Source: Trichoplax adhaerens (taxonomy: Eukaryota; Animalia; Placozoa). From it: a DNA stretch of 64,000 bases. Of the stretch, positions 1 to 64,000 are shown piece by piece. The stretch lies in NCBI RefSeq assembly GCF_000150275.1, contig NW_002060984.1:110908-174907 (forward strand), in the 5' to 3' direction. The notes under the pieces were generated by a model. That model did no database searches, was not told the DNA's origin, and saw nothing but the letters and a program-made list of their open reading frames with translations. Numbering within the stretch: position 1 is the stretch's first letter; each line of letters begins with the position of its first letter. A program made the position numbers and the translations under genes.

Positions 1-119
1 ACGAAGTACACGGTATACTGTAAAGTTAATGAACCTCTGACAGGTGTATCAAATGGTAATACTATCTGTTAAATGAGCACATTATCGTAAACCGTCAGCA
101 AAGCGACAGGAGTTTGTAC

Positions 120-277
120 TAGTACTAATTAATTTCAGAACACGCTTACAGTACATTTCGGTAGTCTAACAAAACTATACACGATGAATGTTCATAATTA
201 CTCTTTACCACTTATAGCTATGACATGAGGATATTTCAGATATATCCAGCAGTTACTTTAAGGTAGTAGTACAAACA
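120..277. mobile_element. Partial copy of family C; the left boundary is unresolved and may lie outside the window
   Basis: tactaattaatttcagaa.acgcttac...caaaactatacacgat...ttcataattact matches 11567-11650. The predicted end ...AAACA falls at 277. Confidence 0.55.
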
Positions 278-3200
278 TTAATTATATTCTTCCTCTTCTG
301 TCTTTCTTGCATTATTGTATCGCCTCTTTTGAATGAAAAATACTGCAAGAAAGATAGCGATAATAGAAATTGCAATTCCAACAGCGATGATACCCGTTAT
401 TCCTGCTTCTATAGGAGTAAAAGAACAAAATGATACTACTTTTAATGATATTGCACCTATTAGCAAACTACAGTGTAAAATAATGCCTTAGAACTACAAT
501 TATTGCCGAATAGGGCTACTTTTTGTGATATAACCAATCACGAAATTAAACATTCGTAGAAAATTTGAACTAAATTCGATCTTTGTAGAAAGATAATCTA
601 TGCATAAACCTACTCTAGCCGAATACAACTGAAGACTTCTATACAGAACTACTAAGTAATTTCAAGTTGTCGGTATCAGTACTCCTGTTCGTTTTTGCAG
701 CTACAATCTGTATAGTATTACTTTACTTTATTTTTCATAAATTCAAATTATTATTAGTATCAAAATTTTATAGAAGACTATCTACAATCCAATATATTAA
801 CGGCTATAGTATTTACGTAGATATTATTTCTACCAGCTGAAGCACGATGAACTAACCGTATCCTAATATGAGTTTAGTATCAGCCGCAACTCACACTCTA
901 CTGCGTATAGGTATCTGTATTCTAACATAGAAATTCAAATTACAGTCTATGGCTATGAGCTACTAAATAAGGCTTATGATAAATATAGAAGCTATTATAG
1001 TGTAAATCATGATAAAAATAACTAATAGTCTACAATCCAATACTAAGTTACGCAACACTCATATTAGCGTTTAACCATGGAAATTTTTGTAATAAAGTTA
1101 TAATATGACCTAGAAAGTTTCTAATGGCAGGGAAATAATAATTATATGAAAATTTAAATTATTAGCTTACGATTTACGCTGGAAGATTCATTAGCATAAC
1201 TTTGGTTTTTCCTAATATAAATTAAAATATGCAAATAATAAATTTGAAATTATGATATAGTGAAGATCAATATACTTTCTAAGATTTAAAATTTTCTAAT
1301 ATTAGCTAAGAGTGTCAACTAAACGAAAATGTTCAATATTTTTACATTATTAAAGCAACTGAAAAAATTTTTTTAATCTTTCAAAAGAGAAACTACTGGA
1401 TGTCGGCTATAAAATTTGATTAACTATGAGCTTTTTGCATCGATTTTTACGTCATTTTGCTATAATAATTATAATAAATAATTGCATAATATTCAAACAA
1501 ACTAGGCTAAACTTATCGAGCTTAAATGATATATTGATCCAATTGTTGCTCTTATATCGTTTTGCAAACATTAGTACTTGTGGTATTTAACAGCTTCATG
1601 GCCGTTTCAATATGTAGAGGCTCAGTGCACGCGACACATGAGCTGTAATTAATTTAATTGCTGGCTAGATTGAGGATAGCTGATCTAGCTCTTATTTGCG
1701 ACTCTTAAGATCCATATACATTAAAAAAATTATTTCACTTTAGTCTGTTGAAATAAAAGGTAGATAGTTGTTCATTTATTTTTACTAGTTACTTATTACT
1801 GATGCTACCGTAACTGATACATTATCGTATCTACATTTTTTCATTTATAAGATAAAAATATAGTTTGTATATCCAAAACTAGTAGTAAATTTAATATCTA
1901 CATTATATATTAGAAACACACATGTTACTAATTCATTTTAAAATATATAGATAATGCGTAGCTTTCGGAGAATATGTATGGAAATATAGTAAGTGCCGCT
2001 AATTTAAATGAGTGAAAGAGCTTTTTCAGTGTATATATCTACATATTAGGGTCGATAACAAATCATTGTTGGCGACAAAATACATAATTTAACTTAGACA
2101 AGCTTGAATATCCTTGGTAGTTTTAATCTTAATCTTATAGCGTTACTGCACGATTAGGACAGCCTATAGAAGGATTAAAATTGATTTCGGTGCTTATTAT
2201 TCAAAATCAATAATATTATAACTTACATGCAAATTGCCATGTCAAAAGAGTTTACTGTGCAGAACCATCCTATTGGACAGATCAAGCTACAATCTATCTT
2301 AAGAAGAGTTAGAATTTAAAAAGTCAATATTGCTCTGTGATAGTATTAATCTCCTAGGTAAGATTAATATCAAATGATTTTTATCGATTTTTTATTGAAG
2401 AAAATTTTAAAATTAATGCAAATTTGAGACAATTAGCGTTAACATCTCTTTCTTATATTTAGATATATATCTTACGTGAGCAATTTCTTCTATGATAACG
2501 TGGACCGATATCTTCTGGATAGCATATACACTTATATGATCTGGGTACATTTATGCACACTTTATGTCGAAAAGGGCAAGCAGCTTTAGAATGCTTACAT
2601 TCATTGATCTCTAGAAAGATAAGAATACGATTATTTTATAATAGAAATTTTATTTTCCTACTATGCAGTACACTGTACTAGTTCTATAACAAGCATAAAA
2701 TAGAAAGAAATCTGTTTGTACAAGAAGTTTAAGGAACTACTCTTCCCTAGAACTTAGATTCTCACAAGTAAGGATTAGATGCTTGTACTCAAACCGACTA
2801 ACTGTAGCTAAGCTTAGTATTGGATTATAGGTTATTAGCTAGGCTTAGCAAATGCTCTTGCAGTCCATAAACCTGAGGGCATAATGATACCTTGCTATCA
2901 AGTATTTCTAATATTTATACCATGGAGTGCATATACAGAAGTTATGATGGCACGGTCTTCTAGTTATACTAACGCTATCAAATTGTACCCTTTTTTGTTA
3001 TATTTTGCATTTTTGTTCTTTCAAGCAGAAAAGACTAAAACTTTTAGAAGGTCTATTTTAGGTGATATAATGTCTGAGTTAATTTTTTTAATATAGGATT
3101 CCAATAAATTTACTTACCTTCACAGTAGGTTCCATTACCAGCATAGCCGCTGATACAGTGGCATTTATGGATCAACGACTCATTGTGTTTATGAGTAATA

Positions 3201-6200
3201 CAGATCGCATTTTCATCGCAAGCACCAGATTTTTCGAGCTTATAACATTCTTCATGATATTTGAAGTTTAAATCTAATTTTAACGAGAGTTTTGATTTAG
3301 TAAGCTTGTGAAAGTCGATTTACCTTATAATATTGGTGTCACAAAACAGCTTTGCAACACGATAACGTAATGCACGATCAATAAGTCAATACCTTGAACC
3401 ACGTATCAAGGAACGATATCTACACAATCAGGAATATTTTTGCTCTATTAGCAGACTACACAAAGACTTAGACGCTTCGTATTTTACTGTCATAAAATAC
3501 TAGTGCTATACTAAAACACAGTATGTCCAAATTAGAAGTTAACTAAATAAAGATAGGCTAACAAAATTATCCTAAGATAGATATTTCTACTCTAATACAG
3601 TCTGTAACTGTCACAATTAGGTTTATCAAGTTGGTCATATCAAAAGATTTAAATCTTTAATATCCCTAATTACAGATGATAATTATGTAATGGGTGAAAT
3701 TTAAATTAACCATATACGGTATTGGCGAAATAAGATAATGTGATAAGATTTTTATGCTTATCATAGAATTATCGCCATCATTGTAATCAATTCACAAATC
3801 GTCTTAGAGAACGCGATGAGGAATGAATAGATAGATTACAGTATTATTAATTGTATTCTTTAAACGGTGATGTAGTCTATAATAACCGATAAGAAGCATA
3901 TTAAAATAAATTTAAATTTAATAGCTGACAAAATATCGATGTTATGACGCTATTTTGTTCGCTTCCCTTGATTTAACTGATTCTAATTTAGATATATTGT
4001 GTTCTTAACATAGCACTAAATTATGATAGGACATATTATATTCTGACTATCTAGTATTAGTTACTTTATATCTCGGCTAGTAAATGCTGTTGTTGCCTTT
4101 AGGTAGCAGCAGCTAAAGTCTGCCTTTGACTCGTTGAAAAGCTTTAAAGTTAATTTTACGAGCTAAGACTAATGAACTGTTGTAGAAGAGAATAGAAATA
4201 CGGTACATCACGTAATAAAGATAGTTCTTAAAATCAATGCATAAGGTAAAATACTGAACGTTGAAATATGCACTATAAATATTAATTATAGGTATTGTAT
4301 TATTCGCTAGCTGAGAAAAAGTTATTTGTGATAGCATAGTAATTGTACCTTGATATATGCTTCAAGAACTCGAGTTAATGATTATAAATTATGTAATCTT
4401 ATTACAAAGTTACTTTGCAACACAAAACTAATGATATTCCATCCTGATCGTTAAGAGACAAGGAGCAGAATGCAAATTTTGTAAATGCAAACATTTAGAA
4501 ATCAATTTTCGCCTATGTCCATTAAAAATAGTGTTTAATTAGTAAAGCTGGTAAAGTAATTTAGATTATCTGCTAATTACTTTTTTTACTTATGACTTTG
4601 AGCATTCATGATAGCATCGCACTAAATTGCTATACAAATTAAACTATAATTAACAATTTTTATATAATAGAAGTGTTTAATACATAGCCTTCGGGTTTGC
4701 TTTGTTTCGTGACTATTAAAGATTTAGCAAAATTGTCAAGTAAATTAATCGAAAATGGAATACGATGCTGGTAATTTCTCACATACAATGAAGGGAAAAA
4801 TTACATGAATAAATCTAATTAAGGGAGTACAATTTATGTCGCAGAGGTGAAGTTTGTATTAGAAATCGTTTGTAGCTTGCTAACTCATTTGTGGTTCTAT
4901 GGCACGTACAGTATTAGTTACTGTATTTATAATACGTATTAGAGCTACGGTCTAGGCATTACGAATATTTAATAAATGCGATCGTGAAGTACGATATAAT
5001 ATAAGTATTTTTATAATTTCTATAGATTACAATCGAAATATAATCTTCCGGTTACTATAGGATCGAAAAAATAATTAAGATGCTATATGTATACTTACGT
5101 CGCTTGGAAATGTAAGGGGAATTTAAGCTCTAACCGTAAGAATAATAGAAAACGATTAATTTTACTAGTACCATATAAGTTGTAATAAATTCACTTTTAA
5201 ACCATTTCATTATATCAGCCGTCATCTGCAACTACGGTACTTTATTAAGCGTAGCCGACTATTCACTGTCATTACTACTTTTCTCAATATTATGATTACA
5301 CTTCAAAACACACTACTGGTGCTTCTACAACTAGCTACAGTCACTACCCCAACATAGATTAAAGAATTGCTCTAGCATTAAAGTATTTTAGGACGGCAAT
5401 AACCGATTTAATTAGCCAAAATTTGAGTTCAAGTAACATTTAAAAGTTATGAAATATGAGATTAAGCAAAACAATCAGAATAAAAATACTTATGATACGA
5501 ATATTAATAGCTAGAATTAACGCTTCTACAGTTAAAAGCAATCACAAAGTATGTATGCGACAAGCAGCTTTATCTAGCTATCTTACAGTTCGTTTAATCT
5601 CATTTTCGAAATGCACCTATCTTACAAATCTCCTTTTTAACAAGAAACCGGGTCTTAAACACTATCTTCACTAGTACTCGTGTTCCCAACTAACTTAGGG
5701 ACCTATCGTAGTTGAACTAACTCTCAGCTACACAAATAAGCTACTAATGAGTAATAGGTTTAAATACTTTACTTTATTTTCGTTAATCTTAATCATAAAA
5801 TGTACTAAAGAAAAACTTAAGAATATTCTTAGCAATAATAGTCAAAAGATCCTGCAAGTGACTAACTGGAACTGAACAGCTAAGCTAAAGCTCGACTTTT
5901 TATAGTTTCGGCCAATGCCGATGGTGCACTTGTGAATATTCTTGACATAGCGACTTACACTATACAGTATACATATCCTAGTATTATAACGACGGAAAAC
6001 CAATCGGCTATCTAAGACTAGAATTGATATGATGGCAGAATACATCGAAATAGGATACTTACTTATATTTAGGATATTTTGCAAATAGAATTAAGGTAGA
6101 ATTTCTCTAAATATCGAAATATATTGTGGCAATAAAATCTATCATACAGTATAACTAGCCGTTGAATAAAATTAGAAATGTTTTACTGCATGCAATGGAC

Positions 6201-6495
6201 TAAAATTAAAACGTCCGTATTCAGAATTAACAATGAGACATGAAATATAGTAATAAGGACTACCGTTAACTTAGTATTATAGAAGTACGAAATAGCCAGT
6301 ATTTTTTAATTGACATTATTAACATTATTTGATATCTTTCGTTAATTAATGATATGTGCAGTACACAACTTTATTAAGATGTGTATCGTAAAAAATAGGT
6401 AGATCAAATTACATTTGGCATACCTGATGGATTAGAATTGAAAGATGGAATAAAATGATAAGTGCAAATTTGATGGGGCCAGCATGAATAGCCAT
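278..6495 (-). CDS. EGF-domain single-pass membrane protein, paralog A (7 exons, ~210 aa): SP, EGF, cbEGF, 4-Cys partial EGF, TM
   Basis: Manual splicing gives exons 6495-6424 (MAIHAGPIKFALIILFHLSILIHQ), 5129-5099 (SLNSPYISKR), 3273-3118 (EGF ...CHCISGYAGNGTYCE), 2610-2476 (EINEC...CINVPRSYKCIC, cbEGF), 2293-2227 (CSLICPIGWFCTVNSFDMAIC), 1211-1171 and 408-278 (TM GITGIIAVGIAISIIAIFLAVFFI, QKRR, stop). All introns are GT-AG with compatible phases and the total is 633 nt, in frame. Confidence 0.85.
524..1057. mobile_element. Diverged copy of family A in the last intron of paralog A
   Basis: Shares blocks with 22916-23465 (accaatcacgaaatt, tactctagccgaatac, tactaagttac). Termini TGTGATA...CAACA; the TSD is degenerate (CTTTT/CTCAT). 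Confidence 0.7.
3337..3615. mobile_element. Internally deleted copy of family B
   Basis: Reverse complement of both ends of 17789-18417 with roughly 350 bp of the middle missing. Termini TGTCACA...TGTCACA; flanks ATTGG/ATTAG, a TSD with one mismatch. Confidence 0.75.
5620..5910. repeat. Dispersed repeat, copy 1
   Basis: Aligns by eye with 12836-13120 (tactcgtgt, aactctcagctacaca, ggaactgaacagctaa, tatagtttcg). Confidence 0.7.
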
Positions 6496-8713
6496 GATTA
6501 AGCGAATAGAAATTCAAGTCTCTCTATGGTCTTTAAATCGCTATGAGGTGCTTCCTGTTGAGGTTGATAAAACCTTTTCCTAGGCATTTATCGCTTAATT
6601 TACTGTTTACCTTAAAATCCAATTATAATAGTCTAGACAAGTAGCTTCATAAATCATTATTTGACTTATAAAAGATTTTCTTCGTAGATTAAATGAACTA
6701 AGATCTTTGAATTTATTCGATTAGAAAGGAATTTAATCGTTATACAATTTTCATTGAAGAATAAACTATATAAATGAATATTATCAATCGTATTCTTTGT
6801 TTTAAATATATCCGCTAGCAGAGTGATTTAAAAGGACTACTGCTACGTAAGCTTTTGTTTTCCAGTACTTTCTTAGAATAGATTGTGTTATTACAGAAGC
6901 AGACTTTGCTGTCGCTGATTCTTTAATTTAGTGTATTGTGATTGACGCGAATATTACGAATAAAATAATAATCAAATATTAATCATTTTATTTCGTCATA
7001 CTAATGGCTCTACATCGCCTTTTAAAGTTATTATCTAATTCATCTCTAAATCTGTTGTTAAGCTTGATAGTCAATCATATACTCGTATTTGTCATGATTT
7101 TAACTTTGAATTCACAATGTTCGTTATGACTTGGCTCTATTACAGACACTGTAAACTACCTTTCTATATATAATTATGCTACTATATTGTATGTAAATAT
7201 TTGATATAAATCAGTAGGCTTTCTTCTGAGGCCTATATCTATAGTTTTCTCCAGCAATTAAAGGCTTTTTATCGATTACAGAATTTAGGTACTTTAAGCA
7301 CCTAACATTACAGTATTATTCGATTACTAAAATGCGTTAATTACGTCATAAATTATGAAAGATAATTTTTAATTTATAATATTTAGCCTTTATAATTATC
7401 ATTGACGTTCCACTGCAATACGAATTATTTCTAATTTAATTTTAAGTCAATAGCTAAACCTGGAATTCGGAAATTTATATTTGGGACAATATCGTTATTA
7501 GAACTATATAATATCTATGGCTTAATATCAAGTAAAATGAGGTGAACAATGTCATGTTACCTTAGTTTGTTAAATATTTCAGCTATCAAAAAATAGTCTA
7601 GCTGACAGATGTACGCGTGTCGCTAATTATATTTTATTTACGACATGAAATTTTATACACCTTTGTTCGAACTACCAAAGTCGAAAGTTAGACGTTTAGT
7701 TTTATTTGGTTCCGACTACGTCTAAAGTAATAATTCACATACACGTAATTGCATAGATTACTATTAATCTGTAGAACAATGACCAATCTTAAATTTTAAC
7801 TGTTTGCGAAATAATGTAATAAATCTACGATTTGCTAATACCAATTTTATTAGCTAATTTAGGAAATATCTTTTCATGAGTTTCATATACGTACGTGAAC
7901 ACATTAGATAAACTGCTGTTAGGTAGCAAGAACTATGGGATTGGAGATTTGTCAATTCTTAAATAATTACTATAAGTATAAATAAAGTTTTGATTCATAC
8001 TAGAAGCTGAGACTCTAGTATTCACGAAGTTACGATCCTCGAGTTTTAAAAAGGTTTTGCATGAGTGAATTAAAACGACTGAAAAATGACTATTCCATGA
8101 GGACATCTACGGCAAGTAGTTCGAAGCGATGTACGTTATTGGTACTGCAGTAATGTAATCGGCTCTTTACGGCTAATAGGTGTGATATTATAATGTTTAC
8201 TGCTAAATACGCTATAATTTATTCTTAGTAAAAGTAAATTTCTACTAGACTGTAGCATAATTCCTTATTTGTCTTATCATATTGCATCTATATCGTTAGT
8301 TCGTTCTGCTAGCTACACGGTAAGCTTGTACGCTTTACCTATTCTACATTACTATAGCTATTCGACTAGTCACATCATTATACGCGCTGTAGCCTTATAC
8401 TGTGTTTTCTTTTTGCACTAATTCCAACAAACTCTATTTCTCTGCTAATTTAACTCTGGTAATCTATTGCGATCATGACGGACCCTAAGCCTTGTGAAAC
8501 ATCAGAGATATCACTATTTAATTGAGATGATCTAGATTGATTACGTTATGGCAGACTGAGTTTTAGTCTTAGTGTTATTGATTAAAGATGTAGGACATGA
8601 TCCACTGTTCTTGTTTACTTTTATTTATTAAAGATGTACTCGATTAAGAGTTCAGACTACTGCAATAAATACATGGCGTACTGATATTGTATTCTCACTA
8701 TTGTGTTAGTGAG

Positions 8714-9356
8714 TGTCACGGTACGCCGTTACTAATTAAGTAACTGTAAATTAATGAATGCTTATGAATAGATAAGATAAGTTTATGTGCTATGTTTTAA
8801 TGCGCTTGTAGCTGATAATAGGATGGTAGAAATGAGATAAAAATAGAAGTTGTTAGCAGTTAATTTACTGTAGGTTTATAAGGTGTGTTAATCTCTAAAA
8901 ATTGAGCTGTATATGGACGAAGGTTAAGCGTCTTAACACCTGATAGCTTGTAGCTATCTAAGTCTGAGAATATCGAATGCCCGGGGCATTATGCGTAATG
9001 GCCGGACTTCGGGTTTTGGCCGTAACATCGACATGTATATTTAGTAATGGTATTATACTAATTAATATAACTTGTAAAGCATGAATTCTCACTCGTTAAT
9101 ATTGGAATTCACTGTAGAAACCTATTTAAGCGCGTGTGTTTGTAGAATAAAGTAAGTAATTGCTCAAGAAACGGCAAGACTCATATCGTGAAGAATAGTG
9201 TAATAATTAGTCAGTTGTCTGTGGAGATCAGCCGAGAAATCGAGTTCTCAAATACTTCTCTCATAGAAACTGAAAGTACTGGGAGAAATAGCCCAAGTTT
9301 TAAGTAACTACACTAGAGTTCTTTACTTTCCTTTGCCATAAGTGAGGGTTTTGACA
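8714..9356 (+). mobile_element. Solo-LTR-like element (643 bp)
   Basis: Termini TGTCACGGTAC...TTGACA with a perfect TSD GTGAG. A TATA-like ctatttaag (~9122) is followed by AATAAA (~9146). Confidence 0.8.
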
Positions 9357-9788
9357 GTGAGTTGTTTAAGTTGGTACAATTTATAAATCAGCTGTTAAAT
9401 TAATATTGGATAATAGACTGCAGTTGTGAATTCTCCTATGTGAGATCGAGTATAAATAGTAAATAGCCTCGAAATTATATAAAACTCTAAGGCAAGGTAT
9501 TTACAAGAGAATTAAACGGGATAGACGGCTTATGTTGATGAGAACCTGAATCTGTCTATGCATGCTACCATAAGTAAACGGTAAATCCTATAGCGCTCAC
9601 GAAAGTGTAATTCCATAAACCGAGAAGTTTGCGGTCCCTGTTAGAAAAGTAGTTGCAAGTACAGTATCGGTTAATCAATATAGTGATTGACTGTATTTGG
9701 TAAAAATTTACTTATACAATCAAATAGTCCCCGTTTTATATAAACGGCTGTGACATATAGAATACGATAAACGGGCTGCACTGTGATG

Positions 9789-9810
9789 TATATATATATA
9801 TATATATATA
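9789..9810. repeat. (TA)11 microsatellite
   Basis: Perfect TA run. Confidence 0.9.
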
Positions 9811-9865
9811 GAAGAGTTTATTTACTTACAGTAAACATTTGAGGCAATCAATAAAATCATTTTAC

Positions 9866-10021
9866 TTTCACAGTAACTTCCATTGCCGCTAAAACTGCCA
9901 CCGCAGCGACAGTTGAATCTTAGGGTATAATTATAAATCTCAGTAACACAGATTGCATAATGATGGCTGACAAGTCCTTTATCAAGGCACTGTTTGTGGG
10001 TTCTAAGACTTAAATTGAAAT
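9866..10021 (-). pseudogene. Orphan, degenerate EGF exon of a fourth paralog
   Basis: 156-nt stretch, the same length as the first EGF exon of paralog A, reading FNLSLRTHKQCLDKGLVSHHYAICVTEIYNYTLRFNCRCGGSFSGNGSYCE. Cys2 is replaced by Ser (AGC) and the acceptor reads ttttatg instead of ...ag. No cbEGF or TM exons were found downstream. Confidence 0.65.
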
Positions 10022-11096
10022 CATAAAATAGAAAAAATTATTTATACTTCGGCTATAAAGGTCATTAGAAGTACATTATTGAAGAATTTGACCAATTGAA
10101 GGGCTACGACTGTTGAAAAATACTTTTATTTGATCATACTGATAATTTAGATTAATAATAATTTTATCACTAGCGGCTAAAAGTCTTATTGACTGATGAA
10201 AGGTAAATTATCAAGTTCAAGGATAGTTCTTGATAGAAATAGAATCATTAAAACATAAAATAATCAAGCAAACAAGAGATTACGTATAAAAGGAACTATA
10301 TTCTTTAATTTAATAAGTCAATGATAACTGAAACCTAATTGGATGTATTAGATTTATCGATGAATTTTAAACGCATATGTCGCTAAAAAGCTAATTGAAA
10401 TAGTTTTTTGGTATCTCAAGTGAATTAAATTGAAATTTTCTATAAATATTTAATGAAGTACTAGCAGTTTATTAACATGAAGAAGTTATCATCGGATTTT
10501 GCTTCATAGCTTGCATCAGCAAATAGCTAGATCAGCTGATCTAGTTACGATATTTGTTGATAGCTCAAGGCACTCTGATTAAAGTTCGTATGATATACTT
10601 ACGATTAAGTTCCCTTCTTAATTTATACTTTATTACCAACTCCAATGAGAAATCTCTAGTATAATCTTACAATAATAATGAAACGAGAATATCTAATTTC
10701 AATCCTAACTAACTTACTAACGTGAAGATCTACAGTATATGCGTGCAGTATAAATCAAATACAGTTTCTATATAGTAACGAATCGATATATGACTCACAA
10801 TGCCAATTGAATAACTAACTTCTAGCAACGTGACGGCAGTATCAGCTCAATATTACGTTAACTTATCAGCTTCAATAGTTAATAATTATTACAAAATTGT
10901 ATTAAAAAATCGTCATAATTAGGTTAATGGCGCTTTAAGGTAATCTGAAACTGAATATAGGTACCGTACTTTAAGGGCTGAAAGAGAGATATACTACTAT
11001 AATTGCATGTAAAAATTCCTATGAAAACTTATATCGGCAGTTCTTTCTTAATTTTAATATGTATATAATTTTTATATATGAATGATATTGTACAGT

Positions 11097-11717
11097 TGTC
11101 ACAAACTTAACTTGCGAAATGCTATCCTAAACTAATAGATTACTTATTTCTATCTCCACTACACCTGGAGGTCTACTGAGTGGTAGTTCAATACTACTTA
11201 CGGTCACACAGGGATAAGACTGTACTAAGAGTTTAGTATAATTTTATTAATAGAGTAGCCGAAACGCTATCTATTCACTAACTGAGGAGCTGACCGTTCG
11301 CTCCTCCTTTTGTACGCTATACCCTACCACCAAACTTGTGGTGCGCACATAGTAATTTAGCAACATAACATTGACATGGCTCGTATAAGGAAACAGCCCT
11401 AAATAAACTATAAAGTTTACTATATAGTTAACTCGTGAAGAAATTTAATTGCGAATAACTAATAAATAGCTAATTAAACGAACGAGGCTCAGTACGCTAC
11501 TCGCACCTTACTCGTACTTCACGGCGGGTGCTAAAGTGGCGCCAATATTAGTATCTATAAAGATTATACTAATTAATTTCAGAATACGCTTACGTAAATC
11601 TTGGTTGTCTGGCAAAACTATACACGATTAATATTCATAATTACTGTTTACCGTATTACCATTAGCTACATAACGGAATCTACTTAATTAACATGTACGG
11701 TACTTTGCTCTGCAACA
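11097..11717. mobile_element. Solo-LTR-like element (621 bp), family C
   Basis: Termini TGTCACA...TGCAACA with a perfect TSD ACAGT. Its 3' part matches window positions ~120-277. Confidence 0.8.
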
Positions 11718-12835
11718 ACAGTTTATCGTAGGGTTTACTTAGATATCGATATCTGGATCTAGAAATCTATGGCTTAGATTATTGCATATTACTAACAAAA
11801 AACGTACTGTACAGAAAAAAAATTTAAATTGTAGAAAGGCAAGAAAAGATAACCTAGACTAATTATTCGTCAAGAGAGTTTTGTTAGAAGTTACTAAGTT
11901 TTTATTGGATTAAATAAAGGTATTCTTATTTGTGTCTTAATTAAAACAGTAGTTCTACAGGGATGTAATATAGTTGAAAATAGTTAACAGTATTATTGCT
12001 TTCCTAGCTTATTTGGTAGTTATTAAGAATTAATCTAAGAATGAAGACGATATGAAATGTTGCTGTCAGACATTTTTGTTTATTCTTAATAGCAATGGTC
12101 CAATAGCAAGCTTTTATTATTTATAGCTTGACATATCAATTACTGAACAGTCTGTTTATGATCTTGCTTATTGTGTGGAAGACAAGTATAGAATCCTGTT
12201 TTGTCTCTGGACCAAATATAATGTCCGTGTATCATCCTCGTACTGATCTTTCGTTTAGCTGAGAAGTTACTTTGGTTATATGGTAAGTTAAACATACCAT
12301 ATTTGTATCTAACTGCTTTAATCTAGCTTTTTGGTGAAATTACCTCGTCCATGATATTTTCCTTTACACAATTTTTCATGACAGTTGGAGTGTTTATGAA
12401 CGTAACCGTATGCGAAGTCGGTCATTTTGCAAGCTGCCCATTCGTATTTGCAGTTGATATTAATGAACTTTTCGACGTAATTGTAAGAATATTTATGAAA
12501 ATTCAAAATATTATAACATAAAAATTATTAGTTTGTATATAACCAAAATTGGTTATTGTATGCTGCCTTTGTATCTCTGAATAGTTACCCTGATCTATAA
12601 TGTAGTTTAAGCTATATAGCAACATGATATAAATTTATATTTTGCTTTAAATTAGTTCTTAGAAAACTAGAATTTCTAAATTTTAAATTAAAAAATCGTA
12701 GTTTAATCGTCATAGAACACTCCTAGAACTGAATTATACTCACTTCCTGAAATGGTTGCAGATGTGAGTCTAATCCCGAATTTGGAAGGTTCTGTTAATA
12801 TTAATTCCAAAAGTTGGCTTATACGTATATGCTTA

Positions 12836-13120
12836 TGTTACAATTTAGCCTTTTTAAACGGGTCTAAAATACTATTATCTCTGATACTCGTGTCCGTAAC
12901 TGACTTAGGAGACTTATCGTAGTTAAATTAACTCTAAACTACACAGATAAGTTACCAACAGCTAATAGATTTAAGGACTTTACTTTATTGAGATAAGTCT
13001 AAGTCAAAAAATCTACTAAAAAGTACGATAGGAAACTCTTGGCAATAATTATCGAGTAGATCTAGAAATGATTAAATGGAACTGAACAGCTAATTTAGTG
13101 CTCGGTTTTATATAGTTTCG
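12836..13120. repeat. Dispersed repeat, copy 2; starts TGTTACA, probably a truncated LTR-like element
   Basis: Direct, diverged match to 5620-5910. Confidence 0.7.
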
Positions 13121-14917
13121 CAAAATCTTATATATTACCCCACAAAATGAATTTTAAAATGAATTACTCTTATACGTTAACTGGTTAAGCACTAATCACT
13201 TGAAAAGAGACCTATTTTTCTAGGGGTAGTGGCTTAAGACCGAGCTCGCATACGATTACAATTAAGAGTGGTACTGCGATTGCTTTTAAAGTTGTTAAAG
13301 CTATAAATTATAGTCTATCCACTTGAATGTACTTTTGGTAATGTTAAATGCTCCTTAGTGAGGACAATATTAGGCTTCTTTACATATCAGGATACAGTGC
13401 ATAATATCATTTTATCTAAGAGGAGTCCTGCAGGAACTTGTATCGGCAGAAGAGCATATTTCATCTATTACGTTGAAATGTTTGTGAGATATTTGCTTTC
13501 TTATTGGAATTTGTAGTTTGGTGATCTTCTAATCACGTTTTATTAAAATAATTTGAAATTAAAGCTTAGAATTACTGCTTATAAGAGCTGGGTATACATT
13601 CTACGAGAGTTGCAACATTTGAAATGATCAGTTAGTTTTGTCATTAAATTTAAGGAATCTACATAGGTTTTGTATATTTCCATATTTGTAATTTAGTCAT
13701 GCTGCTCGTGAAATAGTCGCTGATAGAATTGTTACACGCAGATTTCTAATTTAAGCATTAAAGGTGAGAAACTATTGCGTGCTAGAATAATTTATCATTA
13801 TCAGATTTCTTATACTCCAAATCATTCATCTAATTAAATAGTATAACATGAGAATACATCTTACACGTTTATACGTCAACGCTAAGTATAACTCAAACTC
13901 GAGAATTACTATTACCGGTACTTCATATTGAGTAAATCTATGATTTGTTGCTATGACTTTGGTAATACGCATTTCAGTATAAGAAAGAATACCTTACTAG
14001 CACCGACTCAGCAATTTCCAGACATTTCCAGACCCCAACCGTGATTACATAAATGGAGGTGTGCTATTTATAAAATTATTTCCCAAAGCGACAATCTGAA
14101 TTTAGGCAAATAACTGCATCTCAGTTTGTTAACCTAATTGATCGTGAACATAATCTTTTAGTTTCCTTGATTTGTGGTATTGTAAACGAATGATTATTAA
14201 AAGTATTCTTGTCTCTAGTTTAAGACATTATTTGTTGTACTTTTACGCAAGGATAATGAAATTTAATGAAACAGGAATGAAGAATGAAGATTTACTTTAT
14301 TTCATGAATATTTGAATGACGGTATACATAATTGATTTCAGAATGTACTGAAAATATAATAAAATCCTATGACAGTCAAGGACTTAACTTAAATAAATCT
14401 GCGTTATACCCGTAAATAATTTAAATTAGTTAATCACTCTTACTGAAAAGACGTTTAAAACCTAATTTGTAATTGCCATTATTTTTAATGAAAATGTTTC
14501 GAAGATGAAGTAGTCTTGATGAAGCAGACTTCATCGTGATATTTGATCATACGACAATACGCGTATTTGACAAGATCACTATTCGGTCTAATAGCCATTT
14601 TGTAAGCTTTGCTCCATTTAGCAGATATCAATACCTTAGTTGAGGATAATGAGCATACAACAGGTTCTAGTTCTACAATTTCGTCCATTTTATGAGTATC
14701 TTATACATTTAGCTATTGATATTTGATTATAAATTAGCAATAAAATCGCAAGTAATGCTAATGGAAACAAAAATTAAGTTCATAGTATAAAGATGCATAT
14801 GTTGGTACTTCAATTATCTACGGGTTAAAAACATAACGTAGGAATTTAACTTGCTGTATAAGGTGATCTACTAAACACAAACACTAACAGACTATATGTA
14901 CTGTTGCTAGTCTCTAA

Positions 14918-17900
14918 CTAGGACTTTTGCTTATGTTCTTGTTTATCGTCTTCCAATTTTGCAGCACTTTTCCTTTTCAAGTAGCAAAATATAGAAAGTA
15001 GGCAAACAATAACTACAAATGCAACTCCTCCCGTGATTAATCCTGTTATCGTGCGAACTATTAAAATAAATAGATAGGATTAGGTCGTAAGGCAACATAA
15101 GGTTTAGAAATAGTACTATGAATATGATATATAATAAGGCTTTAATTTCAAGATCCAATAGTTATTAAAGACATCAAGTTTAAATTTTAATTGGATAACT
15201 GGCCTGTACTTACAGTCAAAGCTAGGCGGTATTGGACAAATACCTTCTTTCCCTGGGATACATCTAAGGTAAAAATTAATGATTATTATCCTTCGTTAAT
15301 GCTTTTGTTTATAGTTAATGGCAATTTAAATTTTTAACCAAAAAATTTATGCTACGCAATCTTGAAAGATAAAGAAATATACGATATTTATTGTGATTGG
15401 TTAACTAGTTTAACTAAACGTCTAGAAAATATACTATTTGGAATTATTTAGGGCTAGTAAAACATATATCGTTTGGCTGGCAACGATAGCATTAGACAAC
15501 AGCCAAGATAACTGCTGTCTTGAACTATGCACTGTAAAAGAGTAGGTTATAGTGAGGCCCCGATATTAATAAAGAAGATGGCAACGCTAGACCTGTGTAG
15601 ACTAGTGTTACTAAGGATCATCTTATAGTGTTAAGATTATCGCGTACTGTTAGTGGATAATAAAAGAGATATTAACTGTAACCTTAAGTAAGACTACAGC
15701 GCGCCTAGGTAAGCGACAACAGCATGTCTTCGTAACTCATATATGATTGAGTCAGAGTGAGGAATGGCAATCATACCTTGTTACGAGTCTTAAACTTGCA
15801 GGAGCCAAACTAAATATTGAGTAGAATAAGTAAAACTATAGGTTGAAATAACTTGGATTTAACTTGAATTGACTAAGCTGGATGATTTGACAAACATGTT
15901 TGTCAACATGCCTGCAGAAAATATATAAAAGGATGACTCCCTTTAAGAGGAGTTCAATCGATAGCCTCTGAGCTAGTTGTTTGTAGATACGTGATTTGAA
16001 GTTTTACGAACGTAATATCCACAGTAATTTTATGCTTTGAACTATTTATAACCAATACACTGTGATAATAACTACTGGGTGGCTAGTTAAAGTATGGCTA
16101 AAGGTAGCACATTTATTACAGTTGCCTTTGTGTTTATAAAGTGGATAAACTGCGTCTAAAATTATAAAGTTTGATAGAGTGATCATACCGGCCATTAATC
16201 TTTAATTTGGCTATTTAATTAGTTAACGAAAGGTAATGTACTTGGATAGTTTATCAAAAATTAGCAGATATTTTAAATAAATTAACTAAGAGCATTTATA
16301 AATACTTTGTCCTTAATTAGATAGGGATGCAAATATTGCCACTAATAAAATTGTAGCTATGGCATAGCTCGTAGGATTTTACAGATAAAAATCTTGTAAA
16401 AACTTTATATGGTATGACAAATCAAGGATACACTTTATCTTTAATCAGCAATAGCAAAATTGTACTGAAATTTCAGAAATAAATTTTAAATGTTTAAAGA
16501 TCCTTAACATCAGGTATTTAATAGTTCCAGTTTCAACATACCTGCATATAGCCCGATCGTCATTAGTGACAACACAAACCGTTGTATTTGAGCAATTTGC
16601 ATTACATTCTATCAAATAGAAAAAATTGAATAAAGCAAATATCCTATCATTAACATTTTATTACAAAATTGGAACTTTTTGCTTACCGCTATATTTTTAA
16701 ACATTCATTCAACTAAAAACTGAAATGACTATTATAGATGAAATAAGCTATTTGATATATTCTCGCAGCCACCTTAAGACAAAAGTACTAAACTTACCAG
16801 TACAATTCTTATGATATGATATGCCGGTAGTTTCCTGATCACATCTACATCTAAAGTCACCATCAGTATTGATACAGATTTGGTGCTGTAGAGTGCACAC
16901 TGATTGGGAGCTATTGCATTCGTTAATGTCTAAATAATTGTAAAGTGAAAAATTTTACATGTTGAACTAATGTAATGAAAATGATATATAATTATTGGTA
17001 TCGCAATGTTCAATTAAATTTTTAAATAGTCAACTTATTTTAAGTCTCTCATAATTAATTGTCGAGAATCTGTATCAGCTTATTAAATGAAATACAAACA
17101 TTAATTATTTGTTACCAGTGGTAATAATTCATTTGTTAAATTATCATAACCTTAAAATTGTTAAAAATTAAGTTAAAGAAAAATTAATCAAGTATAATAA
17201 CTGCATCATAATAAAAGGAAACTGCTCTTGGAGCCATACTAAACTTACCTATAATTCTGTTTGTTTAGTGTAATTAAGAATGATTTTGAAGAATTGATTC
17301 TTGTTGCAGTTTGCTACGCACACTCTACTCAATAACTACCGTACACTAATTTTTAATGGTAAGGTTACATTCGATACTTATATGGCTCTTTAAATTAATT
17401 GCTTCAAAGTAATTTAATACTAGTATTACGTAAGATTGAACAAGGTACATTCGAGTAAATGTCCAATTTTTCGGTTACTTCTTTGTTGAGTTCAACTTTA
17501 CATTACCTTTCCAATATCAGTTTTAGGATAGTAAATTACAAATTTCATATACTAAAGAAATCCTACATAGTAGCAGTAGTTATTTAGCAATTTGAATTTT
17601 ATTTCAGTTTATGTTAGCTATTTCACTTTTAGTTGTAAAAATTGATTCAAAAGCAATAGCTTGAATTTTGAATGTAACAATGTTAGCCTCCACTAAGGCA
17701 TAAATATTTTGCGATAGAATCTAGTATTTTGATAATCATGTAGGAGTACTGTATTCTGAAGAGTAATTTAATAAATATCTTAAATGACTGTTACAGTGTT
17801 ATATACTGTATTAGAGTAGAAATATCTATGTTAGGATAATCCTGTTAGCCTATCCTTATTTAGTTAACTTCTAATTTGGATATACTGAGTTTTAATATAG

Positions 17901-20900
17901 CACTGACTTTTTATGACAGTGAAACATATACACATACTGAATTAATAGTTATAATAGGGAATGTAAATCATCTACTTACAGTTCGAATTATTGTGATTGT
18001 AATTTACTTATGGTAGACTGTAAATTATCATGGAAATGTTCCATAATAGGACATATCGTAATCTGACTGTTCTGTATTAGTCATTACATGTCTATTTTCG
18101 TAAATACTGTTGTCTGTATTAAGGGAGCAGTAGCTATAATTAATATCTAATTCAGTGAATTATTCCAAAGTTAATCGTACTAACTATGACTCATGAGCTA
18201 TTAAGGAATAGTATATAAATGCAGTATATCGTGAAATAAAGAGAATTCTCCAACTTAGTGTTTAACATAAAATACGAGGCGTTTAAGTCTTTGTGTAGTC
18301 TGCTATTAGAGTAAAAGTGTTTGTGATAGTGCAGATATCGTTCCTTGATAAGTGATTCAAGGAATTGACTTATTGATCGTACATTACGTTATCTTGTTGC
18401 AAAGCTGTTTTGTGACAATGACTCAGCTTAAAATTACTACTAAGCCAATAATTATTTATAATTATATATTAAAGCTCAAATATTAGAAATATCTTCGTGG
18501 ATGATAACCAAGTTATTAATCTAAGATTCTAAAACTGGTGGAAAGTGGTTATCGTGTCATGAAAAATTTAAAATTATTCTAGTGAAGATTCGTAAATTTC
18601 TTCCAATTTTATAAAATATATTAATTTATATTGCAAAAACTATAAATGACGACCACAATAATTTAATGTCCATACAAGATGTTTGTTAAATATCTAATAA
18701 GTTAAATTAAATTATCGAACACTTTTTCATAATGAAGAAAAATAGCTTTAGTTTGAGGAATCTAAAACAAACCTTCACATTTTATTCCATCACCGTAGTA
18801 GCCATTTGCACATCGACATTGATAATATATTGTGTCATTCAAGATAGAACGTACACAGGTAGCACGGAGATCACAGTCTAATCCTTCCTGATTGCATAGA
18901 TTTTCATTTACGATCGTTGTACCTGGTATAAAATTTAATTAAGAGAATAAAGGATACTTCATTTTTAGCTAAACAAGCATATATTACGAATATAATATTT
19001 CTTAGAATAAGATTTCTTCTTGAATAATTAAGCTTAGCTATTTATATCATCGCCATTAACGTTATTTTGCGATAGTAATTTTTAATCTTAAAGATCTATA
19101 GAATTTATAATGGTCTTGATTTTATTACTCTATTCAATAAATTTTGGTAGATTAGGCAGATAGCTTTAGATTTCTGATTACAAGCCAGGAATAGCCCTAA
19201 CCTGGAACAAGGATTGGGAGAGTGTTTTCTATCCTTTACTACTGTTATTTGGAATACCAGACAATTGGTATTCCAAGGTAGATAAGATTTAACACAGGAA
19301 GACCTACAAGACTTACTAGAAAATCGTAATCTAATTTATTGTTAGCGGACCAGCCGTTTATATAGGTTTCGAACCTAACACTGGCTTAGCTACACAAGTC
19401 ACCTCGTCTATTAGAAAGTAACCTAATTAATACCCTAAAGAGATTCTATCTGTAAAGATTAGATACAGTCTAATCTTATTAAATTTACTGTAATAGTATT
19501 AAAAAAACAATGCTTATTAATAGTTTAACAGATACATATAAAGCTATCCTGCTAAGATATTTCCTCTAAACTTAGGAATTGTATTTTGTACCTTAACAAC
19601 CTTGGAGTTGATAAATATAATCTAGTTTAGCTGGTTGGCAATTACTATTTTAGTCTATGTAATCCTAAATTAAGAATATCAGCTACTAACTACTAAAATT
19701 ACAATAAAGGAAACCGTAAAAAATTTCTGAGATATAAACATATATCGAACGTAACATATAAAAAAAATATACTTCGCAAAGATTACTTTCGTGATATTTG
19801 TGTACAGCCATATATTTTATGATGGCATTTTGTGTATATGTAGAATAATATTTCGAGATTAAATACAACTTTAACACTAATTTATTACAGTCAAATCCGT
19901 TAAAGATCTGCGTAATACAAATTAGCCTAAATGAAAATAGATAAAATCCACCAATTGTATTTTTACTTGATGATGACAAACTGCTACGTAAGTAAATTAA
20001 ATTACTCGATACTATTACTGAATTATAGATTAATTGAGTATAAGAAATTAGATTAAATTGATTTTCATCAATTTTCACTGTGGTAATTTTGTAATTTTAA
20101 CAGATGAATACTATTGTATAACTTACTCGTTATTCCTTGACACATTCCGAAAATATTTACAGGTCAGATTAGCTTAATTAAATGGATGTAATCCTAAACC
20201 TGCGATCAATAAGGAGCACAATCGTTTCTTTGACTATCTTGTAGAGTAAACTAAACGAAATTTTTAATTGCTGAGATGTTTTTCAAGGTTTCATATTATT
20301 TAAGATAACTTGACATACAGTATTTAAGTGACTACCAGACATTGACAAAAGGATGGCAGGTCTAGGAAACGAAGGCAAGATCAGCCATAACAGTTTTTAT
20401 GTTTCCGTTTACAGTAAAAACTATGATATAATGCTTCATGGTATTTCAAATTTAACTTAATTTATGATTAATTTAATATTATTAACCACATTTTGGTAGA
20501 TCATTCATGATATGGTTTACAAACCCATATTTATTACAAATATAATATTATGTCTATATGTAAACCTATAGATAGCTATTGAATAATTTTAAACTTCTAC
20601 TTACGCCGTTCTTGAGGATAGGAGTGAAGGACATGCTAATATATAAGAAATGGGAAAAATTAGACGTGGTAACGTTATTAACATATAGTGTAATAGCCAC
20701 GAAATTTATTACCAAGTATTAGATTTAATTCTATTGGCACTAACTGACTTAGAGTGAAGATTATCGGTTAATTAATTAATTTAAATATATCGCGGGAGTA
20801 TAAATACGGAAACAATGCATTTCATTAGCTATAGAGTAGAAGATAGTTCAGTGCGCATAGATGGGACAAACGGTTGAAGAAAAATAGTTATAAATGATAG

Positions 20901-21305
20901 TGAAGTTCAACCTCAGAATTTAAATTAGAATGACTGTTTCTCTATGATCAATTAAACGCTAATTGCGGAATGGTGAATCTTAATTTATTTCATATTACTA
21001 TAACCAAAATCTTTCTATAATAAGGTATCCAATGTCTTTTACTTAACGAATATTAGCAGCATAAGTAAGTCGTTTAGACTTTTACTCAATTATGCGATTA
21101 TTTTTTAGACTACGATAAGAAAATTTTTCAGTGAAACTGGAAAAAAACTGTCGTACGCTGCCGAAGCTTATCATTAAATAGTAGCAATCAGTTGCTTGAT
21201 GATTAAAATAGTACAATAATTTGAAATTACCTGCTGAAATAGAAATAGTAAATAGAATGCCACGGCTACCTTTGCGAAGATAGGAAACTTGCAATGATGT
21301 ACCAT
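14918..21305 (-). CDS. EGF-domain single-pass membrane protein, paralog B (7 exons, ~214 aa): SP, EGF, cbEGF, EGF, TM
   Basis: Exons 21305-21231 (MVHHCKFPIFAKVAVAFYLLFLFQQ), 20635-20605 (HVLHSYPQER), 18922-18773 (...CRCANGYYGDGIKCE), 16929-16798 (DINEC...CINTDGDFRCRC), 16608-16542 (CNANCSNTTVCVVTNDDRAIC), 15263-15214 (CIPGKEGICPIPPSFD) and 15057-14918 (TM ITGLITGGVAFVVIVCLLSIFCYL, KRK, stop). GT-AG introns with the same phases as paralog A; 645 nt in frame. Confidence 0.85.
17789..18417. mobile_element. Solo-LTR-like element (629 bp), family B, in an intron of paralog B
   Basis: Termini TGTTACA...TGTGACA with a perfect 5-bp TSD ATGAC (17784-17788 and 18418-18422). Inverted copies lie at 3337-3615 and 25895-26419. 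Confidence 0.85.
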
Positions 21306-22915
21306 GATATTAAAATACTTGATAAACGGGGCTATGGATTAACAATTTCAAGCGAGATAAACCCTTTATAGTAAAATACTCTTTCGATCAATTTACCAAT
21401 CACACGATAAAATATACCCTTATTATCTTTTGTTCCGTCGATTAGTGAAAACTATTCTGTAGGGCACCAGCTGACATTTATAATTCGATTGTGATACTGC
21501 ACTTAAATGTCAGTTCTTCATATACTAGGCAGTTTCTTTTGATGAGCTGCACATTACAATATTCAGTTCATCTGTCAATAATTTACCAGAATAAGACATC
21601 ATTTGGCCGCAGATTAGCATAATAGGGGTCATTAAGCGAGGGAAGCAAGTCATTTCATGGTCTTTAGATATAATTTTTATTAGGAAATGATAAACCATCG
21701 TTCTCATCACATCATACAAATGCAGGTATTATAATAACCGTAGGTAAAGAGTAAGCGACATGTATTTTCGCCGTTATTTTATGGAGATTTTTACTAGCAT
21801 AATGGAGAACTATAATTTAGAGTACTGTAAGACACTGTATCTCTATTAGAATTACTTTTAAAGCAGTAGAATTTTTATGGTAGATAGTTTAAAAAAGGCA
21901 CTCAAAATTTCTTTACTAGACCGTAATTCCGGCTACGCTGAAATATAAGGAAACGCTATAAAATGCGCTTTAGACAGATCGTATCTTTGTATGTTTTCAT
22001 GGTCTAATATAAGCTGAGAATTCATAGTTTATTTAATTTAAATTAGGTCGAAATATCGCAGTTTTTATTAAAAATAGTTCATATTTTTGCTTTTAACTAA
22101 GCTAGCCACTATGCTTTATAGTATGGTTTTCAAATCCGTAATTTTGCATATAAGTTTCAAGGCTATATCAAGAGTGGTATAGTTATCAATTGAGGCAAGC
22201 TATCATTGAACGATCGCCTGCATCCTTATTTTAAATGCTATATCAAGTGAATCTCTTTCCAATAAAATTCAAACTCATTCCTATTCTGACAAAAAACAGA
22301 TAAAAATAATCTCCTGATAACCCTACTAAAGATCAAGCGCTGAATTGAGCATAATTGTTTGTATCTACGATATAAGCAATAAAAAGACGTTAAGTAAGGG
22401 TAGATAAGTTCCAAGACAAATATTGACAAACAAGGTAACATGTTAAAAATATATTAATATAATACAATAGCTGAAATCTTATATAATAATAAAAAATGTC
22501 ATTTGACAAATACTGTATCCGAACTTTAATCTGTATTATTTTTCCACGTGATGTGGTCAAGTGCTATTGCACACTAGCGCTTTACATTTATTCTCGGTGA
22601 GATTTTACTACCATTATATCCAATTTTATGCTAATAGTCGCAATTAAAGCCTTTATTACATTAGCTTATAGCTGAATGGCTTGAAGTTGATTAAGATCTT
22701 GCCCAGCAATGTAATTGTTGCTATCAATGATCTTTTCGTTTAAACTTATGCTACCTTGGTAGATCGCCATTAGAGCATGTCACAGTACGTAATTCCCAAA
22801 ATGAATTGATTCTTTCGGAACCTTAATATAGCAAACTTAATTCCCGTTGTTATTTACTGAGAACAGTCAGCTAAGCCTTGAGATGAGCTAATCAGAACTT
22901 AAAAACTAATCTGAT

Positions 22916-23465
22916 TGTGATATATACCAATCACGAAATTCCAAATTTTAGAACAATAAGGGCTTTATTCAATCTTATACAAAGATTAACTACACAGCTC
23001 TACTCTAGCCGAATACTACTTCTAAAGACTTCTAGAAAGAACTAACAGAATAATCTAAAGTTGCATGCTTTTATACTTTCCGTAGCATTCGCAGCTACAA
23101 TCCGCATGGCAACCTTTTACCTTATTTTACACATAGTTAAATTATTCTTAGTAAGACTATTCTACTGCGGACCATCATTAATCCAATATGGATACGACTA
23201 CAGTGCTTACGTAGACATTATTCACACCAACCAAGGTACAATGAATTAATCATATCCTAATATATGATTTACAGTTCTATTTTTACCTACAGCCATATTA
23301 GTAACTCAACAGCTTACTGCATATAGTCATCTGTACTCTAGTATAGAGTCTCTACCACTACAGTCTATAGTTACAGCTACCAAATATCTCTTAGGATAAA
23401 TATCTACCGTACATTATACTACACATGGCTAACAGTCTACAATCACAATACTAAGTTACATTACA
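22916..23465. mobile_element. Solo-LTR-like element (550 bp), family A
   Basis: Termini TGTGATA...ATTACA with a perfect TSD CTGAT (22911-22915 and 23466-23470). Homologous to 524-1057 and, inverted, to 32728-32940. Confidence 0.8.
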
Positions 23466-25473
23466 CTGATATAATACCAATAAGAAATATATAAAAATTT
23501 GTGATCTGATGGTCTTTTTTTATTGCTTTTTATTTCTGTTATGTATTAATTATAATTATAATAATTTTTTATATTCTATTATTTTGCGTTCGTTCAGCGT
23601 TACCCTATCTTTTGCCTTTGTTTCATGGAATGAATACCTATCACAATATTATTTAGTATTCATTATAAATATCTTAAAATATAATCTAATTGATTATTAA
23701 TGAGGTAATTAAGTGATGGAGGCCGTGATAAAGAAGCATAAAGAGTACTTCAAAAGCTTCAAATCTCTACTATGTACCTAGTTTTCAGCTTTAAGAACCG
23801 TTATTGACCAACAGTCTTAAAAGCAAACAAATCAGTGTAATTATGCAATAGTTACTTTATCCAGCAAAATCGATATTTCCGAGTGCAGAAAATTTTAATT
23901 ATGTTTCATAAACTGATTTATTGCTAGAAGTCTGACGTAAGATATTTATTTAACAAAAAGCTTACTACAAAGCAAGACTGTTCATTAGCTTCCGCTTACT
24001 GTGAAGACTTATTTCCTGCATCTTTACCAGTCGCAATAATATTTTGAAAAAATATTCGTAAATAATATTGATTCCTCTTAGATACTCTTGATAGTAGGCA
24101 CAATAATCACGATGAAAATTAGCTATTAAGGTATTTGTTAATGATTTGCGAGCCTCGATAAGTTAGCCATATTAAGAATGAAGAACTTAATAGCTAAATG
24201 AGACTCTTTTCATAGTTACTGTACTCGTTTATTACACAGCCGTGCATCTTGTTATTTATAGACCAGTCTGGGCATCGAAATCAATATCTTGCTCGAGAAA
24301 TACCAAATTTTAGAGGTTATACTTGATTATGTAGTTATCACTATATATTACTTTGCTATAGCAAGTTTAACTCAAGTCAAAAAAGGAGGAATATACAGTA
24401 GGCAACTGCTACAGGATCATATCGACTATTTATGCCTGCTCTATTTTATCACTTTATCTCCTTAAAAGTATCGAAAGCACGAGTTTTTACAGGATGAGTT
24501 AACCATAATGTCACTGTTATGATCTCAGTTAGTTACAGTAGCGCAGTATGTGGCCAATAGAATAAAACGGCGCACATATACTGCTTCTAGTATGAGATGA
24601 GGATTCTTCAGTCAAGATAGTATCTGATAGCCAAATATTCGTGTATCACATTAGAGAATTACTCAGTTTTGTTAGCTAAAATTTGGGGATACGTAAGTAA
24701 ACCTACAGTAATAGTGGGAGACTATTGCATACTCGTTACAGCCTTGAATGCTGTATCCATCTTGTAAGCTGTCGTAATCTGTATGCTGTAATAATTTAAC
24801 AGCTTCATAAAATCAAATCTTGCGTTTTAAACTATTTAATCTCAATATTTCATGAGATATATCATCAATGACTTGGTTCATATATGAACCAATATCCTTA
24901 ATCGAAGTATTTATAATACTTTAAGTTGTTTTATCGTTTTATTTTCCATATGTTATCAGAGTCTTTCAATAAGACGAAATAACATTGAGGCTGTAGCTAC
25001 AGATATAGCCTGATGGAAATGTGGAGTTACAACAAGTTTTTACATCTTTGTGATTAATTACCAGTAAATATGCTTTATTCGTAGGTGACAATAATGTAAA
25101 TCGAATAAAATCTAGATGATCTAATCTAATAATTGAAATTTGCGTATTATTTTGCAATTTAAAAATTTTATGATCAATAACTTGATATAAGTACTGAATC
25201 TTTATAATAATATATATGTCACTATATATATATAATAGAATTAGTAGCAACACACTCTTCATAATTCTCACTAATGTAAGAGAAAGATGCTGCATCTATA
25301 TGAAACATAACAAATAGGAATTTCAGAACGAAGTATCTTAATTATAATACCTAATTACAAATTGAACTTGCTCTGGGCTCTATAGTGGCGCCTGGATATA
25401 AGATATCCATGATATAAATTATGATTATTCATCTAGATAATTACTGTCATACGTGGTTATGATAAAAAAACAA

Positions 25474-28400
25474 TTAGATTTTGTTACTTAATCTTGTTGA
25501 TGACTTTCTATCCGTATCTTTACTACTACTAGGATTGGATTTTAAAGTTGCAGTTGAAGCCTCATCATATCCCTGTCGATTCCTAGCGAAATAAAATATT
25601 ATTCTGCATCATAGAATGTAGTGAAAGCTTAATAAATCAATAATAATCGATAAATTTTTAAAATCAATTTTTGATAATGTTATTCAGATTATAAATTTTA
25701 CATAAAGCACCGATAGGTATTCTAAGCTTTTGAAGTTATTCAGGCTACTGATTATCTATCAAGCTGTCATATTAAGAAATAATCTCAAGATGTGACAGCT
25801 AATCTCTTTCAACTTGTNNNNNNNNNNNNNNNNNNNNNNNNNNNNNNNNNNNNNNNNNNNNNNNNNNNNNNNNNNNNNNNNNNNNNNNNNNNNNCTACTA
25901 GCAGACTACACAAAGACTTAAACGCCTCGTATTTTACGTTAAACACTAAGTTGGACAATTCTTCTTTATTTCACGATATACTGCATTTATATACTATTCC
26001 TCAATAGTTCATGAGTCATAGTTAATACAATTAACATTAGAATCATTTACTGAATTAGATATTAATTTTAGCTACTGCTCTCTTAATGCAGACAACAGTA
26101 TTTACGAACATAGACATGTAATAACTAATACAGAATAGTCAGATTACGATATGTTCTATCACGGAACATTTCCATGATAATTTACAGTCTATCATAAGTA
26201 AATTACAATCACAATGATTCGAACTGTAAGCAGATGATTTGCATTCCCTATTATAACTATTATAATTTCAGTATGTGTATAAGTGTCACTGTCATAAAAA
26301 GTCAGTGCTATATTAAAATACAGTATATCCAAATTAGAAGTTAACTAAATAAGGATAGTCTAACAGAATTATCCTAACATAGTTATTTCTACTGTAATAC
26401 AGTATTTAACACTGTAACAGATACAGATTAGCTTTAACCTGTATCCAAATTCGAGACCCTTTATTTATTCTTACTTATAAGCAGTCTTTTGTAGCTTTCA
26501 TCATCAATTAAGTGACACTGCATAAAGTATAAAAATTTATGTTATTATAGCCTTAAATTTTAAGCTAAGTCACTTTGACTACAGTTAAACGCAGAGATTT
26601 CAGTAATACCATGTAATTTTATATTGCGATAAATTATTATAATATATTAATAAATTGAAATGATTTGTACGGAAATTGTAGCTGATATTAATAAGCAACT
26701 TAATGACCGAGTATAAGCTTGTAATCTCTGGATGTTTATATTAGCTAACGCGCAAAAATGAAGAGCAGAATTTGTCTTTTCGAAAAAAGGATGAGTATTA
26801 GAGATACCCTTTAGTCACCTAATAATTTAAAGTTTAATAGTGACTATATAGAATATTGCTATAAATGACTATAAATGCGATAATTATATCGAATAGTGAT
26901 TGAATAACTTTAAATTTAGTTTTCGTAATAACGATATACTGACAAAACCTATATAAGCAAATAAACTATAACATGAATAGCGGTTGATGTGATTTCAATT
27001 ATACCAAATCGTTAGATAAAATGTGAAGCATGGTTCTATTCACCTTTTATCGCTCTTCCATCGCAAGTAATAAAAGACAGATACCAAAATAATTACTATC
27101 ACAAGAGCTGCAAATCCAATTATCATACCGGCAATTATGTTAGCTAAGAGAGAATTAAAGAAATAGTTTTATTAGTTAAGTTAACTTGACTAAAAAAATC
27201 TGTTCGAAAGTCTGAATTTACAGCTTTAATAAACTGTTATCGACAATCTAAAAATAACGGATTATTGCCAGAATATTAGATAAAAGATAGTTTCATCCAA
27301 TTCACATTCATTCCGAGTACTGCCACTAAATCTCAGAATACTGATACTAGGCTAACTAACACGTAATAACTGGCTTGCGTGTACCACAGTCACGATCGAC
27401 AAAGCCACTAGGACACCTATATTTCGAAAATTTCCAGTTTAAAAGTTTTATAAAGAGTAGTTTATACGTCACGTATAAGTCAAAGTTTAAATCGAGTTAA
27501 AAAAATTAATGGCCGTAAGTAATTTGAAAAATCTCAAAAACTGCAAACATTGCGAAAAATTCCGAGGGCAAAGTCAGCTTAAAATATTGTGTTTGTTAAG
27601 CTAATTGATTATGAAAGCTTCTTCCTTGAACTTACAAACAGTAAGGTTTCTGCTTTTTATCAAGCCTACAATATCCACCACCATTCTTGCAAGCTAATTG
27701 GCACTCTGAAAGAAAAATATTAGGATTTAGAAACAGTTCGAAACTGACGTCTAGAAACCTGCATTAGCAACTATTTCAAACTAAAATCTTTTTTATCATC
27801 CTTTCAGTAATATTTAAAAATTGCAATATGTCACGTTGCTAAACATTGTAATAGTAGAGTACAGATTAAGCATTTGTGTCACGGTAGATTTCTTTCTATC
27901 TAGGCTACAATGGCTAAGTTTTTGTGATTGACTAGTAAAAGCGGTCGATTGCTTACTATTAATTGTCTTTTACATTTTTATGAGTAGCAGTGCGGTTCAT
28001 CGTGAATAGTGGGAATAATTTAATATTAGCCTAAAGTTTTAAAGTTTGCGCGCGTAACAGTAGTCTAGGTGAGTGGCTTTATACCTAAACTAGAGTAATA
28101 ATTGACAGTAACAATTTAGAAGGGCAGAATACTTTACTTTATCCTGAGTCAGAAGAGTAGTCTGTGAAATTATATCAGCTAGTTATGTGCTGTTCCTGAT
28201 ATTATGGAAATACAAGATTCATGAGTATCCTGCACCGATTAGGAAGTTCTTTAAATAGTGAAAAATAATTTATTCGCTATTTTAGAAAATAACATAGTTT
28301 CGTCAACAGTAAATTTATCGATCGCATAGGTATTATCATGCAGGTAAGTACAGTGCTTGGGAAATTACTGTAGGAGCATTATTCACTTTAGGCCAAGAAT

Positions 28401-30535
28401 TTAGAAGGCTTAACTTACTCGTGCAGTTATGTTGGTAATAGCTGCCGTTACTTGTTTGCTGGTCACACTTGCAATAATAGGATCCGTTTGTATTAATACA
28501 TATTTGATGCGGCAATGAACATAGCTGCGAGTTGTTGCATTCATTAATATCTATAAAATGGCAGAAATAATCAAATTATCCATCAAACTGATTTCATTAG
28601 CTCGGATATATCCTTAGTTGATCGTTAATTATATTTGAAGAGGTTGTGTGGGATAAAGAGCTTTACTCATGTATCCTTTTTAGCAGCTGCGAAACAATAT
28701 ACGTGCGTAAAATTAAAATATGAATATGTACCATATATTCGCATAATCGAACAAATAATGTTAGTTATAAAATGATTAAGAATAATAAAAATAAATCAAA
28801 TCAGATCATGAATGTAAGTGAAATCTGTCAAGGTGTTATGTTAAGACTATTTTTTGAAATTTTTTTCCTTGATAGACATTACATTTTGACCTACGTACAA
28901 CATCTACAGTTAGATATTTGTTAGTAGTCATAATATTTAGAAAGTCAGAATTGGTAGTATTGCGTTTTATATACTGTACTATCTGCGTTTTAAATTCGTT
29001 TAATTCTAGCATACTGTATGATACTTATATCCAATATGGCGAAAACAATATATAGAATTAAGGTAAATTGACCTGGCCTTAAGCTAATATTAATAAAGTA
29101 ATGTATAATTTTTTATTATTTTTGAGGGAGTACATCATTTTAATTGCGATTAAATGGTTTTATATATTTTCCGTCATTTTAATCTAGCGATTAAGACTTA
29201 GAATCAAAATTTGATCGTTTTGATAAATATTTAAAGTGTCTAAAAATGTATTAAATTCACGATTCGAATCACACTCAGCAGAATAAATATAATTAAACTT
29301 TGAATTGTATCAAGACCTGAGTTGCTTAAGGTTAATAAATTATGAACAACTGCTATTATATCTTTAAATTATTCTCAATTGATTGAAATAAAAATAATGC
29401 TGAACTAATTTGCAATTCAAAGGAAATAAACTTTGTTTTAATCTGTTCTTAACTTCCTTCCTAAGGAAGGAAGCCCGATGAATAAGAAATTTCATTGATT
29501 TATGCGTTTATACATGACTTCTTTTGACGAGATAGAAATATTAAGTTAACTGTAAGATTTATGGATGTATGCTTTAACAAAGGATGAAATATCTAATTAT
29601 ACTTTTAAATGAGTGATGCCTTGAAGTCAACAAATTTCAAAGTATCAGGAGCATCAAGGAAAGTTTCCAATAGCACTGAATCACTGAAAGTTTTTGCTTT
29701 ACGGACCAAGATAATTAATTATAACATTGACGTTGATAGCTGAAATCACAAGATATTAATGCATGCCAAATATTATTTTAAGAGCTCTTGTTGCGACAGT
29801 CAACATACTTCAAATGATTTGAATTTGGCTCAGAAAAAATAATATCAATTGTCTATTGTATGAATTTTTATATCAATGGCCTGGTTTCTATGTGTATTAT
29901 ATCAATACGAAAAGCCATTTAATATAATAAGCAACTCGTATCTTCTACTTTATCTATTTATAGATACTTTGAAAAACTTAACAAAACTTAAGAATTAGTA
30001 TATTATATCGGTATCATAAATTTTTTCAATAACTAAGCCACTAACAATTACGGGTATTTAAGGTCAAAATTTTCTGTTTCGATAATTAAAAAAGACGTTT
30101 ACATTAAGAAGATTTCTTTGAAGCTAATAGTTAATCCAATGGGTATTATATAAGAAAGCTAACAAAAATGAATAAGTTACAAAATTTTTAAGATACGGAA
30201 ATAAGTGGCAAATTCACGTAGCGTGAGATCCATTTTGAATCAGTGACTGTAGCTTTGATTAGAATTTGCATGAATTAAAAATCTTAAGCGTGGTATAAAA
30301 CATAAGTCACGGTTCAGGTACGAGATAAATTTATAGTTATTATTTGATATTACTCAGAGGTAATATCATATTCTGAAAAATGGCTAACCTTGACAAGAAA
30401 ATCCATCGCCATCAAATCCATCAAGGCATTGACAAGCCAGATAAAATGTCTCATTTTCCGTGCGATTTAAGCAAGTTGCGAAGGAACTACAATTTAGTCC
30501 AACTTTTCTGCATTCACTTAAAGGGACTATAGCTT
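25474..30535 (-). CDS. EGF-domain single-pass membrane protein, paralog C (5' exons not found): EGF, cbEGF, EGF, TM, Ser-rich tail
   Basis: Exons 30535-30389 (...CQCLDGFDGDGFSCQ), 28550-28419 (DINEC...CINTNGSYYCKC), 27705-27636 (CQLACKNGGGYCRLDKKQKPYC), 27416-27361 (CPSGFVDRDCGTRKPVIT), 27143-27044 (TM IIAGMIIGFAALVIVIILVSVFYYL) and 25582-25474 (tail, stop). GT-AG introns, phase-consistent. The signal exon was not located; an N gap lies at 30681-30730. Confidence 0.8.
25895..26419. mobile_element. Copy of family B, truncated by the assembly gap
   Basis: Close reverse-complement match to about 17789-18310. It ends in TGTAACA and begins at the N gap. Confidence 0.8.
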
Positions 30536-32727
30536 CTACATTATGGATAATTTAAAGCTATTACTGTTTAATTTCTCATAAATACTTCAGCAATTTCTTT
30601 AAAGTATAGATACGTAGGAATGTTACGCAATAGTTTGATTTGCTTTATGATTTAAATTATTGTAGCTAGGCCATAGCAATNNNNNNNNNNNNNNNNNNNN
30701 NNNNNNNNNNNNNNNNNNNNNNNNNNNNNNCTAAATTCTCGTAATTAGTTAGTTACACCAGCAGAGTCTTTAGAAGAAGTGTTAAAATTATTACAGACAG
30801 TACATGAAAGTAATGAAGGAAACTAATATAGATTAGATATTCGCATTGCAAAATAAAGCAGACGTAACGGACAGTGTTTCTACCCTTAAGAATAGAAAAT
30901 ATTGCGAGTTAGAAAGAATTTAAACTTATTTTTTGTGATAAGAATACCAATCTATAGCAGTTTTAGGACTAATAAACAAAAGCCTCAAACCTTGTAGTAA
31001 CTACATTAATTCTATCTACTTTTCAGAGATACGCTTTCTTTAGAACCAACGCAACGTTTTTTAATTCATATGTTGCCAAAGTGGAATTTTTACAAAAATT
31101 TATACTTTAGAATTAAGAAAATTTTTGCTCATTTAACTAATAGTCAAGACCTTTAGTGACTACCTAAAGCAGAAGATCGAAACACTTTCCAGAACATTTT
31201 ATGATTGCAGTTTACGTCGTTACCATACTTAATATGACCAAGACACTTGGTCGAGTGGAAATAAGCTACCAATCACATATTCTTTGAGATTAGGCCGTCA
31301 GTAGACTTTATTTACCTAAAACTAGTCAAGTACCTGTTCAAATGAACGGGAACGCATACTACACAAAAGATTACATTGAAAAAATTTCGGAATTAGGTTG
31401 CCATACTATGTATGAATTAATTCTCAGTGTGAGATATGTAGCTTATAATTAGGCTTCAGGTCGATAGAATAAATACATTATACTATCATTTGTTTATTTT
31501 ATATTTAGAGAATGATAATCGAAGAATCAAACATACGCAATTTGAACATATACGTGGTGTGCGTGCATAATCTTTTGATTTAAAATAAAGTGTTATGCTT
31601 TTATTTAAGTACATAGTTAAGTAAGTCACTCATACGATTACAATTTCAACCGGTTTTTATTCTTGAAAATAGCGATATTATTTATACCATTACATAAAAT
31701 TGTACACTTGTAACATTTTGAAATATTACAATCAGGGAATTTCAGAAAAAAAAACACATTATCAGTATAGTGAATGGTATCCTCAGCTAACTATGCGTTT
31801 TTAGCTAGAATTTTAACATTACTTGCACTACGCTTGCGGATACCCTCTTAAGAGCGTATCTAGTAAATTTACGCTGGAATATAAGAAAAAAATTAATCTT
31901 CTAGCGTAGAATATTGATGCCTTTAATCTATTCGCAAGTCCTCAGTATAAATAAATTGAACATTAATTTAATGTACCTAAAGCTATGGCCAATCTTGTGA
32001 TAAAAGATAATATGAAATTTTCTAGCTTTTGGCATCTGTACTGGTGTCGTAAGTAATATATTCTGCCTCTTATTTTATAGATAACATTCTGATAAATACG
32101 AGAATCTTATGGTATTTTAGCTAGCCAGACCTAATACGACTATTTTAACTGAAAAACAGTGAGAAGAAGCTAGGTTTTCGCATAGCCTAGCTAGACTAAG
32201 CTTTTGAGAGCACAACATTGCCCCTTAGTGATAAGAAGTACGGAAACTAAGAATGCAGGTAACTACGGCACTTAGATTTAAATATATTTTAAGATCTATT
32301 TTATTTGTGCGAAGAATAACCGGAATACCTATATAAATTTTCCAGTAAAAGAAGTACCATACTGCATGCAATTTTGCACCTACATAAAATCTAAATAAAA
32401 AAATTTTCTTACATCAGCTCCGCTTATAGCTATTGAATTCCTATACAATTTTGAGAAGGTATCACACATTTCTATTAATATGCGCTGCTGAGGCTACTAG
32501 ATTCAAGATTTTCTATCAATAAGAAACTCTAGCATTGTGAGCGTAGACTGTAAGCTTAACAAGTAAAAATTAGGAATAAGAGTAAGTTTTCGACAAATGA
32601 GATTCTGTCTTTCGAATTATCCCTTTTAATACCAGGCTTCACCTTTATTCACCTATAGAGATTAAAAATTAGTTGTTTAATAGGTCTATTGAAAGTTTAC
32701 CTAATCTTTTTTTAGGTTCTATGCCTC

Positions 32728-32940
32728 TGTAAAGTAACTTAGTATTGTGATAAAAACTGTTAGCCATGTTTAGTATTATGTATATTAGCGTCTTTTATAT
32801 ATTAATCCTATGATACATTTAGTAGACCATAATTATAGACTGTAAGGATAGACTCTATGCTAGAATACAGAGGACTATATGCAGTAAGGTGTTGAGCTGT
32901 TAAAAAGGTTTAAGGTAGAAAAAGAATTGTAAATCATATA
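32728..32940. mobile_element. Truncated inverted copy of family A
   Basis: gtaacttagtattgtga...ctgttagccatgt...actctatgctag...atgcagtaag...tgtaaatcatat is the reverse complement of about 23260-23465. Confidence 0.6.
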
Positions 32941-34642
32941 TGTTCCTATCGCCATGTCATTTTAGCAAAGTACTTTCTATTACAATCTATGGTGAGATCT
33001 AAAATCTCAATTTACTAATGCAACCAAGGAAAATATTGATCGATTGTATAAATATCTTTTACAATATTGCATAAAACTTTGTAACGCTCAATTACTTGCA
33101 TACTGCCAAATTGTTTGATGGTGTATATTTGAGTATTTATTCTTTGGCTTAATAAGGCCTATTAGCAGGCAATGGCCTGAAATGTCTATTGCTAGTTATA
33201 GTTATAGTCCGTATTTTAGTGAATATTATGCCAATGTAATCGAAAATGCTGGCTCTATTGAACTGATGTAAAAATGCCTATCTAAAAATTAGTCAGTTAC
33301 CGTTTTGAAAGTATGGAATTCTGATTTTGCATAAGGAAATTACATTTTCTTTTGAAATATTGTATATTTCCACTTATTTATAGTATTTTATTCACAATTT
33401 TTCTTTTAAGTGATCGTATTATTTTTCTTTTAATCCATGATCGTAATTTTACTGTTAAAAAAGATCCTTTTTAATGTATATTCATTTGCTTATTGGAGCT
33501 AAACTAGTTCTGTATCTGTCAGTCTATAACTGTCGTAGAAGAAATAAGATAAATTGGTTGGACTAATATGCCTAATCTAACTTGAATGTTTCGGGAAAGA
33601 TCAAATAAGTCAAATTTCTATTTCATACCAGCCCAGAATATTTAAATCAAATGAAAATGTTTTTATTATCAATACGAGTAAGCTTCTAATTAATGGAACT
33701 TTGGTAATAAAGTCAGTATTATAGCAACCTATTATACAAAAAAGGCGATAAGCACTAATATATAATTAATTTTCATTAATAATTAAAATTGACTTCAATG
33801 ATTGCACGTGAAAAGCAATAAACACAAGATAGAATTATACCATCAAATTAATGTATACAAATGCATCGCATTAGCAACTGAGAAAGCGTCGTATTATGCA
33901 CAAAGGTTACTTATATCAGTTACCCAGACCTATAATTTCTCTCATCATGACGAATTTAGCTATTTTTCCATCAATTTTAGGTATCTGACTTGAAGTTGTG
34001 CATTTAATCCAGCTAATTAACTATAAGTTGTCTGTATTGGTGTTTACATTACTGTCGTTTCGAATCACTTTAATTTTGCGTCTGAAAAAATTAAAATTAG
34101 TTTGCTAAATTCTAAATACCATCTACCTAATATATTTAATTTTCGAAAAATTTATAGATTATAGCTCTAAACGTTTACTTTAGAAATCACTAATCGCCAA
34201 TTATTATCATCCAATTGATTACATGCCCCAAGTGACAAGAGAATCCCCATTGTTCAGTCCGTAGGTAATTAAAAACCTTGCATAGTATGATTAGGTATGG
34301 CTTGCTTGCGCAAATTAAGTACTATGCTGTGATAATTAATTAACTTCTCTATAAAAAGTAGCTACCATCAGATATCATATGAAAGTCTTTGCGAAAAGAT
34401 GAAAATTCGTTCGACTAGTAGAATTTATTGATGGGACTTTTTTGTTGGCCTATAATAGAATTTTAAAATTTTAGTATTGAATTACGTCATCTGCGAAAAG
34501 AATCATTATTAGATATTTGAAATTTGAGATTAGGCAAGTTTTCATTCAATTAGAAATACGTCTCAAATTTTCTTTAAAAATCTTAGAAATGCCAGTGCAC
34601 ATAAAAGTACCTTAGTTATAATAATTTTGGTACGAGGTAAAA

Positions 34643-35884
34643 ATGCCGAAAAAAGGCGCTCTCATTCATATTGAATTAAAGATACAAATTATAAAAGACC
34701 TAGAAGCTGGTAAATCACAAGAAGCTATCGCAAAGAAGTATAAAGTGAGAAAAACAACAGTTTTTTCTATTTCTAAAAGAAAAGATGAGTTTAGGAGGCT
34801 CATATTAAAATATCCCATTCCTGCATGTGGCAGAACACGACGTGCATTAAAGATGGGGGATTTCTGCGATATTGAAGAACCTCTATATCGTTGGTATCAG
34901 TTGCGACATAACAATAATTTGCCAGTATCTGGCTCCAGCCTAAAGGAAAAAGCCTTACAGCTATATAAATCTACTTATGCTGATGGTACTCAACGCCCTT
35001 TCATGGCTAGTAGAGGATGGCTGAATAAATTTTGTCGACGCTATGGAATTATAGAGAGTTCATTACAGCCTAATTCATGGTATAGAGAAACCCAAGAAAT
35101 AAATCGGTTTATTACAGAAGTGCAAGAGATAATTAAGAGTGACAGTTTTAGTAAACAACAAATATTTAGCGTAGATGAGAAAATTCTCCGTTGGAAAACG
35201 GTCGTTAGTCCCAACCCAACGGGTATATGTACTAACAAGAATAACCCTAAAATTTATAGAAGATCAAAAGCAAAATTAACATTATTGGCGTGCACTAATG
35301 CATCTGGTACTTACAAATTACCGTTAGCTGTCGTCGATAAAAATGGTATGCCTTCAACATTAGATGAAGAGCAAGTCCTCACGCTTCCGGTGACTTACTA
35401 CCGCGATGAAGATCTGCGAATGTGTAATGGCCTCTATGAAAGTTGGTATAACGACCAATTTAAGCCACGCGTAAAACGATTCTGCAAAGAAAACAATTTT
35501 CCTAGTAAGGTTTTGTTACTTGTAAGGGATACTCCAGCACATAACTGCATCACTAGCTCAATCTCAGATAGCGAAAAATTTATAGTTTTACGCATTCCGT
35601 CGAATATTGCTTTTGCTTTACAGCCAATGAATCAGGGAATTCTTACATCGTTAGAAAGCCATTATCAAACTAAGTTGTATGATTATGTCATTCACAAAAG
35701 TTCAGAAAAAAAGAAGCTTATACTAAAAATTATGTCAAAATTGACCGTTAAAGATGCGATATTCTGGCTGAGTGATAGCTGGAATGAAGTTAGTTCAAGC
35801 TTTTTGAGAAAATGTTGGAATCATATATTTGCAAATGTAAGACAAGATATGGATGAGGATGTACCTTTAGTTGATATGGATTAA
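34643..35884 (+). CDS. pogo/Tigger transposase-derived protein (CENP-B/Jerky/TIGD-like), probably domesticated and catalytically inactive
   Basis: Intact 413-aa intronless ORF. It has an N-terminal psq-type HTH (KIQIIKDLEAGKSQEAIAKKYKV), a CENP-B HTH (LYRWY...LPVSG..LKEKA...FMASRGWLNKFCRRYGI) and a DDE_1 domain (IFSVDE; LTLLACTNASGTYKLPL; LQPMNQGI). The second and third Asp are altered. Confidence 0.9.
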   Translation: MPKKGALIHIELKIQIIKDLEAGKSQEAIAKKYKVRKTTVFSISKRKDEFRRLILKYPIPACGRTRRALKMGDFCDIEEPLYRWYQLRHNNNLPVSGSSLKEKALQLYKSTYADGTQRPFMASRGWLNKFCRRYGIIESSLQPNSWYRETQEINRFITEVQEIIKSDSFSKQQIFSVDEKILRWKTVVSPNPTGICTNKNNPKIYRRSKAKLTLLACTNASGTYKLPLAVVDKNGMPSTLDEEQVLTLPVTYYRDEDLRMCNGLYESWYNDQFKPRVKRFCKENNFPSKVLLLVRDTPAHNCITSSISDSEKFIVLRIPSNIAFALQPMNQGILTSLESHYQTKLYDYVIHKSSEKKKLILKIMSKLTVKDAIFWLSDSWNEVSSSFLRKCWNHIFANVRQDMDEDVPLVDMD

Positions 35885-38800
35885 TAGCAAGCTAGCAAAT
35901 TTAATGACATTATATACTATATGCGAATGGAGACGTAAGATACACCGTATAAGCTATAGAAGACTACCGTACTATTTCTAGCTTCTCTTAAGAAATTCAA
36001 GCCTTCAGCAATAAAAGAATTTTTTAAATTCGATAATGTAATAATTTGAATGTAGTCTTTGATGACGGTAAAACTTAGGAAGGATTATGCATTTCTATTT
36101 GAAGGCCGTATTTGGAGGGAGTTAATCTGTTATCTTCTAGCATAAGTGATGCTTTCTCTTTAAGGATGGATAATTAATTAGTAACTTTATGATTGCCGAT
36201 TGTTGCTAAACGCATAAGATCGTAGTTTGAACTAAAACTCGAATTTAGATCATAAGCTGAGTACGATTACCGAACATAATTTTGTTATATATAATCTAGA
36301 TTATTTGACTGTACTATGCCGGTTTTGATTATTTATAGTAATACGCATTAGCTCAATGGAAAGTCTGGTAATATTTCTAAATGATTGACGGAATCAGTTC
36401 TCAGTATAAACACAAGAGGGACTTGATTTAATGCCTATGTTTTCAGCTATAGGAAAAGTATATAGAAGTAATAAACTGTCTAATATTTGAAATATTTTAT
36501 AAGCGTAATATTTACGATACTCCTGATATTATTGTTCATAGCATCGTAAAGTAATCAAAGTACAGCATATTGAATTAAAATAACTAAATAGCATATAGCT
36601 TTGTTCCTAAACGAAATAATAATCAGATACGACATACAATGTTATACGTTTTAATTAATTCTTGAGTATTATTAGTATTTTTTTTGTTTAAATAACAATA
36701 ATGCAAATTGATAATGAAGCCTTAAAAATTTTAACAAATAAATATAATACATTACATGTACTAATTTGATATGCGCCTGATACTGGATATCATGTATAGT
36801 TAAATTGTTTCCCTAAAATCCTACAGCTTACATTCTCGAAAATATTAGATCACAATAAGCCTTCTTACGGGTTTTAAATCAGGTGACCCAACTAGTAGTA
36901 CAACAAACTTTGAGAAAAATTCCAACAACTGCAAATCAGCAGTTATAGCTGAGTACCGCATATCTATTGGCAATAGAGAGAGCATAAATGCTAGTTAATT
37001 AAAATGCATTTTGAAAATGGCATAAGCAGTCATATATGGTTTGACATACGTAAATAAAATCTAATACAGATAAATAATTCAAGCCCCCATTCAGAGAAGC
37101 TACACGTAACATATATTCCCTGATATTTAATTCTATAGCTACTTCTAGGCTCTTATTAGTATAAGTAATGGCAGATATTTTAACTTCCGTTTTAGACAAT
37201 TTTTCCTTATTATAATATATTAGTCATTGTCTTGAATGTAAAGCTCACCGCCATCATATCAAAGAATAAATTAAACGGAATGAGAGCGTACTGAATATTG
37301 CTATCTGTTGCAGCGTACGGATGCATTACTTTTAGCCAATTTCATTCCAAAATTGAGGACTAAGCTTTCATCATAAGATTCTGAATATAAAATTTAAAGG
37401 CAATTTTATCAATCTTAAATATTAAGGAGTTACGAAGGCTATTCAAGAAATTAAAATTTGATGTATCTACTATTGGTTAGTGCTCCTTACGTGAAAAGAT
37501 CAAAGAATGGGTAATGTCAATTTACTATTCGAATTTGAACTATTACAGGTATCGCTAAATGACTTTATATGCACGACCTACAGTATACCTGAAAGCTTTT
37601 ACTATTGACTCTCTGCTTAAATCAATTCACTATTAGCAGCAAAACGTTTCTGAATCTGGAATTTATTTAACAGCTATTATAGAGTGACTCATAAACTTTA
37701 TCTGTTAGCATGCTAATACCTTTATCTTCTATCGTACTTAAATTATGCCCATATTATATCTTCCGAATATTGTATTAATACTAGGTTCCAAAGAGCCCTA
37801 GCATACATTTCCCTTCCAGGATTATAATACCAATGATAACCTCCGCATGTTTCCGCTTTCTAAATTTCGATTCTTGATTCCTATCGTTTTCAGTACCGAT
37901 ATGACTTGTTTTCGTTGTGATTGCTATATATAGCTCCTTTCAATGAATTTCATACTATCTGAAATCTTTTGCGAATGTTATGCTCGCATTAAAAGTGTTA
38001 AGAAGAACCTAATGAAATTATCTCTTATGATTATCTCCCTTCAGTAAAATTGATAAATTTCCAGCTAGTTAAATTGTTACCGATACTTTAACATACGTTA
38101 AAACATGCGTACAGAATATAAATTTCATGTCACCAAATTGAGCCATACATGTATAATAATAATACGTCTACTCATCAAATTTTTCAAATTTGTGGATTTA
38201 TGTAGGATCTATTTATCAAGTTTAAAAATGAGAAGTCTAAGGTAACCATTGGTAGTCAGATCAATGGATGTGTTACTAATGTTAATGACTTGTTGATTGA
38301 AAATTCTTATCAGAACGGTATACAATCAATGTATTCGTAGCATTCTGCACAATTATTGTGTTCGCAATGAAGTTACGGATGAATTTAGCTGTGAATGTAA
38401 TGTAGTAATAAATCAGCAAGGATGCAAAACAGCATATTTGTATAACGTAACATTTAAATTAATTTAATATAATATAAATAATAAAGAATGAAACAAATTG
38501 CACTGGACTAAAATAATGCAATTAAGGAAATAATAAACTGAAGTTGATGTAAGCTGAGCAGCAAAAGATACAATATAACGTACATAAGCAGATGCTTAAC
38601 TTACGCTATACCGATAATAATCTCAGTGCAATATCTCAAGTTGATTAGCCATATTATAGTTATTCTCATGCTCTTGATGTTTTAATTAATTAATTTTAAA
38701 TCATCCCTAATTATAATATCAATGTACTGCAGCGGTTCGACTTAGCTCGATCTTTTAACTTGAAGAATAAGCAAAAATATCAAGACTTTTGTAATTTCTC

Positions 38801-38905
38801 TAATCTATTGCTAATCCAAATTGATTTTAACTGGTGCAATAAGAACAACAAGTTTAAATATCTAACATTAAATCATCTTATGAGATCTTTCAATCTTGCA
38901 AGCTG

Positions 38906-41329
38906 ATGTCTGATGCGAAAGAAATTCGAGAGTCAACAACTGAAGAGGTGCAAATTTTTTATGAGAATACAGAAATAGCAGATTATCAAAGTTACGACTG
39001 CTATGGAGTTGAATTTGCTCAATCAGAGGATCTAGTAACAGATAATGAAAGAACAAACAACGCTAACTTGCATGATTTATCGAATTGGACCAAATTAGAC
39101 GAAATTGTTGGTTCTTCAAGTGGTTCACCAGATGGCGGTACCAGCAAAATTAATAAAACACAGAATGTGGCCAATTGTCATTGTCCGTGTTGCCTGTATC
39201 ATCATAGTCCTGTCCAACCTACTGATCAGGTTATTCTCAATCAGCTCTTAATGGGTAAAAAAAAATTCTCAAAGATTTGGTTTAAAAGATATCCTTGGCT
39301 GTCAGTTTGTGTACTCAGCAAAAAACTATATTGTTGCTTTTGCAGATATGTAATACGACATAAATTACTAACGTTTAGCTCACTATCAGATGATCTATTT
39401 GTGATAACTGGACTTATCCATCCTAAAAAGATTCTATCTCGAATTTCTGATCATAACAAAAATAAATTTCATTCAATGGCGAAAGTAAAATGGGAAGACA
39501 TTCATAAAGCTGGTGAAAGTAAGGAATTAGATTATCCAACCATGAAATTACAAGGTTCTCGAAGAAATGGATTACTTACCCAGTTTCACGGAATTCGTTA
39601 TCTACTACGACAAGATATCGCGATTCAAAGTCAAATTAAAACAGACGGCAATTTATTGCAACTACTGAATCTTTTTGCAAGCGAAGCTAGAAATAATCAT
39701 ATTAAAGATTGGCTTTCAACTGATCAATACACCAACTTGGACATCATAAATGAACAAATTACGATAATGGGTCATGCTGTATTGCGATCATTACTTAGTC
39801 GGATTGAATGCAACACTCCTCTTTGGTATTCTATAGTCGTAGATGAAACAACTGGTTTGGCCAAATGGGCACAATTTTGTGTATCCATTCGATGGGTGAA
39901 TGATGATTACATCATACATGAAGATCCAATTGGAATAGTTAATTTGCTGGATAGTCCTTTAGATTCACTTGCAAGTACTTTAAAGAATATTCTACTTCGT
40001 TGTGGGCTTCCGATCTCTTATTGTCGAGGGCAAGCGTATGATGGTGTGGCTAAAATGTATGGCAAAAAAGACGCTATAGCATCTGAGATTAAATCTGAGT
40101 ATCCTGCGGCAATTTGTGTTCCAAGTTTTATGCACTCTTTAGATGTATGCATTCAGGAATCAGTTAGAAAGATATCGTTAATGCACCAATGTCTAGAAAC
40201 TATAAGAGCTATTACTAAATTTATAGAATTCTCAAGCACACAACACAATCATTTAAATACAACGTTATTAAATGTAACGCGCAGTAAAACCGATATTAAA
40301 CCTCTTTGTCCAACAAGATGGAAGGTAAAAGCCAAAGGTATTGAAGTGTTATTAGAAGACTATAAAGATATTATAGAGATGGTGAGAAAATCAAGTAAGA
40401 CTAACTATTACGAATACCGTTACGGCATAGAGCCAGGCGCACTTCTATCTTCCCTTGAAAATTTTGAAACATTGTTTGGCTTTGAATTAGGAATGATAGC
40501 TTTTCGTACTTCTGAATACGTGTCTACCGCATTACAGCAAGAAAATATTTCCATATTGGAAGCACTTTCGGCGGTTAATCTTGCTATAGAATTTTACGAA
40601 AATCAGCGTAATGAAGAATTATTTGATAGCTTTTATAATAAAGTCATTAATAAAGCGGAACTTTTGAATATTACTTTACCAAGTCTAGGAGAAAAGTTAA
40701 ATATTGGCGATGGTGCAATTCCAATAGATCAATCCTGCACCATCAAGGATTATTACCGATCTATATATGAACAAGCCTATGATCTGTTTGCAAACGAACT
40801 CAAGGATATTTTTCTGAAGAATAATGAGTTACCAATTGTTTTGACGATTGAATCACTTTTAATCAAAGCTGCTAATTCCGAAAAATACGTCGATGAATTC
40901 GAGCAGCTACAGAACTCGTGCTATGGTAATGATATAAATTTTGAAAAACTGAAACTCCAGTTATGCATATTACCTGAAATTATATCTCTTGCTTCTTCAA
41001 AGTTAACAAAAGTTACTGATGTCAGTATCATTGGCAATGCAATTAATAGGTATAGTTCATGCAAGTCAAAACTTATTGAAATTCATAAATTGATTAAACT
41101 ATACCTAACTATCCCAATAATAATTCCTAATTCTAGTACAGCGTTATCAGTATTAACCCGATTATCTTCCTATCTGAAAACCGCTATGGCAGAAAATAGT
41201 TTCAATTGCTGTTTGCTCATGTATGTACATAAAGATTTATCAGATCAACTTAATTTAAACGATATAGTAAATCAGTTTATTGATGTGAATCCCGATCGTA
41301 GAAGATACTTCGGTAGCGGTAAATCATAA
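38906..41329 (+). CDS. hAT transposase-derived protein (TTF-type zinc finger, ZMYM1/THAP12-like core, hAT C-terminal dimerisation region), probably domesticated
   Basis: Intact 807-aa intronless ORF with WFKRYPWL..LYCCFC..H....H (ZnF_TTF-like), YSIVVDETT..QFCVSIRWV, RGQAYDG, LCPTRW and a C-terminal LYLTIP...LKTAM..LLMYVH. The catalytic ERSFS motif is replaced by STALS. Confidence 0.9.
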   Translation: MSDAKEIRESTTEEVQIFYENTEIADYQSYDCYGVEFAQSEDLVTDNERTNNANLHDLSNWTKLDEIVGSSSGSPDGGTSKINKTQNVANCHCPCCLYHHSPVQPTDQVILNQLLMGKKKFSKIWFKRYPWLSVCVLSKKLYCCFCRYVIRHKLLTFSSLSDDLFVITGLIHPKKILSRISDHNKNKFHSMAKVKWEDIHKAGESKELDYPTMKLQGSRRNGLLTQFHGIRYLLRQDIAIQSQIKTDGNLLQLLNLFASEARNNHIKDWLSTDQYTNLDIINEQITIMGHAVLRSLLSRIECNTPLWYSIVVDETTGLAKWAQFCVSIRWVNDDYIIHEDPIGIVNLLDSPLDSLASTLKNILLRCGLPISYCRGQAYDGVAKMYGKKDAIASEIKSEYPAAICVPSFMHSLDVCIQESVRKISLMHQCLETIRAITKFIEFSSTQHNHLNTTLLNVTRSKTDIKPLCPTRWKVKAKGIEVLLEDYKDIIEMVRKSSKTNYYEYRYGIEPGALLSSLENFETLFGFELGMIAFRTSEYVSTALQQENISILEALSAVNLAIEFYENQRNEELFDSFYNKVINKAELLNITLPSLGEKLNIGDGAIPIDQSCTIKDYYRSIYEQAYDLFANELKDIFLKNNELPIVLTIESLLIKAANSEKYVDEFEQLQNSCYGNDINFEKLKLQLCILPEIISLASSKLTKVTDVSIIGNAINRYSSCKSKLIEIHKLIKLYLTIPIIIPNSSTALSVLTRLSSYLKTAMAENSFNCCLLMYVHKDLSDQLNLNDIVNQFIDVNPDRRRYFGSGKS

Positions 41330-44300
41330 TATGATGCTTATTTTATGTGTCTGTTAGATTCCTTTACTCATATACTTATTCTATGACATTATAGCAATTA
41401 CTTCCCTACAATAGTATTTATTACTTTGCTATCATACGCGTATGCAAGATTCATTTACAATATGAATTCTAGCATGCTATATGGTATTTGGCAAAATCTA
41501 ACTTTATACTGTACTCAATATGTTAACGTGATGACAGTGGTTTATCGAATCAGATCTTAAAAGCGAATCGTTCAAGACTATTTGTTTGTAATAAGGTTGT
41601 ATTAAATAAATTTGAAAAGTAAAAATTCACCTAAAAACTTTGGCATCAAGTATTTGAATAAAATTTCGCAGTAATTGAAAGATCAAGCAAAGATTAAGTA
41701 CGATAATACACGTAACCCTCCTGATACTGATTTTTACTATTAAAATTTAGTTTTTTTTACGCATGGATACTCGTATATTTCATTTTTATCACCTAATTTT
41801 AAACGAAATACCTACTGAAAAATATATTTAGGCCACAATTAATCAATGCTGCACATAGTTAGCAATTATAATCAGAATAATGTTAAATATATCTTTTAGT
41901 ACATTCCTATAATTGCATTTAGGAAGAGTTACTTCTTGCTAAATTATCCGTAACCTATTGGTATTATACTTGATTCACATTTTTATAGTAGAATCAGTAC
42001 ATACTTTATCAAGTATAGTAACTACGATATATTTTGTGAATTTTGCAAACGATGGGGTAACGGCAAAATTACTGCGCAGAATACTTATATACCTATCCTT
42101 GCTAGCTTATCTACTTCCATACTTTGTAATTAAATGTTTATAAATATCATTAAGATTAAAGAAATAATTTTAATTTTATTAAGGACCGTTTAAGTTTACA
42201 TAGAGTTTTAGTTTGGCAGTCAATATTCTAATGTTGATTTTAATTAACCCAAGAAAGCACTTTCATCCGATTTATGAAGTTTTTGCTTCCATATCATTTT
42301 TACAATTATGAATGAAGATTTAACTCTCACACATAAAATTCGCAAAAAGTAATTTCTGTCATAAGAAGATGTGAAAATTGAAATTTGCAGCTAAGAAACT
42401 AAACGGATTACAAAAATATCAAACTATAGACCTACCGTCAGGCTTTTCTCCCCGAGATATAGCTACAGTACGATTCTAACGTCAACGAATTCCCATCGTT
42501 AAGAGATTTCAGCATACTACACACTTCTTCTAGGTAAAACTGAGCCCAGAATTTATTGAAAAATAAGTCAATTTACAGTAATATAAAATTAAAACTACAT
42601 TAATTCGATGTAAATATCAGGAGATAGATATTATTATTAAACTATACAATTATCGATTAAAATTATGTAAAATATCATAGAAAAATTATTATCAATGCAT
42701 TGCTAGATAGGTTTTGTTATGAAAAATATGTTTCGGTTACTATGCGAAAGTTACTGCGTAAATGGAAGATAGTTTTAACCATCTTATATATAAAAACATT
42801 ACATTATAACACATTTGCTGTTCTACTATCCTTGAAGCAATGTACCAGTTTGATGATCTCGTTTTGAAATTAAATTCTAATCGCTAGACGTCCCCAAGAA
42901 AAGTCTACGATGCCTTATGTTGTACACTTGCATGTACTTCTATATGGTTCAAGCCACGATTCATATTTCATCTACATGGTTATAACTGTTTCTTTTCTTA
43001 TTATGCACCATCCACTGTTCTGGGATGACAGGCTTGGCATTATAAAAAGTTTAAAGCGTAGGACATTATGAAGGAAAGAGTAACTTACTTCTTATTACAG
43101 TTTATAACATGGACCTTGAAATTTAACTTTGAATAATGGTAGAGCTATAAGAATGGAGCAAATCAGGACTGGAGCTGGGTCCAATCTCGACAATGAGTCA
43201 ACGAAAGACGGTCATGACTGTGTAAACATGGGATCTATTTACTGGTGGCAGTCAGTTCTGAGAATTAGATCATCCTTGAGAAAGACGTTCCATTATTAAT
43301 GAGATAAGAAATCAGATAATATACCAATTAAACATATCCAAAGTATCCGCATGTAAAGCATCGAATAGGCACGAGATCAACGCAGCGTCCAAATAAACGT
43401 AAGATATACAGTATTTGCAAATCAAAACTATGTACTGTAAATATATGACATAGATGATGAAGTATAAAATCCGAAAATAATAATGTGAAGTAATTAAAAA
43501 ATTTCATTCAAAAACATGGAATAGGCGCGAGATGCAAGACCAAAATCGCGTAAAATTAAACGTAAGACGATGATTGTTGGTCATAATTGATTATGTCTGA
43601 GTAATTAAAGGCCTTTAATNNNNNNNNNNNNNNNNNNNNNNNNNNNNNNNNNNNNNNNNNNNNNNNNNNAAAATTTTCCACATCAGAATTACGCGCCATT
43701 ACCAACATCTTAGCTCTGCTAGATTTTCTAAGGAGGTTCTGCTCTTTATTTTCAATTACGAACGGTCACCTATTGAGATCCAGGACTGTGTGTAATTGCT
43801 ACTTTGTAAAATTAAATGCTTACGAAACTTCAATGTTGCCTTTCAATATAGCTATAGCATGATCAGCTTCTATGGAAATTGCCATAATTAATTCCAATAT
43901 TTGATCTCTAATTACTGCTTTTTAGTTGTAAATAAAAGAAGATATGAATGTTGTTGAGCTGGTACTAATTAAACCCGCATGAGAGTGATCAAATACACAA
44001 TCATAAATGCATCTTTATATATCTAAAGAGTAAGGCTCGAATTTCAATTTATTAATCTTAAAGCCTAAGAGAATAATTTACAGTGAGGAATTAATTATAC
44101 TGCACTAGTTACGAAGACGTGAGTTTAGGCGTAGTAGCTTTCGCAACTATCGCACTATTAGGGGCACAGGAGTTAAAGTAAGACTTGAGGTTTCTTACAC
44201 TACTGCGGCATTTGGTTATTATCCGTTGATAATTGTATGTAATGAGTATTAATAATTAAATGCATTATTTGAATAAACCTCATAAGTTTTTAGTTTAGTA

Positions 44301-45074
44301 AAGAAACATACTAATATAGATAACTACCGTATAGATTACCACAATATTTTTATAAAAAAATTACAAGAGTTGTGATCATTACGTCCTATGTTGTAAAAAG
44401 TCTTACGTGGTCAAATAAAACATGAATGATATCATTCTTGCATGTGAAAAGTAGAAATCCAGTTTATAATCTATAGTAAATCCATACGCATTGAGACCAT
44501 AAACCGCGATCTCCACGAAATATCAACTAGCTGCAATCATATTCTTATCTTTAAGCTTTTAATTTCATTAAATTGCTTAAGCTTAGTAGTTCGATTATTT
44601 AAATTATGAAAAAGTTCCTTATTTAAAGTATGAAACTTCTATAAATGATTATGCATTTACTAGTCCTTGGACGTATACTGTACCCAATATTAAAATTAAT
44701 TGATCATGCCCAATTAGCACACACAGTCTAAATGGAATAGAAATTATGCAATTCCTTGCTTAGGGTATTTTATTCAGAATCTAATGTTTTATTAGTTAAA
44801 TTTGTAATCGACAGGGAAAGAATGGATTTTCAGAAGTTCAAACTGGAAAAATCGTACAAGCGTCGGCATGTATGGATTGACAGACTCATAAATTCTTGAT
44901 TTAAACGGCTATACTGATATAATACCGTAGCATTAGTTTACAAGTAAAGTTAGTTCTACACACACATAATAATGTGAATATGCGTTAAAGTTGATGTGCT
45001 ATCAAGATGACATTTATTTACTATGCATATCAGTGTTGATTAACGTTCAGAAATAAAGCAATGGAATAAGGGGT

Positions 45075-45527
45075 TGTTACGATGCGTAAGCTCGTCCTAA
45101 TTATTGAGTAATATTAAATGTTGTTTGTGTGGATTGACGTTTTATTAATTGTCATTTCTTCATACACTATAATCTGCTTAATCTTTCAGGAGTTTCTGAC
45201 GAGACTATAAAAGGCTGGTACCTGAAGATTCCTTTTTAGTTAGTTAGTTCGTTAGTAGGTTGGATAGTCAACTAATTTTTCAATTGATATTTAATTGTAA
45301 AGACTATAATCTTGGGTGCCAAGATTCCTTCAGTAATAAATGATAGTAAATCTCTGACTATCTCGTCTACATCATCTGTGACGCTATAATTATACCATAG
45401 TATTCGGTCGTTGGAACTGAATTATTTGGTGATATAGCTAATCTCGCCTCTTTAAGTTAGTAAGTAGCGTTCTCCACCAGGATTGGCATGTGTAGACTAC
45501 TTTGTCACTCACTAGTAGTGTGTGACA
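45075..45527 (+). mobile_element. Solo-LTR-like element (453 bp)
   Basis: Termini TGTTACG...TGTGACA with a perfect TSD GGGGT. It contains TATAAAA (~45206) and AATAAA (~45335). Confidence 0.8.
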
Positions 45528-47684
45528 GGGGTAGAGCAAAAAATAATAGCTCCGACCAGATAGGCGTATAGCCTTTTTAAGTGAGACATCCTTTCATATT
45601 GCAAATTTACATATGTCACGGTATCTTTATGATTGTAACAATTACGGCATTTATTTTTACAACAATTTTACCATCCAGAAACTACCCAGAACAAAGCTAC
45701 TGCTGTAAAGGTTTTCTTCTCATTTTGATAGTCCCTATACTGTAAGTAACTAATATTCGCGACTCATGAATAAGTAAATAAACTACAGGAATTATAGTGA
45801 CATAAGGTTCAAATTACTTAGTATAGTTAGTTGAGTAAACAAATAATGTTTTTTCCATCTAATATACTTTTAATTGCAATATTACATATAGCATTCCAGT
45901 ACATTATTGGGTTTGAGAAACATTCGCCTGAAAAGAGTTCAAATATAATAAATAATTAAGATTATCATCTACGTACCAGCTACTGAAATTGTTGCTGTTA
46001 GGTGCACGATACAGCTTTGATGAGAATTAAAGATATATATGAATCTTTAAACATACAACAATGGCTATGCGTCGATCAGACTAAACAAAGAATTGTATGT
46101 GCTTCTACTGTATTCACTTCGGCCATATGGACTTATATTTAATTATCTATGTCTCTTTCTAATTTCAAAATCTCTAAAAGTTCTTATTCGTAATTTTTCG
46201 AATATTTTTGCATTGTTTAACAGTAAGATCATAAATATTTTCTTAGTATTGCACCCTCTGGCTCTACGTAAAGTATACTGCTGACTGCACAGAATTCGCT
46301 GCACATCACAACCGTTATAGTAGAAAGTACCATCGAGAGTATATTATGGATTATTTTAAAATCAGTCCTGGCGTATGATTAGGTATCTGGTTCTTCGAAA
46401 CTATGACCTTTGGTAAGTGATTTTACGGTCTCTACAACCGTTTCCTATAAAACTGACTTTTTGAGCATCTTACCTTAAGCTTGTTAGCAGTTATTGCAAA
46501 TACTTGCTTGCGTTAGGTGTCAAGTTTAACTTGTTGTACTGCATCGACAATCATTCTCATGGTCATTACTTCTATCCATATTACGTAACAGAATAATTAA
46601 AATTCTAGGTTTTAAATATAGTAGATATGGAGGATAGCTGAAAGAATTAAGTGAACGAAGAGCGCTTTAGAGGATAATGATGTTCTTCATCTGTTATACT
46701 ATCAACTCTGCCGGAAGTTCTCGAAACTCCAGGAGACTGATTGACTAAGAAGTATTTGACTTCATCGATAGCTGAATTACGCATTTGGGCATATAGTAGC
46801 CCAAATGAAGAGCCATTTAAAAGTTTAAATATGCAGCGAGTTGGAGTAAATACTAAAGGGGTGTATCAAGTTAGGACGACTCCCAGTCACCGTTGTTAAA
46901 AATATATTTCAACGAGATAATAAATGGCAGATTTCATGTTTGATGATAATGTAAAATCCATTAGCTTTTAATTTTTAATGTACAGCGATAGTATTAGAAA
47001 ATAATTGTCTAATTAAGTGCGTGGCAGTATTTGTATTTTGACTGACTAAGGTAGAATATTGTATAAGTTATTTTAGTGACTAAGTCGTGATGTTTAAAGG
47101 TTATTTTCTGGATTTTATAAAGTTTAAAAGTTAGAACATTCTGTTAGAAATAAGATTTGATATCTTTAATAGTTGGCATATTAGCTTTATAACATTTTGT
47201 AAAGAAATCTTAAGATAAGCCTTGTCTGATCTTTGAGTAATTTTTGTTTTAAAAGATGGAAAGCACTTTTCTTATGTTAATTTTAAGAATGATTAGAAAA
47301 TTCTGATCCTGTACAATACTAACAAAGGTAGATTACTAAAATATAACCTAGATCTCATATGTTAATATAACAACCAGGACAGATTTATAATTCATGTTGA
47401 TCTACCAAAACCTAACACCAGTAGCGAAGATAAGTATCCTCCATAGATACAAATCACGTAATAAATCCTCTCGAGCAAATATTTCTCAAGCTATCTTCAT
47501 CAAAATTCTTTTATGTAATAGTTTAAATTATATTATTGTGCAGTAAAGGACCGACAAGCGAATCCTTTATAACTTTAAATACGAAATTATTCTTACTTTA
47601 CTGTAGAAAATGAGTAGAAAGTGATAGTATCCTTTAGTGTTACCTTGTCAAGGCAAGGCATTGGCATCTTTCCTATTTTACTAC

Positions 47685-47960
47685 TTTATAAGGTTTTATA
47701 TAGATTACTATCTGAATATTTTATGAGCAATCGCCTAATTTAAAGAAAGGGCGTTTGATAGTCTATTGAGATTAAAATAAATTTGAAACGACAATAAAAC
47801 CCTATCCTCAAAGAAAGGACTTTCATAACGTGTCAGTATCGTATTGCAATGTGCAGTATAGTATAATCCATGCCGTACCGTATACTGTAACACACCATGC
47901 TGAAACACCAATTGTCAATGCTAACGCCAAAAATTAAGTATTAACTGTCGTGAAAGATTT
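47685..47960. repeat. Old dispersed repeat; partner at ~60560-60900
   Basis: Shared blocks ttttatatagattacta, tgagcaat.gc.taat.taa.gaaaggg.gtttgat and aaaaccta/aaaacccta. Confidence 0.55.
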
Positions 47961-49480
47961 TTGACAATATGCTGATGCTATGCAATAACCGATACTAAGA
48001 GCATAGGTTCGCATTTAATTATAATTATTAATAATGCCAGATAGCAAATGCTTTATTTTATTATTGTAATTTGCAAATTGCCTATATGTAATTACAATAG
48101 TTTTTATTGCCTCGAAGCTTAGAAACAAGCTTTACATCGTTTACTTTTCAGGCACAGTAGATATTCGCTTGAATAGCTAATTACGGTTATTTTGCAACTT
48201 TAAGAAGAATAAACAATATTATATACTATAAGATTTATATAACGACTCTTTTACATGTAAATTTCATTTAAATCCTACATTATACTACTTAAAATATCTA
48301 TGAATTAGATGGAAGAGAGTTTGGACTGTTCAAATAATGAACTTGCAGAGCAGCCTTATTAAGCAGGCATGATTTCATTAAGAAATCATAAGTCTCATGG
48401 GTATTAACGTGATAGTTTTAAAAGTGTTGTGGAGAATTTTAAAAAAGTTTACTAATGTTCACTTCTCATGAAATTAAGAGAAGCGTGTTAAAGATCTCTG
48501 ATTATCAAGCACTTTAGGCTTTGCAGCACATCCTAAAATTCAAGAAGAATTAGTACAGTTATCAATCTTGATTATTCTGCTACAATGTTTTAGCTATAAA
48601 AAATCCAATAGAGTGTTTTATTTAATCTTGAGCCGTATCTATAAACGAATTGAATATGTATTTAGCATTATGAACTTTGATATATACCTAGATACGATAT
48701 TTACGGGACTTGCTAGACTCAAAGCGATTTACTTTCACTTGCATTACAGGGAACGAATATATCAAAAAACTTCAAGTTCTCTTTTAGTTGCTTACCTACT
48801 AAATATTCATTTAATAATAGTTTTACATATGGTAAAAGTTTAATAATACTGTGTGATTAAAGTTATCGGTGCGAGGCCTATGGCCAATGCGTGTATATCT
48901 TAGTACTGATTGTGAAAGCTAGGGGCATATCAAGGTTGTTAAGATCGACCAGAAAAAAATTTTTTATAATGCTAAACTGTAACTATTATAAATTAACCTA
49001 CAGTATATTCATCCAAATAAATAATTGTGGTCCCACTAAAAACTCAACGCTACCGCAATCATCGATACATTGATCCAAACCTTTAAATTTATTACATAAT
49101 TTGTTACTTGCAGGCAATACGGACAATTGTGCTATGAATTCTATTCTTATAGAGTATAATTACGAAATTTTGTGTAAAGACATTTTATAGAAAGCCCAAT
49201 ACTTCGAATAAATTTCATAAAATCGCTTAATGTGTTAACATGTACATCATCAAACTTTGAAAACGTAATTGAGATTCGATATAACCTAAAATATTAATTC
49301 TACATTTGTTACAAATACATTTTAACATTGAGCTAACGATTGCTTAAGCTGCACATTGAAAGCCTCAAACAAGGAAATTTCATAACAGTGAGAATAAATA
49401 CTTGATAGCATAATGAATAATCGTCGTAAATAATATACACACCTACATAATCATCAGTATTAACTCGATTAAAGGAAAAG

Positions 49481-50587
49481 TTAATCCAATTGTCTGTCAT
49501 TAAACTTATCTAGACTGCTCGATATCGCATTTATCCTGACAGGTAAGCTATCAACTAAGGAAATAATCTCGTCAACTGCAGTTTTATTCCATAATTTTAT
49601 AATCTCCCCTTCAAAATCTACCGGCATTATTGAAGGAATATTGATAAGCTTAGATTTAATGCCTGTCCATACATCTTCAAGTGGATTAAGTGCAGCATTA
49701 TGGCTTGGCCAAGATTGTATTTCAAGTCCAAAACGTTCCTGGCTTAACTCATTAATAACTTTACCACGTCGACCTGGCAGCCTACAGCCTATACATATGA
49801 ATGCTCTATCCAAAGATGATAAATAAGGTAATAGGTATTTTTCGTACATGTCAACATAGGCTGTAGCTCCCAAATATTTTGCAATCCTAATGACTGGTCC
49901 GACGCTTTCACAACTGATACAGCCCCAAAGAGTTATGACAGTGCAGCATCTATGCAAGGAAAGATTGCCATCCTTATTGATATCCCGATCAATTGCTTCT
50001 CGATTTCGACTAGAAATTCTAGCAGAAGAGCTTAGTATCTTCGTAATATCAAACTTACTCTCGCCAATCCAAACAACTTTACGCCAGTCAGGTATTTTCC
50101 ACTCTTTGAGTGTTGAAACCCAACTCTTCTCTAATTGAATATTTTGAACTGCTAATTCTTTTTTTTTTACCGTCGGGTTCCTGAGAGAAAATTCCGTTTG
50201 AGAGTTATTAACACTTTTATCTGTTTCCTTATCAACATCTTCAATATTTGTCGCAGAAAGCTGAGTAGTTAAATTTACATTAGGACTCATCGATTTTGAG
50301 CTAGCAGGAGTCTGAATACTTAAACTGACATTAGGATTCATAGATCTCGAGTTTTGTAGAAGAAAATTAATGACTCCTGAATTATCTTGATCTAGTGCAA
50401 TCTTAATTTTTGGACGAACCACTTTTGAATTCCTGCCTCTCAATTTGTAGTATGTTCCAGTGACCTTTGAATATGGCAAATCTAGTTTTTGAGCGATTTC
50501 CTTGAACTTTACACCTTGTTTACGTAATAATAGTATACGAATTTCATCACTCTCTTGTAATTCTTTCGTCGAACTCATCGTAATCAA
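49481..50587 (-). CDS. Tc1/mariner (DDE_3) transposase-derived protein, probably domesticated and inactive
   Basis: Intact 368-aa ORF with an N-terminal HTH (LRKQGVKFKEIAQKL), WRKVVWIGESKF (canonical WxxVLWSDESKF), ITLWGCIS, YVDMYEKYLLP, WPSHNAALNPLEDVW (canonical WPxQSPDLNPIENLW) and LVDSLPVRINAI. Confidence 0.85.
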   Translation of the reverse strand: MITMSSTKELQESDEIRILLLRKQGVKFKEIAQKLDLPYSKVTGTYYKLRGRNSKVVRPKIKIALDQDNSGVINFLLQNSRSMNPNVSLSIQTPASSKSMSPNVNLTTQLSATNIEDVDKETDKSVNNSQTEFSLRNPTVKKKELAVQNIQLEKSWVSTLKEWKIPDWRKVVWIGESKFDITKILSSSARISSRNREAIDRDINKDGNLSLHRCCTVITLWGCISCESVGPVIRIAKYLGATAYVDMYEKYLLPYLSSLDRAFICIGCRLPGRRGKVINELSQERFGLEIQSWPSHNAALNPLEDVWTGIKSKLINIPSIMPVDFEGEIIKLWNKTAVDEIISLVDSLPVRINAISSSLDKFNDRQLD

Positions 50588-52950
50588 GCTCTAATGTTAA
50601 TTGAGGCTTTAGCTAATGTATGTCTATAGGATCCATAAAAATACTATAGAAGAGTTATTCTATAAATCTGCGATAAATCCGATTTCAGTAGTTTGATGTG
50701 GATTTAATATAATGCAAGCATCAATGCCATCAACTCTAGGAATTGGCAATCTAATTGAAGAAAGAAAACAACCACAATAATGTCGCCATGTTTCAAAATA
50801 ATTTAAAATCATAAGATGAATTAGGATAAATAAATAGACTGCAGCAATATATATGACAATTTTTCTACTATAAAATTTGTATTTCTACCCTGCTATCTAA
50901 ATACTCAATATCTAATATCTGCGTACTCGTATTACAGCGAAGAAATTTGCAGTAATCTTGCGATTGCCATTGAATTTGAGAAGCTAAACATTTCGTGAAT
51001 TTTAGCAACAGTTTGTTATTGTTCAGTGCATAAGCCTATAAATGATAATTAGTATACACTAAAAAGGAGTGAAGAACATTGTAGCTGAGAGTAATCGAAA
51101 CTAACCCAAGAAAGTAGTGCATAATTAGCAAAGATCCTTAATTAATTTGACCCATAGAACGAAGATGAACTTTCTATTAATATTAATATTACATCGCTTA
51201 GATATAATATTACTGTGATGCGTAATGTACTACTTTATGGTTTGATTTAAGAATATTCTAATTCTTGATGACGTGAATAGGATATACGAACCATGGTAAT
51301 GCATTCACAGTAATACTTTATTTAGCAGATTTATTAGCTTAACTAATAAAATAAAAACGAATCTTTTGGAAAAACTACAACAATGGACATTTAACGTATT
51401 CGTTCATAGCTGGGTTTTACCAAATGGTAATACTGCTCTAATAAATTTCTGGTGGCATAGAGCCTGATCCAATCCTTGAAGAAAAGAATTCACATCAATC
51501 AGCCTTCTTTATTTTTATTCTGCAATAAAATAACGGGTTAATTAATTAAGTTCATTAGATACTGCGCGTGTAGTGAAATAACGAAATATATTAGCATTGA
51601 CATTGGTTCATTAATTGAGATATATGATCTGAATATTCCAGTATTTTAGTAAAACACTTGGATCGTGATTTACTGAATTAACTACAGGTAATTAATGCAC
51701 TCCAGTTTAAAATCCATTTTTTTATTCTTGTAACCTAAGACAAGGAGCGTTATTCAATATTGAATTAGCTTAAGGAATTTTCCGTTTTTTTGAGTTCAAA
51801 TAAAGTTATGGACATGCAGTACTATATAATCTTGGACATCGTACGCGAGGATTGTTGCATATAATTCTTAGACATAAATGTATTATACCGTCAATTTAAG
51901 CTTATTCACAAATCTGATTAGTGACTTACATTATCCAATTTATGGCTTAGTTTTAATACGACAACCTAATACATAATAAATAAATATGAATTTGCCTGGT
52001 TTTTTTTAATTTCAACCTTGTAATGCACGAAGTCACATACGTGTATGGTATTTGTAAGAGTGAAATCGTGCATTTCCGTATTATTAATAATTTTGAAAAT
52101 TTATCCCCACGAAACTCATAATACAATTTGCCTAAAAGCTAAGAAGTATTATAACAGGAATCAGTGAGATCTTATAACAGCATGCCTGAATGATCATACT
52201 ACAACTCGCAACCTTCACTGCTAGACTTTTGCTAAACCAATAATAATTTATAAGGTATGAGAAGGTTAATTCGATTTATTCCTTTAACTATTACAGGTTA
52301 ATTTTCGGCATTTTGCTCATTGCACATTATACGAATGCTATTAGCAATCTTACGGATTGTCATGATTACTTGATTTTTGCTTAATCTAAAATATCAAGTA
52401 ATACTTTTTAGCTTTCTATCAGGGTATAACTCATTACAGTACAAAGTAATCTGGACATACTGAAATAATCTTTTTGATTTGTATTTGACAAATTCTAAAA
52501 AAGCTTTCAATGTTCTATGATAGCATTTCGCCACTTAAGAAGACGAAATTACGGTATCACAATGAATAGAATCGCTCCATTATTAATGACTTAATTATTA
52601 ATTGTAATAGATAAGACAAGTGGCAGATTTCATTCTTAAGTAAGGGCAATGGAAATTACAGTTGTATCAACTTAACTGTATGGTGGCCTTCTCTGAAAAT
52701 GAAAAAGAAATGCTTTACTCAAAACTTTGGATGCGATTAGCAGCTGCATGGAACGATGTCCATAAAAATCGGTAATTATAATCTTTCAAACATGGTAAAA
52801 ATGCTAACTATTATCATAGCACTGACCAAACATATCTTTCCTTAGTCACTTTTCTTCTTATATTTACAGGCTGAAAGAACTCATACTATGAAACATTAGC
52901 AGCGTAACATATTTTACTAATTGAAAAGAAAACTGAGGTTATTCTATAAG

Positions 52951-55883
52951 GTAATAAGGCTAAGAAACAACGTTGTGAAACGGAAGCAAATTCATTTTAC
53001 TGTATATGTGATTCGTATACCTCTGTATCATTTCGATGCCACCTAACACCGAAAGTAATAGAATTATATTTCTACCACTTTAAATTTAAGATTAACAGTC
53101 AAGATAAGATTTGGGCACCTATTATTTGCTGTAAAGGATGTGATAGCTCTGAGATAGTGCTATTCGAAGGAAAGAAATTCTAGGCCATTTGCCATTCCTA
53201 TGATGTGGCTTACTCCCAACAATCATCCTAACGATTGCTATTTTGGGAAGGCAAATATTCCTGGCTGCCCAGACACGATTAATAACAATTTTACGTATCC
53301 TAGTGCAACATCAGGCATCTTACCGACACCGCTTGGCGATAGTATTTCCGTACCAAAACCGTCAACTAGCCAAAATTTACTAGCCTTACGTGATGGTAGC
53401 AGTCTTAATTTTCAAGCTTCCACGGAGGTATTGAAAGCAAATAATTCTAGCAATGAGCAAACAAAATCTGAAGTCAGTTGCAATAGCAATGAAGTTGTTG
53501 ATGGCGAAAATGTTAGTAATAACTGGCTCATCGTAGACCATCATCAAGTATTTAACCAAAAATCTTAAGAAAATGAAAGTCACCTCAATACTGTTCATTC
53601 TATCGTAAGTAATTATAAAGACAGATACAAAGACTTCCATGAAGACCTTAGTAGAGCTGTTGTAAACAGATACTTTCGAGAACTATATTATTAACGACTT
53701 TAGAATGGCAGTCATCAAAAGTAATAGCAATAATGAAGTTAACAGTGTAAATCTAAAGATCATCGATGATGATAACCAAGATTCACAAGATCTTGATTAT
53801 CTACAATCCAAGCATATCTTCGACGATAATTATATCATACAAAGTTTTCATAGCCAGTCTAGTTCTGAGCACGATTCTAATCATATCCAAGACATAACCA
53901 TAAAGGGCAGTGATCACTCAGATGATGTCTATGTTAAAGATATTAATAGCAATCATGATAATAGCTTTTGATAATAGCTTGACTAATAAGAATGAGTTTA
54001 ACGCTACGAACAATAATCAAACTGAAATAAAATCTGATAGTAGCAGTAAGCAAGTAATACAAGCTTTACCTATTTATCCTGATAATAACCTCATTAGCAT
54101 CAGTAAAGGTCATAAAAATGCTGTAAAAAGGAGTCGTTGGAAAACTAGGCGGACATCTAATTCTGGTCATGTTCCATTCAATAGTACTAATGGCCCGCCT
54201 CTAAACTGTAAAACAAATCCTAACTATTTTTGTTACATTTGCAGATCATATATGACAAGTAATCAGAAAAGAAACCTATGTACTTCTACCAAGCAACTGT
54301 ATTTTGACTATTTTGGATTTAAAGTAAGCCATCGATGTAAAAGTTGGGAACCGTGATATTGCTGTTCAACTTGCAATACTAGATTACATCAGTGGCACAA
54401 TCGAAGACGAAGCTCTAAGCTATTTGCTATATCTATGATTTGGTCGAAGCCCAAAAATCATCCAGTAGATTGTTATTTTTGCCAAACAAACATCAATGGT
54501 TATTCCACAAAAACGAGAAAAAACATTAAATATTCAACAGGTACATCAGCATTTCGACCAATAACACATAGCAGTAAATTTCCTATTCCCATTCCACCTG
54601 GTATGCAAAAAGAGATGTCTAATGATAATAACACTACTGATGACCAAAGCATGCTGAAAAGGACGATATCCATGATAAGGATTACTAATACAACAGTTCC
54701 CAGGATAAGGACCGCACATCACACCTTATTACTGAAGGTGAACTGAATGACTTGGTAAGAGATCTAATTATGAGCAAATCACAATCCGAACTATTAAGTT
54801 CAAGACTAAAGTAATGGAATCTGCTTGAAATTAGTGTTAAAATTACCTTATTCCGAGAAAGAAATATGGTTCTAGCAAATTATTTTAAGATAGTAAGATC
54901 ATTTTGTTACTTCTATGATATTTACGGATTATTTGGCAGATTCAATCAAGATCATTAACCATCGGATTGGAGATTATTTATTGATTCAACGAGATATAGT
55001 TTAAAGGCGGTACTTCTCCACAATGGCAATAAATATCCTTCTGTACCGATTGGATATTCTGTCACATTGCAGGAAATATACGAAAATTTGGCAATTCTCT
55101 TACGTGCAATAGACTTCGAGCAACATCAATGGCATACTTGTTGTGATTTTTACATTACTACACCACTACTTGGAATGCAAACCTGATTTACAAGGCACAG
55201 TTGCTTCCTCTGTCTATGGGATAGCCGCGAGGTAAGTGCTCACTACATTAGGAAAAATTGGACGCCACGCTTGCATCTTATTCCTGGTTACAACAATGTT
55301 ATACATCCACCATTAATAAAAGTCAAAAATATCTATTTACCCCCTCTTCATATCAAGCTAGGTTGATGCAGACTTTCCTTAAAGCATTGAATACAAATAA
55401 CAGGGTTTAATTTATTTATCAAAAAAATTTCCATCGCTTAGTTACGATAGACTATTTCAAGGGAGTTTTATGGGCCCGCAAATTAGAGATCTTATGGAGG
55501 ATGATAAATTTAAAGAAGTGTTGGAACGTAATGAATTGCAAGCTTGGAATTCCTTGAAATCAGTTTGCAATAATTTTCTCGGCAATCATAGAGCCAAAAA
55601 TTATAAGGAACTGGTGAATTCACGGTTGTCAACTTACCATAGTTTAGGATGCCGAATGACGCTTAAAGTTCACTTTTTACATTCTCACCTTGATTTTTTC
55701 CCTCCTAACCTTGGCGATATTAGTGACGAACACGGAGAAAGATTCCATCAAGACATCGCAAGAATAGAGAAAATTTATCAGGGTAAAGTCAGTCCTTCTA
55801 TGATGGGTGAATATTGCTGGATGCTCCAACGTGATGTTCCTAGTGCTACCTATAAGAAAAAGGCGAAGAAAGCTCATTTCTAG
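52951..55883 (+). pseudogene. Decayed Chapaev3-type (CMC superfamily) transposase with a duplicated N-terminal Cys-rich domain
   Basis: Motifs across frames: FCYIC, KSWEP*YCCSTC, MIWSKPKNHPVDCYFC, ELNDLVRDL..SK..SELLSSRLK*WNLL, WRLFIDS...SLKAVLLHNGNKYPSVPIG, CFLCLWDSR, PLHIKLG, GPQIRDLM and KVHFLHSHLDFFPPNLGDISDEHGERFHQDI..YQG..MMGEYCW. There are several in-frame stops and frameshifts. The family was assigned from remembered motifs, not from a search. Confidence 0.8.
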
Positions 55884-58045
55884 AAAATAGATACATCCAA
55901 ACTTATCAATAAACTAGTTACTGATAAATAATCATATATTATTTAACTATAATTTTTAGGCGTTAAATTCTAATATTATCTAACTAAAGATACAATTTTG
56001 ATACACTAAAATTGTCTGTATATAAATTAAGATATCAATATCAAAAATTGCTCTGCTAGATTAAGTATTTGGTACGATACCGTAATAGTTTAAACAAAAA
56101 TGTTGGCTATGCACCAGTCTGTAGCTTATTAATCTATGTTTTATAAGTGTTTATGATTTTAGTAATTACTAGTAAATAATATGATATTAATTACCGTACT
56201 ATATCTTTGCTACCTCAGTTTAGGAGAGACTTTGAGTGAAGAAGTAACGCAGAAATATATGGCTACAGAAGTTATTTTACCTATGCTCGTTAAATTTTAC
56301 TAATTGTTAATATTTAAGGAAGGTGATTACTGGACTTGAGTACTATTAGTTGAAATGTAAAAATTATCGTGTTAGTAGCAGCTGCTGATAAATATTACTA
56401 TACTATTCGAGCACTAGCATTTCGGTCACGCGGTGTATTATCCAAATTGTGCGTGTCTTGCTGCTACTAATCTGGTGTTCAATATTAAATCAAGCTGCAA
56501 AAGACTTTATTTTTCAGTACGGAATTTGCTTGCCTAAAAGTGTAGACGGAATATAACTTTTCTACCTCAACTAGTTAAATTTAACATTGTACGTATAACA
56601 AATAATAATATCATTTTGGAAGTGCGATATTTAATAGTTTTAGGTATCTTCTATCAGTCTTATTAGTAAGTCAGTAGGAAACTTCTATAATTTCAGACTT
56701 TTTCTTTTCATTGCCTGTTAAATGGAATTATATACAATGGGAAAATAATGATCAAATTCTTGAAAGTTGTTATTAATAATTAATCATTAAGCTATTGCTA
56801 AAAATTCCAAATTTTTCTTTCAGTTATAGCTACAGGTACAGTTGAAACTATTAACTAATTAAACTCAATATTTTAGCAATGCTTGAGATTAAACTACATT
56901 TGATTAGTGTATGAAATTATATGGTCTTATCGGATCTCTATTTCACTGTTATAACTCATGATTCCAATGAACATCTACTTTTTTTACGCAATATAGTAAA
57001 AAAACTGAAGTTTGATAGTTAATAGTGTTACAATATAGTTAAATAGTTGAAATTTGATAGTTTGTAGGCTTACTTTAGCACTTGCACTTCGTCTTCTCGA
57101 TCTTTGTACTCTGTCAATTTTGGTATTTAGAGGCCCTTTTCCTTAGATCCTAGTCAAGTTCTTCCATGAAATCTAACCGTAATACATTTTGTTTTAAAAC
57201 AATTTCTTATAATTCTGAAATATAATCCGCTTTTAGTCGAATCGGGAACTATCAGTAGTATTAAATGCTAAAAGATTTTGGGACCGATGCCACCGGTACT
57301 TTCATTTGATTATTATGTTCATGTCATGGTATTTATTGCAGATGCAATGACTAGCATTAGCACAAATTATTAAGATTGAGAAGTGGTTCTTTATATGGTA
57401 TAATTCCCTTAAATTGGTAATTCGTACTTGAAAAAGGTTGCATAAAATAGACCATATTGAAGGCTTGTAAGCTAAGCTAGAGGAAGAAAGGGCTAGCAAG
57501 AACATGGAGTTTTACTTATCTTAGATTTTATTTTATTACTTGTTAGTAAATAGCCGGTTTTGATTTAGTTTTGAGTGCAGTTACTCATTTGTGGCTTCTA
57601 ATTTTCCTAACTAATTAAATTGAATAAATTCATGGATCTATAAGTCTGGCTACTATTGATTACTACATCTCAAAACCGATTATTACAATCTAGTGTCAAG
57701 TCTAAGTAAAGAATAAACATTGTCAAGAATCAATTGATAAGTATACTTTTAAGCTGACAGCTTCAGACTATTACTAAACTCAATTTTGAAATTTAAGTAA
57801 AAAATTAAAATATTTACCTTTCTAGGCTACGTTAGAATATAATTTTTCTGTAAACCTCTCGTATTTAATTCAGTATCACCTCGTTCTTATACACTACAGC
57901 TATGTTGTAGTGTATTTATACTTCACTGTAGTCTTTAGCATATTCTTAAATATAGACATTTTGTATTGTACTGAATATAGATAGCTTTACAATCTATTTC
58001 TACTATACTCAAATACAGCTAGTTATGTTTAGTTATTTATAGCAC

Positions 58046-58665
58046 TGTCACAACCACGTTTTTGTGACACAGGATCTCTACTTATCGTGTAAAACTTAGC
58101 TAAGTACGGCACAATCCCGACACTGAACAAGTGCTACTGGAACTACGCTTCCTATTAGAACACTAACTTCTCGGGTGTGGGACTACACTTCTTTGACCAT
58201 CACTAGGTTACTCGATTACACAAGCAGTTAAGCTTAGGCTTTTGAACAGATAACTATCACTACAGTTTACTCTCTTCTATGCCTTTCTCCTCGTCCACAT
58301 TACATCATAGTTAGCCTTTATATACTTTCTAAGATATTTACTATTTACATTAATCTCACGTAGGAGATCTCACAACCATAACCTCCTATCCAGTAATAAT
58401 CTTACAACACGACTACAAATCGTGTCAGCATAAACAACTCTCTAACACAAAGGTTGCACATCATCAAGATTTATATTTCCCTAGTCTATCCTCCTATTCG
58501 AATACATACAAAATAACTAAGGACAGTTGATCATCAAAACACCTTACTAACAAACACCATAACACATCAATTTCCATCAATAACAAACACCATAACACTT
58601 CAATTTCTATCAATAACAAACACCATAACACTTCTAACTCATCACGACAAAAAGGTACCGTGACA
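58046..58665 (-). mobile_element. Solo-LTR-like element (620 bp) containing a 33-bp tandem repeat
   Basis: Termini TGTCACA...GTACCGTGACA, the latter being the reverse complement of the TGTCACGGTAC start at 8714. Perfect TSD AGCAC. Confidence 0.8.
58548..58634. repeat. 33-bp tandem repeat, about 2.6 copies
   Basis: Unit TAACAAACACCATAACAC(A/T)TCAATTTC(C/T)ATCAA. Confidence 0.85.
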
Positions 58666-60559
58666 AGCACCTACAGTCTTCGCTGCTTTCTACAATCATT
58701 TACTATTACTCTGTCTGTTTATGATAAATATCTTATCAAATTCTGCAATCCTGTTCTCTGCGTGTATTCTATCTCTTAATCTATAAATACTGATGATTTT
58801 TGCCTCAGATTTGTCAGTTGCACTAGTCGCAGTAGTAGTACTTCCTCACCTTATTTTACGACAGCTTACACGCTAATCTATCGTCACTACCGCATTGTAC
58901 CTCCATTACTATCTACAATAAAGTATCCACTTTTTATTAAAACCCCTAACATAATTTCCGTGCATGGCTACTAAGTCCGCAGCCGCCGACTCTTCGAACC
59001 CTGTATCACAATATCACCTCGAGATTGATTATTTTCGTACGTTTTCTTAATAAATTATGGGTAGACTAACATACTTAAGGCGTAAATTGTCGTCAGGCAA
59101 TAAACTGCCAGTTATTGTCACTCCTAGTAGGTAAAATATTTATTTGTTGGGAAAATACTTGATTGTGTTAATTAATAATAGCAGGACCAAGGCTGTACCA
59201 TAATATGTGAAGATATTTATGTCTAGGCATGATTTATGTGATGTTTCACAATTTGTATTGACTTTGGAATTTAGATGCTGTAGGAGGATAAGATCTGCTA
59301 TGTCAGGATAAATATTCGCGACGCAGCAATAATTAATGTAGCTATATAAGTAGGCTAAAGAGTGCTAAATAGTGCTTGATTTAGAAGGTCGACTAGTCCT
59401 ACAACCCGTTACGCTGCTGACAGACTATGACTCATAACGCTGTCTATATTACTCCTGCAAATACGTATATTGTTATGTTACTAATGTTCATACTGAATGT
59501 AACAAGGGGATCGCAAATCTTAAAAACTAATAACCTTAATACTTAGACTAAAGGAACGCTATTTGGTCTCAATACCGTAGTGTAACTCTAACAATAATCT
59601 AAAAGGATACTCTCTAGTAAATTTCAAGAAGCCTATCGAACGATCAGGATAGTAAATGTTAACGAATTTGTAACTAAATCCTTTTTAAGGTAGAGAAATA
59701 AAATTCTATAACTAAACGACCGACAGGCCTTCTAGCTCATTACGAGATTACGATTTGATTAGTCTAATTAAGTATAGTTACGTTTCTTTACCAGCTATTG
59801 AAATCAAGCCTTGCAAACCTTACTCATTCAAATTGAAAGATCGCTAAGTACCTGGTGGAAAGTCCAGATAACCTTAATTGAAAGACTCAGAATTTTACCA
59901 ATGCTGCTGTTGCCATGCCATATCATGGTAGCAAATGCTGTANNNNNNNNNNNNNNNNNNNNNNNNNNNNNNNNNNNNNNNNNNNNNNNNNNNNNNNNNN
60001 NNNNNNNNNNNNNNNNNNNNNNNNNNNNNNNNNNNNNNNNNNNNNNNNNNNNNNNNNNNNNNNNNNNNNNNNNNNNNNNNNNNNNNNNNNNNNNNNNNNN
60101 NNNNNNNNNNNNNNNNNNNNNNNNNNNNNNNNNNNNNNNNNNNNNNNNNNNNNNNTAGAAGATGGTTTTTGGCACGAAAGTAACTTTAATTTAGGAATAG
60201 GTAGGTTAGAATATTAGTTGCGAAATAGTTTAATCAAGGTGCATTAATTTTTTTATAGCGTTAGAAACATGAAGTTCAATTTCTAAACAGACGAAATGTT
60301 TTATTACGATAGCCTTATGCACGTTTATGAAAATGGGTTCAGGAGTGAATTAGTTTAATACTAACGAAGAAATGTTAAATGCATTTGATTATACCGTAAT
60401 TTAAATCGGTATAAATGAAGTAAAATAAAGAGCTGCATATGGAGTTCTTTAAGGTCTTTTAGAATGAAAAGACGGTTCACTTTACGATAGAAATAGTATT
60501 TATGTTACGGCTAAAACCCATCTCGAGGCGATACACCGCCGTCTTTTCTTCTTTATTTT

Positions 60560-60900
60560 CATAAGATTTTATATAGATTACTATAAAAAGGTTAACTATA
60601 TTCTTTTTAATAGGTACCGTATGATTTTTAAGATTGTACACTCTAACAATATTATCTCTTGCATTGCACCAGCCGACTCAGATTATGTACGCCAGAATGT
60701 GAGCAATTGCTTAATCTAACGAAAGGGTGTTTGATGGCTTTTCTGGATTGAAATTTAAAAACTGTAGCAAAACCCTACTCTCTAAGAAAAGGTTTTATAA
60801 TGCGTTAGAACAGGGCCATACTGTACGTATATTTTCTGTATTGAAATATCGACTGTTAACGTTCGTGCCACAATCCGCTTTAGCAGTCGTATAAGATTTT
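60560..60900. repeat. Old dispersed repeat; partner at ~47685-47960
   Basis: Same shared blocks, with about 100 bp of extra sequence in this copy. Confidence 0.55.
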
Positions 60901-61364
60901 TTATTAAGAGCTGTTAAACTATTAAAGAAAATTTCATTAGGAATATGCGATAGCAAAGATTGATGTATAACTTTATAGGATAGTAGGCTTAAAGCAGGAT
61001 TAGGGTTAGCTAGGCTTAGATATATAGAGCATAAAAATTTCATATACTTACTTAAATATTTTGCATATGCATTCGTATACGACATCATTAGTTACGATTA
61101 CAGTATGATAGATAATAAGGTCTAAGCAATGAGAGCATACCATGTAAAAGGTAACTAAGATGTAACATTATTCAGAAGGTTAAGAGAAACCTCATCCTTA
61201 TTGAACTTATGGTATTGCAGAAATTAAATTGCGCAATTTTAAATCCACAAACCTGATTAAAATCATCTACAAAATTGGAGAATAATTCATGGCGTCATTC
61301 TAGTGTAGTTAATTTGATCAGTGTACGTCATTATTTTATTCATCTTCGCGAATCGATGAATCGT

Positions 61365-61500
61365 AAATCATGATCAATGATCATGATCAAGATCTAGCGA
61401 TCACAGCATGTACATGTACACTGTATGTATATACACGTACATGTACACTGTACGTACATGTACAATGGAGACATGCTGATTTATATCATGAACATGATGA
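61365..61500. repeat. Cluster of short palindromes (TGATCA, ACATGT, TGTACA)
   Basis: atcatgatcaatgatcatgatcaagatc...catgtacatgtacactgt...acatgtacactgtacgtacatgtaca. Confidence 0.7.
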
Positions 61501-63435
61501 TTTAAATATTTGACATTAAATATGGTGTTGAAAAAGATAATTTTAGATACTTTAAATATAAAATTAGGGAGACGATATATGCGGTCTAAAATTTGAAATC
61601 TTGTTGGTATAATATCTAAGCTGATGTTTCGTCAAGTGCTAAATCTATAGTGACAATGCTACTTGGCTTAATCAGTCAATACATGCACATGAATAGATTA
61701 GCAGTTTTAGTGATGAATGTATATCTGAAATGACAATGTAAAGCAGTTTTACAGTGTGGCAGTGCAATTTGAAATGGCACTGTTATATCCATTTCTACTT
61801 GTATTCATAATATCTTGATAGAGATAATAAGATCTGATTTTCCGATGTAAAAATAACGTAAGCTGGACTGTTGCTTCTATTCTATGAACAGATTTTGTTT
61901 CATCCTCCTTTTGAGTTATTAACTGTCGGATTGAACAAATCATTGTCATCAATATTAGAAACAATACACAAATATAATCAATTTAGTCAATATCATAGGG
62001 TATTGCATGCGTATATATCTTCGACATTTGTTCTAATAATTTTTTATTATTCTTACACATAAAATAACAAAGGCTTCCTATATTCAAATTGAAAAATGTT
62101 ATTGGTGCCTTTATAAATTGCTATCGTAAACCATAATGATGTTCAATAAAAGATGAAAGACAACTTTTCAAAAAATAAGTTTTTTTGGACTACATTTTCT
62201 CTTGAGTTGATTACGACTATAAACTTATCGTACGTAAATACGGTAAGTATAGATTTATATTCAAAATTACAAGTATTCATAGCAACTGTAAACTAAGTTC
62301 GGACTTAGAGATTGTTGAAATTAATTAAATCCAACCGCTGCTGTTTTATCTATTTGTGTCAATATGTGAATAACTTTTGAATTAAAAACAGTCCTCATTG
62401 ACATTAGAATAATATCATAACATGCTTAAACCATAAGGTTATATCAGCAATTACGGCTAGAGAAAGTAATGTATACTATTTTATACAGGTAAAGGATAAC
62501 TGTACGATGAAGTTATTAACTAATTCGAAATAGAACAGAACAAGGAATGGATACACCATTAACTAACTAAACAAGGCAAGTATATTTACCTTGAATTTCA
62601 GGCTAATTTTTATTGGCTCATATCCTTATGTGACAAAGTTGAAAAAGCAATATCATTAAATATAGTTATGATGAAAGCTAAAAGTTAATAAAAGATGAAG
62701 AATAATCAAAGGCAGTAATATATTTAGTATTATAACCTTGACTTGTATACGAATATTATATGGTATTACTTTTAAAAGATTATAAATAGCAGGTTATTTA
62801 ACATAGAAATTATATTAATTTTTTTTTAAGTATGCACTAATAAAATAGTGTCTTAAAGCTATAAATAAGACGTAATAAAAGTAATGCCTATATTTTAGAA
62901 AGTAGTAAAGTACACGGTAACTAGCGATCTCACAATAAGAATCACATTCGCACCTGCAAATGTACCCGTACTATCATCATAAAGTTAACAGATAATAGTA
63001 CAGGTAGACAAATCTTGTATTTATGATGGAAGAATTGTTTTTCAGGCTGATTTATTTATTTAATATCTATATAAGGAAAAAATGTCACCAATGGAACACG
63101 TAATGATGATGATTGTGCCGATAATAATAGTGCTTATCTTTCAATTTAAAGTGTTCCTAGCACTGCAATTCAGCCATTATTAACAGTTATCTTGGTAAAG
63201 GGTAACATAGAAATTAAATCTACACTCNNNNNNNNNNNNNNNNNNNNNNNNNNNNNNNNNNNNNNNNNNNNNNNNNNATATTTTACCGAAACAAAGCATA
63301 GATTTAATGATCGCTAAATAAGTCGGATCCGTATCTATTCACGTATTATATGTTGTTAATACTGATTTAAAAATTATTAAATTTTTGACGATTTGAAATC
63401 CAACCATACGGGAAAGATAAATATATAAATAGTCA

Positions 63436-63605
63436 CACATGATCATCATGAATCTTGAACATGTACATGTTGATTATGATCATGATCATCATGATTATGA
63501 CATGTACATGTTTATGTTGTAACATTGTAAATTTTAAATTTTAAATTTTAAATTAAATAAATTTTAAATTTTAAATAAATTTTGATAACTAAAAATTTTA
63601 ATTTA
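63436..63605. repeat. Second palindrome cluster followed by an (AAATTTT)n tract
   Basis: catgatcatcatg...acatgtacatgt...gatcatgatcatcatg...acatgtacatgt, then taaattttaaattttaaattttaaa. Confidence 0.7.
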
Positions 63606-64000
63606 AGTTCGACGTACCTCGTCATGCGCAAAATAGCTGGCAGGCGATTCAAGATATTTTTATTAATTTTTGTAAATATAAAGACTTTGACAAAGAATTG
63701 TAGATGAGATAAAAATAAAATTTAGCGATCCTCATATATTTCGTCAATCGTGGAAATTTGTATTATAGATCATGAATGGACGCTTTGTATATAAAATATA
63801 CAACAGGAAAAGCAGGCTTGTTAATGTTTTAGATCGTTCGAAGTATTACGCTACGAAATCTACAGCTACGGTATCGTAATCGTTTGAGTAACCTATTAGA
63901 ATTTGCAAGATGCTTTTTTAACATTCTAACGTAGAAAAGTTTTGGTGAATTGTAATATTGATACTCAAACAACTTCAATGATGAAATAAGTATGGCTAAC

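Follow-up and report, generated by a model that had tools for sequence, protein, structure and literature searches.

Results

Within the window, by which we mean the whole 64-kb stretch of Trichoplax adhaerens DNA that was analyzed, positions 34,643 to 55,883 hold three stop-free, intronless open reading frames (ORFs) of pogo/CENP-B-like, hAT, and Tc1-like origin, followed by a Chapaev3-like relic (Table 1). These transposase-derived frames are the only ones of at least 120 aa in the island, and elsewhere in the window there is just one, at 19686-20078. Chance cannot account for frames that stay open over such lengths (P 1e-13 to 1e-29), given that stops make up 7.8% of random codons in this DNA. 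A preliminary description of this DNA had reported a four-locus island with stop-free ORFs of 413, 807, and 368 aa, and its coordinates proved exact. Its question about copy number can also be answered, each of the four loci being single-copy in the 105.6-Mb genome. No credible terminal inverted repeats (TIRs) were found at any locus by an inverted-repeat search, as the description had noted by eye and as Wang et al. found likewise (Biol Direct 5:18, 2010); the search returned only short AT-rich pairs, 70 to 90% complementary, which bracket no ORF sensibly and were dismissed as chance. Each intact ORF lacks one or two catalytic residues and retains a DNA-binding module; alignment of each protein bore out the earlier claim that catalytic acidic residues are missing from all three. 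The base composition of the island matches that of the rest of the window.

Table 1. Loci, assembly gap, and repeats in and around the island (window positions)
Feature	Position	Strand	Remarks
Dispersed repeat, ~215 bp	32728..32941		At least 38 copies, 76-87% identity (all but one 81-87%)
pogo/Tigger (CENP-B/Jerky)-like gene	34643..35884	+	413 aa, intronless, single-copy, catalytically defective
hAT (Buster/ZMYM1-like, DUF4371) transposase-derived gene	38906..41329	+	807 aa, intronless, single-copy, catalytic Glu lost
Assembly gap, WGS contigs ABGP01001158.1 / ABGP01001159.1	43620..43669		Intergenic
Dispersed repeat, hAT-Tc1 spacer	45074..45527		Copies 90-94% identical on many scaffolds; no TIRs
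Older repeat fragments	47067..47818		70-78% identical to copies adjoining a solo-LTR-like family elsewhere
Tc1-like transposase-derived gene	49481..50587	-	Single-copy; two of three catalytic residues lost
Decayed Chapaev3-like relic	52968..55883	+	Single-copy, broken across at least 3 frames
Solo-LTR-like repeat, ~620 bp	58046..58666		TG...CA ends; at least 25 copies, 95-99% identity; right flank of the island

The pogo-like protein shows the domain order of the pogo superfamily, CENP-B_N (1e-6) and HTH_Tnp_Tc5 (5.6e-19) followed by DDE_1 (3e-28), all above the Pfam cut-offs, and it matches the structure of the CENP-B DNA-binding domain (1hlv, E 5.6e-9). In an alignment of four sequences its triad is incomplete, reading D178 / R295 / N319; as D296 stands beside the lost second catalytic position, the protein may have residual activity. 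The genome contains a single distant paralog (24% identity), and the H2 ortholog, RDD37942.1 ("Jerky protein-like"), is identical at 411 of 413 residues (99.5%). Wang et al. entered this locus as TIGGER1-like, 1206 bp.

The hAT protein matches Pfam DUF4371 (2.7e-11) and is encoded by the sole DUF4371 locus of the genome; of its 73 ZMYM1-like relatives, the best are 35 to 42% identical. The zinc-finger residues W131, C135, C143, C146, H183, and H189 are invariant, D313 and D379 are retained, and the catalytic Glu is replaced by S744. The CxxH motif has lost its Cys (S407) and kept H410, the PTRW motif is present, and E and R of the SERxFS motif are replaced. Pfam finds no Dimer_Tnp_hAT domain in this protein, whereas the relatives have one. 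Altogether 38 of 119 family-invariant columns (32%) are altered, compared with 0 to 12% in 12 of the relatives themselves. Judged by these alignments, the protein appears to be a descendant of the family and not a functional transposase.

At the read level, positions 36901-42900, comprising the hAT ORF and its flanks, were compared with contigs from two DNA runs of a sister lineage (organism B), in which the ORF is present, collinear, stop-free, and without joints; 5 of the 45 differences in one run (X8) were not itemized. Of the changes in the ORF, 16 are synonymous and 8 nonsynonymous, against a neutral expectation of 30% synonymous (P 2.8e-4; worst case 0.005). The resulting pN/pS of 0.13 is lower than the genome-wide mean of 0.37 given by Kamm 2018, while the pS of 0.031 is in line with the genome mean dS of 0.024 from the same study. 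The constraint is visible only in the synonymous/nonsynonymous split, the total divergence of the ORF (0.99%) not being below that of its flanks (0.5 to 0.65%). The hAT gene is thus under significant purifying selection between orthologs of two Trichoplax lineages, across a shallow split with a dS of about 0.02 to 0.03.

The Tc1-like ORF encodes 368 aa from a TTG codon or 365 aa from the first ATG (49481-50578), which is the start annotated in H2. Its identity is agreed upon by an exhaustive HMMER search, the alignment to Sleeping Beauty (5cr4), and the fold; Pfam DDE_3 and HTH_Tnp_Tc3_2 gave no match, and the closest non-self relatives are 26 to 29% identical. Against 5cr4, the triad reads G/C/E (D175G, D268C, E304 retained), and 12 of 25 conserved columns (48%) are altered, compared with 0 to 19% in relatives. 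The AF2 model contains an RNase-H-like core and a confident helix-turn-helix (HTH; residues 12 to 52), only this first HTH being confident, and the best Foldseek matches are SB, Mos1, and SETMAR. An "SPD to NAA" change pointed out earlier is real, but the position is not catalytic. The H2 ortholog, RDD37943.1, is identical at all 365 residues (100%).

The preliminary description had proposed to examine synteny and dN/dS in relatives. This comparison speaks for the hAT gene; for the pogo-like and Tc1-like genes, 2/413 and 0/365 amino acid differences from H2 are not significant, with P values of 0.40 and 0.06, respectively, at the local H1-X10 divergence in a test that is underpowered and uses H2 data at the protein level only.

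ORF fragments of the Chapaev3-like relic lie in three frames at 53200-55883, and an N-terminal "W..P.NHP.DCYF" motif occurs twice. Supplement 2 of Wang et al. gives a tblastx match to Chapaev3-1_HM (E 1.3e-132) from window position 54968 and, in a second row, a weak match to hAT-17_ZM from position 52968; on the former match, the relic is assigned to Chapaev3 by sequence similarity. Pfam found nothing in the relic, and the Protein Atlas, searched with the C-terminal piece, returned eukaryotic clusters without names and, below a useful score, weak look-alikes of the RAG1 zinc finger.

The assembly gap lies 2.3 kb downstream of the hAT stop and 5.8 kb from the Tc1-like ORF with no ORF of at least 65 aa nearby, and, being intergenic and away from the ORFs, it raises no reading-frame question. 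In the H2 assembly, the pogo-like and Tc1-like genes share one 129,748-bp contig and have consecutive accessions, with no gene annotated between them. A 17.8-kb organism-B contig reaches ~7.8 kb past position 42,900, joint-free collinearity having been seen over 36901-42900.

The ~215-bp repeat precedes the pogo-like gene by 1.7 kb. The dispersed repeats do not qualify as MITEs derived from the transposases: TIRs are absent from them, and the young 620-bp family is bounded by TG...CA, in the manner of a solo LTR. Pfam found nothing in nine short ORFs of the spacers and right flank nor in ORF 19686-20078, and tRNA and Rfam scans of 30 to 64 kb gave no matches. Across the window, the TACAGTA/TACTGTA repeat occurs more often than expected (46 versus 16 times); none of the three ORFs has a dense promoter-type cluster of it upstream.

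Transcripts, which the preliminary description had suggested looking for, were not found: four RNA-type runs (X21 to X24) contain ~0.00 of the sampled words of 34600-43600, the pogo-hAT stretch, and two of them (X21 and X22) gave no contig on 36901-42900, although silence is not proven thereby. Wang et al. similarly found no TE-like ESTs in Trichoplax. Searches of 1.8 to 5.8 billion proteins returned best matches of 29%, 42%, and 29% identity for the pogo-like, hAT, and Tc1-like proteins, respectively. Since the protein databases yielded no ortholog outside the H1/H2 cluster and no relatives at 50 to 90% identity, conservation is demonstrated only over a shallow split.

Discussion

The four loci were catalogued by Wang et al. 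(on ABGP01001158.1 and ABGP01001159.1) as nonfunctional transposable elements (TEs), the few Trichoplax elements with complete ORFs being described as single-copy, TIR-less, and without ESTs. Relative to that study, the catalytic loss, the selection, the presence in H2, and the adjacency of the loci are new.

The clustering is strongly non-random. Four of 139 catalogued TE-like loci fall inside 21 kb (P about 5e-4) and 3 of about 6 complete-ORF elements inside 16 kb (P about 1e-6), so that about one-half of all complete ORFs of pogo, hAT, and Tc1 type are located in one 16-kb stretch of a TE-poor genome; the preliminary description was right to call this unusual. About 35% of window positions 30 to 64 kb is TE-derived or repeated, compared with 6.7% genome-wide (Kamm 2018). 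The simplest account of the co-location is a pocket tolerant of transposons, given that the island also contains the Chapaev3 relic, the solo-LTR-like repeat, and further dispersed repeats.

Our best reading, which we hold to be probable, if by no wide measure, is that in such a tolerant, gene-poor pocket transposases were recruited three times independently, to serve the host as proteins that bind DNA or chromatin without catalysis. In this scenario, elements of four unrelated groups (pogo, hAT/Buster, Tc1, and Chapaev3) would have inserted into the pocket at different times, and all would have lost their ends and become immobile. The Chapaev3 copy would then have decayed, and the other three would have persisted, each as a single-copy gene with an intact ORF and no introns. 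The encoded proteins would keep an N-terminal DNA-binding module (a CENP-B-type double HTH, a TTF-type zinc finger, and an HTH, respectively) and an RNase-H-like scaffold minus one or two catalytic carboxylates, and, as the former are kept and the latter lost, they are predicted to bind DNA yet not to cut and paste it, presumably functioning in the nucleus. The central mark of recruitment by the host is the purifying selection on the hAT ORF, and the pogo-like and Tc1-like genes are presumably maintained by the host as well. The domestication proposed earlier is thus supported in part, by single-copy status, missing TIRs, catalytic loss, DNA-binding modules, and selection on the hAT gene, while its transcriptional side, for which we looked, is not.

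Such recruitment may be compared with that of CENP-B/Jerky/TIGD, ZMYM1/ZBED5, and other Tc1/mariner-derived genes. The pogo-like protein shares with CENP-B/Jerky/TIGD the CENP-B_N, HTH_Tnp_Tc5, and DDE_1 architecture, a single TIR-less copy, and a degenerate triad, but it is only 24 to 31% identical to any relative found and ends directly after DDE_1, without a C-terminal dimerization or acidic region. The H1/H2 clade of Trichoplax is the only place where it was seen, so it would have been recruited independently of the vertebrate genes and would not be their ortholog. The hAT protein, at ~800 aa, resembles ZMYM1/ZBED5/Buster proteins in its TTF-type zinc finger and DUF4371 RNase-H-like core, and in being single-copy and under purifying selection. 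The relatives found at 35 to 42% identity, in contrast, keep the catalytic Glu of S-E-R-x-F-S and the hAT dimerization domain, and several are multi-copy; probably, then, these are transposases. In the Trichoplax protein, the Glu position is taken by Ser, Pfam detects no dimerization domain, and nearly a third of the family-invariant columns are altered. The Tc1-like protein shares the Tc1/mariner fold, an N-terminal HTH, an incomplete triad, and an immobile single copy with Tc1/mariner-derived host genes such as the transposase domain of SETMAR. However, it falls in the Tc1 (DD34E-like) branch rather than mariner, carries no fused domain, lacks the first and second Asp of the triad where SETMAR is altered at the third, and has a low-confidence Ser/Asn-rich linker in place of the second HTH region.

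The alternative that survives best, though we regard it as unlikely, is that the pogo-like, Tc1-like, and possibly hAT ORFs are dead insertions of a TE graveyard that have so far escaped stops, the mutation rate of Trichoplax being low and the insertions of no great age. The failure to find RNA evidence or, in protein databases, orthologs beyond H1/H2 fits this explanation, as do the underpowered H1-H2 comparison for the pogo-like and Tc1-like genes, the decayed Chapaev3 copy and other repeats in the same pocket, and the interpretation by Wang et al. of nonfunctional TEs. It is opposed by the significant synonymous excess in the hAT ORF at the orthologous locus and by frames of 365 to 807 codons that stay open at this local stop rate despite lost catalytic and many family-invariant residues. 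As 4 to 6% of random substitutions create a stop, column changes on the scale seen in the hAT and Tc1-like proteins could not accumulate under neutrality and leave the frames free of stops, and the adjoining Chapaev3 copy illustrates what decay looks like here. Moreover, no close active relative was found among the proteins searched, which makes it unlikely that copies from three families arrived recently and already dead.

It is improbable, in our estimate, that the three genes adjoin because they act together or are co-regulated as a defense, chromatin-architecture, or repressor module. The clustering does far exceed chance, DNA-binding domains are retained in all three, and placozoan chromatin loops, which have no known architectural protein, are linked to transposon-derived motifs (PMC12221973). 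Yet neither expression nor co-expression was found in the RNA-type runs, the genes have mixed orientations (+, +, -) with 3- to 8-kb spacers occupied by unrelated repeats, no dense TACAGTA cluster lies upstream of any of them, and the loop-anchor motif is a Mutator TIR and not a pogo, hAT, or Tc1 end (PMC12221973). Active cognate elements to repress are absent as well (Wang 2010; Kamm 2018); with no active autonomous DNA transposon known in the genome, the earlier "dominant-negative repressor" idea has no current target. We give equally little credence to a "nursery" locus, in which an insertion-tolerant pocket repeatedly turned stranded, unrelated transposases into host DNA-binding genes, the neighbors perhaps making up a lineage-specific and possibly co-regulated module for chromatin or genome surveillance; they might, for example, recognize transposon-derived motifs like those at placozoan loop anchors.

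A TE trap in the sense of a piRNA cluster, also raised earlier, likewise gathers several unrelated TE insertions at a single locus, but traps carry fragmented, often antisense copies of active families, whereas here there are three intact single-copy ORFs without active relatives; the intact ORFs and the reduced Piwi/Tudor set of Trichoplax (PMC12147562) make this unlikely. Finally, an artifact, be it the mis-join across the gap that had been feared or foreign DNA, has hardly any probability left: the gap exists and the island is close to a scaffold end with duplicated sequence, but 19 runs (five studies, two organisms) contain the stretch or part of it, in 15 cases with half or more of its sampled words, the organism-B contigs cross 36901-42900 without joints, the gap-flanking genes are neighbors on a single H2 contig, and the base composition matches the rest of the window. 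On our preferred reading, the clustering would reflect insertion tolerance and not shared function.

Transposase domestication is well known and has been documented mostly in vertebrates, flies, and plants. The Trichoplax genome is very TE-poor, with no active transposons known, and with almost no transposons left, its surviving transposase coding capacity is informative on recruitment in early-branching animals. If the pogo-like and Tc1-like genes are silent relics, what remains is a small graveyard of TEs in which the hAT gene alone was exapted. As it stands, the locus provides a compact test case for whether the landing site influences the recruitment of an element, and it also bears on the role of lineage-specific DNA-binding proteins in an animal in which chromatin architecture has already been tied to transposon-derived motifs.

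Results

A re-scan of the window, which takes up positions 110,908-174,907 at the far end of a scaffold of 174,907 bp (contig C1373; assembly of 105,631,681 bp in 1,414 contigs, roughly 30% GC), returned the ORFs of the transposase island with exactly the coordinates and frames first described. The island holds no other ORF of at least 120 aa, and only one more was found in the whole 64 kb. Since 7.8% of random codons here would be stops, the open frames of the pogo-like, hAT, and Tc1-like loci (365 to 807 codons) are not due to chance. The fourth, Chapaev3-like locus has a broken frame, with at least three reading frames. The supplement of Wang et al. 2010 contains all four loci letter for letter (WGS contigs ABGP01001158.1 and ABGP01001159.1); they are catalogued there as non-functional transposable elements (TEs), and the fourth is the sole "Chapaev" entry (PMC2871265; Chapaev3-1_HM, E 1.3e-132). 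That study described six complete-ORF elements (three hAT, three mariner/Tc1), single-copy and without terminal inverted repeats; because its sequences for our three intact loci begin at the ATGs of the ORFs found here, these are very probably three of the six.

Within the Chapaev3-like relic, the N-terminal motif M(M/I)W..P.NHP.DCYF is present in two places that lie 1.2 kb apart and share 34% protein identity. This points to a pair of partial copies, nested or in tandem, or else to internal duplication preceding decay. In Additional file 2 of Wang et al. 2010, the sequence printed for the row "ABGP01000793.1 hAT hAT-17_ZM 1695 bp" begins at window position 52968. This sequence shares its contig, ABGP01001159.1, with the Chapaev entry, and the genome contains no other copy of it. 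The accession in the table therefore appears to be an error, and the 5' part of the relic is the probable source of the weak "hAT" call.

Features of the island and its surroundings, and related loci elsewhere in the genome (window positions unless a contig is named)
Feature	Position	Strand	Remarks
ORF outside the island	19686-20078		at least 120 aa
TACAGTA-free stretch	29,018-37,579		around the pogo-like locus
Duplicated stretch	30812-31639		828 bp, 100% identical to the entire small contig C661
Dispersed repeat	32,728-32,941		roughly 215 bp
pogo-like ORF	34643-35884	+	413 aa
hAT ORF	38906-41329	+	807 aa
N run (gap)	43,620-43,669
Repeat	45,074-45,527		roughly 450 bp
Older repeat fragments	47,067-47,818
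Tc1-like ORF	49481-50587	-	368 aa from TTG, 365 aa from first ATG
Chapaev3-like relic	52968-55883	+	frame broken
Chapaev3-like motif, first	53200-53260
Chapaev3-like motif, second	54435-54500
TACAGTA-free stretch	53,004-60,819		around the Chapaev3-like relic
Young solo-LTR-like repeat	58,046-58,666		about 620 bp; TG...CA ends; copies 95-99% identical
Near-identical duplications near scaffold end	61346-62834 and 63278-63542		1.5 kb and 0.26 kb, 97-99% identical to C1371:89989-91770
Other DDE_1/DDE_3 locus	G000:C1396:1271245-1275156	-	ORF 1036-2613
Other DDE_1/DDE_3 locus	G000:C1411:7363514-7363975
Other DDE_1/DDE_3 locus	G000:C1409:3538201-3538524

The family assignments rest on several kinds of evidence. 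The pogo-like protein exceeds the Pfam cut-offs for CENP-B_N, HTH_Tnp_Tc5, and DDE_1 and aligns with the CENP-B DNA-binding domain (1hlv), while the hAT protein carries DUF4371 and has 73 ZMYM1-like relatives at no more than 42% identity. For the Tc1-like protein, Pfam gave no significant match; the protein hit 1,481 Tc1-type proteins at 26-29% identity in an exhaustive HMMER search and is alignable to Sleeping Beauty (5cr4). Its AlphaFold model (mean pLDDT 75) is confident in the helix-turn-helix (residues 12-52) and in the catalytic core, with Sleeping Beauty, Mos1, and SETMAR as the best structural matches of the model.

Residue alignments bore out the claim of a dead catalytic triad for all three intact proteins alike. 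In an alignment of four sequences, the pogo-like protein retains D178, has R295 at the second position, with an Asp at 296, and has N319 at the third, where a D-D-E paralog has Glu and another relative Asp. Both invariant Asp residues of the hAT protein are retained (D313 and D379), and the Glu of its S-E-R-x-F-S motif, placed by profile alignment on AASERTFS of Hermes, is replaced by Ser744; we take this Glu to be the catalytic E572 of Hermes. In CxxH, the Cys has likewise given way to Ser407, with PTRW and the zinc-finger Cys/His residues invariant. The Tc1-like protein shows D175G and D268C and retains E304; the change from SPD to NAA, previously read as catalytic, does not fall on a catalytic position.

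Loss of conserved residues extends beyond the triads. At 38 of 119 columns that do not vary among its 12 closest relatives, the hAT protein carries another residue (0-12% for any one relative); the same is true of the Tc1-like protein at 12 of 25 columns that at least 90% of 29 relatives share (relatives, 0-19%). Random substitutions in these ORFs would create a stop in about 4-6% of cases. Judged from sequence, residue change on this scale without any stop would imply that the frames have been maintained while transposase-specific constraints were lost.

A more direct look at selection came from comparison with the Trichoplax sp. H2-type lineage. Protein RDD37942.1 of H2 is 99.5% identical to the pogo-like protein (2 of 413 residues differ) and RDD37943.1 is 100% identical to the Tc1-like protein (0 of 365), with no gene between the two in the H2 annotation. 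The hAT model is missing there owing to TE-protein masking in MAKER (Kamm 2018); its ORF occupies the same place in two DNA runs, from different studies, that contain a second, H2-type organism, on contigs collinear over 36,901-42,900 without joints. Against sequencing run X8, the hAT ORF has 24 listed differences, 16 synonymous and 8 nonsynonymous, and no stop (pN/pS 0.13); a neutral model with the observed mutation spectrum expects 30% synonymous changes (P = 2.8e-4). If all five unlisted X8 differences were nonsynonymous changes in this ORF, the worst case, P would be 0.005 and pN/pS 0.22. The pS of 0.031 is near the genome-wide dS of 0.024 between the T. adhaerens reference (H1) and H2, and pN/pS is under the genome mean ratio of 0.37 (Kamm 2018). 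Purifying selection, which the preliminary description expected of domesticated genes, is thus supported for hAT; for the pogo-like and Tc1-like genes, protein differences from H2 taken at the local H1-X10 divergence are not significant (P 0.40 and 0.06), and high significance would be reached only with the genome-mean dS as the local value.

Overall, H1 and X8 differ no less in the hAT ORF (0.99%) than in its flanks (0.5-0.65% within 36901-42900), and its third codon positions diverge by 1.6%, 2.8 times the flank rate (P 0.006). This points either to unexpected constraint on the intergenic DNA or to faster mutation of synonymous sites in this region.

Each protein matches only itself genome-wide, except for one 24%-identical pogo-like paralog, and inverted-repeat searches gave only chance-level AT-rich pairs, in agreement with the reported lack of terminal inverted repeats. 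The genome has three DDE_1 loci, one DUF4371 locus (the hAT ORF), and one DDE_3 locus elsewhere. The remaining DDE_1/DDE_3 loci are also single stop-free frames (361-550 aa), the D-D-E triad being retained in the C1396 paralog, and are candidates for further recruited transposases.

The search for expression gave no support: next to none of the words sampled from 34,600-43,600, the stretch with the pogo-like and hAT genes, occurred in four RNA-type runs, which is not proof of silence; two of the four had no contig on the hAT stretch. Wang et al. 2010 found no TE-like ESTs (PMC2871265).

The N run, suspected of hiding a mis-join, is intergenic, 2.3 kb past the hAT stop and 5.8 kb ahead of the Tc1-like ORF, and separates two consecutive WGS contigs. 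No sizeable ORF was found near it, so no reading frame depends on it, and the genes flanking it adjoin on one contig of the independent H2 assembly. A 17.8-kb contig of the second organism reaches about 7.8 kb past 42,900, and we infer that it stays collinear beyond the compared stretch. The identical and near-identical stretches near the scaffold end represent redundant assembly, haplotigs, or segmental duplications that arose recently.

Discussion

The physical clustering of unrelated transposase loci is indeed unusual: under uniform placement, finding 4 of 139 catalogued TE-like loci inside 21.2 kb has a P of about 5e-4, and 3 of the 6 complete-ORF elements inside 15.9 kb an expectation of about 1e-6. 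The simplest reading is that a transposon-tolerant pocket brought them together. About 35% of window positions 30-64 kb is TE-derived or repeated, the genome-wide share being 6.7% (Kamm 2018), and spacer ORFs have no Pfam domains. A shared function of the clustered genes would be the alternative; given the mixed orientations, the repeat-filled spacers, and the lack of promoter-type TACAGTA clusters at the island, nothing indicates it, and we consider it improbable that the clustering itself is functional. A TE trap, also proposed, is unlikely in its piRNA-cluster form, since the ORFs are intact and Trichoplax has a reduced set of Piwi/Tudor genes.

Two observations concern the surroundings. 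The heptamer TACAGTA/TACTGTA, known from the literature as the promoter-linked ACAGT repeat of Trichoplax, occurs 46 times in the whole window (15.8 expected; 0 of 100 shuffles reached 46), with two long stretches free of it. The repeat at 58 kb, with at least 25 copies over many scaffolds and a strong C-over-G strand skew, looks like the solo LTR of a young retrotransposon family, in contrast to the literature view that Trichoplax has no active TEs.

Only five TE-derived transcription factors have been listed for Trichoplax, and no cluster was reported (Mukherjee & Moroz 2023; PMC10027918). Beyond the published catalogue, we describe inactivation at the level of residues and purifying selection acting on the hAT gene, and we show that the H2-type lineage conserves the arrangement and that the loci are clustered by statistical test. 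The observation of the preliminary description stands, and its interpretation as a cluster of domesticated genes is partly supported: we are fairly confident of host maintenance for the hAT gene at least, and the odds that it extends to all three lean slightly in favor. Trichoplax would then harbor a set of three such genes, whose physical clustering is unusual but probably passive.
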